DNA from: a virus
Taxonomy: Duplodnaviria; Caudoviricetes
Virus record (IMG/VR): IMGVR_UViG_3300020047_016550
Span: 9,392-73,391 of that record
Direction: 5' to 3' (one strand)
Length of the DNA stretch: 64,000 nucleotides
The notes under the pieces are model-generated. The model searched no databases and was not told the origin of the DNA. It saw only the letters and a list, made by a program, of their open reading frames with translations. The position numbers and the translations under genes are program-made. Below, piece after piece: positions 1 through 64,000 of this stretch. Every line of letters starts with the position of its first letter. The stretch's first letter is position 1.

Positions 1-380
1 ATTTTTAAAATAAAAAAATTATCAATAATAATACCTTCATGAAAATATTGTTCTAAAATAACATCAACATTAAATAACTCTTTTATATCCAATATTTTTT
101 TTTCTGGATACTTTGTTACAAAAAGTATATTTTTCCCATCTTTAATATCTATAATCTTCTCAGAAAGATTGTCTATATATTTTTTGTGAGAAACCAAAGC
201 CCATTTTAAAAACTTTATTTTATAACTCCCCGTTTCAATTACTACAACCATCGTAATATCAAAAAAATCAATAAAACTACCGCCAAGCTTTAATCTGTTT
301 TTTGGACTTTTAAAATTAGCACAATAAAACAAATAATAAAAACCGGGAACCAACACAAAACCTTCATTAATCTTTTTCAT
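1..380 (-). CDS. Hypothetical protein, truncated by window edge (MKKINEGFVLVPGFYYLFYCANFK...)
   Basis: Manual translation: ATG at 380, 126 codons with no stop before position 1; not in the supplied ORF track. Confidence 0.7.
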   Translation of the reverse strand, partial: MKKINEGFVLVPGFYYLFYCANFKSPKNRLKLGGSFIDFFDITMVVVIETGSYKIKFLKWALVSHKKYIDNLSEKIIDIKDGKNILFVTKYPEKKILDIKELFNVDVILEQYFHEGIIIDNFFILK

Positions 381-507
381 ATAAACTTTATATCAATAAA
401 AAATGCCGCGAAATAAAGCTTAAGACACATCAAAAACACATAAACCATACAACCATCCAATCAATAACCCAATGCCCCACAAAACCCTTAATCCCGGCTT
501 ACAGCCA

Positions 508-539
508 CAAATATAAATAACGTTGTACAAATATGCAAC
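508..539 (-). promoter_or_regulatory. Bacteroidota sigma-A-like promoter for the leftward gene
   Basis: Minus strand GTTG-N20-TATATTTG matches the TTTG-N19-21-TAnnTTTG consensus with one mismatch in the -33 box. Confidence 0.45.
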
Positions 540-540
540 A
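519..540. promoter_or_regulatory. Palindromic operator-like site GTTGTA-N6-TGCAAC (copy 1 of 3)
   Basis: AACGTTGTA-caaata-TGCAACA; identical arms at 17477-17498 and 22396-22417. Confidence 0.6.
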
Positions 541-706
541 ATACTTTCCTTTTTTTGCAGTGAAAGACGGGGCGGTAGGGGTCTTTTCCGAAAAATCTTT
601 TTGCCCGACGGTAGGGGGGGCTATGTTTCATTCGCCGGCCTTTTAAAAGATAATCACTTTTTTAAAAAGGATTTTACTTGAGGAAGCACTGGGGAAATGA
701 CGGCCG

Positions 707-776
707 AAAATCGCTTCGCTCTTTTCGTGCCGTCAACTTATGTGTGTATGCGGGTAAAAAATCGCTTTGCTCTTTT
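707..776 (+). repeat. 19-bp direct repeat AAAATCGCTTYGCTCTTTT (2 copies)
   Basis: Copies at 707-725 and 758-776 differ by one base; core TCGCTTCGCTC also at 1933-1943. Confidence 0.7.
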
Positions 777-859
777 TTATTCGTGTGTGTGCCCGGCTGA
801 GTGAATGTTTATCTTTGTGATGTAATGGCCCTGCGGGCTTTTATCTTTTTTTGGCTTTG

Positions 860-1115
860 AATATAAGCCCGAATCAGATGGTTATCTGGTTAATTAATTA
901 AGCACTCCTGGCTTAGTTAATATGTCACACATGGAGTTAGAAAGGGTCGAACCTTTCTGTAAAAATAGTAGGGTGTAGTAACGCACCTAAAAATGATCAG
1001 AGGTTGTGACCCTTAAGGTCATTCACGTAAATTCTCTTTATCACGACGATAAAGAAGATCTACGTTATTACGGAGGGTAGGCCGTGATATAATAAAAGGC
1101 CTCGCGGCCTTTTAT
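860..1115 (+). ncRNA. Candidate structured non-coding RNA (six tandem stem-loops ending in a terminator-like hairpin)
   Basis: Stems at 872-891, 939-958, 971-988, 1006-1022, 1035-1055, 1067-1088; longest ATG ORF I found is 18 codons; hairpin plus T-tract at 1094-1119. Confidence 0.45.
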
Positions 1116-1130
1116 TTTTGTTTAAACATT

Positions 1131-1220
1131 ATGGCAGCATTTACCGTAGTCACCAGGGAGAAGTGTAAACACTTCTACGTTGCAACTGAACACGGGATCA
1201 GGTGTGTTCATTGCGAATAA
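1131..1220 (+). CDS. 29-aa Cys/His peptide (MAAFTVVTREKCKHFYVATEHGIRCVHCE)
   Basis: ATG follows the conserved hairpin-TTTAAACATT leader; below ORF-track cutoff. Confidence 0.6.
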   Translation: MAAFTVVTREKCKHFYVATEHGIRCVHCE

Positions 1221-1348
1221 TGATGAAGGCCCGCATTCGCGGGTTTTTATCTTTTTTGGGCATGTATCCCGTACGTGCCGGGTTAAGGGTTAAAACCTCC
1301 ACGATTCCTCCCGGAGTCGTGGGGGATTTTTGTTTTGTTGAAAACGTC

Positions 1349-1474
1349 ATGAAGAAACTCATTTTCATTATTTGCACGGGCATGATAATATCACTTCTGT
1401 TGATATCATGCGGAACAAGCTATAAAAGCACGTCAACCCCTTACAGGGGAGAATACCGATGTGTAAGCAGATAA
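1349..1474 (+). CDS. Small lipoprotein (41 aa, MKKLIFIIC...LLISC)
   Basis: Basic N-terminus, hydrophobic core, lipobox-like LLISC; start after hairpin/T-tract. Confidence 0.7.
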   Translation: MKKLIFIICTGMIISLLLISCGTSYKSTSTPYRGEYRCVSR

Positions 1475-1508
1475 AGGCCCTACGGGCTTTTATTTTTGTT
1501 TAAACATT

Positions 1509-1712
1509 ATGAAAAAGTTATTTATGCCCGTAATGGTATCGTTTTTAATTGGGGTTATTGCTGGAAGTATTACTTCAAAAAGAAGTTCTTTCCTTGACAG
1601 TAACGGAAATGTAATTCCGGATGAAGTGGTTGAGCTGTATAGTAAAAGCCATTTTGTGCTACTTGACAGCAGCGAGTATGAAATGATTGACCGGTATTAC
1701 TGGCCGGATTAA
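1509..1712 (+). CDS. Small membrane-anchored protein (67 aa)
   Basis: N-terminal hydrophobic helix; conserved leader upstream. Confidence 0.75.
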   Translation: MKKLFMPVMVSFLIGVIAGSITSKRSSFLDSNGNVIPDEVVELYSKSHFVLLDSSEYEMIDRYYWPD

Positions 1713-1750
1713 GTAAGGGCCCTACGGGCTTTTATTTTTGCTTAAACATC

Positions 1751-1924
1751 ATGAAAGAAAAATTACTCGGACAAATCCCGAAAGCTTTTTTTGCCTTAAT
1801 CTTTTTGGTTCTGGCAATAATCCTGTTCTCAACGGGAAGCGGAACATTGGCCGCATTGGGAATAGTATCGGCAATTATCGGTATAGTAACCGTACAGCGT
1901 ATTCTAATTGAACTTTTTGAGTGA
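1751..1924 (+). CDS. 57-aa two-TM membrane protein (MKEKLLGQIPKAFFALIFLVLAIILF...)
   Basis: Manual translation; leader CTTAAACATCATG; two hydrophobic segments; below ORF-track cutoff. Confidence 0.75.
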   Translation: MKEKLLGQIPKAFFALIFLVLAIILFSTGSGTLAALGIVSAIIGIVTVQRILIELFE

Positions 1925-2018
1925 TGCAAATGTCGCTTCGCTCCATTTACCGTTAATCAGGAACATTACGATAAGGCCCCACATGCATGGGGTTTTATTT
2001 TTATTAAAACACATAATA

Positions 2019-2297
2019 ATGAAAAACGTAAAACACACAATCATGAAAAACTTAAAAGATTTATCGTTAACGGAAGAAAAAGTAATTGTTGATAAAAAAT
2101 TCATCAGCTACTTTCTAGAAGATCGTGTAAAAGCAGATGTAAACGATCATGCAAGACTTCTTGCTTCCTTTTTAGAAACTAATTACTTTAAAGACAGAAA
2201 AGAATTGACTGATTTTCTGGAAAAAGAAACTTATATGCTTCTTCTTTCTGACAAACTTGAAGATTACGAAAAAGAAATCAGCCAATTTAATGTCTAA
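2019..2297 (+). CDS. Hypothetical protein (92 aa; start moved from 1908)
   Basis: ATG after hairpin at 1974 and A-rich leader. Confidence 0.7.
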   Translation: MKNVKHTIMKNLKDLSLTEEKVIVDKKFISYFLEDRVKADVNDHARLLASFLETNYFKDRKELTDFLEKETYMLLLSDKLEDYEKEISQFNV

Positions 2298-2352
2298 AAA
2301 TAATAACCCCTACGTGGGGTTTTATTTCTTTCAAACTTTAATATTTATTTGC

Positions 2353-2895
2353 ATGAAAGTAACAGCAAAAAAATCGTCAATGGGCCTTTTGGCCAAAGGA
2401 TTCCACGTAGGAACAATTAAGTCAATCGTAGAAACTACGATTGCAAGCGCAGATCTTAAGGAAGGCGCTTATGCGGATGAAACTCCGCAGCTCGAGATTA
2501 CCCTGGGCGTGGGTAACCAAACCACAAAGGCATGGATCATGCTGAAAGGTTATCGCAAGTTTGAAGAGTTCGTAAAAGAACTCACGCCCAAACAAGCCGC
2601 AAAATACCGTCCAGGCGGTTCTTCGGGTTATGCAGTTTTGATTGCAACCAACACCCGTGTTGAGGACGAAGCCCTCACGGAAAAGTGCATGGAGATTGTA
2701 AGCAATTTTGCCGCAAACGCCGGTGCCAAAGACGATGAAGAAATCGAGATCCAGGATCTCGTAGGTTCTGAAATCGGCTTTAAAATCGGTGAGGGCAACA
2801 AAGGCCAGAACCGTGTAGTCGGTTTCTACGACAAAGCTTATGCTGCTTCCCAAATGGAAAAAGCTGAAGAAGCTGCCGAAGATTTGGAAGATTAA
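2353..2895 (+). CDS. SSB-like / DUF669-like OB-fold protein, acidic C-tail (paralog A)
   Basis: MKV..K start, G-x-H/Y motif, LVG..IGFKI strand, acidic tail EEAAEDLED; fold call by resemblance only. Confidence 0.55.
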   Translation: MKVTAKKSSMGLLAKGFHVGTIKSIVETTIASADLKEGAYADETPQLEITLGVGNQTTKAWIMLKGYRKFEEFVKELTPKQAAKYRPGGSSGYAVLIATNTRVEDEALTEKCMEIVSNFAANAGAKDDEEIEIQDLVGSEIGFKIGEGNKGQNRVVGFYDKAYAASQMEKAEEAAEDLED

Positions 2896-2925
2896 GGAAA
2901 AAGCCCTTCGGGGCTTTTCCTTTTG
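2896..2925 (+). terminator. Intrinsic terminator
   Basis: GGAAAAAGCCC-TTCG-GGGCTTTTCC then T-tract; C(UUCG)G tetraloop. Confidence 0.85.
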
Positions 2926-2951
2926 TGAAGCCGGGCTTACGCAGATACCCG

Positions 2952-3035
2952 GTATAAGCCGTTGACACATCCAAGTATAAGCCGTTGACACATCCAAGTA
3001 TAAGCCGTTGACACATCCAAGTATGGGCCGCTGAC
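2952..3035 (+). repeat. Tandem 23-bp repeats GTATAAGCCGTTGACACATCCAA x3 plus a degenerate fourth (iteron-like)
   Basis: Exact copies at 2952, 2975, 2998; GTATGGGCCGCTGAC at 3021. Confidence 0.95.
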
Positions 3036-3127
3036 GCGCCTGGCTCCGCGCCAAACGTTCCCGCCACGTCCGGCGTTTTATTCCGTTTCCCGCCGTTTCC
3101 GTTTTATTATTCCGGAACGGCCCCCGG

Positions 3128-3162
3128 AAAAACAAAAAGAAAAATCCCGTTTTACGGGGATA
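3128..3162 (-). terminator. Intrinsic terminator of the leftward paralog
   Basis: Minus strand ATCCCCGT-AAA-ACGGGAT then TTTTCTTTTTGTTTTT. Confidence 0.65.
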
Positions 3163-3173
3163 ATTCTTATTCA

Positions 3174-3617
3174 TCAATACCTTTTAAAGTATTTGACGAA
3201 ATACTTACCGTTTGGCGTGTGTTCTATGTTCAGGATTATTTTCCTTCCCACCAGTTCCCCCATTTCAACATCGGCACCGTCCGGGAACCCTGCACATGCA
3301 ATCATGTCGGATATACGGTCCGTACATTCTTTTGTCCTTCCCGGATCAACCAGTCTTACCCCGTTTTCGTCAACGGCATACTCACCGGCCTTCCTTAATC
3401 CGGTTTTATCCTTTAAACCCTCATATCTGGCATACCCGGTCACCGGCATCCAGTCAACCATCTTTTTGCCGTTTTCAATATCATACGACATTTCAAGCTG
3501 GGGCGTCGGGTCACTCCACAGCACTCCAGGCTTATTTACCAGAATCACTCCCGTTATGATTGCACCATACTCCCCCGGAGCAAATTCCGGGACTCTTTTT
3601 TTTACTGAAATCTTCAT
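3174..3617 (-). CDS. SSB-like / DUF669-like protein (paralog B, 147 aa)
   Basis: Aligns by eye with 2353-2895 (D.TPQLE, W...GY..Y/FE, T..C...IS...A.AG, LVG..I...I); start MKISVKK at 3617. Confidence 0.6.
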   Translation of the reverse strand: MKISVKKRVPEFAPGEYGAIITGVILVNKPGVLWSDPTPQLEMSYDIENGKKMVDWMPVTGYARYEGLKDKTGLRKAGEYAVDENGVRLVDPGRTKECTDRISDMIACAGFPDGADVEMGELVGRKIILNIEHTPNGKYFVKYFKRY

Positions 3618-3875
3618 GTCCAAAATTTGAAAAAAGCAAAAAATCAACGGCTATAAACACACTTTTTAAAGCCTCTCCCGAATCCTTTTTTTTCAAAGGC
3701 ATACGGCATCAGATTACGGTTAGAAAGTTGAACGGTGCTTTTCTTAGCCCGTTTTTCCGGGTATTTTGTAATAAATGTGGGATATTGTTTAATTTGATCC
3801 GGATTTTTTTTTGGTATGTTTTTGAAATGGGTTTTGAGTTGTGTTGATATTTTTTAGTTAAAAAAAGCTAAAATA

Positions 3876-3908
3876 TTTGGCATTAGTCAAAAAAACCGGC
3901 TAACTTCG
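3876..3908 (+). promoter_or_regulatory. Possible Bacteroidota sigma-A promoter
   Basis: TTTG-N21-TAACTTCG, one mismatch to TAnnTTTG. Confidence 0.4.
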
Positions 3909-4168
3909 GCCTAACCAAAAGGGATAAGCGAAATAAGAACGGGGGATTGGATGTGTGGTTAAGCATTGATAAATGTGGGGAAAACGAAAGCCATACGGAT
4001 GTTTATTTGGGGTTATGTGTTTGGGGTAATCATTTTAGAAGCCGTATTTAGTGGGGGAATTAACCAAACCTAAGAATAAAAGTAAGAACGGGTTTGGCTA
4101 TTTCGTGAATTATTTGGATGCCTAAGGGTAAGAAGGGTGGGGTGTGTCCTTTCGTGGAAAGGGTGTAT

Positions 4169-4215
4169 TATATATAACGCGCGTGTGTGCGGGCGCGTGT
4201 GCGCGTGTGTGTGCG
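4169..4215. repeat. Alternating purine-pyrimidine tract (Z-DNA prone)
   Basis: TATATATAACGCGCGTGTGTGCGGGCGCGTGTGCGCGTGTGTGTGCG. Confidence 0.8.
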
Positions 4216-4268
4216 GGGATTTTGCGTGGGGTTTTATTTTTTGGTATAACTTAAAACAGATAAAAAGT

Positions 4269-4697
4269 ATGGAAAAGAAAAAATTGGTACCGGTTGGTAC
4301 TACGGTTTATTACTGGCAGATTCCGTGTGCGGGTGTGGTGTCGGAACATCTGGGTAATGAGGATTATCCTTTGGAGGTTGAATTTGGAGATGAACGGTTT
4401 TCTGTAACGCCGGAAGGAAAAGTTAATAAATGCGATTACGGTCCTTCAATATCGTTGACTTCTTACGATTTGGTTAACGGCGGATTTACTCCGTTATCCG
4501 AATGGGATAAACCGAAACTTGGTGATCACGGATTTTTCTGGGGAATAAAAGAAGACCTTTATGAGCTCCAGTTCGGAGTGATCACGGAAATAGACGAAGA
4601 AGGGTTTTTCCAGAGAAATAAGGGCACCTATTACTGCAACTTCTCCCGTGATATTCCCGAATGGTTTGAAAGGCTGGTTAAAGAAACAAAACAATAA
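4269..4697 (+). CDS. Hypothetical phage protein (142 aa)
   Basis: ATG after T-tract/A-rich leader; YPLEVEF and TPEGK motifs resemble Bacteroidota phage hypotheticals. Confidence 0.75.
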   Translation: MEKKKLVPVGTTVYYWQIPCAGVVSEHLGNEDYPLEVEFGDERFSVTPEGKVNKCDYGPSISLTSYDLVNGGFTPLSEWDKPKLGDHGFFWGIKEDLYELQFGVITEIDEEGFFQRNKGTYYCNFSRDIPEWFERLVKETKQ

Positions 4698-4707
4698 AAA
4701 AGCAATC

Positions 4708-5352
4708 ATGAAAAGAATTATTTTAAACAACCAAACCATTGTTCTTTACGACGAAATAACCGAAGGGAGCATTGTGGGTTTTGTCGATTCGGGAGGCATA
4801 AGGGGATTTATAATGCCCGCTTTTGAGGAACTGACAAAACAAAACGGTTACAAAGCTTTCAGCGAAAGACTGTTTTTTGGCCATGACAATGCCGGCGTTT
4901 TTGCCTGGAAAACAATGAAATTTTCAACAAACATCCAACAGGTGCTGTTTCAGATAGACACTGCCGAAATTTATGTTTTTAAAAATTCGCGTCATCTTTT
5001 TTCCTGGATGTCGGATAGAATATTGCATATCGGTACAAAAAAAGTCACCGTGTCCGATAATTTTGTTTTAGTCAAAAACATAGAAGATTCAGACATTGTG
5101 GGAGTAATTAACGCTAAAGGCAGAAAAGGTGTGTACAGGCATGTTTTCAGCAATGAAGACAATATTGAACATTACAGGGCGATATTTTTTGCCAATAAAG
5201 ACGAATACGATGTTGAAACGGAAGAATTAATCGGAAAAAAAACCTATGAAAGCATCAGGACCGCATTGATAAATAATGAGGACGACATAAAAGAAGCTTA
5301 TCTTTTTAAAACGGACCATGAATTAATCAAATGGCTGTCCAAGGATATCTAA
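4708..5352 (+). CDS. Hypothetical protein with internal duplication (214 aa)
   Basis: Halves share I.L...I.E..IVG....G.RG and E.Y.FK....L..W.S. Confidence 0.75.
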   Translation: MKRIILNNQTIVLYDEITEGSIVGFVDSGGIRGFIMPAFEELTKQNGYKAFSERLFFGHDNAGVFAWKTMKFSTNIQQVLFQIDTAEIYVFKNSRHLFSWMSDRILHIGTKKVTVSDNFVLVKNIEDSDIVGVINAKGRKGVYRHVFSNEDNIEHYRAIFFANKDEYDVETEELIGKKTYESIRTALINNEDDIKEAYLFKTDHELIKWLSKDI

Positions 5353-5403
5353 AAATAAAAACCGTTGCTCCGGCGCGGTTTTTTTTTATTTATTAAAACA
5401 ATC

Positions 5404-6330
5404 ATGGAAAAACAGGAACAAAAAATTAAAGGTCACATAAGAATGACCGATGAAGAAATGACTCTTGAAACGGGAGAAAAGCTGTTCAGGATAGAACTGG
5501 CCGTTGACTGTAGATGGGGAAAAGCCGGCGAAAAAGGCGGATGGATCCAAAGTTTGGATAATATATCAGATGATGCATGGGTTTCCGATAATGCAAAAGT
5601 TTATGGTAATGCACGGATTTCTAATGAGGCATGGGTTTTCCGTAATGCAAAAGTTTGTGATAATGCACACGTTTACGGCAATTCATGCATTTACGATAAT
5701 GCACACGTTTACGACAATGCGCACATTTACGGTAATGCACGGATTTCAGATAATGCACAAATTTTCGGTGATTCAAGAGTTTGGGCCAATGGAAAGGTTT
5801 TCGGTAATGCACGGGTTTACGGTAAAGCATGGGTTTACGGTAATTCACATGTTTTCGGTAAAACAGAAGTTTACGGTAATGCACGGGTTTGCGGTAAAGC
5901 AGAAGTTTACGGTAATGCACGGGTTTACGGTGATTCACCAGTTTTCGGTAATTCACATGTTTTCGGTAGTGCACGGGTTTACGGTAAAGCATGGGTTTAC
6001 GATAATGCACGGGTTTACGGTAATTCACATGTTTTCGGTAAAGCAGAAGTTTACGGTAATGCACGGGTTTGCGGTAATGCACGAATTTTCGGTAAAGCAT
6101 GGATTTACGCCGATAAATGGTCTAAATCACCTTTACAGATACAGGGAACAAAGGACTTTGTATGCAATTGTGCAAAAAACCGTTTATGCATAGGTTGTAA
6201 AGATAAAACATTTGAAGAATGGCTTGAATCTTACGAAAAAATAGGAATAGAAAATGATTACTCCGAAAGTGAAATTCAAGAATACAAATCTTACATTGAC
6301 CTGGCAATCCGTTTATACGGCCAAAAATAA
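5404..6330 (+). CDS. Hexapeptide-repeat left-handed beta-helix protein (GNARVY repeats)
   Basis: N-terminal FRI.....GEKGGWI domain, >30 hexad repeats on an 18-bp DNA repeat, C-terminal IGC motif; common phage family. Confidence 0.85.
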   Translation: MEKQEQKIKGHIRMTDEEMTLETGEKLFRIELAVDCRWGKAGEKGGWIQSLDNISDDAWVSDNAKVYGNARISNEAWVFRNAKVCDNAHVYGNSCIYDNAHVYDNAHIYGNARISDNAQIFGDSRVWANGKVFGNARVYGKAWVYGNSHVFGKTEVYGNARVCGKAEVYGNARVYGDSPVFGNSHVFGSARVYGKAWVYDNARVYGNSHVFGKAEVYGNARVCGNARIFGKAWIYADKWSKSPLQIQGTKDFVCNCAKNRLCIGCKDKTFEEWLESYEKIGIENDYSESEIQEYKSYIDLAIRLYGQK

Positions 6331-6387
6331 GACATGAAAAAACCGGAAACGGTTTTTTCTTTTGTAAACATTTAATAATCAAAAAAC

Positions 6388-7017
6388 ATGGAGTTAAAAA
6401 TTCAAATCAGGATTAAAATTGATGCTTCTGAAGAAGTAATGAAAACGGACGGTGATTTAATCATTTCCGAAGCATACCGTAATGCCGCGGCAAAAATACT
6501 GATGGAAAAATGGGAAAGTTCGGTCGGGAAATATGCCAGAAACGGAAATACGGCAATCACTACGACCGAAATAGAGTTCACCAAGCAGAACCAGGTTAAG
6601 ACGGACGGAAAAACAAATCCGGAAGACGATAAAGACAAAAAAGTAAAAGAATTGTGGGAACAGATCTTTAAATCCACTTTTCCCCTGGGCAAAGACCAAC
6701 CGTACGGCATTACTGATTTCTTGGAAAAAATCCATATTCCGGTCAAAAAAGAAAAACCTGCTTTATCTGAATCTGAAAAAGACGAATTGATTTCGGATAT
6801 GCTTCAAAAAAGCATTCGGGCCGTTGTTCCGAAAAGTTTTTTAATGCTTGAGTTTGACGGTTTGGTTCCTAAAAAACCCCAGGATTTAAAAAAGAAACAG
6901 AAACTTTCTGAAATTCTTACCATGGCCCATACCGCTTTGATGATGGAAGGAAACCCGGAAGACCTGGAGACTGCCGGTAAATTACGGGAACTGATTTTTA
7001 AGTACGCAGACCGTTAA
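6388..7017 (+). CDS. Hypothetical protein (209 aa)
   Basis: Long ORF after GAAA-loop hairpin. Confidence 0.75.
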   Translation: MELKIQIRIKIDASEEVMKTDGDLIISEAYRNAAAKILMEKWESSVGKYARNGNTAITTTEIEFTKQNQVKTDGKTNPEDDKDKKVKELWEQIFKSTFPLGKDQPYGITDFLEKIHIPVKKEKPALSESEKDELISDMLQKSIRAVVPKSFLMLEFDGLVPKKPQDLKKKQKLSEILTMAHTALMMEGNPEDLETAGKLRELIFKYADR

Positions 7018-7018
7018 A

Positions 7019-7134
7019 TTCTTTTTGCCGTTTCGTGTTTTGTTAAAATGGTTGTTCTTTTAGGCAAAAAGAAGTGATTTAAGAGACTTTCTTGTGTAAA
7101 ACATACTTAGGTATCGTTTGAAGCAGGAAAGTCT
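7019..7134. other. Two tandem long inverted repeats in intergenic region
   Basis: TTCTTTTTGCC (7019-7029)/GGCAAAAAGAA (7063-7073); AGACTTTCTTG (7084-7094)/CAGGAAAGTCT (7124-7134, one G-U). Confidence 0.7.
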
Positions 7135-7157
7135 TTTATTTTTGCTTAAAACATTTT

Positions 7158-7802
7158 ATGAGAAAAATAGAGATTTCAGTTTTCAGTTACCGTGAGCTTA
7201 CGGATGAAGCAAAAGAAAAAGCAAAAGAATGGATATTCGAAAACGGGCCCATGTGCTGGGAAGATTTACGAAATACCCTGAAAGAATTCAAAAAACCGAT
7301 TCCCGGTCTGGCCATTAAAACGAAATACACCAGTTATCCGGTAATGTATGTTCAAAACAATTGTTACATAGATTTCAATGACAGACTTGTAAATCTTTCT
7401 TTTTATCTGATGACTGGACTAAGGTTTTACAAATGGCTTGTCAATAATTTTGACCGTTATCTGTACCGCGGAAAAGTTTACGGCGGTTTCATATCCGGGC
7501 ATCAGGGAGTTAAGCCAAAGCACCAGAGTAAAGTTATCAGTGAAAAATATGACTGCCCCTTTACCGGAATGATTTATGATGAATTCATAACCGGTCCCAT
7601 ATCCGAATACATAAGTTTTTACGGAAAAAACATACGTGAAGAATATTCTTTTGTGGATTTTATGGAATTCCTTTCAAAATCGTTTTGTCAAAAAGCGGAA
7701 GAAACAATTTCCCATGAATATTCGGATGATGAATTTTCTTCCGATTTTTGTGATGCAAACAATTTTGAATTCTACGAAGACGGAAGACATTACAACGGTT
7801 AA
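7158..7802 (+). CDS. Conserved acidic phage early protein (VFSYRELTDEAKEKA...CPFTG...ANNFEFYEDG family)
   Basis: Recognisable N- and C-terminal motifs of a widespread phage family of unproven function. Confidence 0.7.
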   Translation: MRKIEISVFSYRELTDEAKEKAKEWIFENGPMCWEDLRNTLKEFKKPIPGLAIKTKYTSYPVMYVQNNCYIDFNDRLVNLSFYLMTGLRFYKWLVNNFDRYLYRGKVYGGFISGHQGVKPKHQSKVISEKYDCPFTGMIYDEFITGPISEYISFYGKNIREEYSFVDFMEFLSKSFCQKAEETISHEYSDDEFSSDFCDANNFEFYEDGRHYNG

Positions 7803-7857
7803 TCTTTAAAATAAAACTTCCCGCGCGGAGTTTTATTTTTTATCAAACATTACAACC

Positions 7858-8049
7858 ATGACTAATAAAGCAAAAACATTTGACCGGGCACTTCTTTACA
7901 AAATTGAAGACTCAATTATGAAAAACTTAAATTTTTCCTCACGTACCTATCCGGAAAGAAAATTGAAAAACATTGAAGTCCGTAAACTAAAAAGCACCAT
8001 CGTTAAACTTAAAAAGAAACTTCAGGATGAAAAGAAAGCAAATATTTGA
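7858..8049 (+). CDS. Small basic hypothetical protein
   Basis: ATG after conserved leader. Confidence 0.65.
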   Translation: MTNKAKTFDRALLYKIEDSIMKNLNFSSRTYPERKLKNIEVRKLKSTIVKLKKKLQDEKKANI

Positions 8050-8224
8050 AATCGCCGTTTTTGTATTAGTATGCCATATTTCCATTTTTTCAGCATCAAT
8101 GTCAATTTATGAGTATTTGCAATATAAAGAAGTTGATTATCTTATTTCGGGAATAGGCTTTTACACGGTGTATTTCGTTAGCGCCTGGATTATCCGCTAT
8201 TTATTAATGCAAAAACCCCGTTAA
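8027..8224 (+). CDS. Small two-TM membrane protein
   Basis: Two hydrophobic segments; overlaps previous stop. Confidence 0.65.
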   Translation: MKRKQIFEIAVFVLVCHISIFSASMSIYEYLQYKEVDYLISGIGFYTVYFVSAWIIRYLLMQKPR

Positions 8225-8248
8225 GGGGTTTTTTCTTTTCTTAAAATC

Positions 8249-8617
8249 ATGAAAAAGAAACACGTAAAAAGAATTGTTGAAAGAATAGATCTCAATCTTT
8301 TTGGACAAGAATTTGAAATTTTAGTAAGAAAAGACCGTAAATACGGAAAACGGGTATTTATCCAGATTCAATATGAGGACGAATGCCGTAGTACACGTGA
8401 AGTTTTACTTTTAAAAGGCCGTAAATGGTATCTTTCTGAATTTATGACCGAAGACGAAATCGTAAAAACATGTTACGCTGCATTTGAAGCATGCGTAAAA
8501 CATGAAATAATGGAAGGTTTTTGTGTTGACGGCCAGATTCTTTTTAATCCGCATGTTAATTTTGAGGAATTGTTGAAAATAAGTTCAAAAGAAATAAAAA
8601 GAGAGCCCCATGGATAA
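8249..8617 (+). CDS. Conserved phage hypothetical protein (GRKWYLS...EIVKT...HEIME.F...FNPH)
   Basis: Motif pattern of a common phage family. Confidence 0.75.
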   Translation: MKKKHVKRIVERIDLNLFGQEFEILVRKDRKYGKRVFIQIQYEDECRSTREVLLLKGRKWYLSEFMTEDEIVKTCYAAFEACVKHEIMEGFCVDGQILFNPHVNFEELLKISSKEIKREPHG

Positions 8618-8834
8618 AAACCTTAAAACTTTCGTTTACGATAAAAACGGATATTATCCCAGGATCGCAAAGAAGTCAGCTCCGGTCCAAAGCTGGGATT
8701 TAATGGTTGACGGAAAACGGTATCCGGGTGCAACGGCTTGTCCTTATTCGGTATGCCAGGCAAAAAAGAAGGAACTCAAAATGAAAAAAGCTTTCAAAGA
8801 TTCCGTTTTCAAGATTGTTCCTCACAAAAAATAG
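8610..8834 (+). CDS. Small basic hypothetical protein
   Basis: Coupled to previous gene; ends at hairpin 8835. Confidence 0.65.
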   Translation: MDKNLKTFVYDKNGYYPRIAKKSAPVQSWDLMVDGKRYPGATACPYSVCQAKKKELKMKKAFKDSVFKIVPHKK

Positions 8835-8901
8835 AAAACCGTCCGCGGTTTTTTATTTTATTTTGATATATTTGAATCGTTAAACCAATACACGACAAGC
8901 A

Positions 8902-9264
8902 ATGAAAAAACAAATTGCATTTCTGGCCCTGGTTGCGTTATGCTCCTCAGTGTCATTGCCGGTGATGGCAGAAAATGACGTGGGTATTGAAAAACAGGAA
9001 TCGGTGAAAGAATTCCGCTTTGAAATCGCTACGGTTTCAGAATTTGAGCTTTCACCCGTCCTCGTTTTGCAAAACCCCGAAAAAGAAAGCTTTTACGCTT
9101 TTGTAAAAAGTCCGGCAGTGAATCCCGGCTACGTAAAATTTGACATTACAAAACAGTATGTGTCAACCCGAATACGCAATAACGGCGTGTTTGGTTTAAT
9201 AATTACGTACAATTCAAAACTGCCTAAAAAAAACAAAGGAAAACCTGTTATCCGGTTTTTGTAG
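8902..9264 (+). CDS. Exported protein with Sec-type signal peptide
   Basis: MKKQIAFLALVALCSSVSLPVMA/END; TATATTTG box at 8867-8874. Confidence 0.7.
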   Translation: MKKQIAFLALVALCSSVSLPVMAENDVGIEKQESVKEFRFEIATVSEFELSPVLVLQNPEKESFYAFVKSPAVNPGYVKFDITKQYVSTRIRNNGVFGLIITYNSKLPKKNKGKPVIRFL

Positions 9265-9343
9265 TTAGGGAATAAGGCATTTTAACATTACAGAAAAATC
9301 CTCCGTTAACCGGGGGATTTTTTTTGTTTATAAAATCAAATCA

Positions 9344-9943
9344 ATGAATACACTTATTTTTGACGTAGAAACAACCGGCCTTCCGGTTTCATGGAATGCC
9401 CCGGTTACAAATGTCGGGAACTGGCCCAGGGTAATACAGATTGCCTGGCAGGTTTATGATCCGGAAGAAAACCTGATAAAAGAAAAAGAATACCTTATCA
9501 AACCCGACGGATGGGTAATACCAAAAGAAAAATTTTGGATTGACAACGGTTTCTCGACGGAAAAAAACATGGCTGAAGGAATTCCGATTTTGGAAGCGCT
9601 GCATGATTTTGTAAAAGATCTTCAGGACTGTTCGGTAATCGTTTCACACAACATGCAGTTTGATTATTCTTGTGTGGGAGCCGAAATGGTCCGCAAAAAC
9701 CTGAAATCGGAAAACAAACCCAAAAAAATCTGTACAAAAGTTTCGGGTACCGATTATTGTAAAATTCCTTCATTAAATCCAAGGTTTAATGATTTTAAAT
9801 GGCCCAATCTACAAGAGCTCCATTTCAAACTTTTTGGAAAAGATTTTGACGGAGGTTCACATGACGCGCTTGAAGACGTGAAATGTTGTGCAAAATGCTA
9901 TTTTGCCATGAAAAAAATTGAAGGTATATTCGAAGACTTTTAA
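9344..9943 (+). CDS. DEDDh (DnaQ-like) 3'-5' exonuclease
   Basis: FDVETTG, HNMQFD, HDALEDV motifs. Confidence 0.92.
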   Translation: MNTLIFDVETTGLPVSWNAPVTNVGNWPRVIQIAWQVYDPEENLIKEKEYLIKPDGWVIPKEKFWIDNGFSTEKNMAEGIPILEALHDFVKDLQDCSVIVSHNMQFDYSCVGAEMVRKNLKSENKPKKICTKVSGTDYCKIPSLNPRFNDFKWPNLQELHFKLFGKDFDGGSHDALEDVKCCAKCYFAMKKIEGIFEDF

Positions 9944-10025
9944 GCTGCGGAGATTTCTCCGGTTTTTCCATAGATAAAATCCCGTTCGCGGGATTTTATT
10001 TTTTATCACATTTAATCAAATTCTT

Positions 10026-10256
10026 ATGGAAAAAGAAAGAGAAATCTGGGAACGCCAGAAAAAGCGTTATCCCAAAAACATTATTTTCATCAACAACGGG
10101 AAAAAAGTTGTTACGTTTGGCCGGGATGCGGAAACCGTATCGAATGAACCGGGAACATCAATATTTGAATTTCCGAAAAATGCATGCAGGGCTACCGATG
10201 CATTTATCGCAAAACTGAAAGGAAAAATATTCCTGGCCAAATGTTCCGTTGTATGA
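10026..10256 (+). CDS. Stand-alone MutS domain I-like protein
   Basis: W...K.RYP..IIF...G....TFG.DA..VS...AFIAKL...LA.C parallels MutS domain I; the FYE motif is replaced by KVV. Confidence 0.6.
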   Translation: MEKEREIWERQKKRYPKNIIFINNGKKVVTFGRDAETVSNEPGTSIFEFPKNACRATDAFIAKLKGKIFLAKCSVV

Positions 10257-10295
10257 CAAAATGCCCTACGGGGCTTTTTGTTTTTTCTAAAAAAA

Positions 10296-10772
10296 ATGAA
10301 AAACAGCGCAGAATACACCAATCCGGCCATAGTAGCCGAAATAGAGGTAGTTTACCGTTCAATGGTGAAAGCATCCGAAAGAAAACAGATAAAAAGCAGT
10401 TCAGACGCTGCCAAAATATTCCGTGAAGCATACCCGGACGGCCAAATTGAATACAGAGAATTATTTTATGCAATGTATTTAAGTAAAGCCAATAAAGTAT
10501 TGGCAATACAAAAAATAAGTGAAGGAGGTACTGCTTCAACTGTTGTTGACGTTAAAATGATAATGCAGAGTGCCCTTAAAACAAATTCACATAGAATAAT
10601 TCTATGTCATAATCATCCAAGCGGAGCTTTAAAACCAAGTGAAATGGACATAAAACTGACTAAAAAATTAATTCAAGCCGGTGTTATTTTAGAAATTGAA
10701 ATAACGGATCATATAATATTAACAGAAGAAGATTATTATTCTTTTGCTGATAACGGAATAATGAATGCATAA
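10296..10772 (+). CDS. radC: RadC-like JAB domain protein
   Basis: RE.F, GG...T.VD, HNHPSG...PS..D, DHII motifs; VAEIEVVY N-terminus typical of Bacteroidota members. Confidence 0.92.
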   Translation: MKNSAEYTNPAIVAEIEVVYRSMVKASERKQIKSSSDAAKIFREAYPDGQIEYRELFYAMYLSKANKVLAIQKISEGGTASTVVDVKMIMQSALKTNSHRIILCHNHPSGALKPSEMDIKLTKKLIQAGVILEIEITDHIILTEEDYYSFADNGIMNA

Positions 10773-10805
10773 AAAATCCTTCGCGGATTTTTTTTTCTTT
10801 TAAAA

Positions 10806-11072
10806 ATGATTGGAGTAATAAACGATGAAGCATATTTCCACAATGAATTTGTGGGAAAACTTTCAGAAGGAAAATGGAAAGCCGTAAAAGGAAAAGAAAA
10901 AGAAATGATCCGTGCAATTAAAAAAGGCTATCTGCCGGTAAAGGAAAAAGGGTTTTATGTTGAACGCATTCTGAACGATGCAGTGATGTTGGTTTTTTCC
11001 ATTTTTCCGCTGGTTGGGATGATTTTATATTATCTCTACCAGATTGCATTGGAAAATGAGAAAATGCCGTAG
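10806..11072 (+). CDS. Hypothetical protein with C-terminal TM helix
   Basis: Hydrophobic AVMLVFSIFPLVGMILYYLY. Confidence 0.7.
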   Translation: MIGVINDEAYFHNEFVGKLSEGKWKAVKGKEKEMIRAIKKGYLPVKEKGFYVERILNDAVMLVFSIFPLVGMILYYLYQIALENEKMP

Positions 11073-11097
11073 GGCATTTTCTTTTTCATTAAACATC

Positions 11098-11403
11098 ATG
11101 ACAGAATACAATTACTCAAAGCTTATCGTAATAAGCCTGAAAGACAGAAAAACCGGCGAAGAATCACACAGCCTGATTGAATATTCTCTGTACGGAAAAA
11201 ACAATGATTACGCCGTTTCGGTTTATGTAAGCACAAAAAATCCCGGAGAATACATTACATGCGTAAATCATGAGATTCCTTACCAATTTGTTCCGGGAAC
11301 CGTTGAGTTCATAACTTTGGAAGATAAAACAAGAAAATATATCCAGAGTGCAAAACGAATTTTGATAAACCATTCAAAAAAGAAAATCTTCATTGAAATT
11401 TAA
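11098..11403 (+). CDS. Hypothetical protein (101 aa)
   Basis: ATG after conserved leader. Confidence 0.7.
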   Translation: MTEYNYSKLIVISLKDRKTGEESHSLIEYSLYGKNNDYAVSVYVSTKNPGEYITCVNHEIPYQFVPGTVEFITLEDKTRKYIQSAKRILINHSKKKIFIEI

Positions 11404-11433
11404 AAGCCCGTGGGCTTTTATTTTTTTTTAAAC

Positions 11434-11847
11434 ATGAAAACTCAAATCAAATTACAAGGCCAAGAAATTAATATCTCGGCAAAACTTACCGCAAAATCTG
11501 TATATTTTCCAAACTCGGATTCAAAAACAAAGCACAACCAGTACAGTATTTCCATTTCAAATGGTTCAGAAAATGTATCATTTAACTTTTATGATTCACA
11601 AGCCAATTTGAGCAAAACAGAGTTAAACGCAAACGGTTTGAAATATGCCCTTTATTGCTGTCTGACTGATTCTAACTATGCAGATTCAAATTTTGAAGAT
11701 TTTTGCTCATCACTTGGATATGATGCAGATAACAAATACCCCAAACGAATTTACTCGATTTGTAAAAAAGCAAATGAAAAGATGAATTTGATATTTTCAG
11801 ACATTTATGAGGCTATGGAAGAATTAAGAGAAATTTTAGGCGAATAA
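11434..11847 (+). CDS. Conserved phage hypothetical protein (FEDFC..LGYD.D...IY..C family)
   Basis: C-terminal motif of a widespread phage family. Confidence 0.75.
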   Translation: MKTQIKLQGQEINISAKLTAKSVYFPNSDSKTKHNQYSISISNGSENVSFNFYDSQANLSKTELNANGLKYALYCCLTDSNYADSNFEDFCSSLGYDADNKYPKRIYSICKKANEKMNLIFSDIYEAMEELREILGE

Positions 11848-11897
11848 TAGGGTGAGGCAACCTCAGTCAACATGTTTAATCTTTAATAATTAGTAAA

Positions 11898-12107
11898 ATG
11901 TCACAACACGAACAAATAAACGCAATACACGAAAGCCTGATAAACGGACAAGGCAGACAGGCAGTTAAACAGATGCAGGATTATAGTATGTATGATTTTT
12001 TTGCCGACTATAGTACATACTTAAGAGCTATTTATGACGATGCAGAGAAGCGAGAGTCTTACTTACTTGCTGCCGCTAACTACTATTTCAGAATAACCAA
12101 CAGATAA
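11898..12107 (+). CDS. Small hypothetical protein
   Basis: A-rich leader, protein-like composition. Confidence 0.65.
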   Translation: MSQHEQINAIHESLINGQGRQAVKQMQDYSMYDFFADYSTYLRAIYDDAEKRESYLLAAANYYFRITNR

Positions 12108-12213
12108 TACCACCAACCCCGGACCGATTGACGGCAAAATAACAGTAAATTAAAAGTGCTTTTCAATCTTTCAAATGAAAGCCCCGTTCGCGGGGTTTTC
12201 TTTTTTCATAAAC

Positions 12214-13215
12214 ATGGAAAAATTAGAAACAATTGAAATTACAGAAAAGAAAAATGTATTTTTCAGTAAATACGCCGGAAAGTTTGACACTCCAAAAAAA
12301 ATAAACAGAAGTTCCAAAAGTATACCGGAAAACTTCATTGATAAAATAGAAAATGGAGAATGTAACAGCGCAGATATTGAAATGCTACAAAATATCGTGC
12401 CAGTTTATACTTACAAAACCTGTTTAACAATACACGGAAACTTTCCTGACATAAACAGAACAAGAATAGGTGTCTATAAAAACATCATTCAAAACCAAAA
12501 CGGAAGTCTTGAAATACGATGGAGTGCAATTGACAACCACAAAAAAAAGCAAATAAAGGAATATATACGCCCCTATTCAGGTTACAATGTCCAAGAAAAC
12601 AGCACATCCGGAATATATTTTGAAAAAAATGTAGTAACAAGCAACAAGGCAGAAGCTTATAAAGTACTTGCAGAAATGAAAGCAGAAGCCGAAAATATGA
12701 ACATACCAGGAATGATGGCAAAATTCTATGTAATGGGATATTCATATTGGGGCAGATACTATATAACACTTACAATTTTACCGTTTAAAATACACGGAGA
12801 TCCTTTGGAAATAGCAGCAACAATAGTAGGAGTAAACAGTAATGAAATGCTTGAAACTTACAATGCAAGAAAAGCAGAACAAGAACGGAAAGACAAAGAA
12901 CACAAAGAACAAATTGACCGAATAAACAATATAGTAGAAGAACAAATGCAAAAAGCATTAGAAGGAATAAAGCATCTCAGTAAAACCAAAATAGAACCGG
13001 TGCCCGGATCCGTTTATATTGTACCTACAGTTTCCAATTCAAAAAAACCATGTTACCGTTTTTATAAAATAACAGAAAAAGGCAGTTTTGGTAGAGTGAA
13101 AGTTGAAACATACCTTGCTGAAAGTCCGGAAATTGACAATAGTAAGTTTACTCCATTAATGAAAGGTAAACAACTAAAAGTTTCTGAAATAACAACAAAG
13201 GAAGTTTATAAATAA
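12214..13215 (+). CDS. Hypothetical protein (333 aa), A-rich coding sequence
   Basis: Long ORF flanked by two near-identical CCCCGTTCGCGGGG hairpins. Confidence 0.8.
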   Translation: MEKLETIEITEKKNVFFSKYAGKFDTPKKINRSSKSIPENFIDKIENGECNSADIEMLQNIVPVYTYKTCLTIHGNFPDINRTRIGVYKNIIQNQNGSLEIRWSAIDNHKKKQIKEYIRPYSGYNVQENSTSGIYFEKNVVTSNKAEAYKVLAEMKAEAENMNIPGMMAKFYVMGYSYWGRYYITLTILPFKIHGDPLEIAATIVGVNSNEMLETYNARKAEQERKDKEHKEQIDRINNIVEEQMQKALEGIKHLSKTKIEPVPGSVYIVPTVSNSKKPCYRFYKITEKGSFGRVKVETYLAESPEIDNSKFTPLMKGKQLKVSEITTKEVYK

Positions 13216-13256
13216 ATATAAAACCCCCGTTCGCGGGGTTTTATATTTTCTTAAAC

Positions 13257-13526
13257 ATGAAAAAAACTTATGACGTACTTTCTCCCGACGGTTTTCCCAT
13301 TAACCCTGAAATGGATTATCCAAACATTAAAACCGCAATCAAAGAAACCAAAAAATTTGCCAAACGGTATATCGGTCAGGGATATTACTCTTCAAACAAG
13401 GGACGTATTCCCATTGATTACATACCAAGCGAATGTACCCTTGTTGAAAAAGACGTAAACGGCAAACAAGTTTCTATTCCTTTGTGCGATTATTTACCCG
13501 GACGTTTTAACCAACCTTATTTCTAA
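13257..13526 (+). CDS. Conserved phage hypothetical protein (DVLSPDGF...RY..QGYYSS)
   Basis: Recognisable motif. Confidence 0.75.
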   Translation: MKKTYDVLSPDGFPINPEMDYPNIKTAIKETKKFAKRYIGQGYYSSNKGRIPIDYIPSECTLVEKDVNGKQVSIPLCDYLPGRFNQPYF

Positions 13527-14122
13527 TGTATACGGAACTTACACAACATGTCAGGTATATGCCTGAAAGCAGTAGAAAACCATATTTTATTGCAAAAAAT
13601 CAGGAAAATTTTATTAAACTTGTTCCCGTATTCAAATCTGAAGAGAAATTTGACTTTGAAGAGTTTATTACTCCAAGACGGGTATTTTGGGCAGATAATG
13701 AAGAACTGGAAAATGTGGAAAAATTTTTTGAAAACGTAAATGCTGTCATACAATCACATCATCAAAGCATATTTTTGATTAAAAAAATGGCACTTGAAAA
13801 ACTTATCCAAGAATCAGAAAAACAGGCCGCGGCCTTTTTTCTTTTAAAAAACAGAAAAATGAAAATAAAAAAAATCAGGCTGGAAAAAGCCTTAATCACG
13901 CCGCAACAAAAGATTTCCGTTTCAATGGAAGCTGAAATCGAACCGGGAGAAAATCACGGGGAATGTCTTTTAGAACTGGAACAAAAGATTAATGAGGCAA
14001 TCGGAACCGAAGGAACCCTCGAACTTTATCCTTCCGGTGTTTCAAAAGTTACAAAGCCCCAAAAAGCAGAACCGGAAGAAACTCCCGTAATCGAAAACAA
14101 CGAAGAAAACGACGATTTTTAA
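13526..14122 (+). CDS. Hypothetical protein; probable internal start at 13859
   Basis: Open frame contains a hairpin/T-tract leader element at 13824-13858 and an in-frame ATG. Confidence 0.6.
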   Translation: MYTELTQHVRYMPESSRKPYFIAKNQENFIKLVPVFKSEEKFDFEEFITPRRVFWADNEELENVEKFFENVNAVIQSHHQSIFLIKKMALEKLIQESEKQAAAFFLLKNRKMKIKKIRLEKALITPQQKISVSMEAEIEPGENHGECLLELEQKINEAIGTEGTLELYPSGVSKVTKPQKAEPEETPVIENNEENDDF

Positions 14123-14141
14123 CAAACAAATACCAATTAAA

Positions 14142-14675
14142 ATGCTGGAAGCAATATTAAACGCATTGGGTGAAGGAAAAGACATCCAACTGAATTTCAA
14201 AAACAACATGGTAATCATCGCCATGAAAGAAAATGATGAAGAAACATTTAATTCTCCCGTTATCGTAAAGAAACTGGATGAAAGTGTTATCGCTTCAACA
14301 ATCGTGCAGTATGCAAAAATTCTTTCCACTGTTGAAGAACCGGATGTTACGGGCCTTGAAAATGTAAAATCGGTGAAAAAAGAACCTAAAGCTGCCGGAA
14401 AAACAAAAGCAAAAGCAAACGCTGAAGAAAAACCGGCTGAAAAAGAATCAGCTGAGGAAAAACCAGCCGATCCAAAATCAATCCAGGGCCCAAATCCTGA
14501 GTTGTTCAAATTGCCGAGCGAAGAACGTATTGAAAAATACAAATCAGAAAGTTCCACAGCATCACAGGCTTCTCCCGGAGATGAATTTCCCGAGCCCGTA
14601 AATGAGCCGGTAAAAGAAGAAACGGCATCGGCCACTGACGTAGCATCTTATTTAGACGAAGAGGAGGATTTTTAA
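14142..14675 (+). CDS. PRTRC system protein E-like
   Basis: Short N-terminal alpha/beta domain plus long K/E/A/P-rich acidic tail; position directly before protein C. Confidence 0.6.
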   Translation: MLEAILNALGEGKDIQLNFKNNMVIIAMKENDEETFNSPVIVKKLDESVIASTIVQYAKILSTVEEPDVTGLENVKSVKKEPKAAGKTKAKANAEEKPAEKESAEEKPADPKSIQGPNPELFKLPSEERIEKYKSESSTASQASPGDEFPEPVNEPVKEETASATDVASYLDEEEDF

Positions 14676-14894
14676 ATGAATGAAGCACAAGTAATGGTGA
14701 GAGAGTTCTTGGTAAAGAACGGCACCAAAGAAACCGTTTTCCCGGATCCGGGAATAAAATTCACCGTCAATGAAGTGAAAAAAATGGCATCTTCCGTTTA
14801 TCCGCCTGTTTTAACTTCGTCAATAGAAGGTCCTGTTTATGAAGGTGAAAAAGCAAAATATACTTTTGTATGTGGAGCGAAGACCAAAGGTTAA
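14676..14894 (+). CDS. PRTRC system protein C (ubiquitin-like modifier)
   Basis: R.F, PDP....V.EV.....S.YP, IEGP, Y.F and C-terminal TKG. Confidence 0.85.
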   Translation: MNEAQVMVREFLVKNGTKETVFPDPGIKFTVNEVKKMASSVYPPVLTSSIEGPVYEGEKAKYTFVCGAKTKG

Positions 14895-14928
14895 AAACTG
14901 TCGAACTTAAAAACAAGTATCTTAAAAA

Positions 14929-15945
14929 ATGGGGAAAATCAAAAAAAGAGACAAAAACCATCGAACAAATGGAAAATCTCAAATTCGATTTCTACAAAAA
15001 TTCAAAAACGATACCTGTTCCCACGGAATGTTTGAATGTAAAACTGTAATAACCGATTTAAAGCCCAGATTAAAACCCTGGGCTTTTTTTACGGTTGATT
15101 ATAACGAAAGCGGAAATTATGAAACACACTGGGAGCAAGTTTTTGAAAATTTTGTTGAAGCTTTTTCCGGATATAAAAAGTTTGACATTATCAGCGAAAG
15201 TAATCTGGACAAAAATCCTGAAGAAATGATTGATTTGATGGGCCAGAAACTGAATTTGGTTTCTTATGTCCATTATACCGATTTTTACGGAATTGCCAGT
15301 TTTGTTGAAAATATTGAGCTTAAATGGGTAAAAGTTTCATTAATAAACAGTCTTCCCGAAAAAGAAAAGATTCTTTTTAAATGTTTGTGTTATCTGCTTT
15401 ACCATGTCTTTGACAAAGGGAACGATTCAGTTTATATTGATGAACTTTCAGAAATCATTACCGAAACGGAACAGTATTCAAAAAATGAATTTACGGTTGA
15501 GTTGTTTTCGGGTCATTCGAGAAACAGAAAAAACAGTCTGGCTTTGACAAAAAATGAAAGAAAGGCAAAAGAAATATATTCTTTCATCGAAAATGCTTCA
15601 ATACATGAAGTAATCCAGATACTTGAAGAACAGTCTTACTCAAACACAAGAAATCTGCTTTTAAAAGCCGCAAAATGTTATTCACATACTGACGGTTATT
15701 CAATCTGTTGTGTTTCTGATTTAGGCACAGGTGAAATATTTCCTGTCGATCCGGTTGTTTTTTCATGGGATTTTGATGATTCTGATTTAAATTATGGATA
15801 CATAGTAACGGTAATTCCGCTTCATGAAAATGTACCTTTTCAAAGTCCGAAATACAAAAAAATAGAAAAACTGATTTATTTATCATTAAAACTTTTGACC
15901 GAATATGAGCGCTTTGAAACTCACGAATGCGTTACTGGTGTTTAA
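14929..15945 (+). CDS. PRTRC protein F-like / uncharacterised operon member
   Basis: Position between C and B as in Bacteroidota PRTRC loci; sequence similarity not established. Confidence 0.45.
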   Translation: MGKIKKRDKNHRTNGKSQIRFLQKFKNDTCSHGMFECKTVITDLKPRLKPWAFFTVDYNESGNYETHWEQVFENFVEAFSGYKKFDIISESNLDKNPEEMIDLMGQKLNLVSYVHYTDFYGIASFVENIELKWVKVSLINSLPEKEKILFKCLCYLLYHVFDKGNDSVYIDELSEIITETEQYSKNEFTVELFSGHSRNRKNSLALTKNERKAKEIYSFIENASIHEVIQILEEQSYSNTRNLLLKAAKCYSHTDGYSICCVSDLGTGEIFPVDPVVFSWDFDDSDLNYGYIVTVIPLHENVPFQSPKYKKIEKLIYLSLKLLTEYERFETHECVTGV

Positions 15946-16501
15946 AACCGGCGACAATCATAATTATTACGAGCTGGCCACTTACCGGCAAATTTCGGAA
16001 ACTTCTTATGAAGAAACTGAAAGAAAACCTGTTACCCCCGATTTAATCAGGAAGTTGAATCTTTTTACCATTCCCGAAAAAGAAAAGTTTTCACTGAAAG
16101 GAAAGCTAAACCGAAACGTCATAAAAATGGATGTTTCAAACCAGGGATATGAAATAACGTGGGAGCCCAAAAACTACAGTTCAACCGTAATTGTGGTAGG
16201 AGAACATTTTCCCGTGAAATGGCCTAAAATCATTTTTAAGGCCAATGTTGACAAATTATGGGTTTACGTATTAAAACAGGGAAAACTTATGTCAAATCCT
16301 TTCCCCAATGTTTCCGGAGGTTCCCAGATGTGTTTTGGCAATATTGATAAAAAAAACTCATTCAGTGATTTTGAAGACTTTTTTGAAACATTTGAAAGTT
16401 ATTTTTTCAATACTTCATTTACGGATTCAAACGAATTTCTGGAAAGTTGTATCAATTTAAAACCGAATTTAACATTACTGAAAAACCATGCATCTGATTA
16501 A
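15905..16501 (+). CDS. PRTRC system protein B (prokaryotic E2 family D)
   Basis: ALLVFK start, WP..IFK, NPFPNV..GS.MCFGN with candidate catalytic Cys, YFFNTSFT. Confidence 0.82.
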   Translation: MSALKLTNALLVFKTGDNHNYYELATYRQISETSYEETERKPVTPDLIRKLNLFTIPEKEKFSLKGKLNRNVIKMDVSNQGYEITWEPKNYSSTVIVVGEHFPVKWPKIIFKANVDKLWVYVLKQGKLMSNPFPNVSGGSQMCFGNIDKKNSFSDFEDFFETFESYFFNTSFTDSNEFLESCINLKPNLTLLKNHASD

Positions 16502-17222
16502 TCATTTTATCCAAAAAGAAGGAAACCAGGATCCGGTAACAATTGCGGTAATAGGCGCCGGCGGAAACGGCTCACATTTTCTTTATTCACTGGCGGCATT
16601 ACAGAATGTTCTTTACCAAATCCGGGGCCAGGAATTGGCCGTAATGGTATATGATGATGACCTGGTTGAAAAACACAATTGCGGAAGGCAGTTGTTTTTC
16701 GAACAGGAAATAGGAATGTCAAAATCAAGAGCCATAATCCAGAGAATAAACAGAAGCTATGGCTATTCATGGGAATTTCGTGAACAAAAGATGAAATCGT
16801 GCCCATCGGCAAACATTGTCGTTACTTGTACCGATAACATTGCTTCGCGAAAAATCATAGAAAAAGCACGTTCCAAAACACATCAGCACAGATACCATAA
16901 CCATTATTCCAATTTGTATTGGCTGGATATGGGTAATGACCGAAATTCAGGAAACGTGATTTTGTCAACTTTTGTAAAATCCGGTAATAATTCACTTAAA
17001 AGCGTATTTGAAATTTTCCCGGAATTGATGAAAAAAAAAGAAGACAATAAACCTTCATGCGGAATGCTGGAATCTTTAATGCAGCAAGATGTTTTTATCA
17101 ATAAAATAATTGCGACACTGGCCGCAAAAATGTTGAAAACGCTGTTTTTGGATTCTACAACAAACCACCATGGAATATTTGTTGACATAGAAAATCCTTC
17201 AATGACAGAAATACCCTGCTGA
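16488..17222 (+). CDS. PRTRC system ThiF/E1-like activating enzyme
   Basis: VIGAGGNGS, DDD.VE..N.GRQLF, CTDN, WLDMGN, PSC..ES...QD.FIN. Confidence 0.92.
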   Translation: MHLINHFIQKEGNQDPVTIAVIGAGGNGSHFLYSLAALQNVLYQIRGQELAVMVYDDDLVEKHNCGRQLFFEQEIGMSKSRAIIQRINRSYGYSWEFREQKMKSCPSANIVVTCTDNIASRKIIEKARSKTHQHRYHNHYSNLYWLDMGNDRNSGNVILSTFVKSGNNSLKSVFEIFPELMKKKEDNKPSCGMLESLMQQDVFINKIIATLAAKMLKTLFLDSTTNHHGIFVDIENPSMTEIPC

Positions 17223-17251
17223 CGCGGGGTTTTTCTTTTATGTAAAATTTT

Positions 17252-17446
17252 ATGGATGATATCAACTATGTGCCAAAAGAAATACTAAAATTGGCCAAAG
17301 ACGTAATTTTGCTCGGGGAAAAAACAGAATTTCATTTAAACGGACATGAAATAACGGTAGAAGTGGGTGAAGAAGAAACAGTGTTTACCAAACTTATGAA
17401 CTGGAGTAAAACCATTCCGAATTCGGAAATAATCAAAAAGGCTTAA
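17252..17446 (+). CDS. Small hypothetical protein
   Basis: Bounded by two hairpins. Confidence 0.65.
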   Translation: MDDINYVPKEILKLAKDVILLGEKTEFHLNGHEITVEVGEEETVFTKLMNWSKTIPNSEIIKKA

Positions 17447-17459
17447 GGCCTTTTGTTTT

Positions 17460-17498
17460 TTTGAAAATATTAAAAAAACGTTGTATGTTTGTGCAACA
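17460..17498 (+). promoter_or_regulatory. Bacteroidota sigma-A promoter overlapped by operator copy 2
   Basis: TTTG (17460)-N20-TATGTTTG (17484) perfect consensus; 28 bp identical to 22390-22417. Confidence 0.8.
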
Positions 17499-17507
17499 CA
17501 AAAGCGT

Positions 17508-19154
17508 ATGAAAAAACCAAGAGATTATCAGATTGAAGGCGTTGTAGCTTCGGAAGCTGCATTAAAAAGAGGCGTAGACAGACAGCTTATAGTTTACGCA
17601 ACCGGATTGGGAAAGACATTTACGGCCGTTACCATTGCAAAAAAAATGAAAAGAATGCTATGGCTGACACACCGTGAAGAATTGATAGGACAGTCGGCCC
17701 TTTCTTTTGCTTATGACATATTTGAATATGAAAAAGCAAACATCATAAGCGACGAAGGAATCATTCCTCTGCTTAAAAGAATCAAAAAACAAAAGTTGGA
17801 CCAGCCTTCCATTTTTAATCCCGATGCCAATTTTTATTACGAAATAAAAAGAAACATCGGAATCATAAAAGAAGAAAACTTTGATATTGACGCAAAATAC
17901 GTTTTTGCTTCGGTACAGACTCTTTACAACAGGCTTGAATTAATATCCCCGGATCATTTTGACGGAATAATCATTGACGAAGCACACCTTTCAATGGCCG
18001 AAACATGGAAAGCGTGCGTTGAACATTTTAAGTTCAGGATTCTTATCGGACTTACCGCTACACCGAAAAGGCTTGACGGATTGCCGTTGACCCATATTTT
18101 TAAAGAAGTGGTTATTGAAAAAGACATTCTTTTCGGAATAAAAAACGGATGGCTTGTTCCCATAAAAGCGGTAAGGGTTAAAACAAAACTGAATATTTCA
18201 AAAGTTTCTTCAACCGGAGGTGATTTCAATACCAAAGACCTTGAAATAATTAACTGCCGGGAAAGAAATGAACTTATTGTTGAGTCTTACATAAAAGAAG
18301 CAAAAGGTTTAAAAGCTATTTTATTTTGTTCCAGCGTGCGTCATGCAATTGATTTATGCGAAGTTTTTTTGGAATACGGAATAACAGCTTCATTTGTGTG
18401 TGCTGATAAGAATATATGTCCGGACAGAAAACAACGTCTTGCAAAGCATAAAAAAGGCGAAATTGATGTAATGCTGAACGTTGACATTCTTACTGCCGGA
18501 TACGACGATCCGACAATAAAAGTAATCGGTCACGCAAGCCCAACACAAAGTCTTGTGGCATACCTTCAGAGAACCGGAAGGGGGACAAGGCCGTTACCGG
18601 GACTTGTGGACGGACTGGACAGTGCCAAAGACCGTATTGCCGCAATCCTGAATTCCGAAAAACCGGAAATGATTCTTTTGGATTTTGTCGACATAACGAC
18701 AAAACACAACCTGGTTAACAGTTTTACCCTTGATGAAGGGAAAGAAATAGAAGATCTTGTTTTCGTAACAAATGAAGAACGTCAAAAGCTCGAAGAAGAA
18801 CGTATACGCCAGCTTGAAGCAGTTACGGAAGAAACTGAATATGTTGATCTGTTAAAACTTCCAAAACATAATTCCCTTCAGTTTGCTTCAGATAAAATGA
18901 GAGAACCGGCCACTCCCGGCCAGCTTGATTTTTTACGGAAACTCGGTGTTTACCAAGATGGGGTATTTTATACAAAAGGCCAATGTACTGAACTTATTTC
19001 AAGCGCCCAGGCAAGTGCGGCCCACAAAGAACTCTTACGTAAAAACGGTTATGACATATCCATGGGATGCACCATTGCACAGGCAAATGCCGCGCTTTTG
19101 GAATTAAGGAGCAAAGAAATGAAAATGAGCACTTCGTTTAAAGGCCTTATGTAA
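17508..19154 (+). CDS. SF2 DEAH helicase (RadD/Irc3-like)
   Basis: RDYQ, ATGLGKT, DEAH, GLTATP, QRTGRGTR motifs. Confidence 0.92.
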   Translation: MKKPRDYQIEGVVASEAALKRGVDRQLIVYATGLGKTFTAVTIAKKMKRMLWLTHREELIGQSALSFAYDIFEYEKANIISDEGIIPLLKRIKKQKLDQPSIFNPDANFYYEIKRNIGIIKEENFDIDAKYVFASVQTLYNRLELISPDHFDGIIIDEAHLSMAETWKACVEHFKFRILIGLTATPKRLDGLPLTHIFKEVVIEKDILFGIKNGWLVPIKAVRVKTKLNISKVSSTGGDFNTKDLEIINCRERNELIVESYIKEAKGLKAILFCSSVRHAIDLCEVFLEYGITASFVCADKNICPDRKQRLAKHKKGEIDVMLNVDILTAGYDDPTIKVIGHASPTQSLVAYLQRTGRGTRPLPGLVDGLDSAKDRIAAILNSEKPEMILLDFVDITTKHNLVNSFTLDEGKEIEDLVFVTNEERQKLEEERIRQLEAVTEETEYVDLLKLPKHNSLQFASDKMREPATPGQLDFLRKLGVYQDGVFYTKGQCTELISSAQASAAHKELLRKNGYDISMGCTIAQANAALLELRSKEMKMSTSFKGLM

Positions 19155-19184
19155 TTCGCGGTATTTTATAGTTTTTAAAAATCT

Positions 19185-19769
19185 ATGAATTTCACAAGTA
19201 AAAAAGATACCAAAATGCCCAAAGGATTCAGTTACATAAACCACGAAAAAAGGTCCCGTTTAAAATTAACGGTCAATGAGTACATTTTTGCCGACTATCT
19301 GGAACAGTGTTTAAAAACGGATATCAAAATAAACACGGAAAGCCTTGTTAAAATGATGGGGCCGGACGTAATTGAAAAACCCGTTGAAACACTTGATTCC
19401 TTAAAATTTAAAGGAATAATCAATTACACAAAAATCAACGGAATTTTTAATGTTGAAATGACAAACGTATGGGGCCTTGTTTCCAAAAAAGACGAGCTGT
19501 TTGAAAAAATATGGAAAATTCTCCGTAATAAAGGAACCAAAGAGAAAGCGCGGAAAAATTTCGTAAAAACGATCCGTGTGGTTCCTTATGAAACACTTGA
19601 AAAAGCTGCTTTAAAACTTGTCAGTGAAACCCCGGACGTGACATTCCAGATGTCCGGACATAATTTTCTTGATCCATCGATTAAAGCCTGGGAAGACATA
19701 CTTGCAAAAAAAGCCGAAGAACCGGTAAATAAAATTGCAGTTCCGGACGGCAGAAAGGAGACCCGATGA
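19185..19769 (+). CDS. Phage replication initiator / replisome organiser
   Basis: N-terminal wHTH-like region; C-terminal FE.IW....KG.K..A.K.F...FL....W.D; overlaps dnaB start. Confidence 0.65.
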   Translation: MNFTSKKDTKMPKGFSYINHEKRSRLKLTVNEYIFADYLEQCLKTDIKINTESLVKMMGPDVIEKPVETLDSLKFKGIINYTKINGIFNVEMTNVWGLVSKKDELFEKIWKILRNKGTKEKARKNFVKTIRVVPYETLEKAALKLVSETPDVTFQMSGHNFLDPSIKAWEDILAKKAEEPVNKIAVPDGRKETR

Positions 19770-21148
19770 AAGAAAAAGAAATTTTGGGTAAAGTGCCTCC
19801 CAATGCGGTTGAAGTTGAAGAAGCCGTATTGGGAGCACTTCTTCTTGAAAAAGATTCATTTTTCATTGTTGACATGATATTAAACGAAGACTGTTTTTAT
19901 AAAGAAGAACACAAAATCGTTTATTCGGCAATAAAGGAACTGAACCAAAAAAATGAGCCTTGCGACATTCTTTCGGTAACAAATTTTTTGCGAAAAAAAG
20001 GGAAACTGAATGACGTGGGCGGTGCATATTATATTGCATGGCTTACAAACAGGGTAGGTTCGGGTGTTAATATTGAATATCATTCAAAGATAGTCAAAGA
20101 ACAATGGATCAAACGGGAACTCATAAATATCGGTTCGCGTTTAATGATGGAAGCCTATGACAACCAGGTTGAAGCTTATGACATTCTTGATAAAGCAGGT
20201 TATTATCTGTCAAAAATTGAAACAGGACAAAATTCTTCCAGTTTAAAAACTGCCGCGCAGCTTTCAAAAGAAGTCTGGGATTATTCAATAAAAGTAGCGG
20301 CCGGTGAAGATATGGGAGGTATTTATTCCGGGATAGAGTCAATAGACAAAATTACGGGAAAATGGCTTCCCGGAGACCTTGTTTTAATAGGCGGACGTCC
20401 TTCAATGGGAAAAACCATGACAATGATGAACATTGTTATGAGTAATGCCATAGAAAAAAGAAAAGGCCTTGTTATTTCCATTGAAATGAAAGACCTTAAA
20501 TTGGGGATTCGTCTTGCTGCTTCACTTGCCGAAATTGATTCCGAAAAAATCAAAAACGGAACGATGACTACCGAAGAACGGAAAGCTTTTGACAAAGCAA
20601 TCGGTTATATGGAACAAATGCCTATTTTAATTGAGGATTCCATTACCGATATCAACAAAATCAAAAGTCTTGTCCGGAAAGTCAAAAGAAAAAATCCCGA
20701 TCTGGAATACGTAATGATTGATTACGTACAAAAAGCAACCGGTAAAAATCCTGAAATAAGCAATCCGAGCAGGGAACAGCAGATATCGTATATCAGCGGG
20801 CTTTGTAAAACAATCGCAAAAGAAGAAAAAGTCGTTGTGGTATTGCTTAGCCAGTTATCGAGAATTGACGGAAAAACAAAAGATTTTGATTCCAAAAAAC
20901 CTGATCTTTCGGATTTACGTGAATCCGGAAGTCTTGAACAGGATGCGGATATTGTACTTTTCCCGTTCAGGCCGGCGTATTACCGAGAATATGAAGGAGC
21001 AAACGGAGAAGATATTACGGACGATATCTGGTTTCTTATCCGTAAAAACCGGGACGGTTCTATCGGTGACGGCGTTTCAAAATGTAACCTGAGAACACAA
21101 AAAATTATTTCAACACAACTTTACAATTCACAAACAGAGTTATTTTAA
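19766..21148 (+). CDS. dnaB: Replicative DNA helicase DnaB
   Basis: PP...E.E.AVLG, GRPSMGKT, IDYVQ, SQLSR, DLRESGSLEQDAD, KNRDG. Confidence 0.97.
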   Translation: MKEKEILGKVPPNAVEVEEAVLGALLLEKDSFFIVDMILNEDCFYKEEHKIVYSAIKELNQKNEPCDILSVTNFLRKKGKLNDVGGAYYIAWLTNRVGSGVNIEYHSKIVKEQWIKRELINIGSRLMMEAYDNQVEAYDILDKAGYYLSKIETGQNSSSLKTAAQLSKEVWDYSIKVAAGEDMGGIYSGIESIDKITGKWLPGDLVLIGGRPSMGKTMTMMNIVMSNAIEKRKGLVISIEMKDLKLGIRLAASLAEIDSEKIKNGTMTTEERKAFDKAIGYMEQMPILIEDSITDINKIKSLVRKVKRKNPDLEYVMIDYVQKATGKNPEISNPSREQQISYISGLCKTIAKEEKVVVVLLSQLSRIDGKTKDFDSKKPDLSDLRESGSLEQDADIVLFPFRPAYYREYEGANGEDITDDIWFLIRKNRDGSIGDGVSKCNLRTQKIISTQLYNSQTELF

Positions 21149-21150
21149 TC

Positions 21151-22125
21151 ATGAACATTACAGTAAGATCAAAAGCGCAGATTGAACAGGATTTTTCCGG
21201 GTTCAAAAAATTGATTGAGGATTACAATGCCAAAATATCAAAAATTGAAGTAAAAGACGATGTTTCCGAAACGGAGCTTTCGTTAATGCTGAAATCGTTA
21301 AACGATTTGGATAAACAGATCGACGACAAACGCAAAGAACTTAACAGTCCTTTCCAAGAACAAATTACGCTGCATAACGACGTGGCAAAGTTTGTAATGG
21401 GATTGACGCCCCAGGTATTAACCGAAGGCCGTAAAAAGCTTGCGGATTACCGTATCCGCAAGGAAGAAGAAAATAAACGGAAAGCCGAAGAGCTTAAGAA
21501 AAAAGCCGAAGAACAGAAAAAAACAATCAATGCCGACGAGGCTGAACAGAATGTTTTAAAAATCAGGCTTCTTGAGCACGCAAAAAGCACTATTCTTAAA
21601 ATTGCCGAAACCGAAACATACGAGCAGTTGAATTCCGTTTTTGATACTGAATTTCGTAAATACGGCTGGGACGAATTTAAATCGGTGGAAAAATCGGTGG
21701 AAAAAACAAAAGAAATCATCAAGAATGCTGCTTCAAGCCGGAAAGTGTTTGTAATGATTGAAGAGCCGAACGAACAGCAGCTCAAAGACGCACAAACTGT
21801 TTTAAGCCAGATTTTCAAAACCAAAACGGACATTGAAGGTTTAATCAAAAAATTGTCCGAAAAAACGGCTAAAACCGTTGAAAAAATGGAAGAAGTTGCC
21901 GTTGCGACAATTGAAGCCAACAAGTTAACCAAAGCTTCAACCGGTTTAAGAAAAACCTGGACTTTTGATGTTTTGGACATCAGTAAAATTCCCATTGAAT
22001 ATCTTCAGGTAAACGAAAAAGCAATTAAGAATTACATTGCCAAAAATCTTCAGGGTACCAAAAAAGAAGAAGATGTTTCAATCGAAGGAATCCGTTTCTA
22101 CAAAAAAGCAAGTGCAACACTTTAG
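21151..22125 (+). CDS. Coiled-coil phage protein with Gp157/Gam-like C-terminus
   Basis: Long heptad region; RK.WTF.V.D...IP.EYL.VNE.AI...IEGIRFY. Confidence 0.55.
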   Translation: MNITVRSKAQIEQDFSGFKKLIEDYNAKISKIEVKDDVSETELSLMLKSLNDLDKQIDDKRKELNSPFQEQITLHNDVAKFVMGLTPQVLTEGRKKLADYRIRKEEENKRKAEELKKKAEEQKKTINADEAEQNVLKIRLLEHAKSTILKIAETETYEQLNSVFDTEFRKYGWDEFKSVEKSVEKTKEIIKNAASSRKVFVMIEEPNEQQLKDAQTVLSQIFKTKTDIEGLIKKLSEKTAKTVEKMEEVAVATIEANKLTKASTGLRKTWTFDVLDISKIPIEYLQVNEKAIKNYIAKNLQGTKKEEDVSIEGIRFYKKASATL

Positions 22126-22164
22126 AAAAAGCCCGAAAGGGCTTTTTTCTTTGATTAAATCATC

Positions 22165-22392
22165 ATGAAAATAAATTCTGTAAAAGACCTGGCAAATATG
22201 GCAGCCGAAGTTTCCGGAATTAAAGACGTAAATCCGGAATCACTCATTAAGCGCTTTTTTAAATTTACGGAAACGCAGACCAGAATGAACAGAAGTCCAA
22301 ACTGGTCCTTTGTGCGTTTTATAAAAATCAGACCAAAAAAGACAAAAAGAAAAAAAAAGACGGGTCATTTAAAAAATAGTTTCAAAATCTAA
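22165..22392 (+). CDS. Short HU/IHF-like basic protein
   Basis: KDL...AAEVSGI...LI..FF helices then beta strands and Lys/Arg tail; weak resemblance. Confidence 0.4.
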   Translation: MKINSVKDLANMAAEVSGIKDVNPESLIKRFFKFTETQTRMNRSPNWSFVRFIKIRPKKTKRKKKTGHLKNSFKI

Positions 22393-22417
22393 AAAAACGT
22401 TGTATGTTTGTGCAACA
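22380..22417 (+). promoter_or_regulatory. Promoter overlapped by operator copy 3
   Basis: TTTC-N19-TATGTTTG; 28-bp identity with 17471-17498. Confidence 0.75.
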
Positions 22418-22438
22418 AATTTTAATAAAGTATAAAGT

Positions 22439-23122
22439 ATGAAAGCAAAGTCAACAGGAAACGGAGAAGGTAATTATGCTATGCCCACACCAGGTTCACA
22501 ACAAGCAATTTTAACTCAGGTAATCGATCTTGGAACACAAAAAGAAGATTTCAAAGGTGAAGAAAAATTAATCCATAAAGTGAGAATCGGATTTGAGCTT
22601 ACCGACGAATTTTATGAAAAAGGAGAGAACAAAGAGAAAGTGCCTTTTACCGTATCAAGGGATTTCACTTTTTCAACTTCAAGCAAGGCCCATTTACGAG
22701 CTTTCATTGAAGGTGCGATTGCCAGAAAAATTACCGCCGAAGAAGAAGAAGAAGGATTTGATCTTTTTACGCTTTTGCCGGGAAAAAACAAATCGGGCAA
22801 TTTTATCATCAACCTTTCAATCAACAAAAGCACAAAAGGGAAAGATTATGTGTTTATTAACAGCATAAGCCCTTTAATGAAAGGACAGGTTGAGAAAAAG
22901 CCAAAAACGGCATTGGTAAAATTTGATTTCACCAGTGATGAACCGACCGGCCGCTACCGTGATTCTTCCCACGACGTAACCGGACACATTGAAACATTCG
23001 AAGTTCTTCCAGAATACGTACAAAAGAAAATTAAAGCTTCCATGGAATACTCTTCAGTGTTTCTTAAAAAAGATACTGAAGACGGAATTTCCGAAGAGCA
23101 AAGTGATGATGTACCGTTTTAA
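22439..23122 (+). CDS. Phage single-stranded DNA-binding protein
   Basis: P.PG...A....VIDLGTQ, FEL, L..FIE, acidic C-terminus DDVPF. Confidence 0.8.
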   Translation: MKAKSTGNGEGNYAMPTPGSQQAILTQVIDLGTQKEDFKGEEKLIHKVRIGFELTDEFYEKGENKEKVPFTVSRDFTFSTSSKAHLRAFIEGAIARKITAEEEEEGFDLFTLLPGKNKSGNFIINLSINKSTKGKDYVFINSISPLMKGQVEKKPKTALVKFDFTSDEPTGRYRDSSHDVTGHIETFEVLPEYVQKKIKASMEYSSVFLKKDTEDGISEEQSDDVPF

Positions 23123-23159
23123 CACAAAGGGCGAAAGCCCTTTTTTTTCTTTTTAAAAT

Positions 23160-23645
23160 ATGAAAGTAAAAGCAAAAAACGTAAGTCCCGCAAAAATCAT
23201 TTCCTGGGATCCCGGAAATTATACGGTTCTGATTAAAAACATGCAGTTGGCCAGGACAAAATACGGCCAGCCGATAATGACTAAAAACCAGGAACCAAAA
23301 ATTGAAGTCATTTTTAAATGCATAAACACCAAGAAAGAGATTTCTTATTTCTTTTTTGATACGGAAAAATCAAAATGGATAATCAAAAAACTTTGTAAAG
23401 CCGTTGGTATTCCCGAAACAAAAACCATTGATGTTTCACTTTTTGTCAAAAAGCCCGTTGTTATTTCAGTGCGTCATTGTAAATACAGTGAAGACGGAGA
23501 AACAGTTTTGCATGATTCACTCGGTAATGAAATCATAACCGTTGAAGTATTTGACTTTATGAATGTGGAAGGTGCTCCTTCCCAGCTTGAAGAAGACAAG
23601 TTTATCTTTTACAGAAGTGCCGCGGAATTAAAATGGAACCAGTGA
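23160..23645 (+). CDS. DUF669-like SSB-family protein
   Basis: PG.Y.V.I, IEV.F, KKLC.AVG, K.VVI.V pattern. Confidence 0.55.
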   Translation: MKVKAKNVSPAKIISWDPGNYTVLIKNMQLARTKYGQPIMTKNQEPKIEVIFKCINTKKEISYFFFDTEKSKWIIKKLCKAVGIPETKTIDVSLFVKKPVVISVRHCKYSEDGETVLHDSLGNEIITVEVFDFMNVEGAPSQLEEDKFIFYRSAAELKWNQ

Positions 23646-23646
23646 T

Positions 23647-24114
23647 ATGGAAGATACGATTAATTTTTACGGCACCGTAATCAACGGTAAACTGATGCAT
23701 TATAAACCGAATTTATTCCATAAGCATTTAATGTCGCTTGACGGAAAAGAATTCCAGCTCAGGGTTGTCCAGAGAGAAGAACCGACTACGGTTAACCAGC
23801 ACGCTTATTACAGGTACGGCATCATAAAACAGACCTGCATGAAAACAGAAATTTTCGGAGGCTGGAAAGAAAATGAAATTCATGATTTTTTTGTTGACAG
23901 GTTTTTGAGTGTGGAAGTAATAAAAGAAATTGACGACGAACAGGTAATATTCAAGAAGAAAAAAAGCACATCAAACCTGAGTAAAAAAGCATTTGCGCAA
24001 TTTATAAACGATGTGAATGAGTTTTTGGCCCAGTATGACATTTATCCTTTATTGCCGGAAGAATACCACTCCGAAAAACATAGAGGAAATGAATCTGAAC
24101 AAAGAAAAACTTAA
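23647..24114 (+). CDS. NinB/Orf-like recombination protein
   Basis: T..Q.AYY...I, E.H..F...FL, STS.LSK..F..FI. Confidence 0.7.
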   Translation: MEDTINFYGTVINGKLMHYKPNLFHKHLMSLDGKEFQLRVVQREEPTTVNQHAYYRYGIIKQTCMKTEIFGGWKENEIHDFFVDRFLSVEVIKEIDDEQVIFKKKKSTSNLSKKAFAQFINDVNEFLAQYDIYPLLPEEYHSEKHRGNESEQRKT

Positions 24115-24490
24115 AACAAATCCCGTAAGCGTTCTGGTACAGGACGATTTACTGAGAAACGAAGTTAAATTCAGGCTGGATAACAGCGGATATTCAATGT
24201 CCGCAATATGCCAAAGATTGAGGGAAGCCGGTGTTGCCATAGACAAAACCCGGCTTTCCAGATATCTTTCGCTGACAGGTGAAAAAAACGGGCTTACCGA
24301 TGAAATACTCATAGCGCTATGTAAGTTTTTGGGCATATCCATAGAGCTCAAAGTAAAATATACCGGAAGAACGGAAAAAGAAAACATTAAAGAACTTTTA
24401 ATTTACATCAATGGCCTTAAAGAAATCAGAAAAGAAAAGCCGAAAAGACAGGCCGAAAGTCCTATTTTTGACCCAGACGCCGACTTTTAA
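24089..24490 (+). CDS. XRE-family helix-turn-helix regulator
   Basis: SMSAICQRL...IDKTRLSRYL...LIALCKFLGI. Confidence 0.65.
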   Translation: MNLNKEKLKTNPVSVLVQDDLLRNEVKFRLDNSGYSMSAICQRLREAGVAIDKTRLSRYLSLTGEKNGLTDEILIALCKFLGISIELKVKYTGRTEKENIKELLIYINGLKEIRKEKPKRQAESPIFDPDADF

Positions 24491-24959
24491 GGAAGTAAAA
24501 AAACTGAAGGTTGAGAATGCTGTTTTTATTCCGGGAGACGTAATTTCTTCAAAAAACTCAAAAGTTAATATACGGATCAAAAACAGCAAGTTTAATCCTT
24601 CAATAATGAGCCCGGCCGCAACCAGGTATTTAAAAGTATCAAAAAACGACTGGGAAAACATGGCAATGGTTTTCAGGCATAAAGTAAGACTTCTTCAGGA
24701 CAGTTTTCCGCTTTTCCTACAGTTCATTTTTGTAAGACAGGAAAAAAGGCTTTTTGATTATCACAACATGGTTCAATTTCCGGTAGACATCATGCAGAAA
24801 TTTGGATGGATTAATGATGATGATATAAGCCAAATTATAATTATCCCTTACCACACTGTTTTTTTAAACCGTGAAAAACCGGGTATGTACATAAAAGTAC
24901 TTACCAAAGAAGAAATAGAAATATTCAAAATAATAGGAGACGTACAGTATGATGAATAG
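24411..24959 (+). CDS. RusA-like Holliday junction resolvase (start uncertain)
   Basis: FIP..V.SSKNS, F.F.R...R.FD..N, D......I.DDD. Confidence 0.7.
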   Translation: MALKKSEKKSRKDRPKVLFLTQTPTFKEVKKLKVENAVFIPGDVISSKNSKVNIRIKNSKFNPSIMSPAATRYLKVSKNDWENMAMVFRHKVRLLQDSFPLFLQFIFVRQEKRLFDYHNMVQFPVDIMQKFGWINDDDISQIIIIPYHTVFLNREKPGMYIKVLTKEEIEIFKIIGDVQYDE

Positions 24960-26016
24960 AAAATATCTGTTTTCCCGTGGTTTTTTATATTTTAAGGACC
25001 AATCCGGAAAAGAATACAGAAGTATAGAATTGTCCATGCCCCATTTTCCTGAAAACATTCTTAACAATGACAGGATGTTTATAAAAAAAGCCCTTTCAAA
25101 TTTTTCGGACACACAAATTTCAAAACTGCAGGTAACTTCTTACGGTCTTCCAAAAATATTCAGGAAAGAACTCTCTGAACCTTTTTTTGAAAGCAACATT
25201 ACAATCAAAGAATGGTTTGAATTGGGACTTCTCTTTTCCGCAGACAAAGAAAAACTTTATAAGGACGTGAATAATTTCACCAAAAATGTTGTGTTTGAAG
25301 ACAAGCATATCACATGGAAACCGATTCTTGAAAAACTTTTTGTTTTGCCGGAAGTAAAAAAATATCTTGAATTCGTGAAAGAAGAACGAAAATCAAAAAA
25401 CATATTTCCTTCCGAAAAAGAAATGTTCAATGCTTTTAAGTTTACGCAGTTTAATGCGGTAAACGTGGTAATCGTGGGCCAGGATCCTTATCCTACCGCC
25501 GGACATGCACACGGACTTTCTTTTAGTTGTTTAAAAGGGATTCCGGCTTCGCTGAAAAATATATATACCGAAATTACTTTCGAACTATACAATACAAAAA
25601 ACTTCAGTGATTATTTTGCCGACGGGAACCTTATACCCTGGGCCGAACAGGGAGTATTGCTTTTGAACACTGTTTTGAGCGTCGAAGAAGGAAAACCGGA
25701 AAGTCATGTAAAAAAAGGATGTGAAGTGTTGACATCAAACATAATTAAAAAACTTTCCGAAGAAAGAAAAAACATAGTGTTTATGTTATGGGGATCAAAA
25801 GCACAATCTTTCATTCCGTTAATCGACACAAAAAAACACCTTGTCCTTAAATCGGGCCATCCTTCACCAATGTCCGCAAACAAAGGTTTGTGGTTTGACA
25901 ACAAACATTTTGTACTGGCCAATGATTATTTTATAAAAAACGAAAAACCTATCATAAAGTGGACGGGTGAAAAAATTGAAAGAAAATCCCTAACCATTGA
26001 AACAGATGATTTTTAA
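24949..26016 (+). CDS. ung: Family-1 uracil-DNA glycosylase with N-terminal extension
   Basis: GQDPY, AHGLSFS, WAEQGVLLLN, FMLWG, HPSP motifs. Confidence 0.95.
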   Translation: MMNRKYLFSRGFLYFKDQSGKEYRSIELSMPHFPENILNNDRMFIKKALSNFSDTQISKLQVTSYGLPKIFRKELSEPFFESNITIKEWFELGLLFSADKEKLYKDVNNFTKNVVFEDKHITWKPILEKLFVLPEVKKYLEFVKEERKSKNIFPSEKEMFNAFKFTQFNAVNVVIVGQDPYPTAGHAHGLSFSCLKGIPASLKNIYTEITFELYNTKNFSDYFADGNLIPWAEQGVLLLNTVLSVEEGKPESHVKKGCEVLTSNIIKKLSEERKNIVFMLWGSKAQSFIPLIDTKKHLVLKSGHPSPMSANKGLWFDNKHFVLANDYFIKNEKPIIKWTGEKIERKSLTIETDDF

Positions 26017-26031
26017 ACAAAAAACAAAGCA

Positions 26032-26997
26032 ATGAATACCGTACATTTATACACCAATCCGTACAGAAGATTGCCGGGAGAAGAAATCCCGGTAATGCTT
26101 TCAAAAGGAACGATAAAACATTTTGTCGTTCCTTTTCATTTTAATGACAAAATCATTCCGTACAAAACGCGTTTCTTTCTGCATGAAAAAGAAACGGTAT
26201 GTAAAGGGAGCGCCACGGTAACGGGGATTGAAGAAATTTTTATCAGGATATCTTTGGGAAATCTTATTGTTTATTACGAAAATGAACAGCCCTGGAGCCG
26301 GTACATGACCAAAATGTTTATCCGGAATTGCGGTTTTCATTCTGATACCGAAATGATGAACTATTTAATATCCAGCCTTGGTGTCAATACCTCTACCGTA
26401 GGAAAACGTCTTAAACTGCTTTATTTTGGCAATTACGGGTATGATGAAAGGAATGTTATATGTCTTTCATGCGGAACGTTGAAGCATTCCCCGGCCGGAA
26501 GCTATATAAATCCGGAAACATCAAACCTGATATGTGAAGACAATACGCTGGGTATATGTACCAAATGCATAGGAAAAACTTTTGCGGAATTCGGCTATTC
26601 GTTTTTGTTCCCGAAGAACAACATAAAAAACAGAAATGTTTTGATAAATAATGACATTTTTGAACGGATTTCAATGAGGATTCCGGTTGAGGCATTTTTC
26701 TATTACAACATTCCCCGTTCGCACCTGGGCAATTTCAGCATTTCAAAAATCCAGGATCCAAACAGGCCTAAAAATTCCATAACCATAAGAATTAAAAGGG
26801 TGATTACTGAAAAAAGACTTGCAGAAAGCGCAAAAAAAGACATGGTTGTGATAAGCAGGTACGGAACCATAAAGCTGAAAAAAAAACAGTTTTTGAAAAA
26901 TATGGAAAGGATAAACGGCCAGACGGAAAATATTTATTCGGACCTTTTTTCAAGACAGTTTGTAAAAGGAAACATTAAATTTGAACATAAACAATGA
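26032..26997 (+). CDS. Hypothetical protein; possible ASCH-like N-domain and Cys4 zinc finger
   Basis: C....VTGIE.I.I...RNCGF.S..EM..Y; CLSC...CTKC. Confidence 0.5.
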   Translation: MNTVHLYTNPYRRLPGEEIPVMLSKGTIKHFVVPFHFNDKIIPYKTRFFLHEKETVCKGSATVTGIEEIFIRISLGNLIVYYENEQPWSRYMTKMFIRNCGFHSDTEMMNYLISSLGVNTSTVGKRLKLLYFGNYGYDERNVICLSCGTLKHSPAGSYINPETSNLICEDNTLGICTKCIGKTFAEFGYSFLFPKNNIKNRNVLINNDIFERISMRIPVEAFFYYNIPRSHLGNFSISKIQDPNRPKNSITIRIKRVITEKRLAESAKKDMVVISRYGTIKLKKKQFLKNMERINGQTENIYSDLFSRQFVKGNIKFEHKQ

Positions 26998-27209
26998 AAA
27001 CAACAAAGTGGATTAAACAAAAAGAAATTGAAATAAGTAACGAAATAGAATTATTGGAACAACAAATTCGTGAACGAAATATTAAAGAAACTGATTATGT
27101 AAATACTATTTATATGCACAAATCAGGAAAAGAAAGCACTTTGACTATAGATCAAATGCTAAATATTTTAGTTGCGAAAAAAAGTTTACTTACTGAAATT
27201 TTACATTAA
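26994..27209 (+). CDS. Small hypothetical protein
   Basis: Coupled to previous gene, ends at convergent terminator. Confidence 0.6.
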   Translation: MKTTKWIKQKEIEISNEIELLEQQIRERNIKETDYVNTIYMHKSGKESTLTIDQMLNILVAKKSLLTEILH

Positions 27210-27210
27210 C

Positions 27211-27236
27211 AAAAAAGCCCCGGTAAGGGGCTTTTC
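27211..27236. terminator. Bidirectional terminator between early/middle and late blocks
   Basis: AAAAAAGCCCC-GGTAA-GGGGCTTTT at the strand switch. Confidence 0.85.
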
Positions 27237-27277
27237 TGTTACACCGATTGGGTATGCGTGAACTGGGATTACAAAGA

Positions 27278-27955
27278 TTATAATTTTTCGCAATATTCCA
27301 AAATTTCTTTGCTTCTTGACAAAGCTTTTGCACGGCCTCCCGTATGATCATTTTTGATATATTCCAATGTACGGCCCCAGCCGGCGTTTGCATGGTAAAA
27401 ATAATTTACCGCATCATCCAGGTTTTTAAACTGCTTTGCATTCTTGATTTTGTATTCGGTCATTAAATCAGCCGGACATTTTTCAATACGGTTTTCCATG
27501 TCTGCAATACAGGCCTGTACCGCATTATCAAAATATTCAATCAGCTCGGGATTTTTAACAAAATCAATGCCGGTTTTCTTTTTAAGAAGATTAAAAACGT
27601 TTTTGAAAGTTGACTGGTTAAATCCACCCCCACGGTATTTCCATCCGTCGCCGTATTCTTTGTTTCCGTTACTGTTTCCGTAAAGCACTTCGAAAAAAGC
27701 TTCATTGTTTTTTTTGTTGCGCTCAATCCACGAATCACTGTATTTTGCCAGTTTTGTCCTGAATATTTTACGGATTCTTGCCAGGGGAGTATTTCCGTAT
27801 CCTTTTTCACGTACCGGCCTGAATCCGCTTTCTTTGCTTAAAACACAAAGAACGGCAACCGCCGAAATAAGATTAAACTGTTTTTCACGGAAAGCTTTGT
27901 AAATCTTTTCCATATTGGAAACAGATTCCGGTTTTAAAGTCTTGATGTAGCTCAT
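27278..27955 (-). CDS. GH19 lysozyme/chitinase-like endolysin
   Basis: KESG...RE, YG..NGN...GDGWKYRG.G..Q.T motifs. Confidence 0.85.
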   Translation of the reverse strand: MSYIKTLKPESVSNMEKIYKAFREKQFNLISAVAVLCVLSKESGFRPVREKGYGNTPLARIRKIFRTKLAKYSDSWIERNKKNNEAFFEVLYGNSNGNKEYGDGWKYRGGGFNQSTFKNVFNLLKKKTGIDFVKNPELIEYFDNAVQACIADMENRIEKCPADLMTEYKIKNAKQFKNLDDAVNYFYHANAGWGRTLEYIKNDHTGGRAKALSRSKEILEYCEKL

Positions 27956-28335
27956 TATTTTTTGTTTAAAATTTGCTCTCTTTTTTTTGCATATTCATCT
28001 TCAAGCTTGGACAGCTCCGAATATTTTTTTGTGTCAGTTACGTAAACTCCGATTTTTTTTTGGGTTTCTCCCCGTATGTATGCATCGGTATCCGCTTTTA
28101 AAATACGGTTACGCTGCACTTCCTTTTTATGTTCAGAATAAGTTTTTACGGCAACCTGAATGCCCCTGATAAGCCAGTAAAAACAAAAGGAAAGAGTAAC
28201 GGCCAATGAAGCCCAGGTAGGTATTTCGGCTCCCGGAACCGATATCTGGTTTCCTATTTTCTGAGCCATGAACCGCAATGCCAGAATGAATGAAGGAATG
28301 GCCACCACTGCATCTAAAACCTGTATCCCGGTCAT
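27955..28335 (-). CDS. Two-TM holin-like protein (126 aa, start MTGIQ)
   Basis: Two hydrophobic helices, charged C-tail, directly upstream of endolysin. Confidence 0.55.
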   Translation of the reverse strand: MTGIQVLDAVVAIPSFILALRFMAQKIGNQISVPGAEIPTWASLAVTLSFCFYWLIRGIQVAVKTYSEHKKEVQRNRILKADTDAYIRGETQKKIGVYVTDTKKYSELSKLEDEYAKKREQILNKK

Positions 28336-28336
28336 T

Positions 28337-28711
28337 TTACTTTCTGTTATAAGTTTTCCCTGCATGATCAATCTGTTTAAATTTAAACAACTTTGTACGA
28401 CTGTCAATCTGTGAAATAATATGGTGTGGCGCATATCCGCATAACCAGGTGCATGATCTCTCAAAAACTGTGTAAAGCTGGGGATCGGATATTTTATTGA
28501 AAAGATAAACATCAAAATCAAGCAGATGATATGAAACTACCAAAAGGATTGAAATTAATGCCGAAATCAAATGCGAAACGAAATTGTCTTTTATGTAAAA
28601 CAAAACATCAAGATGTTCGGGAGTGTTTGTGCTTTTTTTATCCCGGCGGTAAATGGAAACGGCTACTGCAACCGCTATTCCGATTAAGGTTAAGAATACT
28701 TTTTCTTTCAT
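28337..28711 (-). CDS. Holin/antiholin-like membrane protein
   Basis: 2-3 hydrophobic segments within lysis cluster. Confidence 0.55.
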   Translation of the reverse strand: MKEKVFLTLIGIAVAVAVSIYRRDKKSTNTPEHLDVLFYIKDNFVSHLISALISILLVVSYHLLDFDVYLFNKISDPQLYTVFERSCTWLCGYAPHHIISQIDSRTKLFKFKQIDHAGKTYNRK

Positions 28712-28719
28712 TGTTTCAA

Positions 28720-29403
28720 TTATTTGATTTCAAATTTAATATTCTTTTCATAAACGGGAAGTGAATCACAATTATCAATAACTTTTACTTTGTAATTCCA
28801 TTTGTCGGTTCCGATAAGTTTCCATTTAAAAGTCCAGAATCTTTTAAAATCACGCATGGAATGACCTTTGTTTTTTTCTTTGAAAGAAAGTATGTCAATG
28901 TTTTTTTTCAAAGTGCCGTTAACTGAAGCAACCGTATCTCCCGTTATCCAGGTTACTGTTCCCGGAGAACATCCCCATATAAACGAAATTGAATTTTTTT
29001 CATTTGCAACCGAATCGGTATAAACTGTATCACGTATAATTACAATAGAATCCGAATACTGTTTTGAAGAAATTATTTTATGGAGTCCTTTTATTCTGGA
29101 CTCTTTTAAATCATTTTCTTTGGCCAGTCTTTTTATCTCATTTTCGAAATACGGAAATTGGTTTAATTCACTTTTAAGTAAATTGATTTCGGCAACATAT
29201 TCCGAAGTATCATTGACTGCACTTTGGGCGTTTGCGGCCCATCTTTGGCGTTCAAGTTCAAGATTGTTGTATGATTTATTTTTTTGGCGAACGGTAAACA
29301 TAAGTATGCCCACCAATACACACAACAGAAAAATAACGAAAAAAGGCCAATACTTTTTAAGTATCGGCCATACAGTTTTTACTATCGGAGTCAAAAAATC
29401 CAT
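28720..29403 (-). CDS. Spanin-like protein (DUF6549-like)
   Basis: N-terminal TM, coiled coil, IIRDTV, W.F.W near C-terminus. Confidence 0.6.
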   Translation of the reverse strand: MDFLTPIVKTVWPILKKYWPFFVIFLLCVLVGILMFTVRQKNKSYNNLELERQRWAANAQSAVNDTSEYVAEINLLKSELNQFPYFENEIKRLAKENDLKESRIKGLHKIISSKQYSDSIVIIRDTVYTDSVANEKNSISFIWGCSPGTVTWITGDTVASVNGTLKKNIDILSFKEKNKGHSMRDFKRFWTFKWKLIGTDKWNYKVKVIDNCDSLPVYEKNIKFEIK

Positions 29404-29422
29404 ATTTCTATAAAATTAACTT

Positions 29423-30316
29423 TTAACCCATATCTCTCCATGCTCCATTCTCAAAGACACGAAATTTATTTGATGCGGTATTGTAATACATTGCACCGTT
29501 TTCACCGGTAGGCTCAACAGAAAGATTAGGTAATACAAGGCCGTTTGCGTTGTATTTTAATGCGGCACCGGGTGTTGTTACCCCGGCAACTTTTTTGCTT
29601 CCAAACTTCCATTCCCAACCATTATCATTTAAATCAACTCGGTGTTCATCCCAGTTATCTGCATCAACAATATTGAACGCCCACCAAGAGTAAATTCCAA
29701 GAGAGCCAACGAAGTTTCCTGCAATATCGCTGAGAATGTCTTGGTCAAATAAATAATGGTCGGCCGTTGCTTCGGTAAGTGAAGCTCCTTTGGCAGAAAA
29801 ACCGGCTTGTAAGCCGTCTTGGGTAACTTTACGGGCCGAAAGATTTGTAATGTATAATCCGGTATTAGGATCAAGTCCGGTTTCAAGACCCGCAAATTCA
29901 CCGGTTGCAAAATTGAAATAACCGTTCATTACCTGTTTACCAAGACCTGGGCTAAATGCATCACGGTCAAATATTGCGTTATGAAATACGTCGTCTGCGG
30001 AAATTCCAAGCTGCGGAATACTTAAAGGCCCGTAAACAAAAGGAATATTACTGAACTTATAATCACCGGAAACAAGTTCATATTGATGTGCTCCCGTATT
30101 AATTTGGGTATTTCTTACTAAATTTCCCCCTTGCTCAACAAAACCCTGAAATACATTAGCTCCGTTACGCGCTTTTAAAATTTGATCGGCATAATTTTTA
30201 TTAGCGGCATCATATTTATGAATGGGATCATTAACCATACCCAGTCTTGTGGGTTTTCCTTCCGGAACCAGGTTTACTTTTGGGTATTTACCCTGTGTCA
30301 ATATTACGTGAAACAT
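29423..30316 (-). CDS. Tail fibre/collar-like virion protein
   Basis: DP....DAANK.YAD motif; C-terminal P....GA.YYNT..NKF..FENG.W. Confidence 0.55.
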   Translation of the reverse strand: MFHVILTQGKYPKVNLVPEGKPTRLGMVNDPIHKYDAANKNYADQILKARNGANVFQGFVEQGGNLVRNTQINTGAHQYELVSGDYKFSNIPFVYGPLSIPQLGISADDVFHNAIFDRDAFSPGLGKQVMNGYFNFATGEFAGLETGLDPNTGLYITNLSARKVTQDGLQAGFSAKGASLTEATADHYLFDQDILSDIAGNFVGSLGIYSWWAFNIVDADNWDEHRVDLNDNGWEWKFGSKKVAGVTTPGAALKYNANGLVLPNLSVEPTGENGAMYYNTASNKFRVFENGAWRDMG

Positions 30317-30318
30317 TT

Positions 30319-30651
30319 TTATATCGGAATTAAATTGTTACAAACGCCAAATACGGGAAGCTCTTCCGGCTTATCCATACATAAACCCAGATATGAATTT
30401 ACAAAAAAATAAAAAGAGGAAAAACGGTCTTTGTCCGTTTCATTAATTTCTGACTGCATAAATTCAAAGTTTTCTGAGCACAAATATTTTTTAATCATCA
30501 TCTGGTAATTAGCCCAGACAAAATTGAATTCATCCCATTCACTCTGTGATACATTGCCGCCGGCCAGCTTTGACTTAAGCAGACAGGCACGTTTGCACAT
30601 CAATGCACAAAGAATACCTTTCAAATATTTTGCTGTCTGGCCTTTTTTCAT
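30319..30651 (-). CDS. Small Cys-containing late protein
   Basis: Tight operon spacing. Confidence 0.65.
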   Translation of the reverse strand: MKKGQTAKYLKGILCALMCKRACLLKSKLAGGNVSQSEWDEFNFVWANYQMMIKKYLCSENFEFMQSEINETDKDRFSSFYFFVNSYLGLCMDKPEELPVFGVCNNLIPI

Positions 30652-31337
30652 TACGGTTGTAAATATTTAGTTATTTTATAGTCTGCTATTTGTAACTCAG
30701 CATTAGAATTATTTATTCTAAATGTAGGGATAATTACTAAATCATTTCCATATTCCTGAGTGTATCCGTTTACTTGATTATTTGGAGTATACGGTAAAAA
30801 ACCTTTGTTAGCTGCATAACAAGAATGATCAATAACAAATTGAAAGTTTAAGTCACCCGCAACTTTTTGTCTTGTAATTGTTGTTCTTATGCGTATTCTT
30901 GAAGATTCTATATCAGAATCAACGTTACTATATGCTTGTGTTTCAACTCCATTTATAAACATTTTTATAGCAAATGCAGAACCGGTTCCACTATCACCAA
31001 ATCCAACTAACCAATCTATAACTGCATAGTCACCGATTTTAGGAATTTCAGAACCAAGTAACGTGAAAGATAAACCTGTCATTTGTTGGTCAGAAGACGT
31101 AATCAATGGATCAGTAGAACAACTTGATGCATATACCGGGTCCCAAATTCCGGTACTGAATAAAACTGGTTTATATCCATTCGGTGGGTTTACATTTCCC
31201 GCATTGTATTGGGTGCCATCGCTTATGGTAATGATTAAATCGCCGTTTTCATTAATTACCGCATTCGTAATCGTATTGCATTCGGCAAAACAATATTTTT
31301 TACAGCTGCATTTCTTTTTTCCTTTACCGCAACACAT
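30651..31337 (-). CDS. Late beta-rich protein with Cys/Lys-rich N-terminus
   Basis: MCCGKGKKKCSCKKYC; I.ENGDLIIT.SDGT..NAG repeat seen in fibre proteins. Confidence 0.7.
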   Translation of the reverse strand: MCCGKGKKKCSCKKYCFAECNTITNAVINENGDLIITISDGTQYNAGNVNPPNGYKPVLFSTGIWDPVYASSCSTDPLITSSDQQMTGLSFTLLGSEIPKIGDYAVIDWLVGFGDSGTGSAFAIKMFINGVETQAYSNVDSDIESSRIRIRTTITRQKVAGDLNFQFVIDHSCYAANKGFLPYTPNNQVNGYTQEYGNDLVIIPTFRINNSNAELQIADYKITKYLQP

Positions 31338-31338
31338 A

Positions 31339-31893
31339 TTAAAGAGTTTTAATCAGTTCAACATTCAAATCCACACCTTCATAATTTCCGCAACAAAAAG
31401 AAGCTTCTGCCGCCTCTAATGCCAGCCATGCTTCCATGGCCGCTTTTTTACGGTCATTCCCTTTACAGCATTTTTCTTTTTTTGGCTTTATTGCATCTGC
31501 AAAAAGTTCTTCAGTACGTTCTTTTGAAGCACATAACAATGGAAAATCCTCGGGCTCACTTTCAAAATAATCAACCACTACCGTAAGCGCCTGGGTCTGC
31601 AAAATTGCATATATCGTGTATACTCCGTCAGAAAGGCCTTCATATACATCAGAAACATTTACGCAAAGATTAAACTCAAGTCCGTCTATCGCTTCATTAA
31701 CCTGTTCCGTGGTAAGTTCCATTATCTGCACAGCAAAAGCATCTTCATCAGGATAACGGTTCACATAAAAAGAAATCTGGGGACTGCCTTCAGTGAGAAA
31801 AGTTTCTTTTTCTTCTTCGGAAGTAAATGTAAGGGAGAAACAGTATTCTATTTCTTCACAACATTTTGGGCATACTGTTACTGTTCCTTCCAT
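31339..31893 (-). CDS. Acidic Cys-rich late protein
   Basis: Tight spacing; CPKCC, KCC, FCC clusters. Confidence 0.7.
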   Translation of the reverse strand: MEGTVTVCPKCCEEIEYCFSLTFTSEEEKETFLTEGSPQISFYVNRYPDEDAFAVQIMELTTEQVNEAIDGLEFNLCVNVSDVYEGLSDGVYTIYAILQTQALTVVVDYFESEPEDFPLLCASKERTEELFADAIKPKKEKCCKGNDRKKAAMEAWLALEAAEASFCCGNYEGVDLNVELIKTL

Positions 31894-31906
31894 GATTCAA
31901 AAGTAA

Positions 31907-34900
31907 TTATTTTTTTGATTCTTTTTCTTTTTTAAGTTCTTCGGCCCGAGCTTTTTTCTTGTCAAATGCTTCAAGAAATTCAAGATATTCTTCCTGATCA
32001 AGCATTTTCCGTGCCTTTGCTTTGGAAAGACTTTTGTAAAAAGTTTCTTTGTTGTAGTCATATTCCCCGAATATGGGGAAAAGTGTTTTCGTGTATATGT
32101 TTTCATATCCGGCCAACGCCGACAATGAACGGATTATCCTGGGCATTCCGGCCGAATGAAACTTCCCGTCTTTTTGGTATTCCGCGAACCATTCACCTTT
32201 TTCCCAGTCATAAATATCTTTGGCTGGCTTTCTGAAATCTTCAAGTACCGACATGGGAGCAATATCAAAAACGGAAGTAACCGTTCCCACGGGATTTGTT
32301 ATCGGAGCGTTCTGAACCATTATTGAATGGATATACGGCTTGATTGTTTTTGCGATTGCCACGTCTTTTGCCGAAAAAACTTCATCTTCATCATCATCAT
32401 CGTCCGGAAGCATGGACTGAACCATCATGTACATGGAAATCAGCATTGCGGAAACAACCATGTGTGAAGCAAATGACCTGGTACGTTCACGCTGGAATAC
32501 CAGAACTTTATCTTTTAATTTACGGTATTCCTTCATTTCTGAAGCCGTTTTTCTTTTTTTATTCCGAAGTTCCCAAAAACGCTCCTGTTCACTTTCTGTT
32601 GCCACAACTGTTTTGTCGGCCCATACCGATTCACGGAAACTCTTTTTCTCTTCAAAAATATCCCGATAAATCCCGGCCATCCCTCCCGCGAATGGAGCCC
32701 TGAATATTCCCTGTTTGTAACGGTATCCGTTAACCACACGTAAATCACCGAACCAGTTTGTCCATACATCCGGCCCCCACCATTTCATTGACAGCATAAT
32801 GCGTACCATCACCATTTTTTTACCGGCGCGCTGTCCGGCTGTTCCGTAATCTCCGATCGCATCATTTATCTTATCCATGTACATTTTAAGCTGTTCAATC
32901 GAAGGAGCTTTATCATTAAGTGCGTTACCTTCGTTATCAAGGGCATTCCATTCTTCTTTCGAAAGTTTTCCGGCAAGCGCCATTGCTTTAAACGCATATT
33001 CTCCGACAGTCCACCCGAACATGGCCATTTTTGAAATAATACCGGCTTTGTCCGAAGTTTCGTAATTCATGGTACCGGAATAATTCTGTTCACCCAGTTT
33101 GGCCATTATTGAATCTATTTTTCCACGGTTTCTTTTTACCGCGTCCATGGACCGGCTTAATTCTTCGGCAGATAATCCGGCCTGTATGCCAAACTCACGG
33201 TTAAGCCATGTCTGTACCTGTTTTTTTTTCATGCCGGCAACCCTTGACATTCCGGTAGCGGTTTCAGCAACCGAACCGTCAACCATTAAAGAAAGTATTC
33301 CTCCAAAAAAGTTAACTGTAGCTCCTTTAAAATTAAACCACATTTTTGCCCGGAAAAAAAGACCTAACGTTTCCTGCATAATTGTCTGGCCCATTTTTTC
33401 AGTAAAGGTTTGTCCTTTTTTTACCTCTGGAGAACTTCCGGTAATGCTTTCTTTTCCCAAAACGTTTGCATCAACGTAGTTCCTGAAAAAAGAAGCAAGG
33501 TTGGTCATGTCTTTAGTTTCTCCGTATAATGTCGCTATGGTACCAAAAAATGCGTTTTCTTCATATTCTGAACGGGTAATCACGTCTTCCATGAATTCAA
33601 TCATTGATTCATACAAATCAACTTTCACTTTTACACCTTTGGGAACTTTGTCATAATCAAAACGGCTTCCCAGCTGAAAATTTTCCTTCAGTGTAAAGCG
33701 CTGCTTTGAACGGTCAAGATTATACATTTCTATTTTTCCGTTATGCACCCTTATGCTTTTTGCTCCTTTTTGGTCAAACGGGAAATCACGTTTTACGGAA
33801 TGGGTAAGCTTGGCCATCTTTAATGCCGTAAGCAGATCGATAACCGTTTTTGTTCCAAACTTTGCATCTATCGGTCTTCCGCGTAAAAGTGCCATGGCTT
33901 CCTCATAAGTTTTTTCTTCCGAATTACCGCCGGTTCCGTCTTTAACGGTTTCCATGCTGTCAGGTAAGGGGAAAAGGTTATCCGAAAGCAGAACGGTTTC
34001 ATTTCCCATCAAAGAATTAACCGATCTTGTATTGTAAACCGCTTCGGTAAAACTCTTTGTTTCTTTGAATATTTCCCAGAAGCCTTTAAATTTTACCGGT
34101 ATGAACGTCTTTTTTTGGCCCGGTATGTATCGGGCATATTTGGGATTATTGTAAAAAGCTTTTACGGTCAGATAAAAATCTTTTGCGGATCCGGCCGGGA
34201 TTTTAGCTTCAGGCTTTAAAACCGGTCTTCCGTTCTTGTTTATTTCGTAAATTTTTGAATAAAATGATTCTTTGGCTTTTTCCCATTTGGATTTAAACAA
34301 CGGACTGTTTTTGGCTATCATCAGTGAAGCTTTTCCGAACAGTAATTCCATTTCTTCTTCAACTCCTTTTTGAAAAACCATTCCCAGGTTGTCTTTCCAT
34401 TTGTTTATTTCATCAATGGCTTTAAGCTCGTTATGGAGTATTTTATTTGCTAAAAAAGCAGCAGCCCCGTTATTTAGATAATTAACGTCGGAAAGTTTTT
34501 TGAAATACTTGTCAAGCTGGTTCATATCTTCATTTCCGACATGGCCGTGGAAATTCTTTTTGGCACCTTCCTCAATTGCTTTTTCAATGATTTTTGTTTC
34601 AAAAGCATTAATCATCTGGGTAAAACGGTCAGTGTTTGCCCAGGCATGAAGATTCATCGTTTTAAAGATATTCAGGTATTCTTCCAGTTCCTCATAAGTA
34701 AGGTCATCGGGAGTCTGGCCGTTATCGCGCATTTCTTTAAAAAGTGCGTTTACCGTTTTTAGCTCGCTTACATAGTTGTCATACTTGATTTTTATTGCCC
34801 GTAAACGGAGCCTTAGTTCAGCAATACGCAAATTGATTTTTTTGTGCTCATGCATCGGAGCCGTATCAAGCTCACTTTTTAATTTTTTGATTTCTTCCTT

Positions 34901-36574
34901 AATGGGATTTACTCCGCGCATGAAAGTTTTTTTCGGGCCTTCCATTCCTTCGCCCGTAATTTCGGCGAATTCATTAAAAGACATCGGACTTAAATCCATT
35001 TCATCAACCGCTTTTACTTCAGCGTTCGCTTCTGCCCGTTTAAATTCTTTGATTATTTCAACCGTTTCATCGTAGAGCTCGTTTTCACCGGTAAAATCAA
35101 CTTCCATTTCCGGAATTACTTTTTGGGCAAATCCGGTTCCGTCGTCAGTAATAAGAAAAGGTTTTATGTACATTCCTTCTATTGTTACCGGCATCCCCAT
35201 TGCACTAAGTATTTTTTTGTAGATACTCAGCTGCATTCCGTGTTTTTCAAACTTGCTTGCTTTTTCGACATTGTTGAATTTACCTTTTTTCGTGTAAGTG
35301 GGATCAAGTTCTCCTTCAGTATCAATGATTGAAGTTTTTGAAAACTTGAAATCAAAAATTTTAACGGCAACACCACGGCCTTTTTTCTTTACCGCAATAA
35401 GGTCAACCCTCGAAACTATCTGCTCATTTACGTCAACCACACGCATTTCAGGTAAAAGAGTATATCCTTCGTTAACCAGATCCGAAACAATATTTTTCAT
35501 TTCGTCAAATATGGTTTTTCCGGCTTCGCGGCTTATTCCGGTAACGGCACTCATGTTCCATATTGAGTCAAAGTCCGTTTTTCCGGACATTACATCTTCA
35601 ATATTTTTTACAAGCTCTTCAATTATTTTATGGCCGTCAGTTCCCGCTTTCGTATTTTTTTCGGTCAGTTTTTCATTATCAAACTGGTCCGAGCCTTCAA
35701 AACTTGTGGAAGGGTTTACGGCCAGAATGTCGGAAGGGCTTTTTGTATGCACTTTTTTGCCGTTGGGCATGGTAATCACATACATTGAATTGGTTTTGTC
35801 GTATTCAAGCGTGGACGAAGACAATTCAATTTTATTTAAGAAATCGGCAACTTCCGCAGAAGCCGATAACGGCATGTATTTTATGACAGAATTTGAGCCC
35901 AGCGGCAATGCAGCTTTCATTTTTGCATTTTCCCACATCCGGGAAGAAAGCATCCTGGCCACGTCTTTATGGTTTGCAATTCCTATGGCATTTTTTACCG
36001 AAGCCCAGAAATCTTTCATCAGGTCAAGAAACTTTTCAAGCTTCGTTCCTTCAAAGTCAAGTTTTGCACGGTCCGATCCGGCAAGCTGTAAAGCGATTAC
36101 CGCACCTTCTTCAGCTCCCAGGGGATGATCTTCCATAAAATCTTTCAGCGCTTTTTTGGAAGGATGGTTTTCGGGAAGATAATCCCAGTAAAGGTGTGCA
36201 TATTCATGCATGAAAACATTCTGGACCGGAGCCGTTTCGTCTATGTAAACGGCATTGCCCAAAGTTGCACCTATTCTGTTTACATCAACCTGACGACCGG
36301 GGAAATGACGGTCTGCAAATTCCTGAAATTTTTCAGGATCATTAAAGATTTCCACTCCTTTAAAAAGGCCTCCCAGTGTTTCGCGGACATGGTTTTCAAA
36401 AGCCATGTTCTTTGAATCTTTTTCTATTCCGTCATGAACGGCAATCCATGAAGCAGCTTCCGCAATGGAAGGAATATCATCGTTAAACGCTTTAAAAATC
36501 TGCATGGCCCGTACTTTTCCGTACTGCATTTCAAGCATTTTCCATTCAGGTAAATTTGTGTTAGGACATCCCAT
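31907..36574 (-). CDS. Giant virion cargo protein with zincin-like and PD-(D/E)xK domains (1555 aa)
   Basis: MGCPN..PEW start typical of crAss-like cargo; HEYAH at 36194-36208; RVDL...IFDFK...QLSIY. Confidence 0.8.
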   Translation of the reverse strand: MGCPNTNLPEWKMLEMQYGKVRAMQIFKAFNDDIPSIAEAASWIAVHDGIEKDSKNMAFENHVRETLGGLFKGVEIFNDPEKFQEFADRHFPGRQVDVNRIGATLGNAVYIDETAPVQNVFMHEYAHLYWDYLPENHPSKKALKDFMEDHPLGAEEGAVIALQLAGSDRAKLDFEGTKLEKFLDLMKDFWASVKNAIGIANHKDVARMLSSRMWENAKMKAALPLGSNSVIKYMPLSASAEVADFLNKIELSSSTLEYDKTNSMYVITMPNGKKVHTKSPSDILAVNPSTSFEGSDQFDNEKLTEKNTKAGTDGHKIIEELVKNIEDVMSGKTDFDSIWNMSAVTGISREAGKTIFDEMKNIVSDLVNEGYTLLPEMRVVDVNEQIVSRVDLIAVKKKGRGVAVKIFDFKFSKTSIIDTEGELDPTYTKKGKFNNVEKASKFEKHGMQLSIYKKILSAMGMPVTIEGMYIKPFLITDDGTGFAQKVIPEMEVDFTGENELYDETVEIIKEFKRAEANAEVKAVDEMDLSPMSFNEFAEITGEGMEGPKKTFMRGVNPIKEEIKKLKSELDTAPMHEHKKINLRIAELRLRLRAIKIKYDNYVSELKTVNALFKEMRDNGQTPDDLTYEELEEYLNIFKTMNLHAWANTDRFTQMINAFETKIIEKAIEEGAKKNFHGHVGNEDMNQLDKYFKKLSDVNYLNNGAAAFLANKILHNELKAIDEINKWKDNLGMVFQKGVEEEMELLFGKASLMIAKNSPLFKSKWEKAKESFYSKIYEINKNGRPVLKPEAKIPAGSAKDFYLTVKAFYNNPKYARYIPGQKKTFIPVKFKGFWEIFKETKSFTEAVYNTRSVNSLMGNETVLLSDNLFPLPDSMETVKDGTGGNSEEKTYEEAMALLRGRPIDAKFGTKTVIDLLTALKMAKLTHSVKRDFPFDQKGAKSIRVHNGKIEMYNLDRSKQRFTLKENFQLGSRFDYDKVPKGVKVKVDLYESMIEFMEDVITRSEYEENAFFGTIATLYGETKDMTNLASFFRNYVDANVLGKESITGSSPEVKKGQTFTEKMGQTIMQETLGLFFRAKMWFNFKGATVNFFGGILSLMVDGSVAETATGMSRVAGMKKKQVQTWLNREFGIQAGLSAEELSRSMDAVKRNRGKIDSIMAKLGEQNYSGTMNYETSDKAGIISKMAMFGWTVGEYAFKAMALAGKLSKEEWNALDNEGNALNDKAPSIEQLKMYMDKINDAIGDYGTAGQRAGKKMVMVRIMLSMKWWGPDVWTNWFGDLRVVNGYRYKQGIFRAPFAGGMAGIYRDIFEEKKSFRESVWADKTVVATESEQERFWELRNKKRKTASEMKEYRKLKDKVLVFQRERTRSFASHMVVSAMLISMYMMVQSMLPDDDDDEDEVFSAKDVAIAKTIKPYIHSIMVQNAPITNPVGTVTSVFDIAPMSVLEDFRKPAKDIYDWEKGEWFAEYQKDGKFHSAGMPRIIRSLSALAGYENIYTKTLFPIFGEYDYNKETFYKSLSKAKARKMLDQEEYLEFLEAFDKKKARAEELKKEKESKK

Positions 36575-36575
36575 A

Positions 36576-39500
36576 TTACATACAATCCATTAAATTTTTT
36601 AACTCCTGGCCGTATTGTCCGGCCGTATCAAATTTAAGCGAAGATAATTTGATTTGCTCAGCTGCCGTTTTAATTTTTTCGGGCCCGTATTCTTTGGCCA
36701 GCTCATTTTCCATCAAAACAGAATTTTCTTCATTAAAATCAAGCGAATTGAATGATTCGGGTATGCTGTAATTTTTTTTACTATTTGACTGATTTAAAGT
36801 TTCTTCATAAACATCTTTTATTGCCTGCATGGCTTTTTCTGCTTTTTCATCACCCACATACTCTTTTCTTGGTTGCCATTTTCCTTCAATCTGAACATTA
36901 TAGTTTTCAATATCTCTACTGCCTATTCCTGCAAAGTTTTTAGTTAGTGTTGGTGTTTCTGTAGGTTCAAATATTCCTATATCTGTTTTATTAACTACTT
37001 TATATTCAATTTGCCAAGCTTCATTTAATCTTGGTTTAACTTTAGAATTAAAATAATCTACACTCCACCCTTCTAATTTACTCCATTGTTCAGCATTTTT
37101 ACCACTACCTACTAATTTATGTAAGGGTTTTGTAACTTCGACTAATACTTTTTCTCCATTCTTACCTTCCCATTCTATAATATCTCCTTCTTTTAATTTT
37201 TTCCAATAGTCTATATGTCCATCAGATTCATATCTTGTAGTTGCAGTTCTTTCACCTTGCTTAATAGCTTCTATTGTAGAAATTGATTTAACATCTGACC
37301 TTTTATTATCATTATAATTAAAAGTCATTTTACCTTTAGCTGAAATAGGTTTTTCTTTTGTTTTTTGTTCAAAGCTATACCACTGTTCAGTGTTTATATC
37401 CCAAACATAAACAGGTTTATTTAACTTAATACCTAATTGCACAGCAGTATTTGTACCTCCTTTAACACCATTATCATCACTATTTAATTTAGCAATAGCA
37501 TAGACAGCATCAGCATTATAAACTTGGTAGTAGTTTCTGATCTGAAGATTCTTCTTTATTGTATCTGTATACTTAGTAAGATACTCTGGTCCAAGAAGAT
37601 CATTTATTTCAGCTTCAGCTTTATCAAGTTGTTCTTGAGTTAGAATAGTAGCACCTTGAATTTGTTTTGAAATTAATCCTGTTTTAGTAGTATTAAGCTC
37701 TGTAACTAATCCAAAGTTATCGAACAGCTCTTGTTGTAACCACGTTGCAAATCTTGTTGGTAATTTTGCTTTCTCGGTAGCAAATCCTGGAGGAAATACT
37801 AGTTTGGAATATCCACTATTGTTTATCCTGGATATCAATTCAGTATTTAATCTTGTAAACTCTTTAAAATCTGAATCTGTATCTGACCATTGACCACCAG
37901 CAACCTGAGTTTTCTTGGTGATTATAGCTAATGCATTTGGATTCCTGTTTCCATTTCTATCTGTCCTGATAATAGCTTGTGTCTGAGATACATTCTTATC
38001 AGTATCAAGCATTTCAGCATTCTCAGTAAAAATGAATCCTGTATCAGGATTATTTGGAGCAGTATCTTTTGTGTAATTAACTTTGGTAATCTGAACCCTA
38101 TCTCTTAGTTGCTTAGAAAGATTTGCATTTCCGGCATCTTTATAGTGTTTATGATTAGTAACACCATATTCTCTACCAATTAAATCCCAATAAGTATCTC
38201 CCCCATAAGATTCTCCTGAATGGTTTACAAAATCTTTCATTAAATTCGTTTTCTCTTTATTAAAATCAAATTCTTTGATTGTTTTCGCTTCACCACGTAT
38301 CGCCAGCGGCTTAGAATTTGCTTTGTCCAGATAAAATACTGTCCACTCTTCACTTTCCGCATTTTCTTTGGCCCTCACAAAACGGCTCTGGCCTTCTTTA
38401 AGCTTTTTGAATGCGGAATCTCCTTTATAGTCACTTTCGTCAACTTTGCTTATCATATCAGCCATTCCGGGATTATAACGTATCACGTTTGCTATCCACG
38501 TAAGTTCTTTTTTATAGCTCTCATTTTTTTTGTAGGCATTGACAACCGCTTCTTTTCTTTTACCGAATTCAATCCGCGTCTGATCATCAATTATGGAAAA
38601 ATAACCTTTTGCTTGTACGGACTCCGACATTCCGTTGTTTAAAACCTGGTTTGCCAGTAAAATCATTTTTTCTTCAAAAGGAAGCCGGCCGAATGCTTCT
38701 CTTACTGAATTTTCATAGTTTATGTCACCCACCCGTTTTTTATAATCGGAACTCAATGTTACCGAATCGGAAGTTTTTCCGATATCAATGCTTAATGCTT
38801 CTTTTAAAATTCCTGACTGTTTTTGCACAATTGCTATGGCCTGCTTTTGTACAGTTTCCGCATCAAAGTCAATAACGGCTGATTTGTCTATGATGTCGTA
38901 AATGGTTTCATAAGTTGATTTGATAAATCTTGAAGGCATGGCTTGAAGTATATTCCATCCGTTAAAAGAAAAAAACGGATCTATGGCCATTGCATTTCTT
39001 TGCATTAATGAATAACCCATTTTGTTTCTTTCAAGAATCGGACTTGTTTCGAATCCCGGCCAGTCAAATTTTTTCTGGAGTTTTACCATGGACTCCCGTA
39101 TTTTCAAAAGCTCCCAGGGCTGAAACGTAAAACTTTTGGTCATTTTGATAATCGGATTTAATACAAATTGGATATCCGATGAAACATTCATAAGTTTTGA
39201 AAGATGAACCAAAGCCATTAAACGGTCAATCGGTTTATCTGAATTAACATCGTATTGAGTAAGCTCAAACTTGTAAACATTGAAATTTCCGTCATAATTG
39301 TATGAGTCATTAAGCTCTTTGTTTTTTCTTAATAAATCGTCAATTTCACCGTCAATGATATCTTTCAATTCTTCATTTGAAAGCATGCTTTGTCTTTTGT
39401 TGAGCTTTTCATAGATTTCAGTAAAGAACGGAGATTGCATATAACGGATGACTTCTTCGTTTGAACTTCCCGACATTCTCATTACCGAAGCCAGGGTAAT

Positions 39501-42500
39501 GGTATCCGGTCCCATACGCAGTTCATCCATGCCTTGTTCTTTTGCATTGTCTGTCGCGTGGTTAAGTTTGTTTGCCAGCGCAAAAATAACGTCGTTGAGT
39601 TTTTTTGAAATTACTCCGTTTACTTTTTCCAGGTTTAAAAAGTTTCCGGAAGTAGGAGTGACTTTTCCTTTTAAATATTTTAAAACAGGAAAATTGAATT
39701 TGTGTTTTATGCCCTGTGAAAGAATATAAGTAAAAGCGGCATTGTCGTTTGCCTGAATGGATATTCCCGTTTTACCGTTGGAATTTGCATCCCATGAAGC
39801 AGTCATATCAACAAGACTTAACTGGCTTGGTTTTTCTTTGTTTGACGCACCCCGTTCGTTTTGTGCAATCTCAATATCTTTTTGCGTGTCAATGGGAGTA
39901 GTAAGATATTCGTGGTTTCTGGGTTTTCCGTTTAAAAGCGTTTCGTATTCGGATTTCATTGCTCCGATTATTTTATTGCTTAACGCTTTTTTCTTTTTGT
40001 CTTCAAGCCGGCGTTTTTCTTTTTTCATTTCAACGGCCCGTTCATCTGAAACTTTAACGGATTCAGAATTTAAAAAACGGTCAATTTTATCTAAAATATC
40101 CTGATCTCCTTGTGTAAACGTAACAAGTTTTCCTTCTTTTGTACGGTATTCACCCATTACATGCCGCTGGTCTCCGTCATTGTCGGAACCGGACATTTTT
40201 TGTGTTCCGGGATCCACTATCATCATGTTTTCCATGTCGCCCGTCGTAAATCCGGCAATTTCAACAAGTGAAACCGAATGAAGCGCGGAAGTCGGGATTC
40301 TTTCAATCAATACCTTGTCTCCTTCAACACGAAATTTTCCGTTTTCTTCAAAAATAGGATTTGTTCGGAATTCTCCCCTGTAGTTTTGGGCTTCTTCCAA
40401 CGTAGAGAATGTTTCACCGGCAATGTATCTGTTTGCAAATTCAGCGGGCATGATTACTTCAGGAAAAAGCCAGTGTTCTTTTCCTTCAATGTCTTTTACC
40501 GCTTTTTGGTTTTTACCTCCGTAAGTACGGAGTTTTATTCCCAATGCAGGAACTTCGGTAAGAATGTTTTTGTTTACTTTGGTATCAATCGCTTTTTTCT
40601 TTATTTCGGAACCTATGAGGGTATAAATTGTTTTTAATGCATCACGGTCAAACATCCAGTTATATCCCGGAATTTTCATTTTCTCGATAACCGGATTATA
40701 ATCACCTTCTTTTTGTCTGTTGATTACACGGTCTTTTGCATTTTTTCCTTCTTTTAAAAGTTCTTCCTGTAACCGTTCGGTTTCAATACGTGCAATTTCA
40801 TTTAATGAAGATACAATTTCCGGGCCGCTGTCCGTAGGTAAAAAATATGATATGCCCTGTGTGGGCATTTTACCTTCGGTTTCTTCCGTTGACTGTCTTT
40901 GGTCTTGCTGGACATAATAAAATTCATTATTCAGAATTTCTGTTTTAACCGATTCCGGATTTGAATCATTGTCAATTAAAAATGAAGCATCAGCCCATCC
41001 GTTTTTTTTCTTTAATGCTTCGAAAAATGCATTTTTTTGTTTTTCAATACGTTTTTCATTCAGTTTTCCTTCTTTGCTTCTTTTGGCTCCCGTCGTAAAT
41101 GAAATCTGATCAATTTCTTCGGCATCCATTAAATCAAGAATGTTGAGAAGAGTGTAATCAGGCATACCTCTTTCTTCATTAAAATTTGCAGCAAATTCAG
41201 CAAATTCACGGCTTATAAGAACGGTATTTGTTTTAATATAGGTATGGGCACCCGTAGCTAAATCCATTTCATTATAAATCGCTTTTATTGATCCGCCGAA
41301 ATCAAAAGTGTTTCCAAACGATTTGTTTATTTTTGAATTCTGTACTGAATTGATAATCGTGATTCCGTCAGCCAGCTCCGCTTTCATCGGTAAACCCAGG
41401 CTTTCAAAAAATGAAGAGTAAATCTCCGAATCAATTTCAAAATCCGGAATAATAAGCGCTTTCTGTGTTTTACCCATTCCCCCTTCTATTTCCGTATCGG
41501 GATTTACCCCGGAAGCCCTCATTTCGCGTTTTACTTTGTCGATAAAACCTTTGGAGTAATTTTCAGGATTTCCGTAATAAAAATGATCCGTAAATATTTT
41601 GTTCACGGCAAAAGAATAAGCAAACTGTAATGCAAGGTCATTGGCGGTAATTCCGTTTACCGTAAGTTTATTTAAACCTATTTTGCTGCTTACCGTGTTG
41701 AGCATTTTCAAATAAGTATATGAATCCTCCAAAAGTTTTTCTTCGGTGATTTCATTGGCTATTTTATTTATTTCGGGATTTTTGCTTTTCTGTAAATCCG
41801 AAAGTATTTTTTTAGATTCTTCTATTCCGTATTTTTTAACCGGAACATAAATCTGTTTTCCCTTATCGGACATTACCTCGACAAGCTGGCCCGTTTTTCC
41901 TTTTCCGAATAAGTTCTGGAAATCATTTCCAAAAAACATTATTAAATGATTCAACATGATGTCGGAACCTTTCTGCTGGTCCGCTTTCATGTTTCTGTTA
42001 CCCTGGATTAAAGCCCCGTCAAACAAAATCATTGTTCCTTCAGGGTTTCCGTTTTGAAGATAATCATTCCTCATTACGGTTCCGTTTTCCAGCTCATAAT
42101 CAAAACGCCTGTTTTCTTTTATTTCATCGGTTTTGATTTTGTGGGTAAGCTTGGATATCGTTGAATTGTATTCTCCGGTAGTTTTTAAGTCTTTGTTTAC
42201 GTCCTGGTATGAAGAAGCCAGCTGGTCCGGTTTCGGATCTAAATTCAGTCTCGCAATGTTGTCAATCTGTGGACTGATTACTTTTCCCGTAGTTGCATTT
42301 ACCGTTTGTTTTGTCAGAGAATCACGGACTTTTTTTGCCGACAATACGGGCTCGTCTATTTTAATTTTGTCATATATGTTGTAGTAAATATTAGTTCTGG
42401 GCATTATAAACGGAGCGTCAATTGCATATTGCATGAGATAAAAATGTGCAAGATTTTCAAATCCTTTGTAAGTAGGCTTTTTGCCTGTTTCAATTGACAT

Positions 42501-43841
42501 TGAGGATTTATTGTATTCTTTCATCATTTCCGGCGGTATCCCGGTTAACGTATGGGCAAACATAAGCTCCATGTTTTCGTATTCAAGAAGCTGTCTGTAT
42601 ATGACTTCGGTTCTTTTGTCTTTTTGGGCTTCATCCAAAAACTGAAGCGCAATTTCTTTTGCTTTTTCAGGATTTGAAGCTACGGCCGAAACGTCTTTCA
42701 AAAAGTTTTTGTAAGTCATTTCAACTTCCTGGTTCCCATAATTTATTTTCACTTTACGGGCCATGAACTGGGCAGGAAAACTTTGTTTTGCATAACTGTT
42801 CAGTTCACCGATAATCCATTTTCTTTTTTTCTCAAAATCAGAATAGGCATCTTTCATTTTTTTTACCGCTTCTTTTTTGTTTTCACGGTTTTCAAGTATG
42901 TCACTAATGGTTGAGCCCTGAATGAATTTGGTAAGGTTTGATGCTATTACGAATTTATTTTCGAGTGCATTGCTCAATCCTATCTGATAAGTGCCGTAAC
43001 TGTTTTCAATTACCCGGACGGCCGGAACCATAATCATTGATCTTACATATTGACGAAGGGAAACTAAAAGTTTGTTTGATGCATTTTCTGAGATTTCTTT
43101 TACCCAGGTGCCCAATTTTTCATTGTAGCTGTCCGCGGCCATAAAATATTCTTTTACGGATTTCTGCGTCATCTGAACGTTTTGCACATAATCAGAAATC
43201 ATCCTTAAAAGATAATCCGGAGTAACGTTCATTTTTTTGGCAACCGGGCTCCAAAGCTTATGCATTTTTTTGGTATCACCGTCAAAAGTTTTTTCATCAA
43301 AAGCCTGCGCCACACTTTCTTCCATCGCTTCTTCCAAAGCTTCGTTGTTGGTTTCAAATATTTCGGCAATGGCTTTCATTTTTTCTTTACGGGACAAAAG
43401 ACTTTCATTTAACGAAGCTTCCGTAAAACTTTCAAATCTTGACGAAATCATTGAATGGATCGCGTTAAAGTATTCAATGATTTCGTTATTGTTGAGTGAA
43501 TTGGGATTCACTTTTTTATCCATGATTAATTTTCTGGATATTTTTTCGGCCATACGGTAATTGTCGCTTTCATCCAGAAGTTGTGCTTCGGACATAATCA
43601 TGCTTTCATTGGCATCAATGATGTTTTTTACTTTTTCAGAAAGCTGTGTACGGTTTTTTTTAATCGCGCTGTTTATTTCATTAAAAAGCTGGCTTTTGGT
43701 AACAACTCCTTCGTTGATGAAATTTGCAATATTTTCTGATGCATAAAGCTCGTTTAGGATATCTTCATAAGAAGTAAAGCCTTCCTTTACGGAAAGCTTT
43801 ATAAATTCTCTTATCTCATCTATCGGAACGCATTTTTTCAT
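36576..43841 (-). CDS. Virion-packaged two-barrel RNA polymerase polyprotein
   Basis: RIPT....S then GSDNDGD catalytic loop (40170-40184); size and position as in crAss-like phages; start MKKC overlaps upstream stop (ATGA). Confidence 0.85.
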   Translation of the reverse strand: MKKCVPIDEIREFIKLSVKEGFTSYEDILNELYASENIANFINEGVVTKSQLFNEINSAIKKNRTQLSEKVKNIIDANESMIMSEAQLLDESDNYRMAEKISRKLIMDKKVNPNSLNNNEIIEYFNAIHSMISSRFESFTEASLNESLLSRKEKMKAIAEIFETNNEALEEAMEESVAQAFDEKTFDGDTKKMHKLWSPVAKKMNVTPDYLLRMISDYVQNVQMTQKSVKEYFMAADSYNEKLGTWVKEISENASNKLLVSLRQYVRSMIMVPAVRVIENSYGTYQIGLSNALENKFVIASNLTKFIQGSTISDILENRENKKEAVKKMKDAYSDFEKKRKWIIGELNSYAKQSFPAQFMARKVKINYGNQEVEMTYKNFLKDVSAVASNPEKAKEIALQFLDEAQKDKRTEVIYRQLLEYENMELMFAHTLTGIPPEMMKEYNKSSMSIETGKKPTYKGFENLAHFYLMQYAIDAPFIMPRTNIYYNIYDKIKIDEPVLSAKKVRDSLTKQTVNATTGKVISPQIDNIARLNLDPKPDQLASSYQDVNKDLKTTGEYNSTISKLTHKIKTDEIKENRRFDYELENGTVMRNDYLQNGNPEGTMILFDGALIQGNRNMKADQQKGSDIMLNHLIMFFGNDFQNLFGKGKTGQLVEVMSDKGKQIYVPVKKYGIEESKKILSDLQKSKNPEINKIANEITEEKLLEDSYTYLKMLNTVSSKIGLNKLTVNGITANDLALQFAYSFAVNKIFTDHFYYGNPENYSKGFIDKVKREMRASGVNPDTEIEGGMGKTQKALIIPDFEIDSEIYSSFFESLGLPMKAELADGITIINSVQNSKINKSFGNTFDFGGSIKAIYNEMDLATGAHTYIKTNTVLISREFAEFAANFNEERGMPDYTLLNILDLMDAEEIDQISFTTGAKRSKEGKLNEKRIEKQKNAFFEALKKKNGWADASFLIDNDSNPESVKTEILNNEFYYVQQDQRQSTEETEGKMPTQGISYFLPTDSGPEIVSSLNEIARIETERLQEELLKEGKNAKDRVINRQKEGDYNPVIEKMKIPGYNWMFDRDALKTIYTLIGSEIKKKAIDTKVNKNILTEVPALGIKLRTYGGKNQKAVKDIEGKEHWLFPEVIMPAEFANRYIAGETFSTLEEAQNYRGEFRTNPIFEENGKFRVEGDKVLIERIPTSALHSVSLVEIAGFTTGDMENMMIVDPGTQKMSGSDNDGDQRHVMGEYRTKEGKLVTFTQGDQDILDKIDRFLNSESVKVSDERAVEMKKEKRRLEDKKKKALSNKIIGAMKSEYETLLNGKPRNHEYLTTPIDTQKDIEIAQNERGASNKEKPSQLSLVDMTASWDANSNGKTGISIQANDNAAFTYILSQGIKHKFNFPVLKYLKGKVTPTSGNFLNLEKVNGVISKKLNDVIFALANKLNHATDNAKEQGMDELRMGPDTITLASVMRMSGSSNEEVIRYMQSPFFTEIYEKLNKRQSMLSNEELKDIIDGEIDDLLRKNKELNDSYNYDGNFNVYKFELTQYDVNSDKPIDRLMALVHLSKLMNVSSDIQFVLNPIIKMTKSFTFQPWELLKIRESMVKLQKKFDWPGFETSPILERNKMGYSLMQRNAMAIDPFFSFNGWNILQAMPSRFIKSTYETIYDIIDKSAVIDFDAETVQKQAIAIVQKQSGILKEALSIDIGKTSDSVTLSSDYKKRVGDINYENSVREAFGRLPFEEKMILLANQVLNNGMSESVQAKGYFSIIDDQTRIEFGKRKEAVVNAYKKNESYKKELTWIANVIRYNPGMADMISKVDESDYKGDSAFKKLKEGQSRFVRAKENAESEEWTVFYLDKANSKPLAIRGEAKTIKEFDFNKEKTNLMKDFVNHSGESYGGDTYWDLIGREYGVTNHKHYKDAGNANLSKQLRDRVQITKVNYTKDTAPNNPDTGFIFTENAEMLDTDKNVSQTQAIIRTDRNGNRNPNALAIITKKTQVAGGQWSDTDSDFKEFTRLNTELISRINNSGYSKLVFPPGFATEKAKLPTRFATWLQQELFDNFGLVTELNTTKTGLISKQIQGATILTQEQLDKAEAEINDLLGPEYLTKYTDTIKKNLQIRNYYQVYNADAVYAIAKLNSDDNGVKGGTNTAVQLGIKLNKPVYVWDINTEQWYSFEQKTKEKPISAKGKMTFNYNDNKRSDVKSISTIEAIKQGERTATTRYESDGHIDYWKKLKEGDIIEWEGKNGEKVLVEVTKPLHKLVGSGKNAEQWSKLEGWSVDYFNSKVKPRLNEAWQIEYKVVNKTDIGIFEPTETPTLTKNFAGIGSRDIENYNVQIEGKWQPRKEYVGDEKAEKAMQAIKDVYEETLNQSNSKKNYSIPESFNSLDFNEENSVLMENELAKEYGPEKIKTAAEQIKLSSLKFDTAGQYGQELKNLMDCM

Positions 43842-46800
43842 AATGAACACGGATTTCTTTTGTTGTCAATATTAGCAATTATTTCCTGTTTTTTCCTGGC
43901 TATTTCCTTTTTTTCGGTTTTGGCCTGTTCAATCATTCTTTCAAAACGTATGTCAATTTTTTCTTCTTTGGTAAGTGTAGGATCCGTTTCGGTTTCTATC
44001 ACAGAACCCGTTTGCGGATTTTTGGTTTTGGTCTGGAGTCTTCCGTTTTCGGTAATCTTTCTTGAACCTAAACCTTCAGAAATATTGCTTACCAATTTTC
44101 CGGCCGGATCACGTACTTCAATTTTATCTCCATAAGGTGTGCCGTCTTTTCTTTTTGCTTCGTCAAAACGGTTCCATTCGTTTTTTGGAACATAGTTCAA
44201 AGTCACCGGTAATGATTCTCCGGGTTTTAAGTCTTTGTATTTTTTTGGCAGTTTATAGGAAACCATTTGTAGTTCACGGCCCGAATTGTCAACTACCGCA
44301 ATCCGCGTTTCTCCGTTTTTTTGTGCCAGGGCCTTTACTTCCATTTTATACTGGCGTTTTCCTGTTTTCTGAAAAACATCGGCCAGCTTTTTTACGGTAG
44401 TTTTAAAACGGTTTGCATGGCTTAGTGCGTTATGTTTTTCAATGTCCGTTTTTCCTTTTATTTTTTGTTTTGATTCAGGTAATGATTCTTTTTTTCCAAG
44501 ATTTTGGTAATAATCATTTACGGCATCAATATCTAATCCGAATTTTTCAGAAAAATTTATTCTTAAGTCTTCAATTTCTTTTGTTAAATCAGTTCTGTTA
44601 TTTTCTTCTTCAATATTTTTTTTCGTAATTCCTGAAGGAAATTCATTTACTGTTTCAATAATTAAATCAATGACATCTTGTTCATCATATCCTGAATGGC
44701 CCTCACTTCTTAATTCTTCCAATAGGTAATCCGAAACAAAAGTATCTATTTTGACTCCTTTTTCTGAAAACCATTTTTTTTCAGATACATCGGTTACGTT
44801 TTCTTTTATTTCTTTTAATGGTTTAAATTTAGTTTTGAGGATATTTGACATAATTATTGATTTCAAAGATCTTGAACCGTTTTTTTGTGCATTTTTTGAA
44901 ATTTCATAATTATAATCTTCAATAAATTCAATGACTTGTTTTTTTGTTTTTGGAGTTAAAACATTGTTCCACCATACATTTATCATGTTTGGTATTTTAG
45001 AAGCTTTTTTTGAATGGCTTATGGTATGTTTTGATGATTTTTTTTCTGTGCCTTGATTATCCGTGAATATAATCTTTTCATTTTCAAAATCTATTTGAGC
45101 TTTTGTTGAAGAAGTTAATTTGTATCCTTGATTTTGTTTTGATTTAGATGATTTTGTATTTACAGTTTCCGTATTTGTTTTTTGAGCCGGTGTGCTTGTT
45201 TTGGTAGATGGTGTACTAACGGCTTCGGCAGCTGGCAATTTCGTCCCAATTTCTTTTTTCCCACTTAATATTTCAACAACATCATTTTTAAATTTAGATA
45301 ATCCATCTCTGTTTATTACATTACTATCAGTTTGCTTGTAATCAGCCGATTTTAATTCAAAAATAGCCTGTTCCATTTCAGGAGTAATATTATCCGTAAG
45401 TTCAAATATTACAGAAGCACCTCCTTCTCTCCCGAAAACATCACTTCCAGACATCGCAACTTGAATGTATTGTTTTTTATTTTTACTTTCAAAAACTCGA
45501 TATTTTGCACCCGTAGTTCTATAATGTTTTTTATCCGTAGTCTTTTCACCTTCAAAATTAACGTAAGTAAAGTCCGCAGATGTACGAGGGTCGGTATCAA
45601 ACGTCCTCATTTCATTTTCACCCCCTATTGTGTTTTCAATTTGTGTAAGTCCAGATAATGTAGAGTTCGATATTACTGCATTTTCATTAATTATAGAACC
45701 TTGATTTTGTTTTTCAACCGTTGCCTCACCCACTACCGTTTCAGCAGGCGAAACAACAGGGGATATTTCACCCCCGTTGTCAACCGTAGTTTGCTCAACT
45801 ACGGGGGGCACAACTTCAGGTGAAACAGTTTCAGCCGAAGATTCTTTTTTCTGTTTTTTGGATACGGGAACAACCATATATTCACCCGGTGAAATTAAAG
45901 TTCCGTTACTCCATACTTCATTTTTTATTACCCGCGTTACAGAACCTTCCGGCAAATCAGAAGTTGCATCAGGTATAATTTTTGATTCTTTTGAAATTTC
46001 ATTTGAACTTTTATATGCCGGTATTTCATACTCAGTACCGGCCAGGTCTTCAATTTCCGCTTCATATATTTCTTTTTCCGCACCCTCAAGCTCAGAAGGG
46101 TTGACATTGGCCAGCCATTTAACTTTGCTTTCCATGTTCACTTTTTCATTTATTGCCATGGCCAAAGCATCCTGGGAATTTTTCACGGTTTCTTTTTCTT
46201 TGTCGGCTAAAACAAAAGGATCGGTCTCAGGAATTTCTGCTTCCGTTTTTTCAGTTTCGGGCTCTGCTTTTTTTGCGGTTACTTTTAATGAAGGTTTTTT
46301 ATTTGCGTTTTTGTCCCTGTTTGCGATTTCATTCCCGGCAATGGCCAGAAGTTCTTTTTGATGTTTTAAATGCTCCTGGGCCCCATGTAAACCGTTTCCG
46401 CTTATGGTTTCTTCACCGTTTACGATATCCCATTTAAACATATCATAGTCAGGAAGATTTTTCTCGCTTTCGGTTTTAATCAAAAGTTCTAAATCGGCAA
46501 TATTTTTTTTGGTTGTCTCAATAAGGTTTTCAACTTTGTCAATGGTAACTTCCGGCATTGTTTTTTTTACCATTGCTCTTTCTTTCTGCAAATGTCCGGA
46601 TATGGCCACACTTTCAATTTCCATCAGTTTATCCCGTTCTTCCTGATTCATGGCCATTCTTTTTTCACGGGTTTCTTCAACGGCCTGTTGGGTGCCTGTT
46701 TTTTTCCCGTCAGGATCTGATGAACCCATGGCCATACCCATTAAAAAAGTTCCGGCCAGAAAGAATGTGGCATCACTTACATTTCCAAACTGCTGTTTAA

Positions 46801-48883
46801 TCTGGCCCATAAATTCTTTACCGTTATCCGTTTCGGAATACATCTGGTAAAGAGTCTGCATTGTTTCTTCCGCTGTTTCACCGGTGCCCTGTCCAATTTT
46901 TCGGCCTACATAATCATTGACTATTTTCAATGTCGCATTTTCGGAATTTCCTCCAAAAAACTTTACTATTCCGGGAACAAATTTTCCAAGTTTTGTTCTC
47001 TTTGAAAGTGAATCAATAAACTGGGAACCCATTTCACCTGCAACACCGGAACCAAAATTAAGTTCTCCCGCCTGGCGCTCAAAAATTAATCCACCGGTCT
47101 GGTATTCAATTCCCGCTTTTAATATTTTGGCCATTCTTGTATCACTTTCCAATACCCATTTTGCCGCAGTTCCCAATTTCGGAGTTTTGGAAGCAATTGT
47201 TAATCCGGTTTTTGTCAATCCGGCTCCGGTAACCGCCGGCCCGATTATTCCCGTTGTCACGCCTATCATTTCGGCAACGGATTCCGGAGTCCATGATTCA
47301 TAAGGTTTCGAACGTTCGTCAAGCATTTCTTTTACATCCGGGCTGGCAGATGAATAATCGGCTCCGGTAAAAATAAAAGCATCCTGTAAACGGCGCGCGC
47401 GTTCCTGATCCGTTGCTGTTACAATTTTAGAACGGGAACCGACTGATAATTGTAAAGGATCTCCTCCTACGGCAGTATTCCATGCTGCTTTTAAAAATAT
47501 TGCTTCGGGTGATTCAGTTTTCCCGATAATCGGATTTCTGTTGGCCAAAGCCACTGGTGCAAGGTCTTGGATTATTTCAATGTTTTCCTGAAGCTTCATC
47601 CATTTTTCGGTTCCTACCAATTGCCTTAACTGATTTCGGCCATGAAGATATAATTCCGTTAACGGATTTATATCTGAATCTTTTTCATATCCGTTCCAGG
47701 AATTAACCCTGGGATCAATTAATTTTTGAATGTCGGCTTCCGGATATCCAAATTCCTGAAGTATGTCTTTTGACTCCTGATATTTTGACAACATGTATCC
47801 GGTTAACTTTTGACGGTCTGAAAGATTTTCAAAAGGACTGGCCGATAATTTGTATTCTTTTACTTTGTCAGAAGCATATTTTTCGGGATTTAAGAAAAAC
47901 TCTTTCCGGCCTTTAAATTCACTTATTTTTTTATCAATTTCTTTCAGTTTTAATTCTTTTTCTGTTTCGCTGTAATAAGGATGATTAAAGACTTTATCTC
48001 TTTCTGAAGTAAGACTTTGAATTTTTAAATCAATTTCGGAATTGCTTTTTTCAGAAAGGTCTTTGTAATTTTTAAGCTGCGTCGACATTATTTTTTTTGC
48101 CGATTCTATTTTAAGTTTTTCTTCAGAAGTAAGTGAACGTTGTTCTTTTTTTGCTTTTTCTTCTAAAGACAAAGCTTCCCGATAAAAAGGCATGGCCGCT
48201 TCTACTTTTTTAATCGCGCCGAATTCTATTTTTTCGGTTGGGGAAAGAGCATATTCGGCAATATTGTTTACTGTTGTTATTGCATGATCTTTTAATGATG
48301 TTTTTTTGTAAAAAGCATCTTTGGCAAAACCGACGATTCCCATTTTGTAATCATCCATTTCTTCCGGCAACTTAGCTTTTAATGGAGTAACCGTTGGCTT
48401 GTATTCTTGGTAATACGGTTTATTTTTTAAAACTTCTTCTTCTTTTTCTTGTGATTCACGTCTTTCTTTCGCCTGGGCCAATGCCTGTTTGTACATGTCG
48501 TCACGCCATTTAATCATTTCTTCTTCACTGGGTAAGTCAAGAAGGCTTTGATTATTTTTTACGGCAAATTCTATGGCATTTTTTGGATTATCAATTTTGG
48601 CCGTAGTAACGGTTTTTGGCATTACTTTTTTAGAAAACGTTTCAAAGTCCGGAACTTTTGCTTTTCCCGTTTTTGAAATTTCATCATAAAGACCTTTTAC
48701 GAATTCCGGATTTGACAAGTTTTCCTTAAACAGTTTTTCATCAACCTGGGGAAATTTTGACGAAAGATTACGCTTTGAAAAATCAAGTATTTTACCTACA
48801 TAATCTTCATCGTAATCTGACTTATAAGGACCGGGAAACGCCGGCTTATTTACCGGCGGATCTGTTACGTTTTGATTTTCCAT
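43838..48883 (-). CDS. Giant virion cargo/ejection protein (1681 aa)
   Basis: Gly-rich hydrophobic segments mid-protein; directly upstream of vRNAP. Confidence 0.75.
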   Translation of the reverse strand: MENQNVTDPPVNKPAFPGPYKSDYDEDYVGKILDFSKRNLSSKFPQVDEKLFKENLSNPEFVKGLYDEISKTGKAKVPDFETFSKKVMPKTVTTAKIDNPKNAIEFAVKNNQSLLDLPSEEEMIKWRDDMYKQALAQAKERRESQEKEEEVLKNKPYYQEYKPTVTPLKAKLPEEMDDYKMGIVGFAKDAFYKKTSLKDHAITTVNNIAEYALSPTEKIEFGAIKKVEAAMPFYREALSLEEKAKKEQRSLTSEEKLKIESAKKIMSTQLKNYKDLSEKSNSEIDLKIQSLTSERDKVFNHPYYSETEKELKLKEIDKKISEFKGRKEFFLNPEKYASDKVKEYKLSASPFENLSDRQKLTGYMLSKYQESKDILQEFGYPEADIQKLIDPRVNSWNGYEKDSDINPLTELYLHGRNQLRQLVGTEKWMKLQENIEIIQDLAPVALANRNPIIGKTESPEAIFLKAAWNTAVGGDPLQLSVGSRSKIVTATDQERARRLQDAFIFTGADYSSASPDVKEMLDERSKPYESWTPESVAEMIGVTTGIIGPAVTGAGLTKTGLTIASKTPKLGTAAKWVLESDTRMAKILKAGIEYQTGGLIFERQAGELNFGSGVAGEMGSQFIDSLSKRTKLGKFVPGIVKFFGGNSENATLKIVNDYVGRKIGQGTGETAEETMQTLYQMYSETDNGKEFMGQIKQQFGNVSDATFFLAGTFLMGMAMGSSDPDGKKTGTQQAVEETREKRMAMNQEERDKLMEIESVAISGHLQKERAMVKKTMPEVTIDKVENLIETTKKNIADLELLIKTESEKNLPDYDMFKWDIVNGEETISGNGLHGAQEHLKHQKELLAIAGNEIANRDKNANKKPSLKVTAKKAEPETEKTEAEIPETDPFVLADKEKETVKNSQDALAMAINEKVNMESKVKWLANVNPSELEGAEKEIYEAEIEDLAGTEYEIPAYKSSNEISKESKIIPDATSDLPEGSVTRVIKNEVWSNGTLISPGEYMVVPVSKKQKKESSAETVSPEVVPPVVEQTTVDNGGEISPVVSPAETVVGEATVEKQNQGSIINENAVISNSTLSGLTQIENTIGGENEMRTFDTDPRTSADFTYVNFEGEKTTDKKHYRTTGAKYRVFESKNKKQYIQVAMSGSDVFGREGGASVIFELTDNITPEMEQAIFELKSADYKQTDSNVINRDGLSKFKNDVVEILSGKKEIGTKLPAAEAVSTPSTKTSTPAQKTNTETVNTKSSKSKQNQGYKLTSSTKAQIDFENEKIIFTDNQGTEKKSSKHTISHSKKASKIPNMINVWWNNVLTPKTKKQVIEFIEDYNYEISKNAQKNGSRSLKSIIMSNILKTKFKPLKEIKENVTDVSEKKWFSEKGVKIDTFVSDYLLEELRSEGHSGYDEQDVIDLIIETVNEFPSGITKKNIEEENNRTDLTKEIEDLRINFSEKFGLDIDAVNDYYQNLGKKESLPESKQKIKGKTDIEKHNALSHANRFKTTVKKLADVFQKTGKRQYKMEVKALAQKNGETRIAVVDNSGRELQMVSYKLPKKYKDLKPGESLPVTLNYVPKNEWNRFDEAKRKDGTPYGDKIEVRDPAGKLVSNISEGLGSRKITENGRLQTKTKNPQTGSVIETETDPTLTKEEKIDIRFERMIEQAKTEKKEIARKKQEIIANIDNKRNPCSL

Positions 48884-48885
48884 GT

Positions 48886-50484
48886 TTATTGAGTTAAATC
48901 TTCTTGATTTCCTTGATTGTTTATGTAATTGGGAGTATAAATACTTGGAGAGTTTTGTTTATTTTTTTCAGAAGATTGTTTTCCGTTATTTTGATTTCCG
49001 GCATTACTTTCAATAATTATCTCCGTATCCGGTAATCCGTATTGGGGAGTTGTTATTGCTGCTTTTTGTCCGATAAATTGTTTTTCATAACTCATTACCG
49101 AATTATTGGTTTCATTCCCCTGAAAATAAACAACCGCATTACCCGATAAAAATTGTTGTTTCATTAATTCTTCTGCTTCTACAATACTTTTTACTCCGAA
49201 AGCCTGTTGATATTGCTGCATATTTTGAAAGCCTAATGCGTCAAGAAATGACTTTCTGATTGAAGGCTCAATTTCTGCCGTGGCTGAATAACCTAAATAT
49301 AATTTTCCGTCCGGCCCTTTAAATCCTTGGTCATTAAAACGCAAAATCGGAATTGATTTTGTAGTAGCCGGAGTAGTTATCGGATATAATTTTTTTTGTC
49401 CGTCAGGCATTGTAACCTGAATAAATCCTTTCTGGTTTGGCATTACGGTATATTGTCCGTTTTGGCCTTTTGGTAAATTATTAAATACGCTTAATTCTTT
49501 TCCATTTATCGTTGATAAAGGTTGTTTACTTAAAATGTTTGTAAAATATGGATAAACACCTCCTTCGTTTTCTCCTTTTTTTGCCTGCATTGCAAGCTGG
49601 GCTTTCAACCCCCAGTTATCGTCTTTTGAATATTTATAATCGGTAAACGGCAATAATTTATCAGTAAGATAATTCATTTTTGCCATTTCTTCATTACCGT
49701 ATTGATTTATTAAAAGTTCTTTTAATTCAGGATTTTCATCTTTCCACAATTTTTCCCATTTAAAACGGTTATTGCTTTTTAAAGCCGTTGACATGGCTTC
49801 CATTGCGTCTTCCCTTGTTACTTGTACTTCTTGGATTTTAGTTCCTTTGATATCTTTTGTTATATCATTTGAACCTACTGTTCCCGCAATTTTAGCCAAT
49901 TCTCCTTCGTAATTGAAATTATCTATACCCATAAAAGTAAATTCTTTTATAAGTTTTTCAGGGCCTTTTACCATATTGCCGGCTTCATCATAAACAGGTT
50001 GGGTATATTGTTCCCCGTCAGTGTTTCCGTATTTACGGTAATTTTCAACCTGCGTAAAGTAAGACTGGATATCCGGATCGTCTTTCATTTCGGGATTTTT
50101 GGCAATAAAATCCTGTAATGCTTTCGCTTCGGCATCAAATCTTGTGGCCCTCCGGATTATGTCGTTGTTCTGAAGCTCATTTGTCATCTGTTTATATTGC
50201 ATGTAAGCCATCGGGTCTGTTTGCCAGTTGGGATTGGAAAGAATATGTTCACCGATTTTTTTTACCGTTTCGATTGAATAGTTTTTCAGTTCTCCCGCAT
50301 CGTATTCATTGTTGACGTTGGCAAATTTTAAATCATCTGCCATCATTTTAACTTTTGCCGCGGCATCTGCCTGTTGGCGCCTTTGTGATTCAGCCTGCTG
50401 CTGGCGCATACCGAATGCGGCATTCCAGTCATGTTTATATGCCAGTCCGACTTTACCGCCGAATTCTAAAATTGGTTCTGCCAT
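48886..50484 (-). CDS. Virion cargo protein (532 aa)
   Basis: Helical, Gln-rich N-terminus, no Cys; synteny. Confidence 0.65.
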   Translation of the reverse strand: MAEPILEFGGKVGLAYKHDWNAAFGMRQQQAESQRRQQADAAAKVKMMADDLKFANVNNEYDAGELKNYSIETVKKIGEHILSNPNWQTDPMAYMQYKQMTNELQNNDIIRRATRFDAEAKALQDFIAKNPEMKDDPDIQSYFTQVENYRKYGNTDGEQYTQPVYDEAGNMVKGPEKLIKEFTFMGIDNFNYEGELAKIAGTVGSNDITKDIKGTKIQEVQVTREDAMEAMSTALKSNNRFKWEKLWKDENPELKELLINQYGNEEMAKMNYLTDKLLPFTDYKYSKDDNWGLKAQLAMQAKKGENEGGVYPYFTNILSKQPLSTINGKELSVFNNLPKGQNGQYTVMPNQKGFIQVTMPDGQKKLYPITTPATTKSIPILRFNDQGFKGPDGKLYLGYSATAEIEPSIRKSFLDALGFQNMQQYQQAFGVKSIVEAEELMKQQFLSGNAVVYFQGNETNNSVMSYEKQFIGQKAAITTPQYGLPDTEIIIESNAGNQNNGKQSSEKNKQNSPSIYTPNYINNQGNQEDLTQ

Positions 50485-50490
50485 GGATTA

Positions 50491-52419
50491 TTATTTTGTC
50501 AAAGATTCTAAATATTTTTTCATTTGAAGATCAAATGCTTCTTTGTCTTTTTCTTCGGTTCCCATAATGTCACGCATCTGTTTGTTTCCGACAAAATTGT
50601 GAATTCCGGCCCCAATCAGCTCCGCATTTGCTCCCTGGTTTTGTTGGAAAGCCTGTAATTTTTCCTGTTGTATTTGCTGGAATACCGAAGCTTTAGCTTG
50701 TGCAAGACTGTCAGTTCTTGATTTGTTTCCCATCATTATCTGGTTGTCTTTTGCTTCAGCTTCCAAAACTGCCCTTACCGCATCGGAATTGGCAGCTCTC
50801 TGTCCAGATATCGCAAGGGCCGCGTTTCCCCCTGAAAGATTTCTTGCTGTTTCATTTCCTGCAATACGGTTTGCTTCAATGGCATTTAAAACGACATCTT
50901 TTTGCTCGGGAGTAAATCCCCGGTTGTCAAACCTTTTGGCATCTTCAAGCCTGGCAGTTAAATCAGGATCAACTTTAGATTCCGGTCTTTTCCCTTCCAA
51001 TATCTGATTGGCCAGTCCAAATCCCAGCTGGGCCAAACTTAATGCTCCCGTAGTTCCTCCGAATGCATCAATTATTTTTTGGCCCGTAGTGTTTTGTTCC
51101 GGTGGTTTTACTTCTGAAGTTCCGGGAACATTTGTGGCTTCAACTATGCTTTTGTTGTTTTCGTTCCGCGAAGGATCATTCGCTTTTTTTTCATAGACAC
51201 TTGATTTTTCGTAATCCGCGTTTTCGGAAAAACCGAAAAATTCTTTTGAATTGGAAAGTTTCATGATAATGTTGGGGTCAACATTTTTGTACCATTCTTT
51301 TCCGTATCCTTCAACTTCACTCATGTATTTGTCAAATGCTTCCGCATCCCCAACACCAATTTCTTTAGCTTTTTTAACCCCGCCTCCGTCACTTAATCTG
51401 TTTGTTGAGTAGTTGGAGTATTCTTCGGAAGTAAGAAGCGCATTGAGCTCATTTTCGGTTATGTCATCAGCCCAGTCTTCTCCTATCACCGTTGAAAGGT
51501 AATTGTCTGAATCCGCATTGACAAGAGCTGAAATTTCAGGAGATTTTATCCCCGCTAAAAACTTCTCGGTTGAAGGTCGTAGTTTTTGTTTTGAATCAGG
51601 GGCAAGATTATCAAGGTTTATTCCTTTCTGTTCAATTTTTCTTACTTCGTCCGGAACAAAAACATGCTCGTTTTTTGATACGGCAACCGGTTCTCCTTTT
51701 GATAACTCAGCTTCTTTTTTTGGATTTTCACCTAAAACGGCTTTTCTTATTTTTTCCGCTTTTTCAGCGTTTTCTGCCGGAACCACAAATGAACCTTCGG
51801 GAAGCGCACCTTTTACGCTGTCACTTTTTTCGGTTCCCGGACCTTTGACTTTTCCCCCTTCGGCCAAATCATTCCAGTTAAATGTTTTATTCGGCCCGGC
51901 TCCGCTTTCCTGAAGTGCGGCAGCATCGGCCGTGTCTTCTTTAAAATACTCTTCTTTTAATTTTTTGTTCGTGGACGCTGATTTTATTCCTCCCACGCCG
52001 GCTCCCACCGCCATACCGATTATTGTACCGATAGGGCCGAATGCTCCGCCGATCTGACTTCCGATACCGGCACCTTTACCTACCGAAGCCATTGAATTAG
52101 CCCCGGTGGTAGTTCGGCCACGTTCATCTTTTTTCATGTCGTTTTTTGCAATATCCTGAAACATGGGCCCGATTCCGGAAACCGCATTTCCGGCTCCCGT
52201 TAAAAATTCACCGGTTTTGTTTTGGTTTTCAGTTTCAGGCTGTGCCGCGGCCGCAATGTTTAAATTGTCATTATCCGTTTGGGCATCATAACCTAAACCC
52301 GTCAAGTAGTTTTGCTTGCCGGTGTCGTCAAGGTTATTCAAAGTTTCAACTTGTTCCGGAGTAAGTCCTTCAGGATAATTCCATCCCCCGTTTGCTAATT
52401 TTTTATACTTTTTTATCAT
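50491..52419 (-). CDS. Virion cargo/ejection protein (642 aa)
   Basis: Gly-zipper GAGIGSQIGGAFGPIGTIIGMAVGAG; GG.V.GPGT..SDS.....EGSFVVPA motif. Confidence 0.7.
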   Translation of the reverse strand: MIKKYKKLANGGWNYPEGLTPEQVETLNNLDDTGKQNYLTGLGYDAQTDNDNLNIAAAAQPETENQNKTGEFLTGAGNAVSGIGPMFQDIAKNDMKKDERGRTTTGANSMASVGKGAGIGSQIGGAFGPIGTIIGMAVGAGVGGIKSASTNKKLKEEYFKEDTADAAALQESGAGPNKTFNWNDLAEGGKVKGPGTEKSDSVKGALPEGSFVVPAENAEKAEKIRKAVLGENPKKEAELSKGEPVAVSKNEHVFVPDEVRKIEQKGINLDNLAPDSKQKLRPSTEKFLAGIKSPEISALVNADSDNYLSTVIGEDWADDITENELNALLTSEEYSNYSTNRLSDGGGVKKAKEIGVGDAEAFDKYMSEVEGYGKEWYKNVDPNIIMKLSNSKEFFGFSENADYEKSSVYEKKANDPSRNENNKSIVEATNVPGTSEVKPPEQNTTGQKIIDAFGGTTGALSLAQLGFGLANQILEGKRPESKVDPDLTARLEDAKRFDNRGFTPEQKDVVLNAIEANRIAGNETARNLSGGNAALAISGQRAANSDAVRAVLEAEAKDNQIMMGNKSRTDSLAQAKASVFQQIQQEKLQAFQQNQGANAELIGAGIHNFVGNKQMRDIMGTEEKDKEAFDLQMKKYLESLTK

Positions 52420-55400
52420 TGGGCGTCACGTATTTCTGAAATCAAAGATACAATTTTAACCGGGCTGTTGTCAGATACCGTAGGATCGGTCACATAGTTT
52501 TTTCTTCGAAATAAAAACCTGAACCATGTGCCTATCAAATATGCTTTTGTCGTATTGTTTAACGGAATATTAAAATACCATTTTGTATCACGGTATTCAT
52601 ATTCTTTGTTTATAAGTGAATTAATGTCAGCATCCAATCCAAATTCTGTATTAGGATCTTCAACCCTTAACGACGTAAAAAAGAATCTGTTTCCGACGAT
52701 TTCACAATGATCCAAGAATTTATCGGTTTCATTTTGGTCATTAAGAATAAACTGGATATTGTTTTCATAAACAACACCGTGAAATTTACATATCGGTCCC
52801 CGGAACATCAATTCAATATCATTTGAACTCTGGACTTTTTTCCAGTGCACGGGATCTAATTCAGGGGATACCGGAATTCCTAATGTAGAAAATGATTCTA
52901 TACACACGTAAATATCGTAGACGGATGTTTCCGGATAAGTTACGTTGTCAATTACGGCAACAAGTGATTCTCCGATAAAATAAGAAGTGTTCGGCTGTAT
53001 CGTGTTTTCTATTCCCGAATAAGAACAATAACCGTGTATTCCGTTATCTCCGTACAAAGGAGCCAAAAATGAATACCTGGTTGAGATATTCTTATTAAGC
53101 CAGTCAAAAGATATTGCCCTGTATGAAGACTGCTGTGAAGATTTTAACACAAAAATGCTTTCTCTTCTTCTTCTGTCAAAATAAGCATAAATACCTTTTT
53201 TAAATGAAGTGCTGTCGCCTTTATTCAGTTCTCCGGAAATGGCATTAAAGAAATTATTAATGTATGCTTTTCCTGAACTTATTTCCTGTGGCTTTCCGTT
53301 TATCGGCATAAAAAGCATAGTTCGGTGTCTTGCATCAATCCAGGCCCATCCGTCCGGCGTATCCGATATGCCGAATGTATGTTGGGAACCGAACATTTTT
53401 TCTATTTCTTCATAAAAACTCATTACGCCGGTAGTTCCCAATATCGTAGGCGTTCCGCTTTGGCCGGTTATGGTTTGTCTTTCGGTAATGGTAATGTAAC
53501 CCACACATCCGTCTTCCTGCCAATAATAAAGCCTTCCCGCTGCCGTACGTACATTTGCTATCGGCCCGAATGAACCTGTTACGTCAAGATACTGGCCTAC
53601 TGGAAATTTTCTGAAATTATCAATCCTTTCTCCGGATATTTTAATTTTTGAATAAAGCGCCCTGTAACGGAACTCATTAATGTTTTGGTAATTTACGGGA
53701 AGGGCCGGAAAAGTTTGTTCAATATCTTCACCCGAATATCCGTAATTGTAAAGAAAGTCTTCCGGTTGCTGCGGATTTAAAAATGATACACCGTTATCAT
53801 TTACTCCGGGCAAATAACTCCAGTCTTTGGTAAATGTACGGCCGCGTCTTAAATTAGTGTTTATGGTAGACTGACAGGGAAATATTACTCCTGAAGCTAT
53901 TGATTGTTCCTGGTAATGTTTTGACTGCGTAAAATCAAAAAAGTTTACAAAAGTATCTCCGCCAAAAACCTGGATGCCGTCTGCTATTCCGGAATTGCCG
54001 TTAAGGTAAGTCAAAAATGCGCTATCAAAAGCCTGAAAATGTCCGGTAAAAATATATGGAGTATTGGCCTTTGCCTGTTCAGTATTGCCGCCATATAAAT
54101 TTCCTTTTCTTCTTACCCATGAAACAAGAGGTCTCATGGGTCTTCTTCCGGGTAAAGTACCATCACTGTACTGTGACTCTATTTCTCCAAGCTGCATAGT
54201 GAAATATCCAAATCCTAAACGATAGTCAGACGGTGATGAAAGTTGTCCTTCGCTGTTTCCGGTTAAAACGATCATTCCTTTATTGGCAACACCTTTGTTG
54301 GCCGGCGCTGCACGGTAAAGACTAAATGAATAAACTTCACTCGGAGCCGGAAAGCTTTCAAATGTATTAGGATCGGCATTGAAAGGTCTTGCATACTGAA
54401 TGTCCGGTATCAACTGGGAAGTTCCTTTAGGAGTAGGAACGCACGGATAATTTATGCCTCCTATTACAAAATTGTTTGATACTGCCGATTCATCATTTGA
54501 CTGGTACATTTTACTGTATGCCGCAAAATGGGATGTTGAAGGCGCAATATCAGTCAGATAAAAATGATCCCGGCCGGGAACACCGGAATCATAAGGCCCG
54601 AATTCCGATAAATATTCGGTAATTTTTATTTCATCACCCTGCTCAGGATTAAATTTACCTCCGTCGTCAAGAAGTTGGTCGGGAGAATACCAGGCGTAAA
54701 TGAAATTTTTTCTTTGTACGGTCTGGCCTGGATTAGTTTGGTTTGTTACGGGTAATATTTCCGGATAGACTTTGATTGCATTAATCACCTGCGTACTGTC
54801 CTGAAGTGTTGTTCCGTCTCCACCCCTCGTCCATGGGTCTGATTCCTGTACGGTCATACACCATAATCCTTCCGCAATTATTTCTTTGTCCCTCGGAGCT
54901 CTTACTATTGAAAATCCGCTGAAATATTTTCCCAAGTCTGTAATAGGAATACCAAGTTCTGAAGCGATTCCTGAAAAATCAATGCCGTCAAATTCTACTC
55001 CTACATGACGTAAATACCATTCATCCGTATTTGTATCACGGGGAATGGCCAGGCTTCCGTCAAAACCGTAAGGTTGGCCCGTATCCGGATCAATATCAGA
55101 TGCCACTGCGCGCGTCGGAATTATTTTTTTGTCTTTGGCCCATCTTACAAACATCGGATTACCCTGAATACTCCATAATAAAGTACCGTAACGATAAGTT
55201 TCTTCACGCCATTTTGATTTCATGTACTTATTCATGGCCATTCCTTTATTGTCCATGTAATCGCTTAAAATCTCAATGTCTTTATAAACAGAACCATATT
55301 TTTTAATGCGTATCACTGGAATGACAACCGCGGTTCCCGTAAATGAATTTGAAGCCGGAACGCCTTGAAACACATCGCCGGCATTGTAAACCGTGGCATT

Positions 55401-56795
55401 ATATGTAATGGTTCCAGACTTTACTTTATACCATTGGAAAGCATATATAAAAGAAACTCCCGATGAAGGAGCATAATCCGTTCCGTGTATGTTTGAAGTA
55501 TTATGGTTGTCACCGGTTGCATCTCCGATATGACCTCTTGAATCTCCGGGAAAAAGATATTCAATACATTTTACCGTAACGTTGCTGTTATCGGTTCCGT
55601 AATCTTTTTCCGTAGTTATGTTTGCCGGCAAATTCAAATTGTCTTCAAATCCAAAGTCCCTTACCGTTTTTAAATTGAGACCTATTGTAATAAGTTCTCC
55701 GAATTGCACGAATTCACCCTGGTTTGTAACCAGATCCACTTCCATTGATGTTCCGGTAACCGCGCCTTCAAAAAATATGAACGGAACTTCTTTTGCAATT
55801 GCAGAAATATACCTTACAGCGGCAACACGTATTTTTTGGTAATTGGTATCAATTTCTTCAATTTTAAAACGCAAACCTTTATTTGTCTGTTCTGAAACCA
55901 ATCCTCCCTGATACTGGCCCCAGTTTACATTCCCGGAAGTAGGATTTATTCCTATCCCTATTGCCGGCGTATTCATTCCCGCTATCGAATACCATCCGGA
56001 GCTTCCTCCGTCGTCTGTTAGAAGCTGGTAAAATATTTCATAAGAACCGGAATAAAGGTTTCCGGGTATGTAAGTAAGAAAATCAATGGTGCCTAATTTT
56101 ACTATAGGAACCCAGTCAAGAATTTCAGGAGCCACATATTCTATTACTTTTGGAACTACTGCTCCTATTTGTGTATATGTAGCTGAAGAAGCAACAAAAT
56201 CAGTTGAAGAAAAATGCGTTCCGTAAGAATTAAATCCATGTGTAATATCTCCGTAAACAACCATGTAGCGCCTACCAGGAACAAGTGAACCGGAAGCAAT
56301 GTTAGTCGAATAAACAGGATTAAAAATATTGAAAGCTTTTGGCGGTACGTTATTGTCCGTAATGTAAAGCCTTCCCGTTTTGGAATTTTCAAAATAGAAC
56401 ATTCCCTTAATCATGTTTTTAATGCTCCATTTAAGATCCTGGGAGTTATACAAAGATTCATAAGAACTGATAAAACCGGTATCCTGATTTATGGTTGCAA
56501 TCCCTATTTCTCCATGGCCTCCGTCTCCTGATGAAATACCGGGTCTGTGATTTGTTGAACATATAATGAGTTTGTTCAGATAAGAAACAAACATAATGGG
56601 TTCATATCCGGCGCTGATTTTTAATGAACCGTTTTCATACGCCGGCAAAGTTCCTTCGGCAGCATTTCTTGACTGCTGTATGTTACTGTTTGATACAATA
56701 GGCATATTTAATGCGTCTTCTATTGCATTTGCCGGCTGTAAATTAGGATCTATGTCGCCGATTAAAGGCCCGTTAAAATTCTTTTTTACTTTCAT
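52416..56795 (-). CDS. Tail stabilisation / muzzle protein
   Basis: 1459 aa beta-rich; YEIFYQL, ETYRYG..L, FGGDTF motifs; synteny with crAss-like muzzle. Confidence 0.75.
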   Translation of the reverse strand: MKVKKNFNGPLIGDIDPNLQPANAIEDALNMPIVSNSNIQQSRNAAEGTLPAYENGSLKISAGYEPIMFVSYLNKLIICSTNHRPGISSGDGGHGEIGIATINQDTGFISSYESLYNSQDLKWSIKNMIKGMFYFENSKTGRLYITDNNVPPKAFNIFNPVYSTNIASGSLVPGRRYMVVYGDITHGFNSYGTHFSSTDFVASSATYTQIGAVVPKVIEYVAPEILDWVPIVKLGTIDFLTYIPGNLYSGSYEIFYQLLTDDGGSSGWYSIAGMNTPAIGIGINPTSGNVNWGQYQGGLVSEQTNKGLRFKIEEIDTNYQKIRVAAVRYISAIAKEVPFIFFEGAVTGTSMEVDLVTNQGEFVQFGELITIGLNLKTVRDFGFEDNLNLPANITTEKDYGTDNSNVTVKCIEYLFPGDSRGHIGDATGDNHNTSNIHGTDYAPSSGVSFIYAFQWYKVKSGTITYNATVYNAGDVFQGVPASNSFTGTAVVIPVIRIKKYGSVYKDIEILSDYMDNKGMAMNKYMKSKWREETYRYGTLLWSIQGNPMFVRWAKDKKIIPTRAVASDIDPDTGQPYGFDGSLAIPRDTNTDEWYLRHVGVEFDGIDFSGIASELGIPITDLGKYFSGFSIVRAPRDKEIIAEGLWCMTVQESDPWTRGGDGTTLQDSTQVINAIKVYPEILPVTNQTNPGQTVQRKNFIYAWYSPDQLLDDGGKFNPEQGDEIKITEYLSEFGPYDSGVPGRDHFYLTDIAPSTSHFAAYSKMYQSNDESAVSNNFVIGGINYPCVPTPKGTSQLIPDIQYARPFNADPNTFESFPAPSEVYSFSLYRAAPANKGVANKGMIVLTGNSEGQLSSPSDYRLGFGYFTMQLGEIESQYSDGTLPGRRPMRPLVSWVRRKGNLYGGNTEQAKANTPYIFTGHFQAFDSAFLTYLNGNSGIADGIQVFGGDTFVNFFDFTQSKHYQEQSIASGVIFPCQSTINTNLRRGRTFTKDWSYLPGVNDNGVSFLNPQQPEDFLYNYGYSGEDIEQTFPALPVNYQNINEFRYRALYSKIKISGERIDNFRKFPVGQYLDVTGSFGPIANVRTAAGRLYYWQEDGCVGYITITERQTITGQSGTPTILGTTGVMSFYEEIEKMFGSQHTFGISDTPDGWAWIDARHRTMLFMPINGKPQEISSGKAYINNFFNAISGELNKGDSTSFKKGIYAYFDRRRRESIFVLKSSQQSSYRAISFDWLNKNISTRYSFLAPLYGDNGIHGYCSYSGIENTIQPNTSYFIGESLVAVIDNVTYPETSVYDIYVCIESFSTLGIPVSPELDPVHWKKVQSSNDIELMFRGPICKFHGVVYENNIQFILNDQNETDKFLDHCEIVGNRFFFTSLRVEDPNTEFGLDADINSLINKEYEYRDTKWYFNIPLNNTTKAYLIGTWFRFLFRRKNYVTDPTVSDNSPVKIVSLISEIRDAQ

Positions 56796-57535
56796 AAATA
56801 AGCTGAATAAATATTGTCAACTATCCATCTGGCATTTTTGTATCCGCTGTATGGGTTATTAAACATTTCTGCAACGTCCCGTTTGTCCGTTTCACTCATT
56901 TCTGAATCTTCTGCCCTGGCATTACGGCAAAGACGGTTCCATTCTTTTTTTGTATCGGGAATCATTTTTACCGGGCCGGAATATTGTTTTTTCGGGTCAT
57001 ACATCATACGCCTGGCTGTTTTATATTCCAGGTACATGGAAATTGCATCAACATGATTTTCGTTGATTTTAATATATCCGTCTTCGTCAGTTTCATACAC
57101 TAAAAGCTGAACCGTTATTTTGTCGGAATTCATTGAACTGTTTAGAAAAACTAAACTGTTGTCCTGAATTTCATAAGACATTCTTCTAAGAAGTCTTTGG
57201 TCCTGATAATACCAAAGAGGCATAGGCATGGTTGAAGAATAATTCACCGTGGCCTGGTTATTATAAACATGATCAAAAAGGTTTTGACAGCAATCTCCGT
57301 AATCACCTTCAATTGCAGCTAAAACAGCAACGGCTTCACAAGGAAGCACTGCGGTACAGTTACAGACATCCAACACAAATATTTTCCTTTTATACGAATA
57401 AAAAGAACCTATTTTATTATCGGCATCACGGGCCCATCTTTTAAGTCTTTCTTCATGCCCGTTATGACTTAATCCGGTGTCTTCCATGAAATTCAGGACG
57501 ACATTTTTAATGCTTACTTTTTTTCGTATGCTCAT
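56792..57535 (-). CDS. Tail ring protein (P22 gp4-like)
   Basis: Position between IHF-like gene and muzzle; I.LVY..DE.G...I......AI..Y. Confidence 0.65.
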   Translation of the reverse strand: MSIRKKVSIKNVVLNFMEDTGLSHNGHEERLKRWARDADNKIGSFYSYKRKIFVLDVCNCTAVLPCEAVAVLAAIEGDYGDCCQNLFDHVYNNQATVNYSSTMPMPLWYYQDQRLLRRMSYEIQDNSLVFLNSSMNSDKITVQLLVYETDEDGYIKINENHVDAISMYLEYKTARRMMYDPKKQYSGPVKMIPDTKKEWNRLCRNARAEDSEMSETDKRDVAEMFNNPYSGYKNARWIVDNIYSAYL

Positions 57536-57876
57536 GATTTTGTCAGAATATAAGTTTGTCCTTCATCTATTTTTTGGGTAATTTTCTTTTTCATTGTGTT
57601 TAATGGCGGTGAATGAAATTTATGTTCAAATGCTTCCTGATAATAAACTTTAACCGAAGCGCTTTCTTTTTTACGGATGCTGAAACTTTTTTCTACGGCG
57701 ATTCTTTTAATCACATATCCGTTTATTGCCAAAGTATAACCCTTTAAAATATGTTCTTCGGCCAAAGCCATAAAAGAATCAATAAAACGGTAAACCTTCG
57801 TTCTTCCGATTTTTTTATACTCAGGATCTTTCATGAGCTTGTCAGCAAACAGTATTTTTAATTTTTCATAAGTCAT
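57532..57876 (-). CDS. IHF/HU-like protein of the crAss-like tail module
   Basis: Basic 114 aa; FID.F....E.IL.GY.L.I.G pattern; conserved crAss-like position. Confidence 0.6.
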   Translation of the reverse strand: MTYEKLKILFADKLMKDPEYKKIGRTKVYRFIDSFMALAEEHILKGYTLAINGYVIKRIAVEKSFSIRKKESASVKVYYQEAFEHKFHSPPLNTMKKKITQKIDEGQTYILTKS

Positions 57877-58709
57877 GGCTGTATTGCTTGGTCTTTATAG
57901 TCATTTTTTGTATCCGGAATTGTTCTCATTTCAATTCCAAATTCTTTTGTACAAATATCCAGTGTAATTTTTGGAAGCATTTCCATGCTTAAAGGATAAG
58001 CTTCGAGAACTTTCATCAGTTCTGTTTCGTTAAGCCTTTTTACGGCTCCATTTCCGGAATAAGAATTATTGACGGCCACAAATGTTGAGCCCGGTAATCT
58101 TGGTATTGAATTATGGCTTATTGAATTTTCAAACACTTTATATGTAACTCCCGGTTCAAGTATGTTATTTTGTACGTAAACATTTTCAAAACATACTCCG
58201 TCAATCGGATCATCAAGAATTAACGTAGCTTTTATTTCTTTTTCATAAGGAAATATGTAAAGCATTGTTCCTACCCGTGAACAAATCCTTGGTTTGCCCC
58301 TGTTAATCTGTACATCAGGGTCAATGCGTTTCATGAATTCATTTATGTTGATACGGTCAAAAGGCCTTGTGTTTGAGTATGAAGCTATCCTGAACAAAGA
58401 ACTGTCTCCCGGAAGATTTACGAGCTGGGGCAATCTTAATTTTCCCACTTTTTGTTCTCCGCAACAAAATTCCTCGTTTTCAAAAGTATTCAGTTCGGTG
58501 ACTTTAAGTTTTGGAAAAAATTGCAGCCATTGACGGTCAATATCATCATCCGTCATTGAAGTTTTCATGTAATATTCCCTAATCCAGTTTGCACGGTATT
58601 TGGCAATGAGGTAGTATAAATGTGCATCCTCAATACGGGTATCTTTAGTAGGATTACTTCTGGTAAGTATCCTTTTTAAGTCGTAGGTTATTTTAAGTAA
58701 GTTGTTCAT
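57873..58709 (-). CDS. Tail ring protein
   Basis: I.D..L.Y.I.KYRA.WI; LP.LV.L; C-terminal YPL...ML..I. Confidence 0.65.
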   Translation of the reverse strand: MNNLLKITYDLKRILTRSNPTKDTRIEDAHLYYLIAKYRANWIREYYMKTSMTDDDIDRQWLQFFPKLKVTELNTFENEEFCCGEQKVGKLRLPQLVNLPGDSSLFRIASYSNTRPFDRININEFMKRIDPDVQINRGKPRICSRVGTMLYIFPYEKEIKATLILDDPIDGVCFENVYVQNNILEPGVTYKVFENSISHNSIPRLPGSTFVAVNNSYSGNGAVKRLNETELMKVLEAYPLSMEMLPKITLDICTKEFGIEMRTIPDTKNDYKDQAIQP

Positions 58710-58715
58710 AATAAC

Positions 58716-58747
58716 AAAAAAAGCGTACCCGAAAGTACGCTTTTTTT
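58716..58747 (-). terminator. Intrinsic terminator
   Basis: AAGCGTAC-T-TTCG-G-GTACGC-TTTTTTT on minus strand. Confidence 0.8.
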
Positions 58748-58766
58748 ACAAATTGAAGGTTTAAAA

Positions 58767-59801
58767 TTAAGATAAAGCCAACAATGCGGTACGGAGCGCC
58801 GCGTAATTTGTGGCATCATTTTTTACGTACAGGATTTGCGTAAGCACATTGTCATTTTTCAGGTTTTCATTTCCGGAAAACTGTGAAGCCTGAACTTTGG
58901 CCCGAATGGTAAAAGTCGTGTACGCTGCTCCCGCAATAGGATCATTGTTTTGCGGATAATTGTAAGTACCGCCGGCAATAAGGTTTCCGGTACTTGTTTC
59001 CTGAATAGGTTTAAATCCAAGCATGATAGTACCCTGGCCAACCCAATAAACGGGAGCCGTGTCTTGTTTTACCTGAGATTCCGGAATGTTTACTCCCGGC
59101 ATTACATAACTGGCACCTCCACGGCTTGAATTTGGACGGTAGTAACCGTATTTGTCTTTAAGATAAAGACCGGTTCCCACTTCATCAACGGTAGTAACGG
59201 TTTGTCCGGTGGCTACTCCGGTAGTCGTGTTTGTCAGACCTTCACCGTCAATGAACATGCCTGAAATCACACCGATGTTTTCAACGGCACCGGCCTGAAG
59301 AATGATTCCTTTTGCTCCTGATGTAGCTCCGGTCACCAATGTTCCGGCTGCTACTGCGCCTGACAATGTTGCATCAATCATTGCATAAGCATCCATGCCT
59401 ATAGTCTGATCGTTTCTGATGCGCCATGCAAGACTCGCCCACATATTATGACGGTCTTCTTCTGCCGTGCCGGCCAAAACTGCGGGAGCCGTATATTTAA
59501 ACGGTTTGTTTCCCACTTTTACGCTTCCTTCGGCTTTGTTGTCCGGCCCGATACGCACGCCGTACATTTCTTCGGCAACTACCGTAATAGGGCTGCTTAC
59601 TGCGGAATTACGTCCTACTGAATAAACAGCAAGGACTTCTGCCGCGGCAACTGTTTCGGTAACGGTAATTCCGCCTTTTGGGATTGGCTGCAATCCTTTG
59701 ATTGCAATTTGGTTTGGAACAACAGACGTGTTTGTCTCAATGTCTCCTGCGGCAGCTAAAACAGTGTTTAGCAATGCTACTTTTGCGATGTTTTCAATCA
59801 T
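58767..59801 (-). CDS. Auxiliary capsid/decoration protein (putative)
   Basis: Ala/Thr/Gly-rich 344 aa; position of crAss-like auxiliary capsid gene. Confidence 0.55.
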   Translation of the reverse strand: MIENIAKVALLNTVLAAAGDIETNTSVVPNQIAIKGLQPIPKGGITVTETVAAAEVLAVYSVGRNSAVSSPITVVAEEMYGVRIGPDNKAEGSVKVGNKPFKYTAPAVLAGTAEEDRHNMWASLAWRIRNDQTIGMDAYAMIDATLSGAVAAGTLVTGATSGAKGIILQAGAVENIGVISGMFIDGEGLTNTTTGVATGQTVTTVDEVGTGLYLKDKYGYYRPNSSRGGASYVMPGVNIPESQVKQDTAPVYWVGQGTIMLGFKPIQETSTGNLIAGGTYNYPQNNDPIAGAAYTTFTIRAKVQASQFSGNENLKNDNVLTQILYVKNDATNYAALRTALLALS

Positions 59802-59853
59802 TTTACTTCTTGTTTATGGTTCATGATTATTAAAGTACAATTATACGCATTTT

Positions 59854-60630
59854 TTAAGACTCTGCAAGTTCATCTTTTGCGTTTTGTATTTTATCCTTTG
59901 TCTGGTTTATTCCTGCTATTTCTCTGTAAGCAAGTAAATGAATTTCATCATGCGTATGAACCGGAAGCGGAATACTTTGTATTGCCCATACCGATCCGGA
60001 AGTTAAAACGGTATTCACCGCAATAAACGTACTCCCTGGATTGTATGTTACTCCGTCGTGAATTGCCGTAACAACTACATAATATTCATTTCCTATAATC
60101 AAAGGGCCGGGAGAAGGAATGTTTGTCTGTACCGAATAAACTGTTTTAGGAATCCTCACGTAACAGTATTCAATTTGGGAAAAACTTAATCCCGGATCAA
60201 TTATCGGTCTTATTCCCAATTCTGATTCGTTTACATAAAACTTTTCATTATCAGGTTTGCTGAACGGATCAATGTTTAATTCCTGTTCGTTATTGTATGT
60301 TGCCGGCGACGCGCTTATCCATTTGTCTAAGCCCACAAATTTTATTCTTACGTCAACCAGATACATAAAATCCGCCGGCCTTTGTATGCGCCCGGAAACA
60401 ACCGTGGGGGTGATGTAATCCGTTACCAGTGTATACAATTCTTCCCGCAATCTTTCTGAAGACTGGAATGAATAACCCGTCTGTTTTTTAATATTGTCGT
60501 AACGGTCTTTTGTAAATGTTCTTACCGCCGTGTTAAGGGCCGGATCAAGATGAAGATTATCATCATATCTTGGTGAACGTACCCTGTCAAGCAATCTCCT
60601 GACTTCTGCGTATGACTGTATGATATTCAT
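59854..60630 (-). CDS. Head-tail ring protein
   Basis: LN.A...F.K.RY, R..EEL..LV, DPF.KP, YVR.P motifs. Confidence 0.7.
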   Translation of the reverse strand: MNIIQSYAEVRRLLDRVRSPRYDDNLHLDPALNTAVRTFTKDRYDNIKKQTGYSFQSSERLREELYTLVTDYITPTVVSGRIQRPADFMYLVDVRIKFVGLDKWISASPATYNNEQELNIDPFSKPDNEKFYVNESELGIRPIIDPGLSFSQIEYCYVRIPKTVYSVQTNIPSPGPLIIGNEYYVVVTAIHDGVTYNPGSTFIAVNTVLTSGSVWAIQSIPLPVHTHDEIHLLAYREIAGINQTKDKIQNAKDELAES

Positions 60631-60653
60631 TGGTTTGTATTTAAAACAAAGTT

Positions 60654-60689
60654 AAAAAAAAAGGAAGCACGGATGCTCCCTTCTTTTTT
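60654..60689 (-). terminator. Intrinsic terminator
   Basis: AAGGGAGCA-TCCG-TGCTTCCTT-T8 on minus strand. Confidence 0.75.
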
Positions 60690-60706
60690 GTTACTCAGCC
60701 TAAAAA

Positions 60707-61786
60707 TTAAAACTCTTCTCCGGAATCTATTTTTTCAAGGGCTTCCCGGATTTTGTTTTTAAAATCCTCCTCCTTTACATATTTTTCATAAAGAACTTTT
60801 TTACCCTGGCCGATATTTATGTCAGCCATAAAGTAGAATGCACCGTTCTGTTTTATGATTTCGGCATCTATCGCTTTGTTGATGTTGTCTTTTGCTTCCA
60901 TTTCCAAACCAACCAGCTTGATGTTATCGACAGGCTTTGATGAACTTACGGCGCTTGCTATGCGTGAAAGGGTTTTGTCGTTTTCTTTTGAAGAACGGTC
61001 TATGATGGCAAGAGTCTCCATAAACTCTTTTTTACCCATGTTGTTTGCAACTTCATCATCATTGTAACCCAGATTCACTCCGTTGTATTTGTAACCGCCG
61101 GAAGCTTCCTGTAAAATGATTCTGGTTGCCAGGGCCCGTTTAAATATTTTGAGGATTTCAAGTTTTCTTTTGTCCTGCAGCAACATTTTTATGGTTTTAT
61201 CGTCCGTGTAAGAACGTTCGACAACCTGGCGTCTGATTACAATCATGGAATTTACGTCCGGATCATAACCCAGTACGCGGGCAAAGTCTGAAATTTCTGC
61301 GTCATTCATTGACATGATGGTTTCCCTCATTGTCTGTTTCCGTTCTTCCTCGCGGATAAACATTTCGGACTCATGTTCAATGTCAACTATTTTCCAGTTT
61401 GAAATAGCTTTGTTTTCATACTTTGAACCCATAGTCTTAAACCAGTTCTGGATAAGGAAATATTCCAAAGCGTCCGCACGGTTTGAAAGATCGTAATTTC
61501 TTCCGTCTTCAATTACGATTCTTCTGAAGGTAAAAAAACCTTCTTTGTCAATTGAAGTAGGAATGCCGTATGTGATTCCGGTAGCGGGAACCGTGAAACT
61601 TCGAAAAATTTCTTTGGTTTTTACTCCGTTTTTCTTTTTCACGGCTTCAATCGTAATGATTCCTTTGGTTTTCATTTCACTGAAATCACACAAATCAAGA
61701 TTCGGCACAACGGCCCTGTTTTTCAAAAAATTGAAAAGTTCCATGTTTTTGGCACTGTACATGCCTTTTTCATTTTTAGTCTCCAT
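60707..61786 (-). CDS. Conserved crAss-like structural protein downstream of MCP
   Basis: YDLS...D..EY..I.N; F..AL...II; synteny. Confidence 0.65.
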   Translation of the reverse strand: METKNEKGMYSAKNMELFNFLKNRAVVPNLDLCDFSEMKTKGIITIEAVKKKNGVKTKEIFRSFTVPATGITYGIPTSIDKEGFFTFRRIVIEDGRNYDLSNRADALEYFLIQNWFKTMGSKYENKAISNWKIVDIEHESEMFIREEERKQTMRETIMSMNDAEISDFARVLGYDPDVNSMIVIRRQVVERSYTDDKTIKMLLQDKRKLEILKIFKRALATRIILQEASGGYKYNGVNLGYNDDEVANNMGKKEFMETLAIIDRSSKENDKTLSRIASAVSSSKPVDNIKLVGLEMEAKDNINKAIDAEIIKQNGAFYFMADINIGQGKKVLYEKYVKEEDFKNKIREALEKIDSGEEF

Positions 61787-61822
61787 ACTAACGAGATTTT
61801 TAATTTATACGCCAAAGCTAAT

Positions 61823-61855
61823 AAAAAAACCCGGTACGTAAATACCGGGCTTTTT
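61823..61855 (-). terminator. Intrinsic terminator after major capsid gene
   Basis: AAAGCCCGGTA-TTTACG-TACCGGGTTTTTTT on minus strand. Confidence 0.8.
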
Positions 61856-61875
61856 GAGAAATAAAAGGTAAGAAA

Positions 61876-63384
61876 TTAAATTGACGTAATCAACGGCGTT
61901 TTTCTGATGATACCGCAAGACTGTACATTGTGGATAACGATCATGTCTTCTTTGAGACATTCCCAGGTTAATGAATCCCGTGAACTTGTCATGGGTTTTT
62001 GCATCCATCCGGTAAGACCGTTGATGTATCCTTCAACATAAGTACGGTTAACTCCGTTTCCTCCTTTAGACATAATCTGGATATTAGGCATCGGACCGCT
62101 TTCTGTTTCCTGAATCGAAGCATCTAAAACCACAATCATTGAAGACTGTAAAAGTTTTCCGTCAGATCCGTAGTCAAAGAATTTTTGTTCATCGTCAAAC
62201 AACGGATGTTTGAGAATTACCAAAGTATCTCCGGCCCAGTTAAATCCAAGGTAGTTGTAACCGACATGAACTTCCGGGCCTCCGGCCGCACCTCCCGCAG
62301 ATGCATTACCAAGATTTCCGCGTAAAGCCAATTGTTCGATTCCGTATTTGCGGAAAATTTCCTGAAGATTCTCATAACCGTATGTACCGGTAACGGCATA
62401 ATAGGTTTTGTTGGTTATGGAATTAGATTTTTTGCCCAAAGAAGACATCATATCTTTAATGTCGTCAATGGTAGCTTCACCGTCCGGCCCTGAACCCCAA
62501 AGGTCATTCATTCCGGAAATCTGTTCAATGATACCGTCTCCGATAATGATTTCATGTCCTGTTTCCGGATCATCGCCGGCTGAAGAATGAAGAAGAAGTT
62601 CTCCGTTAACACCTTTCATGGTGGACTGGCCAAACCATTTATGGTATTCGTCTTTCATTGCAAGACGGGTTTTTTCCTGCTGTTGTTTTTGGAAGAACCA
62701 TCCTTTTTCTCCGGCATATTCAACCCAAACGATATCACTTAATGCTGAACCGGTCATTGCGACTGCGGCCCGCTGGATAGTCATGTGGTTGATGTATTCG
62801 TCGGGAAGGAAATTGTTTCCGTAACCTCGGAGCGAGTTTTCAGAAAAGGCGGTAAATGCGGCAAAACAAAATTTTGGCTGGGCTCCGGTTCCTACGTGGG
62901 TATTGAAGTCAAATGAAGCGCCGGCTTTAATGTTTTGAAAACGGTATTCATAATTACCCGGTGTTCCGGTAGGCTCATAAGGAACCCATGCCTGATAACC
63001 GTTTTTAAATACCACCACGGATCCTTTGTTAATGTAACGGTCTTTTATTTTTAAAACAAAACTGCCGTCACTTGCAGTTGTTCCAATTTGGGACACAACT
63101 TCAGAACGCATTTCAATACGACCCATTAAACGGTAACGGTATCCGTTTGCGCCCACAAGCTTATCTTGCGGAATGCGGCCTATTTTATTTTGCAAAGAAT
63201 TTCCCAAAGCTAAATTTTTAGCATTCGGGCCGGCATTAACAAGCATTGTTGAAAGCATGCGTTGTTCGGTCATGCCGATGATACGGTTGATATGCGGCAT
63301 GGCTATGCCCGCTTCCGTAAGATTGTTTGATGTAGTACACGTAGAAGGATCAAACTTCCCGTGACGGATAACTATTTGTGACAT
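61876..63384 (-). CDS. Major capsid protein (crAss-like, HK97 fold)
   Basis: 502 aa; AF..FSE.S, N.M.I.R, G.G..EQI, TG..G...L, HP.FDD motifs; synteny. Confidence 0.85.
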   Translation of the reverse strand: MSQIVIRHGKFDPSTCTTSNNLTEAGIAMPHINRIIGMTEQRMLSTMLVNAGPNAKNLALGNSLQNKIGRIPQDKLVGANGYRYRLMGRIEMRSEVVSQIGTTASDGSFVLKIKDRYINKGSVVVFKNGYQAWVPYEPTGTPGNYEYRFQNIKAGASFDFNTHVGTGAQPKFCFAAFTAFSENSLRGYGNNFLPDEYINHMTIQRAAVAMTGSALSDIVWVEYAGEKGWFFQKQQQEKTRLAMKDEYHKWFGQSTMKGVNGELLLHSSAGDDPETGHEIIIGDGIIEQISGMNDLWGSGPDGEATIDDIKDMMSSLGKKSNSITNKTYYAVTGTYGYENLQEIFRKYGIEQLALRGNLGNASAGGAAGGPEVHVGYNYLGFNWAGDTLVILKHPLFDDEQKFFDYGSDGKLLQSSMIVVLDASIQETESGPMPNIQIMSKGGNGVNRTYVEGYINGLTGWMQKPMTSSRDSLTWECLKEDMIVIHNVQSCGIIRKTPLITSI

Positions 63385-63398
63385 GGTTGTTTTTTGAT

Positions 63399-64000
63399 TT
63401 AATCGTTTTTGTAAATAATTTCAATCGGATTAGCCAAGTCTGCATCTTTTATGTTCTGAAACGGAATTTCAGATTTTGGCACCTGGCCTCCGGCTGGTTG
63501 GTTTTCGTCTTTTTTGGGTGGAATGTTGAATAAGTATTTTGTAAGTACTTTTTTAACTTCTTCCTTACCCAGGTTGTTTGCTTCCGATATTTTTGCCGCA
63601 AAATTTTTAAGCGTGTTTTTGGCAAGCAAATGAGTTGTAAGCACTTCAGCGACAAAATCAGGATCTTCGGCAAAACGTTTTTTATAGTCGCCGTTTAACC
63701 ACATTTTTTCAATCTCTTGACGAATAGACTGATTAACGGGCAAATCCATGATTTTTTCGATTTTTCTCAAAGATTCTATCACTTTGGAATCATTCATTCT
63801 GGCTTCTTCCTTCACTTTTTCTTTGAATGCTTCGAATTTAGCCTTTGATTCTTCCGTAAGATTCAGAATTGCTTTTTCACGGTTTGCTTTAACGGCATCA
63901 CGTAATTGCTCCGCTTTGCTTTTTAAGTCTTCGGGCGAAAGTGCCTTAAACTGTTCTTCTCCTTTTTCCGGATCGGTTTCTTTTAAAAACCCTTCCACAA
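63399..64000 (-). CDS. Scaffold-like helical protein upstream of MCP (5' truncated)
   Basis: Charged helical ORF running off the window edge. Confidence 0.6.
   Translation of the reverse strand, partial: VEGFLKETDPEKGEEQFKALSPEDLKSKAEQLRDAVKANREKAILNLTEESKAKFEAFKEKVKEEARMNDSKVIESLRKIEKIMDLPVNQSIRQEIEKMWLNGDYKKRFAEDPDFVAEVLTTHLLAKNTLKNFAAKISEANNLGKEEVKKVLTKYLFNIPPKKDENQPAGGQVPKSEIPFQNIKDADLANPIEIIYKND

Follow-up and report, generated by a model that had tools for sequence, protein, structure and literature searches.

Does a complete phage carry, among its replication genes, an active cascade for conjugating a ubiquitin-like (Ubl) tag, and what might that cascade act on? The question arises from a 64,000-nucleotide stretch of phage DNA (the window) in which an earlier note, made from the letters alone, had described a tightly coupled PRTRC E-C-F-B-ThiF operon and proposed that it tags host defence proteins or the phage's own proteins. 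PRTRC (ParB-Related, ThiF-Related Cassette; NCBIfam TIGR03734-03742) corresponds to the 'fourth operon type' in Table 1, row 6d, of Iyer, Burroughs and Aravind 2006 (PMC1779556). In the literature searched, we found no PRTRC-type cassette that had been examined biochemically, in agreement with the note's remark that PRTRC function is not established. PRTRC is the one large bacterial E1/E2/Ubl operon family predicted in 2006 for which no experimental test was found; the related families Cap2, Bil and Bub have turned out to conjugate their tags in earnest, as true conjugation systems.

The element that carries the cassette is a gut-type phage, a distant relative of the crAss-like phages; its genome is complete (73,391 bp) and includes portal, terminase and capsid genes. 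The Ubl/E2/E1 cassette sits in the DNA-replication arm of this phage, with two helicases, including DnaB, on one side and RadC and exonuclease genes on the other. A nucleotide search with the cassette returned zero matches among GenBank phages, and the E, C, F and B proteins have no family in PHROGs.

We delimited the unit by the two terminator-like hairpins listed in Table 1. The sole plus-strand site between them is a weak consensus match at 16807-16821, inside the E1 gene (6 pairs, 3 of them G-C). Since no convincing plus-strand terminator lies between 13238 and 17213, the unit starts at 13257, not at 13859, where the earlier note had begun it; its statement that internal hairpins are lacking holds in the sense that none is convincing. 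The tight coupling that it described is borne out by the junctions: E and C abut, F and B overlap by 41 nt, and B and ThiF overlap by 14 nt. The 198-aa ORF near the start of the unit had no match in known-family profile searches and has an acidic tail ending in ...NDDF. Its C-terminal domain is 40% identical (E 2e-16) to a 92-aa protein of the related locus L002 (3370-3648), the start of which is the exact equivalent of window position 13859.

Table 1. Genes of the cassette unit and the hairpins at its edges, in window coordinates
Feature	Position	Strand	Remarks
Terminator-like hairpin	13225..13238	+	5 G-C pairs, then T-run; closes the preceding unit and forms the upstream edge of the cassette unit
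89-aa ORF, first gene of the unit	13257..13526	+	No family match; its stop and the next start codon share one base
198-aa ORF	13526..14122	+	Small lineage-conserved domain in the C-terminal 87 aa, which begin with Met at 13859
E-position protein, 177 aa	14142..14675	+	Probable diverged PRTRC protein E
Ubl tag, PRTRC protein C / Prok_Ub, 72 aa	14676..14894	+	Mature form, Thr-Lys-Gly-stop
F-position protein, 338 aa	14929..15945	+	Orphan
E2-like (UBC-fold, by model) protein B, 198 aa	15905..16501	+	Prok-E2_D; Asn135, Cys143
ThiF-type E1, 244 aa	16488..17222	+	TIGR03736; GxGGxG, Arg67, Lys79, Asp116, Pro-Ser-Cys191
Terminator-like hairpin at E1 stop codon	17213..17230	+	7 pairs, 5 of them G-C, then T-run; downstream edge of the unit

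The E1, the tag and the E2-like protein

The E1 scored 195.8 bits against TIGR03736 (PRTRC ThiF; cut-off 144.75). The GAGGNG and PSC motifs picked out in the earlier note, the latter containing Cys191, coincide with columns that are invariant among 28 homologues, and the E1 keeps every invariant residue. Searched as a profile, it found the adenylation domains of eukaryotic UBA6/UBA3/UBA1 (E 6e-11) ahead of ThiF (2e-8) and Cap2 (1e-5).

The tag scored 42.3 bits against Pfam Prok_Ub (PF14454; cut-off 25) and 45.4 bits against TIGR03738, 0.55 bits short of the cut-off of 45.95; a sequence search of the PDB found no relatives of it. Read directly, its C-terminus is A-K-T-K-G followed by TAA, matching the TKG end reported before. 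A Gly-stop end, mostly as G-T-K-G, recurs in 67 of 68 distinct homologous tags from JAB-less cassettes, and in the JAB-less IMG/VR loci such tags are 68-73 aa long. The sole tag that adjoins a JAB gene, that of Ralstonia phage Dina, carries a 62-aa C-terminal extension beyond GRKG. Because the tag of the present phage is translated already mature, a processing protease would not be needed.

Protein B scored 40.5 bits against Pfam Prok-E2_D (PF14460; cut-off 25) and 31.2 bits against TIGR03737 (cut-off 131.45). The candidate Cys in MCFGN is Cys143 and, like Pro107, Asn135 and Gly145, is invariant in 80 of 80 relatives; Pro132 is likewise invariant. The site reads PFPN-x7-C-F-G, with an Asn-to-Cys spacing of 8, as in the HPN...C of classical E2 enzymes. 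Searches of the PDB found no relatives by sequence and nothing below E 0.001 with Foldseek and the AF2 model (pLDDT 87.7). About 30 of the 35 solved chains that best match this model are UBC, UEV or RWD folds, with modest Z scores of 5.2-3.9 and rmsd values of 3.6-4.7 Å over 99-124 residues. As modelled, protein B has a UBC fold. Taken together, the sequences suggest that the Ubl/E2/E1 set is intact.

These features bear on whether the tag might instead serve as a sulfur carrier, adenylated and thiocarboxylated like ThiS/MoaD for nucleotide, tRNA or DNA modification, with no protein conjugation. Such a role would suit an E1 of the ThiF/MoeB superfamily, a tag ending in a single Gly, a cassette with neither an E3 nor a deconjugating enzyme, and the PAPS-reductase-family gene that lies two genes downstream in the closest relative. 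However, every cassette has a UBC-fold protein with the invariant Asn/Cys site, neither a rhodanese nor a cysteine desulfurase was found in the unit, and neither ThiF nor MoeB is as close to the E1 profile as the conjugating E1s of eukaryotes. We regard a sulfur-carrier function as very unlikely.

Diverged and absent components

The names E and F were assigned here by position, and neither protein matched the NCBIfam/Pfam models of E (TIGR03741 / PF19556) or F (TIGR03742 / alpha-hel2). Thus, of the E-C-F-B-ThiF designation, what stands is a PRTRC-type Ubl, E2 and E1 in the replication arm, while E and F are positional labels.

The E-position protein consists of a small N-terminal domain, a Lys/Glu/Pro-rich disordered linker with QGPNPELFKLPSEE, and an acidic tail ending in ...EEEDF, an architecture that agrees with that of 34 canonical E proteins. 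It is homologous to L002:3670-4149, which is the top match in its locus to the canonical E N-domain HMM (E 0.009) and contains TPESLEEGI, resembling the canonical E consensus GTPEELDEGF. This faint similarity through one relative, taken with position and architecture, suggests that the protein is probably a diverged PRTRC protein E.

The F-position protein, which in the public gene call is 305 aa long with its start at 15028, had two matches in an exhaustive HMMER search of 1.84 billion representatives, namely itself and its L002 counterpart (28% identity). Comparison with canonical F by hhalign gave a weak match (probability 47% over only 40 columns), the single-sequence AF2 model was unusable (pLDDT 35), and the ESM Atlas gave no usable match (own model, pLDDT 0.34). 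This orphan may be a PRTRC F adaptor that has diverged very far, or a protein that has taken the place of one.

We next consider the JAB protease. Canonical PRTRC protein A comprises DUF2016 and Prok-JAB (TIGR03735), and no gene lies between B and ThiF in this phage, where Dina has A. No homologue of the Dina A protein was found within the window, and the TIGR03735 profile was silent on the genome as well as on the control. The earlier note had assigned the JAB role to RadC (10278-10772), and the motif it cited is indeed intact (H-x-H-x7-S-x2-D; PF04002, 128.9 bits). Nothing else in the genome resembled Prok-JAB, and RadC itself, with 17.3 bits, stays under the cut-off. We rejected it as the JAB of this system because its linkage is too rare (near just 4 of 85 related cassettes) and because no processing is needed.

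ParB, which the note had not seen in the window, is missing from the phage as a whole: ParB_N (PF02195) is absent from the complete 73,391-bp genome, whereas control genomes matched. The protein D model (TIGR03739) had no match among the ten proteins scanned. These results bear on the reading of such units as partition or maintenance modules, the 'ParB/ThiF partitioning cassette' of some genome papers. Although the family name, the ParB link in plasmids and ICEs, and the interpretation given for B. gladioli prophage AB2 (PMC13366799) speak for partition, this genome lacks ParB_N, ParB is not among the most frequent flanking families of the dominant IMG/VR form, and integrase or plasmid-type functions were not noticed, in passing, among the genes examined. 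For the present phage, we find a partition role scarcely credible.

We likewise questioned whether the cassette is a decaying PRTRC remnant without current function. Neither A nor ParB is present, none of the ten proteins scanned matched the D model, the family models fail to recognise E and F, protein B is 198 aa long compared with ~233 aa in relatives, and its conserved downstream His (present in 72 of 80 relatives) is replaced by Asp174. Nevertheless, E1, E2 and tag retain all their catalytic and invariant residues, the coupled reading frames are all open, and the seven-gene arrangement is kept in a relative with merely 58% identity in E1, making decay a highly improbable explanation.

Phage carriage, implied by the earlier note to be new, has precedents. 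Ralstonia phage Dina has an annotated E-C-F-B-A-ThiF set, and PRTRC is described in prophages of Burkholderia gladioli (PMC13366799) and Phocaeicola vulgatus (bioRxiv 10.64898/2026.10.01.756045). Our alignment-based scan of IMG/VR placed relatives of the E1 on 114 stretches, compared to nothing for a scan with the single protein. By its gene content the cassette, with neither ParB nor PRTRC protein A, is a reduced variant of a catalogued PRTRC system, and is a lead rather than the first of its kind.

Neighbouring genes and the candidate target

The JAB-less E-C-F-B-ThiF order dominates among 79 IMG/VR loci (L007-L085), and the recurrent neighbours of the cassettes are replication proteins. A DnaN-type sliding clamp is the most frequent identifiable upstream neighbour in relatives (13-16 of 127 upstream proteins, by Pfam). 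With our own HMM, a clamp gene was found near 24 of 85 cassettes, as a raw count. The clamp gene usually lies 0.5-1 kb before the tag gene, and clamp-linked loci, among them the two nearest relatives of this phage, are scattered across deep branches of the E1 tree, in which the window pairs with L002 on long branches. No clamp gene was detectable anywhere in this phage's genome. The 346-aa protein at 12175-13215 has the same length as the L002 clamp but is not that protein.

A conserved x-[GSN]-[LMI]-F motif is present in the disordered arm of E at 56 of 71 non-redundant loci, compared to 135 of 996 background ORFs, and several of the motifs in E are the full Q-x-x-[LMI]-F. The E-like protein of this phage has a degenerate PELF, and KF stands in its closest relative. 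Presence of the Q-type motif showed no association with presence of a clamp (Fisher p = 1).

The neighbourhood bears on the proposal of counter-defence, in which tagging of host immunity proteins, or of proteins of the phage itself, would serve to evade host systems such as Bil or CBASS, with B or F as the recogniser. In support of this proposal, the characterised bacterial Ubl systems Bil and Cap2 act in phage-host conflict (bioRxiv 10.1101/2023.09.26.559546; PMC11601603), the F-position protein is hypervariable and here an orphan, and protein B is reportedly a recurrent mutational hotspot linked to a diversity-generating retroelement in a Phocaeicola vulgatus prophage (bioRxiv 10.64898/2026.10.01.756045), as would fit an arms-race recogniser. 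In contrast, the neighbours are consistently replication genes, above all the DnaN-type clamp, rather than anti-defence genes, and the same cassette also occurs on conjugative-transposon-like contigs and plasmids. Furthermore, similarity to defence-system models does not extend beyond a superfamily-level match of the E1: with the PADLOC models the E1 gave weak E1-E2 matches to the ThiF domain (<=23 bits) and the other cassette proteins had no match, and NCBIfam 6A-MBL cap2_3 scored 22.8 (cut-off 320). Such counter-defence tagging, as the earlier note had it, is an arguable but unlikely function.

We think it on balance probable that the cassette is an active, protease-independent Ubl conjugation cascade that is co-expressed with replication genes and acts at the replisome. 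From the protein families, catalytic residues, mature C-terminus, modelled UBC fold and gene context described above, we infer the following chemistry and target. The 72-aa tag would be translated already ending at Gly72. The ThiF-type E1 would adenylate Gly72 with ATP and form a thioester on Cys191, and the tag would then be handed to Cys143 of the UBC-fold protein B. Transfer to a target lysine would follow with the help of the F-position protein, a putative adaptor, and of the E-type protein, whose Lys-rich disordered arm with its short hydrophobic docking motif may bring the machinery to the replisome. The docking partner of E would most likely be the β sliding clamp, here that of the host, and the modified protein may be the clamp, a clamp-bound protein, or E itself.

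A broader hypothesis by analogy is that PRTRC-type cassettes are the prokaryotic counterpart of PCNA ubiquitylation, in which E would dock on the β clamp via its LF motif and recruit the E1-E2-tag machinery to the fork, where the clamp or a clamp-bound protein would be tagged and host replication reprogrammed for the phage or mobile element. We consider this generalisation speculative and rather improbable. The recurring clamp gene and docking motif provide a concrete, testable guess at the target. The phage form is minimal, with no protease and no ParB, and reconstitution should be easy because the tag requires no processing. The tag ends in Lys-Gly, so trypsin would leave a single Gly (+57.02 Da) on modified lysines; because this is also the mass of the iodoacetamide artefact, standard di-Gly proteomics would miss the adducts.

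Comparison with known systems

The phage cassette shares with PRTRC an E1 above the family cut-off, a Prok_Ub tag with a C-terminal Gly, a Prok-E2_D protein, the order E-C-F-B-(A)-ThiF as in Dina, and carriage on mobile elements. It differs from PRTRC in that ParB, protein A and a match to the D model are lacking, the tag is produced in its mature form, family models do not recognise the proteins in the E and F positions, B lies below the TIGR03737 cut-off with its downstream His gone, and the carrier is a distant relative of the crAss-like phages. With the JAB-less IMG/VR cassettes it has in common the five-gene order, Gly-stop tags and replication-gene surroundings. Unlike those cassettes, the window and L002 have far more diverged E and F proteins and an extra small acidic-tailed protein upstream, and the window has no clamp gene.

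The E1/E2/Ubl chemistry of Bil (BilABCD), Bub and CBASS Cap2 (bioRxiv 10.1101/2023.09.26.559546; PMC11601596; PMC11601603) is predicted for the phage cassette as well, and the protein B model aligns with CdnG-E2 (8hsb; Z 4.8) and BubCD (9eav; Z 3.9). In contrast to these systems, with which it has superfamily-level sequence similarity only, the cassette has a separate E1 and E2, has no deubiquitinase, and is encoded by a phage rather than a host. The activities of Bil, Bub and Cap2 were shown by experiment, whereas the phage cassette is known from sequence and models.

In eukaryotes, PCNA is ubiquitylated and SUMOylated by Rad6-Rad18 and Ubc9-Siz1, respectively, and Ubl machinery thus operates at a sliding clamp. 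Homology to that machinery stops at the E1, E2 and Ubl folds. The possible parallel lies in gene context and a short motif: in relatives of the phage cassette, a clamp gene adjoins the cassette and E carries a clamp-binding-like motif.

Cassette layout and conjugation enzymes

A ubiquitin-like tag, an E2-like protein and an E1 enzyme had been described in an earlier note, and each was found in the window by its Pfam or NCBIfam score. The tag ends in A-K-T-K-G followed by a TAA stop; after digestion with trypsin or Lys-C, this Lys71-Gly72 end would leave just +57.02 Da on a modified lysine. The tight gene coupling claimed in that note was likewise borne out, with E abutting C, F and B sharing 41 nt, and a 14-nt overlap between B and ThiF, as was the lack of a convincing internal hairpin. 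However, based on the positions of the two convincing plus-strand hairpins, the unit opens at 13257 rather than at 13859, and ORFs of 89 and 198 aa upstream of the latter position belong to it. Position 13859 is nevertheless the exact counterpart of the homologue's start in the closest relative.

Features of the cassette region, with profile scores where available
Feature	Coordinates	Strand	Model and score
Terminator-like hairpin, convincing	13225-13238	+	
E-position protein, 177 aa	14142-14675	+	
Tag (C), Prok_Ub, 72 aa	14676-14894	+	PF14454 42.3 bits; TIGR03738 45.4 vs cut-off 45.95
F-position protein, 338 aa	14929-15945	+	
E2-like protein (B), Prok-E2_D	15905-16501	+	40.5 bits
E1, PRTRC ThiF model	16488-17222	+	195.8 bits vs cut-off 144.75
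Weak hairpin site within E1 gene	16807-16821	+	
Terminator-like hairpin, convincing, at E1 stop	17213-17230	+	

The E1 kept all invariant columns of an alignment with 28 homologues, including GxGGxG, Asp56/Asp58, Arg67, Lys79, Asp116 and Pro189-Ser-Cys191, and its profile was closer to those of eukaryotic UBA6, UBA3 and UBA1 than to ThiF, MoeB or Cap2. In protein B, residues Pro107, Pro132, Asn135, Cys143 and Gly145 were invariant among 80 homologues and again among 59, and Asn135 lies as far from Cys143 as the corresponding residues do in the HPN...Cys site of classical E2 enzymes. A downstream His, proposed by Iyer et al. to complete the active site (PMC1779556), was present in 72 of the 80 relatives, but absent from the window protein and its closest relative. 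For B, AlphaFold gave a confident model from 59 sequences (pLDDT 87.7). Although Foldseek returned no match to this model, an exhaustive VIA-align search placed UBC, UEV or RWD folds in ~30 of the 35 best chains, bacterial CdnG-E2 and BubCD included, with Z scores of 5.2-3.9 over model residues ~56-192. Despite their modest scores, these concordant matches support a predicted UBC fold for protein B. Residues 1-60 (window 15905-16084) form an N-terminal beta-sheet domain in the model, the likeness of which to Pur-alpha, PC4 and COMMD-type folds (Z ~3.5) is too weak to interpret.

Carrier genome and reduced gene set

The 73,391-bp IMG/VR record, of which the window covers bases 9392-73391, carries a completeness rating of 100%, and an exact 121-bp terminal repeat lies at the ends of its contig (G000:C1), outside the window; this may be a real physical terminal repeat or the assembler overlap of a circular contig. 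The genome encodes a portal, a major head protein and a large terminase with 28-32% identity to Crassvirales terminases. A plus-strand replication and accessory arm (~4.1 to 27 kb) bears a DnaQ-like exonuclease, RadC, two helicases and DnaB, and the virion arm, on the minus strand, occupies 27 to 64 kb. Based on these genes and this layout, the carrier of the cassette is a genuine phage, distantly related to the crAss-like phages, and neither an ICE nor a plasmid. Two further proteins were noted. A 2424-aa virion-arm protein (36576-43850, minus strand) is DprA/SLOG-like at residues 2094-2163 (phrog_768, E 2e-8), and a 321-aa protein (5365-6330) has two stretches matching each of PHROGs 7964 and 5070 (E 1e-91 and 2e-79), a pattern suggestive of a domain repeated within the protein.

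Besides ParB, canonical PRTRC has proteins A-F. Ralstonia phage Dina is annotated with the order E-C-F-B-A-ThiF, its protein A being DUF2016 plus Prok-JAB and its F an alpha-hel2 domain protein, whereas no gene separates B and ThiF in the window. The earlier note had seen no ParB, in agreement with a profile search that found no ParB_N anywhere in the complete genome. It had also put RadC, which bears the sole JAB-like domain in the window, forward for testing as a deconjugase; since RadC homologues lie near just 4 of 85 cassettes, a role for RadC as the peptidase of the system was not supported. We retrieved 79 IMG/VR loci with an E1 alignment, relatives being encoded on 114 stretches of the collection. 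Their dominant order was E (~200 aa), C (68-73 aa), F (~380 aa), B (~233 aa) and ThiF, with no JAB. A Gly-stop C-terminus, mostly G-T-K-G, was shared by 67 of 68 distinct tags. The single exception was the 129-aa tag of Dina, in which GRKG is followed by 62 further residues and which adjoins a JAB gene. This pattern argues that the tag of the JAB-less cassettes is made ready to use.

The E- and F-position proteins, so named for their positions, matched nothing in NCBIfam, Pfam or PHROGs. HMMs made from IMG/VR E- and F-position proteins found the true E and F of Dina (E 3e-29 and 8e-11, respectively), but failed to recognize those of the window. The E-position protein is homologous to L002:3670-4149, from the locus most closely related to the window. 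Within L002 this protein was the top match to the canonical E N-domain HMM (E 0.009), its TPESLEEGI aligning with the consensus GTPEELDEGF, and both proteins have the E-type architecture of a small N-domain, a Lys-rich linker and an acidic tail. Taken together, these findings lend indirect support, by way of L002, to the 177-aa protein being a candidate PRTRC protein E. A search of 1.84 billion representatives with the F-position protein returned only itself and its L002 counterpart, it yielded no usable structural model, and hhalign against canonical F gave a probability of 47% over a short, weak alignment of 40 columns; by sequence, it is an orphan.

Acidic tails closed by Asp-Phe occur in the window proteins at 13526-14122 and 14142-14675 and in L002:3370-3648 and L002:3670-4149 (NDDF, EEDF, LDDF and LDDF). 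By analogy, these resemble the C-terminal tip through which SSB recruits partner proteins. Canonical E proteins have a plain poly-Glu ending, not Asp-Phe.

Replication-gene neighbourhood

At ~65 non-redundant loci, two proteins on either side of the cassette, before E and after ThiF, were scanned against Pfam. Upstream, the commonest families were three DNA polymerase III beta clamp domains (13-16 members), followed by VRR-NUC, topoisomerase, helicases and SSB. Downstream were DUF488, DnaB, methyltransferases and replication-initiator domains; DUF488 ('active DUF488-N3' subclade) was the most frequent, directly following ThiF at ~8 IMG/VR loci. An iterated HMM placed a clamp gene in 24 of 85 loci, a raw count rather than an enrichment over replication modules generally, usually 0.5-1 kb ahead of the tag gene with only E intervening. 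On a quick, midpoint-rooted E1 tree, clamp-linked loci were scattered over deep lineages, both nearest relatives of the window included, and three shallow crown clades had no clamp.

The disordered arm of E proteins bears a short conserved motif (e.g. NQNSLFD in L032, GVGNMFG, EGSLFG) in 56 of 71 loci, compared to 135 of 996 similarly sized background ORFs. Several of these motifs match in full Q-x-x-[LMI]-F, the consensus for clamp binding in bacteria. Together with the neighbouring clamp genes, this motif suggests that E proteins may tether the cassette machinery to the sliding clamp. As caveats, the Q form did not track with clamp presence (p = 1), there is no clamp gene in the genome of the window phage, and the motif in its E-like protein is degenerate (PELF; PEKF in L002).

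A freshwater metagenome contig (L003/L007, 40% E1 identity) has the layout of the window, with clamp, RadC, ~12 small genes, E-C-F-B-ThiF and DnaB, and the lineage therefore occurs in more than one habitat. At seven other loci (L010, L011, L015, L028, L029, L040 and L049), topoisomerase, Toprim_Crpt, DUF3945 and DUF4099 flank the cassette. By these flanks they look more like Bacteroidota conjugative transposons than phages, and some of the IMG/VR 'viral' set may thus be misclassified mobile elements.

Relation to known systems

The system, which is the PRTRC set of TIGRFAM, was listed by Iyer et al. 2006 as their 'fourth operon type' (row 6d), in which an E1 and an E2-like protein accompany a small tag whose C-terminal residue is Gly and a JAB that carries an N-terminal domain (PMC1779556). 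The 45 papers found to mention PRTRC were annotation or transcriptome reports. In the literature on bacterial Ubl systems, Cap2, Bil and Bub were the only ones named as tested (PMC11601603). No solved structure belongs to the PRTRC family, and defence-system models matched the cassette at the superfamily level only.

Taken together, our sequence comparisons indicate that this distant crAss-like phage carries a real, intact-looking cassette of a known type with predicted function, in a strongly diverged form that is reduced in having neither JAB nor ParB. Its predicted activity is most likely tag conjugation, and the replisome or clamp is the best-supported guess for a putative site of action. 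Phage-borne PRTRC is already on record, as annotated in Dina, on a B. gladioli prophage (PMC13366799) and on a P. vulgatus prophage, where protein B has been described as a hotspot linked to a DGR (bioRxiv 10.64898/2026.10.01.756045); although not a first case, the cassette described here merits an experiment.

What the first reader, a model, noticed from the sequence alone, without database searches (positions are those of the whole stretch)
31907..48883. Head-to-tail cysteine pairing of the three giant ejected proteins
Reading the translations, the 1681-aa protein has one Cys (...RNPCSL-end), the vRNAP two (MKKC... and ...MDCM-end) and the 1555-aa protein one (MGCP...). That is four Cys in ~5,660 aa, each at a terminus facing the next gene product, with the outer ends Cys-free. 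The 532- and 642-aa cargo proteins have none. The genes are translationally coupled (ATGA overlap at 43838-43841; 1-nt gap at 36575). Hypothesis: disulfide or metal links make an ordered chain that is threaded through the tail, stays joined across the oxidising periplasm and is released in the reducing cytoplasm.
Basis: partly seen in the sequence, partly recalled or inferred. Interest (0 to 1): 0.88.

Follow-up and report, generated by a model that had tools for sequence, protein, structure and literature searches.

The report
Terminal cysteines chain crassvirus cargo proteins
Three giant proteins that this crAss-like phage probably packs and injects, its RNA polymerase among them, have no cysteines except one at each end facing the next protein; relatives keep these cysteines where the genes are separate and lack them where the genes are fused, which suggests an undescribed end-to-end tether.

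Summary
The 1681-aa, 2421-aa and 1555-aa proteins hold four Cys in 5,657 residues, at positions -3 | 4 and -2 | 3. The outer ends and both smaller cargo proteins have none. The background predicts about 74 Cys.

The block is the RNA-polymerase cargo block of Crassvirales. It follows capsid, ring and muzzle genes, the middle protein is a divergent two-barrel RNAP, and the last carries HExxH.

The pattern is order-wide. phi14:2 and crAss001 show it, in crAss001 even with the first gene on the opposite strand. I surveyed 56 polymerase clusters.
- The polymerase has an N-terminal Cys in 15/15 clusters with a separate upstream giant, and in 2/33 without an adjacent one. Both exceptions have that gene elsewhere.
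- It has a C-terminal Cys in 35/35 clusters with a separate downstream giant.
- Fully fused 4,700-5,200-aa versions have no Cys at all.
- The Cys of the last protein is the only invariant column of a ~40-aa module that is almost always N-terminal.

The best reading is an end-to-end tether standing in for a peptide bond, most likely a disulfide. Its chemistry, timing and release are untested. I found no paper describing it. This scan noted the same rule on other genomes.

The parts
52416..56795 (-). Muzzle protein (1459 aa, 10 Cys). It marks the start of the cargo gene block.
   Evidence: Pfam PF25731 crAss_MUZ, E 3.6e-60. Cys count.
50491..52419 (-). Cargo protein, 642 aa, no Cys (position of crAss001 gp45/C1).
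   Evidence: Cys count. It lies directly downstream of the muzzle gene, as in crAss001. Upstream cargo ORFs of relatives are also Cys-free.
48886..50484 (-). Cargo protein, 532 aa, no Cys (position of crAss001 gp46/C2).
43838..48883 (-). U: first giant protein (1681 aa; position of crAss001 gp47 and phi14:2 g067). Its only Cys is residue 1679, third from the C-terminus (codon 43847-43849).
   Evidence: The same one-Cys-at-the-C-end pattern occurs in g067 (last residue) and gp47 (-3). It also occurs in 14/15 separate upstream giants of relatives.
36576..43841 (-). V: divergent crAss-type virion RNA polymerase (2421 aa). Its only Cys are residue 4 (43830-43832) and residue 2420 (36582-36584). 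The metal-binding motif GSDNDGD lies at residues 1218-1224 (about 40170-40190).
   Evidence: An HMM of four crAss vRNAP cores matches residues 900-1512 collinearly, with domain i-E 2e-5 and 3.5e-5. The motif aligns with GSDFDxD of phi14:2 g066 and crAss001 gp50.
36762..38279 (-). C-terminal cassette of V (residues about 1855-2360). It is shared at 55-76% identity, in shuffled order, with giant proteins of otherwise unrelated phages.
31907..36574 (-). D: last giant protein (1555 aa; position of crAss001 gp49 and phi14:2 g065). Its only Cys is residue 3 (36566-36568). HEYAH lies at residues 123-127 (36194-36208).
   Evidence: A zincin-like domain in gp65 orthologues is described in the Drobysheva preprint.
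36443..36574 (-). N-terminal connector module of D (residues 1-44, MGCPNTNLPEWKML...). The Cys is its only invariant column.
   Evidence: Alignments A2 and A3. The HMM finds the module only at N-termini among the loci. A profile search of 1.84 billion representatives gave 1075 hits; 145 of the best 149 have a Cys in the first 10 residues.

Best explanation
The three genes are the RNA-polymerase-associated cargo block of a divergent crassvirus. U is like gp47/g067, V is the virion RNA polymerase like gp50/g066, and D is the HExxH protein like gp49/g065. As in other ejected phage proteins, cysteine is purged from them. Exactly one Cys is kept within a few residues of each terminus that faces the next protein.

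I propose that the C-terminal Cys of U pairs with the N-terminal Cys of V, and the C-terminal Cys of V pairs with the N-terminal Cys of D, most likely as disulfides formed in the virion. The three separately made proteins would then behave as one linear thread of about 5,660 residues, with stubs of only 1-4 residues. That thread would be the equivalent of the single fused giant protein that many relatives encode.

Shown here: the Cys pattern, its conservation, its restriction to facing ends, its presence with gene fission and absence with fusion, and a dedicated N-terminal module with an invariant Cys.

Inferred only: that the two Cys bond to each other, that the bond is a disulfide, that the thread is ejected as one chain, and that it is uncoupled in the cytoplasm.
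For: 1. Four Cys in 5,657 aa against about 74 expected, all at junction-facing ends.

2. Cultured crassviruses show the same pattern. In phi14:2, g067 has Cys at its last residue, g066 at 3 and -2, and g065 at 3. In crAss001, gp47 has Cys at -3, gp50 at 5 and -9 plus one internal, and gp49 at 5. In crAss001 gp47 lies on the opposite strand, so gene-junction DNA does not explain the pattern.

3. The survey covered 56 clusters sharing at most 50% identity.
- V has an N-terminal Cys in 15/15 clusters with a separate adjacent U and in 2/33 without one. In both exceptions U lies elsewhere and carries its C-terminal Cys.
- V has a C-terminal Cys in 35/35 clusters with a separate D and in 3/18 without one. 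In one exception D lies 1.5 kb away; in the other two the contig ends.
- D has an N-terminal Cys in 35/35 clusters.
- Outer ends carry a Cys in only 1/12 (U N-terminus) and 1/29 (D C-terminus). That single D is followed by a fourth chain member.

4. Fusions were verified by homology and lack the Cys. The separate D of L026 aligns to residues 3996-5183 of the Cys-free 5220-aa L022 protein (E 7e-68). The D of L027 aligns to L036 residues 3701-4918 (E 4e-168). The U of L079 aligns to L062 residues 130-611 (E 8e-59).

5. On a polymerase tree the N-side architecture changes at least 7 times and the C-side at least 9 times. Independent pairs go 5 the same way and 0 opposite on the N side, and 4 to 0 on the C side.

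6. A four-member chain in L006 includes a 300-aa link whose only Cys are at 3 and -2.

7. The Cys in the N-terminal module of D is invariant. The module is N-terminal in about 145 of 149 best representatives.

8. His is rare near the Cys, 6/64 on the N side and 3/62 on the C side, which argues against a Cys2His2 metal site.

9. crAss001 virions do contain structural disulfides (PMC10172136), so disulfides form in crassvirus particles.
Against: - There is no biochemical evidence that these Cys are bonded at all.
- Virions assemble in a reducing cytoplasm and many hosts live without oxygen. This genome encodes no thioredoxin, glutaredoxin or Erv-type oxidase.
- The C-terminal side has only a weak acidic-then-basic pattern and no clear module.
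- A few lineages place the U Cys further in, at -15 in L011 and -32 in L061.
- One locus does not fit simply. In L025 a 5419-aa protein has its only Cys at -398, followed by a Cys-free 584-aa protein and then a protein with Cys4.
- The window's own U and D have almost no detectable sequence relatives. Their orthology therefore rests on position, length, HExxH and the N-terminal module.
- The tree tests are individually below significance (p 0.06 and 0.13) because there are few independent pairs.
Confidence: 0.6

Rival explanations
1. The facing cysteines join the ends through a bridging metal ion, for example a two-thiolate Cu(I) or Zn site completed by carboxylates or water, and not through a disulfide.
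For: The comparative evidence is the same as for the tether. Acidic residues are enriched at positions -5 to -9 before the C-terminal Cys. A metal bridge needs no oxidant, which suits a reducing cytoplasm and anoxic habitats. No oxidoreductase is encoded.
Against: Each end supplies only one thiol, and His is rare nearby (6/64 and 3/62). No conserved second ligand column appears in the N-terminal module. A two-ligand site would be weak for holding a chain under ejection forces.
Confidence: 0.12
2. The terminal cysteines do not pair with each other. Each new chain end made by gene fission is fastened to a third partner such as a portal, capsid-interior or tail protein, forms a homodimer, or carries another thiol modification.
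For: The data show that Cys tracks chain breaks, not who pairs with whom. The muzzle and other virion proteins have Cys available. crAss001 uses many inter-protein disulfides in its tail.
Against: The outer ends of the block almost never carry a Cys (1/12 and 1/29), although they are chain ends too. Cys always appear as one on each side of a break. A 300-aa middle link has exactly two, one at each end. Fused forms drop both together.
Confidence: 0.12
3. The cysteines act as nucleophiles in a ligation or splicing-like reaction that turns the separate proteins into a true polyprotein, or into thioester-linked intermediates.
For: Cys near an N-terminus and next to a C-terminus recalls extein junction residues. 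Fused and split forms look interchangeable.
Against: There is no room for intein halves, because the Cys sits 0-3 residues from the C-end and 2-5 from the N-end. No Hint or intein domain was found in the three proteins. The N-terminal Cys is not residue 1.
Confidence: 0.04
4. The pattern has no function. Terminal Cys are merely tolerated in Cys-purged proteins, or are a by-product of the DNA at coupled gene junctions.
For: In this window the Cys codons lie within about 12 nt of the overlapping start and stop signals. Cys suppression in ejected proteins is already known (PMC11445570).
Against: The pattern is kept when the genes are not adjacent (crAss001; L038 and L032). It is absent from outer termini and invariant in a module found in 1075 representatives. 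It tracks fusion and fission. N4-like ejected proteins have no terminal Cys at all.
Confidence: 0.03

Closest known systems
RNA-polymerase-associated cargo block of cultured crassviruses: phi14:2 g067-g066-g065 (g066 is the virion RNAP, Drobysheva et al. 2021) and crAss001 gp47-gp50-gp49 (Bayfield et al. 2023)
   Same: The position after the muzzle and two smaller cargo genes is the same. There are three giant proteins of similar size, a two-barrel RNAP with a DxDxD motif in the middle, and HExxH in the last. The terminal-Cys pattern is identical.
   Different: The sequences are extremely diverged. There is no BLAST or phmmer match to g066 or to PDB entries, and the catalytic motif is DNDGD in place of DFDxD. 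The papers I read on these phages do not mention the terminal cysteines.
Fused 'polyprotein' versions of the same block in other crAss-like phages (noted by Yutin 2018, as cited in the Drobysheva preprint)
   Same: The domain order U-V-D and the total length of about 4,700-5,400 aa are the same. Homology of the parts was verified.
   Different: A peptide bond replaces the chain break, and the facing Cys pair and the N-terminal module are missing. The literature proposes cleavage of the fusion. Here the split form is proposed to be re-joined.
Cysteine-free ejection proteins of Schitoviridae (N4 gp50, DEV gp71-73; PMC11445570)
   Same: These are giant virion-packed RNA polymerases ejected through the envelope, with strong suppression of internal Cys. 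That suppression is explained by passage through the oxidising periplasm.
   Different: The N4-type proteins have essentially no Cys, terminal ones included, and the polymerase is a single chain. An N4-like locus in my own hits (L010) has a 2707-aa protein with zero Cys. The RNAP fold family also differs (T7-like against two-barrel).
Interchain disulfide of AB toxins such as diphtheria and clostridial neurotoxins (from my own knowledge, not tested here)
   Same: Two chains are held by one disulfide while an unfolded chain crosses a narrow conduit, and are then released by cytosolic reduction. This is the same logic as the proposed mechanism.
   Different: There is no homology. The toxin chains come from one nicked precursor and are not joined strictly end to end. 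This is an analogy only.

Membership tests
Crassvirales structural and cargo module | Crassvirus-type major capsid, tail ring and muzzle proteins upstream on the same strand | tested here: met
   PF23898 Crass_capsid (E 2.4e-17), PF25702 Ring_2, PF24228 Ring_1 and PF25731 muzzle (E 3.6e-60).
crAss-type virion RNA polymerase (phi14:2 gp66 family) | Two-barrel RNAP core with a DFDxD-type metal-binding motif inside a giant virion protein | tested here: met
   The core HMM matches residues 900-1512 collinearly (domain i-E about 2e-5, full E 1e-3 in a small database). GSDNDGD aligns to GSDFDxD. This is weak by plain sequence search: there is no PDB or BLAST hit.
crAss-type virion RNA polymerase (phi14:2 gp66 family) | Packaged in the virion and active on early genes | not testable with these tools
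   This needs virion proteomics and transcription assays.
gp65/gp49-like RNAP-associated protein | Zincin-like HExxH domain in the protein encoded after the polymerase | tested here: inconclusive
   HEYAH is present at 123-127, but no Pfam or PHROG protease family matched. BLAST finds only the N-terminal module.
Terminal-Cys chain rule (as defined in this report) | One Cys within about 12-15 residues of every terminus facing another chain member, none at outer ends, and almost no internal Cys | tested here: met
   Window pattern: -3 | 4, -2 | 3, with no internal Cys. Relatives.
N4-like Cys-free ejection proteins | Complete absence of Cys and a T7-like vRNAP with N4 domains | tested here: not met
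   Four terminal Cys are present and no N4 vRNAP Pfam domain was found. Compare the N4-like locus L010.
Split intein / protein trans-splicing | N-intein of about 100 aa starting with Cys at the end of the first protein, and C-intein of about 35 aa ending before a Cys in the second | tested here: not met
   The Cys lies 0-3 residues from the C-end and 2-5 from the N-end. No Hint domain was found.
Bacterial lipoprotein | Signal peptide with a lipobox Cys at about position 15-25 | tested here: not met
   The Cys is at positions 3-4 with no preceding hydrophobic stretch.

The most novel reading that the evidence does not exclude
Crassviruses build a 'protein train'. Separately translated giant cargo proteins are coupled head to tail by single terminal cysteines, guided by distinct connector modules. 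Examples are a CPNxNSPEW-type and a C-[KQE]-Y-x-[YF]-type N-terminal module, never seen twice in one block here. The modules would fix the order U-V-D. The couplings would carry the train through the tail as one thread and be cut by cytoplasmic reduction, which would also switch the polymerase on. A redox-cleavable coupling would thus be the evolutionary alternative to a polyprotein that needs a protease.
Probability: 0.35. Interest if true: 0.9.

Novelty: new variant of a known kind. Interest (0 to 1): 0.8.

Why it matters
How crassviruses store about 0.7 MDa of RNA-polymerase-associated protein per set, and deliver it in order through a narrow tail, is an open question. Recent structural papers raise it explicitly (PMC10172136; PMC13434306).

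A conserved rule that puts a Cys pair wherever the giant polypeptide is broken gives a concrete, cheap test in two cultured phages, phi14:2 and crAss001. It would explain why split and fused gene layouts interchange freely. It would add a redox-controlled coupling to the known strategy of Cys-free ejection proteins.

It also gives annotators a simple signature for recognising chain members, including small links such as the 300-aa protein of L006, and for spotting wrong gene starts or broken genes.

Tried and rejected
- Complex prediction, with the last 140 residues of V and the N-terminal module of D, was requested six times. The machine was unavailable and nothing was folded.
- Near-identity DNA search in phage records found no match.
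- A word-based homologue search with D returned only itself. With V it found only proteins sharing the mobile C-terminal cassette. Those hits nevertheless revealed the general Cys pattern.
- phmmer of V against PDB sequences found nothing.
- Pfam and PHROGs give no family for U or for the N-terminal module.
- The closest relative by the cassette (L001/L041, G001) has a fused, Cys-free giant gene running over the contig end. A muzzle search in it found nothing.
- The supplement of the crAss001 paper holds no reduced versus non-reduced peptide data.
- I looked for a phage-encoded thiol oxidoreductase and found none.
- I excluded L018 (genetic code miscalled) and L056 and L067 (polymerase gene broken into pieces) from the survey.
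- The split-intein, lipobox and DNA-junction explanations were considered and rejected (see Membership tests and Rival explanations).
Full report
**What is in the window**

The window is most of a 73.4-kb virus record with direct terminal repeats. The minus strand carries a crassvirus structural module.
- Major capsid protein (PF23898).
- Tail ring proteins 2 and 1 (PF25702, PF24228).
- Muzzle protein (PF25731, E 3.6e-60).

Downstream of the muzzle lie two mid-size genes of 642 and 532 aa, then three giant genes. I call these U (1681 aa, 43838-48883), V (2421 aa, 36576-43841) and D (1555 aa, 31907-36574). This is the layout of crAss001 gp44-gp50 and phi14:2 g071-g065.

**Checking the observation**

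- U has one Cys, third from its end.
- V has two, at position 4 and second from its end.
- D has one, at position 3.
- The two smaller proteins have none.

The ATGA overlap and the 1-nt gap are as described. The other 49 genes of the window carry 1.32% Cys, so about 74 Cys are expected in the three giants. The probability of no internal Cys is about 5e-33. The chance that all four facing ends carry a Cys within 7 residues is about 6e-5.

**Identity of the proteins**

V has no BLAST or PDB-sequence match to the phi14:2 polymerase. I built an HMM from the polymerase cores of phi14:2 g066, crAss001 gp50 and two metagenomic relatives. It matches V residues 900-1512 collinearly. GSDNDGD at 1218-1224 aligns with the catalytic GSDFDxD. 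V is therefore a very divergent crAss-type virion RNA polymerase.

D has HEYAH at 123-127. This fits the zincin-like domain reported for gp65 orthologues (preprint 10.1101/2020.03.07.982082).

U has no recognisable family, so its assignment rests on position and size.

**Conservation in cultured phages**

| Phage | First protein | Polymerase | Last protein |
|---|---|---|---|
| phi14:2 | g067: one Cys, the last residue | g066: Cys 3 and -2 | g065: Cys 3 |
| crAss001 | gp47: one Cys at -3 | gp50: Cys 5 and -9, plus one internal | gp49: Cys 5 |

In crAss001 gp47 is on the opposite strand from gp50-gp49. The pattern therefore belongs to the proteins and is not a side effect of coupled gene junctions.

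**Wider survey**

A homologue search with V returned 119 giant phage proteins that share only a mobile C-terminal cassette. Even so, 116 of them have a Cys within 10 residues of a terminus. Their internal Cys frequency is 0.024%, against 6.5% in the terminal 20 residues.

Fetched contexts show complete chains.
- L006: 1888 aa (Cys -2) | 4160 aa (4, -3) | 300 aa (3, -2) | 1854 aa (4).
- L007: 2327 aa (-12) | 3906 aa (3, -2) | 1173 aa (3, plus one internal).

I then fetched 80 IMG/VR loci with an alignment of polymerase cores. I called ORFs under three genetic codes and clustered the polymerase ORFs at 50% identity, which gave 56 usable clusters.

| Test | Result |
|---|---|
| V has N-terminal Cys, separate adjacent U (at least 1000 aa) present | 15/15 |
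| V has N-terminal Cys, no adjacent U | 2/33 |
| V has C-terminal Cys, separate D present | 35/35 |
| V has C-terminal Cys, no adjacent D | 3/18 |
| U has C-terminal Cys | 14/15 (the other at -32) |
| D has N-terminal Cys | 35/35 |
| U N-terminus (outer end) has Cys | 1/12 |
| D C-terminus (outer end) has Cys | 1/29 |

The exceptions mostly dissolve on inspection.
- The two N-side exceptions are the crAss001 lineage and L038. In L038 U lies 482 nt upstream. In both, U carries its C-terminal Cys.
- Of the three C-side exceptions, L032 has D 1.5 kb downstream with Cys5. In the other two the contig ends right after V.
- The single D with a C-terminal Cys (L052) is followed by a fourth protein with Cys4.
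- Only L025 remains odd.

**The fusion test**

Many relatives encode U+V, V+D or U+V+D as one ORF. This was known. These fusions lack the corresponding Cys.
- U+V fusions have no N-terminal Cys but keep the V-D pair.
- V+D fusions keep only the U-V pair.
- Full fusions have no Cys at all: L022 (5220 aa), L030 (5005), L036 (4933), L037 (4992), L040 (4730) and L045 (4799), plus the incomplete L053 ORF of more than 6763 aa.

BLASTP shows that they are true fusions.
- The separate D of L026 aligns to L022 residues 3996-5183 (E 7e-68).
- The D of L027 aligns to L036 residues 3701-4918 (E 4e-168).
- The U of L034 aligns to L028 residues 1324-1504.
- The U of L079 aligns to L062 residues 130-611.

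On a FastTree of the polymerase core, the architecture changes at least 7 times on the N side and at least 9 times on the C side. In independent pairs the Cys state follows the architecture in 5 of 5 informative pairs on the N side and 4 of 4 on the C side, never the other way. Each test alone is under-powered (p 0.06 and 0.13).

**A connector module**

The first ~40 residues of D form a conserved module, M-x(1-4)-C-P-N-x-N-S-P-E-W-K-x-L-V-x-x-x-G. The Cys is its only invariant column.
- Among the loci it occurs only at N-termini: on D, or on V in one lineage.
- It is not detected inside fused proteins.
- One internal copy exists, and it lacks the Cys.
- Separate D proteins align to fused proteins only from about residue 30-60 onward.

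A profile search of 1.84 billion representatives found 1075 carriers. Of the best 149, 145 have a Cys in the first 10 residues and one more is a mis-called start. Of the 57 that are 900 aa or longer, 56 have the N-terminal Cys, and their internal Cys frequency is 0.05%.

A second N-terminal type, C-[KQE]-Y-x-[YF]-x-G..., also exists. Wherever both junctions could be typed, the two N-terminal modules of one block differ. That would suit ordered pairing, but the sample is small.

The C-terminal side shows only a weak pattern, acidic at -5 to -9 and basic around the Cys.

**Mechanism**

A Cys pair appears wherever a peptide bond of the giant protein is missing. It sits 0-3 residues from the C-end and at positions 3-5 from the N-end. 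The simplest reading is that the pair replaces that bond. It would form a one-to-one covalent link that makes a near-linear thread.
- A disulfide is favoured. Each end offers a single thiol, His is rare nearby, and crAss001 virions contain structural disulfides.
- Points against are the reducing assembly compartment and the lack of a phage oxidoreductase in this genome.
- Ejection as one thread and reductive release are inference by analogy and remain untested.

**Comparison and novelty**

Cysteine suppression in ejected proteins is published for N4-like phages, which have no Cys at all (PMC11445570). An N4-like locus among my own hits behaves that way.

I searched the held library four times and read the crAss001, phi14:2, DEV and N4 papers. 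None mentions terminal cysteines in crassvirus cargo. The 2026 N4 paper states that the relation of the three crassvirus proteins to the single N4 polymerase chain still needs study.

Earlier AI notes of this scan report the same rule on at least seven other genomes. I treated them as leads and re-tested the rule and the fusion test myself.

**Verdict**

The pattern is real, functional and order-wide. The end-to-end tether is well supported by comparison, while its chemistry and dynamics are open.

Noticed in passing
window 30651-31893 (-): Two small cysteine-rich ORFs sit directly after the Cys-purged giants on the same strand. One is 184 aa with 10 Cys (starts MEGTVTVCPKCC); the other is 228 aa with 8 Cys (starts MCCGKGKKKCSC). 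Neither has a Pfam family, and there is only a weak PHROG 'tail protein' hit. Similar Cys-rich ORFs follow the block in L016.
   Followed up: partly
window 36762-38279 (-), V residues about 1855-2360: This cassette of four sub-domains is 55-76% identical to parts of giant proteins in otherwise unrelated phages (L006, L007, L008, and an N4-like phage L010/P0005). The sub-domain order is shuffled (a,b,c,d against a,c,d,b). One part hits PHROG 768, 'DprA-like'. It looks like recent exchange of modules between ejected giant proteins.
   Followed up: partly
window about 40170-40184 (-): The polymerase metal-binding motif reads DNDGD, not the DFDxD said to be universal in crAss-like virion RNAPs.
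   Followed up: partly
L025:1409-23582: This is the only locus that does not fit the rule simply. A 5419-aa fused protein has its single Cys 398 residues from the end. A Cys-free 584-aa protein follows, and then a protein with Cys4.
   Followed up: partly
L009:10001-24047: This relative reads TAG as Gln. A LAGLIDADG homing-endonuclease ORF lies between pieces of the polymerase region (a possible intron), and a thioredoxin gene lies about 2 kb upstream.
   Followed up: no
L010:18087-22805: In this N4-like phage the vRNAP domains (PF21867, PF21894, PF21769) are spread over many short gene calls after a Cys-free 2707-aa helicase-containing giant. This may reflect another genetic code, frameshifts or a broken assembly.
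   Followed up: no
L011-L014, L007, L038, L049 (N-termini of V and D): A second N-terminal Cys module, M-[AS]-C-[KQE]-Y-x-[YF]-x-G-x-x-[YW], swaps places with the CPNxNSPEW module between V and D in different lineages.
   Followed up: partly
window 60707-61786 (-): A 359-aa protein between the capsid gene and the ring genes has a RecA C-terminal domain hit (PF21096, E 3.6e-6). This is unexpected inside the structural module.
   Followed up: no

Follow-up and report, generated by a model that had tools for sequence, protein, structure and literature searches.

How megadalton cargo leaves the crAss-like phage in an ordered fashion, and how the RNA polymerase (RNAP) packaged with it becomes active, are stated open questions (PMC10172136; bioRxiv 10.1101/2020.03.07.982082). 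The locus analyzed here raises a narrower one: what joins three giant cargo proteins whose only cysteines lie at the ends that face one another? We examined a stretch of 64,000 nucleotides (hereafter the window) from a complete 73-kb virus record (IMGVR_UViG_3300020047_016550, positions 9,392 to 73,391). An earlier note, made from the letters of this stretch, had proposed that disulfide or metal links make the three proteins into an ordered chain.

The cargo block of the window

The block consists of three genes on the minus strand, as are all features given below for the window. The first giant cargo protein (1681 aa, 43838..48883) is followed by the virion RNAP (2421 aa, 36576..43841) and the third giant cargo protein (1555 aa, 31907..36574). 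The three share exactly four cysteines in 5,657 aa, in agreement with the earlier note's count of four terminal cysteines in about 5,660 aa. These are Cys1679 of the first protein, at position -3 from its end (codon 43847..43849), Cys4 and Cys2420 of the RNAP (codons 43830..43832 and 36582..36584), and Cys3 of the third protein (codon 36566-36568). Each lies at a junction-facing end, and none of the three proteins has an internal cysteine, the observation on which the earlier note had staked its proposal. Cys1679 and Cys4 would be the C-terminal and N-terminal halves of a first clasp, and Cys2420 and Cys3 those of a second. The spacing of the genes was also as previously read, with an ATGA overlap at 43838-43841 between the first two and a 1-nt gap at 36575 between the last two. 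The list of open reading frames holds an alternative GTG start at 43850, which would lengthen the RNAP by 3 residues and leave its cysteine terminal regardless.

Two small cargo proteins of 532 aa (48886..50484) and 642 aa (50491..52419; one hydrophobic segment at about 127-145) stand outside the chain and, as the note had said, contain no cysteine at all. Beside them lies the gene for the Crassvirus muzzle protein (52416..56795; PF25731, E 4e-60), which has 10 cysteines and fixes the identity of the locus. At the cysteine share of the 19 non-virion genes of the window, 1.29%, about 72 internal cysteines would be expected in the three giants, and 0 were observed (P ~2e-32). That ejected proteins are poor in cysteine is already known; the finding is the placement of the few that are left. 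Given four cysteines, the probability that one falls in each 5-residue junction window is ~1.5e-11.

Several lines of evidence support the note's identification of the block as crAss cargo with an RNAP in the middle. Muzzle, ring and major capsid genes of crAss type adjoin it (PF25731, PF24228, PF25702, PF23898). Residues 1036-1532 of the RNAP match a profile of 45 crAss RNAP cores that was made without the window's own protein (E 4e-11 at Z=1e6), and the middle gene encodes both motifs of a two-barrel RNAP, the catalytic DxDGD at residues 1220-1224 (40170..40184) and RxP upstream at 1181-1183. A zincin HExxH motif lies at residues 123-127 of the third protein (36194..36208), as described for phi14:2 gp65. 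Some relatives have the flanking proteins fused to their RNAP: the 1681-aa protein matches the N-terminal third of two of these, P0021 and P0023 (E 1e-22 to 2e-25), the 1555-aa protein, from residue 50-60 onward only, matches 12 of them in the C-terminal part, and both map onto the fused proteins in the order first-RNAP-third. On this evidence, and for the first protein by its position, the block is the equivalent of phi14:2 gp67-gp66-gp65 (gp66, PDB 6VR4), with crAss001 gp47, gp50 and gp49 as the corresponding first, middle and third members. In both phages the genes occupy the same site, behind the muzzle gene and the genes for two small cargo proteins, and share with the window their order, the central RNAP, the zincin in the third protein and, as read from the genomes, the terminal cysteines. 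The window differs from them in that its catalytic motif reads DNDGD.

The block is very diverged. The best BLAST E value for the RNAP against the phi14:2 or crAss001 block was 0.002, pairwise BLAST of the flanking proteins against phi14:2 gp65 and gp67 gave no similarity, and the RNAP found no relative when used directly as a query against viral contigs. Searches for PDB relatives of gp65 and gp67 likewise returned none. The window represents a deeply diverged lineage, and its nearest relatives display every fusion state. Mass spectrometry has placed the phi14:2 and crAss001 orthologues in virions, and by analogy the three giant proteins of the window are most likely packed in the head and injected.

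Other features of the block include SLOG/DprA-like (phrog_768) and DUF7831-like accessory domains in the C-terminal region of the RNAP, upstream of its terminal cysteine (36579-38204), and a weak exonuclease match in the 1555-aa protein past the zincin motif (phrog_298, E 3e-5, residues 302-470; 35165-35671). Two small cysteine-rich genes lie directly after the block (30651-31893), with 10 and 8 cysteines clustered at their N-ends and no Pfam match. Scans for promoters and terminators in the cargo block gave results at chance level.

Facing cysteines across crAss-like loci

We collected 80 loci by their RNAP core, together with reference genomes, and dereplicated them at 70% core identity into 51 clusters. 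The start codon was set, blind to cysteines, as the first ATG past the upstream stop. Five loci with an interrupted or truncated RNAP (L036, L041, L042, L055, L086) and two with an intron-split one (L026, L033) were excluded from the counts; read by eye, the latter two obey the rule. In the 51 clusters, 151 of the 153 ends that face a junction have a cysteine within 12 residues. This holds for 23/25 C-ends of the first protein (the sole cysteine of the remaining two lies at -18 and -32), 28/28 N-ends and 50/50 C-ends of the RNAP, and 50/50 N-ends of the third protein. Outer ends have one in 1/63 cases (0/17 and 1/46), and the sole exception is L045, in which a further giant protein, the fourth, comes next and has a cysteine at its N-end. 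None of nine small-cargo ends has a cysteine, and the background is 0.54% per window of this size. Conservation across crAss-like cargo genes, which the earlier note had put forward as a check, is therefore borne out, and the facing cysteines are, at the level of the encoded proteins, a real and order-wide feature of Crassvirales. Protein termini are often unconstrained, and cysteines might survive there by chance in proteins otherwise purged of them; the contrast between facing ends (151/153) and outer ends (1/63) refutes this reading, to which we give next to no weight.

The reference phages follow the same pattern. In phi14:2 the distribution of 1-2-1 cysteines is identical to that in the window, and crAss001 has the same terminal cysteines plus one additional internal one. 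In phi17:2 the middle protein is a 517-aa non-RNAP that retains cysteines at 4 and -2, which indicates that the connector is independent of its payload. The single giant gene of phi13:2 showed no cysteine in the 1869 aa examined and speaks neither for nor against the rule. All 65 proteins retrieved with the N-terminal profile have a cysteine within their first 12 residues, which is weaker evidence since the search favours cysteine.

A few loci depart from the common layout. Four-member chains are found at L045:13405-20471 and L042:15588-20610, where the third protein has cysteines at both ends and the fourth starts with one. Related cysteine-containing genes interrupt the block at L036:10867-16349 and L042:6209-15518, the last RNAP cysteine of L042 lies 288 aa before the end of that protein, and these two loci, with their interrupted RNAP regions, fit the rule only loosely. 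In L026, L033 and L041 the RNAP gene is split near the catalytic core by inserts of about 1 kb, probably self-splicing introns. The TAG-recoded Suoliviridae genome cr272_1 (L004) encodes giants with 39 and 21 cysteines in which the terminal pair is still present, so the purging of cysteines can be relaxed without loss of the clasp. The first small cargo proteins of p-crAssphage (gp47, L093:22141-24714) and crAss002 (gp30, L094:15548-17221) each have a single cysteine near the C-end (at -2 and -8), and the gene after each lacks an N-terminal one.

The cysteine codons could in principle be a nucleic-acid signal for readthrough, frameshifting or coupling, or the cysteines could serve protein ligation or splicing, or carry lipid. 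The genes are tightly spaced, and TGT accounts for 141 of the 151 terminal codons, both of which suit a signal in the nucleic acid. However, the junctions fall in all three reading frames, the first cargo gene lies on the opposite strand in crAss001 and cr85_1 with its cysteine kept, and five loci retain their cysteines with a small gene inserted within a cargo junction. The excess of TGT is close to a genome-wide bias toward codons ending in T (0.89 at internal cysteines; 0.85-0.92 for AGY, GGY and CGY), and the window itself has TGC at one site. Cysteine positions vary from 2 to 7 at N-ends and from -1 to -11 at C-ends, which does not fit ligation, inteins or lipoprotein signals, with their Cys1 chemistry at the N-terminus. 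We consider this group of explanations very improbable as a whole, and readthrough, frameshifting and obligatory coupling are ruled out by the frames, strands and inserted genes. Tolerance of inversion, inserts and any frame indicates that the rule acts on the protein and not through recoding; the translational coupling noted earlier in the window is thus not a requirement for it. As for the inserted genes themselves, the one in L015 encodes a ferritin (PF00210), those in L017, L043 and L077 look similar, L014 has a DUF5856 gene, and the junction insert of phi17:2 is a SLOG gene.

Gene fusion and the two halves of a junction

The behavior of the cysteines when genes fuse is informative about what they replace. 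Fusion of the first gene to the RNAP gives a protein that lacks the N-terminal cysteine in every case (0/15) and retains the C-terminal one; cr55_1 and L097 are fused in this way and obey the rule. Where the last two genes are fused, as in p-crAssphage gp45/gp44 and L095, a cysteine pair occurs at the first junction only, and crAss002 gp32/gp33 joins this pattern provided that the start of gp33 is moved to Met33. The fully fused P0025 has 0 cysteines in 4619 aa. All four fusion states are consistent with the rule, and the fusion points in 11 fused relatives contain no cysteine. A quick maximum-likelihood tree built from 46 RNAP cores requires at least 8 changes between split and fused states, and the cysteines track them. 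The four-member clade of the window (support 100) holds all four states, although its long branches leave the internal branching uncertain. Together, pairs that are kept where genes are split and absent where they are fused point to disulfide clasps that stand in place of a peptide bond. Since fully fused forms exist in nature, a redox-released link is not universal, and the life cycle can run without a redox-cleavable one; the fully fused forms may be cut by a protease.

The same data bear on which cysteine pairs with which. The two ends of the RNAP could be joined to each other, like ends of identical subunits could pair, or the cysteines could anchor cargo to portal or ring proteins. Tail and ring proteins do have many cysteines and several copies of the cargo are present, yet a C-terminal cysteine occurs only where the next member has an N-terminal one, fusion removes both, and fused RNAPs with one terminal cysteine could not cyclize. 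Any of these pairings appears highly unlikely to us.

Each half of the proposed head-to-tail junction has features that may suit docking. In the alignment, Cys3 stands at the start of an N-terminal domain of the 1555-aa protein some 47 residues long (36434..36574), for which AlphaFold gives a confident three-helix model (pLDDT 89). Searched as a profile, the domain gave 102 matches, all at N-termini, and a second N-terminal domain family behaved alike, with 59/59 matches at N-termini and none internal. Members of both families occur on second or third proteins, at times in tandem; the N-terminus of the window's RNAP matches neither. On the C-terminal side there is a poorly conserved tail, often acidic and probably helical, that ends in the cysteine. 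We infer from these alignments and models that the N-terminal domain and the cysteine tail are candidate docking halves. Complex prediction with the RNAP tail (45 aa) and the N-terminal domain (52 aa) gave no answer (score 0.03) and speaks neither for nor against docking. Fold searches of the domain against PDB and BFVD gave nothing significant (the best row was a cr108_1 protein, TM 0.78 at E 1.0), comparison with UBA-like three-helix bundles reached a best Z of 4.4 with an rmsd of 3.6 over 49 residues, and sequence searches of Pfam and PDB returned no match. An analogy comes from the modular synthases of polyketides and non-ribosomal peptides: in these, docking domains made of a short C-terminal helix and a small N-terminal domain replace the linker where genes are split, and so set the order of the modules. 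Their docking is non-covalent, has no cysteine pair, and is unrelated in fold and function.

A probable disulfide clasp and the ejection of cargo

The one solved precedent so far is a two-protein link in an unrelated cyanophage. In the cyanopodophage A4, cryo-EM shows the C-terminal helix of gp27 inserted in a cleft of gp26, with a disulfide between Cys1715 and Cys5 (PMC12002296). In the A4 genome the genes for gp27 (1717 aa) and gp26 are adjacent, with the sole cysteine at -3 and at 5, respectively, and the pair is retained in Pf-WMP3, Pf-WMP4, CHP58 and TR020 (Saffermanviridae). A4 (A-4L, Saffermanviridae; gp27 in PDB 9K3A) is like the window in having co-oriented adjacent genes, large ejected proteins and a lone cysteine at facing ends, and the junctions of the window likewise place a sole cysteine at the upstream C-end and the downstream N-end. 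The C-terminal tail of gp27 also ends in a short basic-N-P-C-x-hydrophobic run that resembles the end of the 1681-aa protein. Unlike the crAss blocks, which chain three or four proteins, A4 has a single clasp that joins two, no RNAP, and neither of the N-terminal domain families. Searches of A4 gp27 and gp26 against crAss cargo with phmmer and the N-terminal domain profile gave no significant match; with no homology detected, A4 serves as a precedent for how a clasp works and not as a member of the family.

From the conserved pairs and the analogy with A4, we consider it likely that the terminal cysteines form inter-chain disulfides. Alternatively, the two cysteines could be ligands of one metal ion (Zn or Fe), with extra ligands from histidines, acidic residues or a second pair. 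Such a link would work in the reducing cytoplasm and would permit joining during assembly and in anaerobic hosts, and ferritin-like genes lie within several junctions. We regard it as improbable: there is a single cysteine per end and no CxxC, histidine occurs in the first 45 aa of 29/74 N-ends and the last 30 of 15/69 C-ends with no conserved histidine column, and the A4 equivalent is modeled as a disulfide. The earlier note had left disulfide and metal side by side. Its ordered head-to-tail link is supported by the conservation and the A4 geometry, and between the two, a disulfide is more probable than a plain metal link.

A disulfide could be real and yet be a mere packing or stability staple in the folded pre-ejection core, with the proteins leaving separately. 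Reduction requires a reductant, and the periplasm is oxidizing only toward Dsb protein substrates, which suits a staple. So does the A4 account, where the bond that accompanies the gp27 helix in the gp26 cleft adds stability to a folded pentameric core and a chain reaction is merely suggested (PMC12002296). Against this, the crAss pairs have a strict N-to-C polarity that matches the order of the fused polyproteins, and their exchange for a peptide bond at several independent nodes suggests that continuity of the chain matters. The position of a staple on the surface would be free, and a bond oxidized in the virion would last into ejection unless reduced. We therefore think a staple alone unlikely, and the best overall explanation, to which we assign a probability of roughly two in three, is a portable clasp at each junction, a terminal disulfide that joins the 1681-aa protein, the RNAP and the 1555-aa protein in place of a peptide bond. 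That the clasp serves ordered co-ejection, and not packing alone, we hold to be an even call.

We hypothesize that a cargo protein docks by its C-terminal tail onto the N-terminal region of its successor, often a small helical domain, and that during head assembly, in the reducing cytoplasm, no covalent bond would yet join them. The terminal cysteines would oxidize after lysis, and purging of the others, as in N4-like ejected proteins, would allow only the intended pair to form. The clasp would then set stoichiometry and order, with unfolded proteins exiting the tail sequentially. Reduction in the new host may free the RNAP, which is the weakest step. Searches of the complete genome for a phage thioredoxin or an Erv oxidase (Erv1) found neither, and the hosts of the gut members are anaerobic; both points count against the clasp. 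We speculate more tentatively that a portable connector under redox control, which evolution can exchange for a peptide bond, allows Crassvirales to make a post-translational polyprotein of 5,000-9,000 residues that might pass the tail in a fixed N-to-C direction and be unclasped by reduction, which would free and possibly activate a self-inhibited RNAP, and that the device recurs in unrelated podophages.

Published work on related virions can be set beside this proposal. The crAss001 virion contains inter-subunit disulfides elsewhere, which favours the proposal, and its RNAP cargo is not resolved in the structure (PMC10172136); phi14:2 gp66 (PDB 6VR4) was crystallized alone, in the presence of reductant and with its termini unmodeled. 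In the published model for crAss001 the cargo passes the tail partly unfolded, gp45 N-to-C, in an order that comes from mutual interactions, and a head-to-tail clasp would supply an ordering interaction of this kind. Ejection proteins of Schitoviridae (N4 gp50-52, DEV gp71-73) are cysteine-free and cross the periplasm (PMC11445570). They share the near-total depletion of cysteine with the window, and differ in that no cysteine is kept, the RNAP is a single-subunit T7-type enzyme and there is no clasp; the window retains four cysteines and encodes a two-barrel RNAP.

The published accounts of phi14:2 and crAss001 cargo that we searched do not mention the terminal cysteines, and we found no description of the pattern in Crassvirales in a literature search whose reach took in few subscription papers. 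The rule has practical uses. It predicts the order of the chain despite gene rearrangement, as for gp47-gp50-gp49 in crAss001, and it picks out the members of a chain in genomes that lack annotation. Start codons can be corrected with it as well: the annotated start of crAss002 gp33 (L094:26243) is probably 32 codons early, and a start at Met33 puts a cysteine at position 3. Finally, the rule suggests a more general device, of which the A4 disulfide would be one example. A separate cysteine motif was seen in L098-L101, which encode Saffermanviridae gp28-like ejection proteins with a CxxC near the C-end, at a distance of about 20 residues; its two cysteines are probably ligands in the peptidase domain of these proteins.
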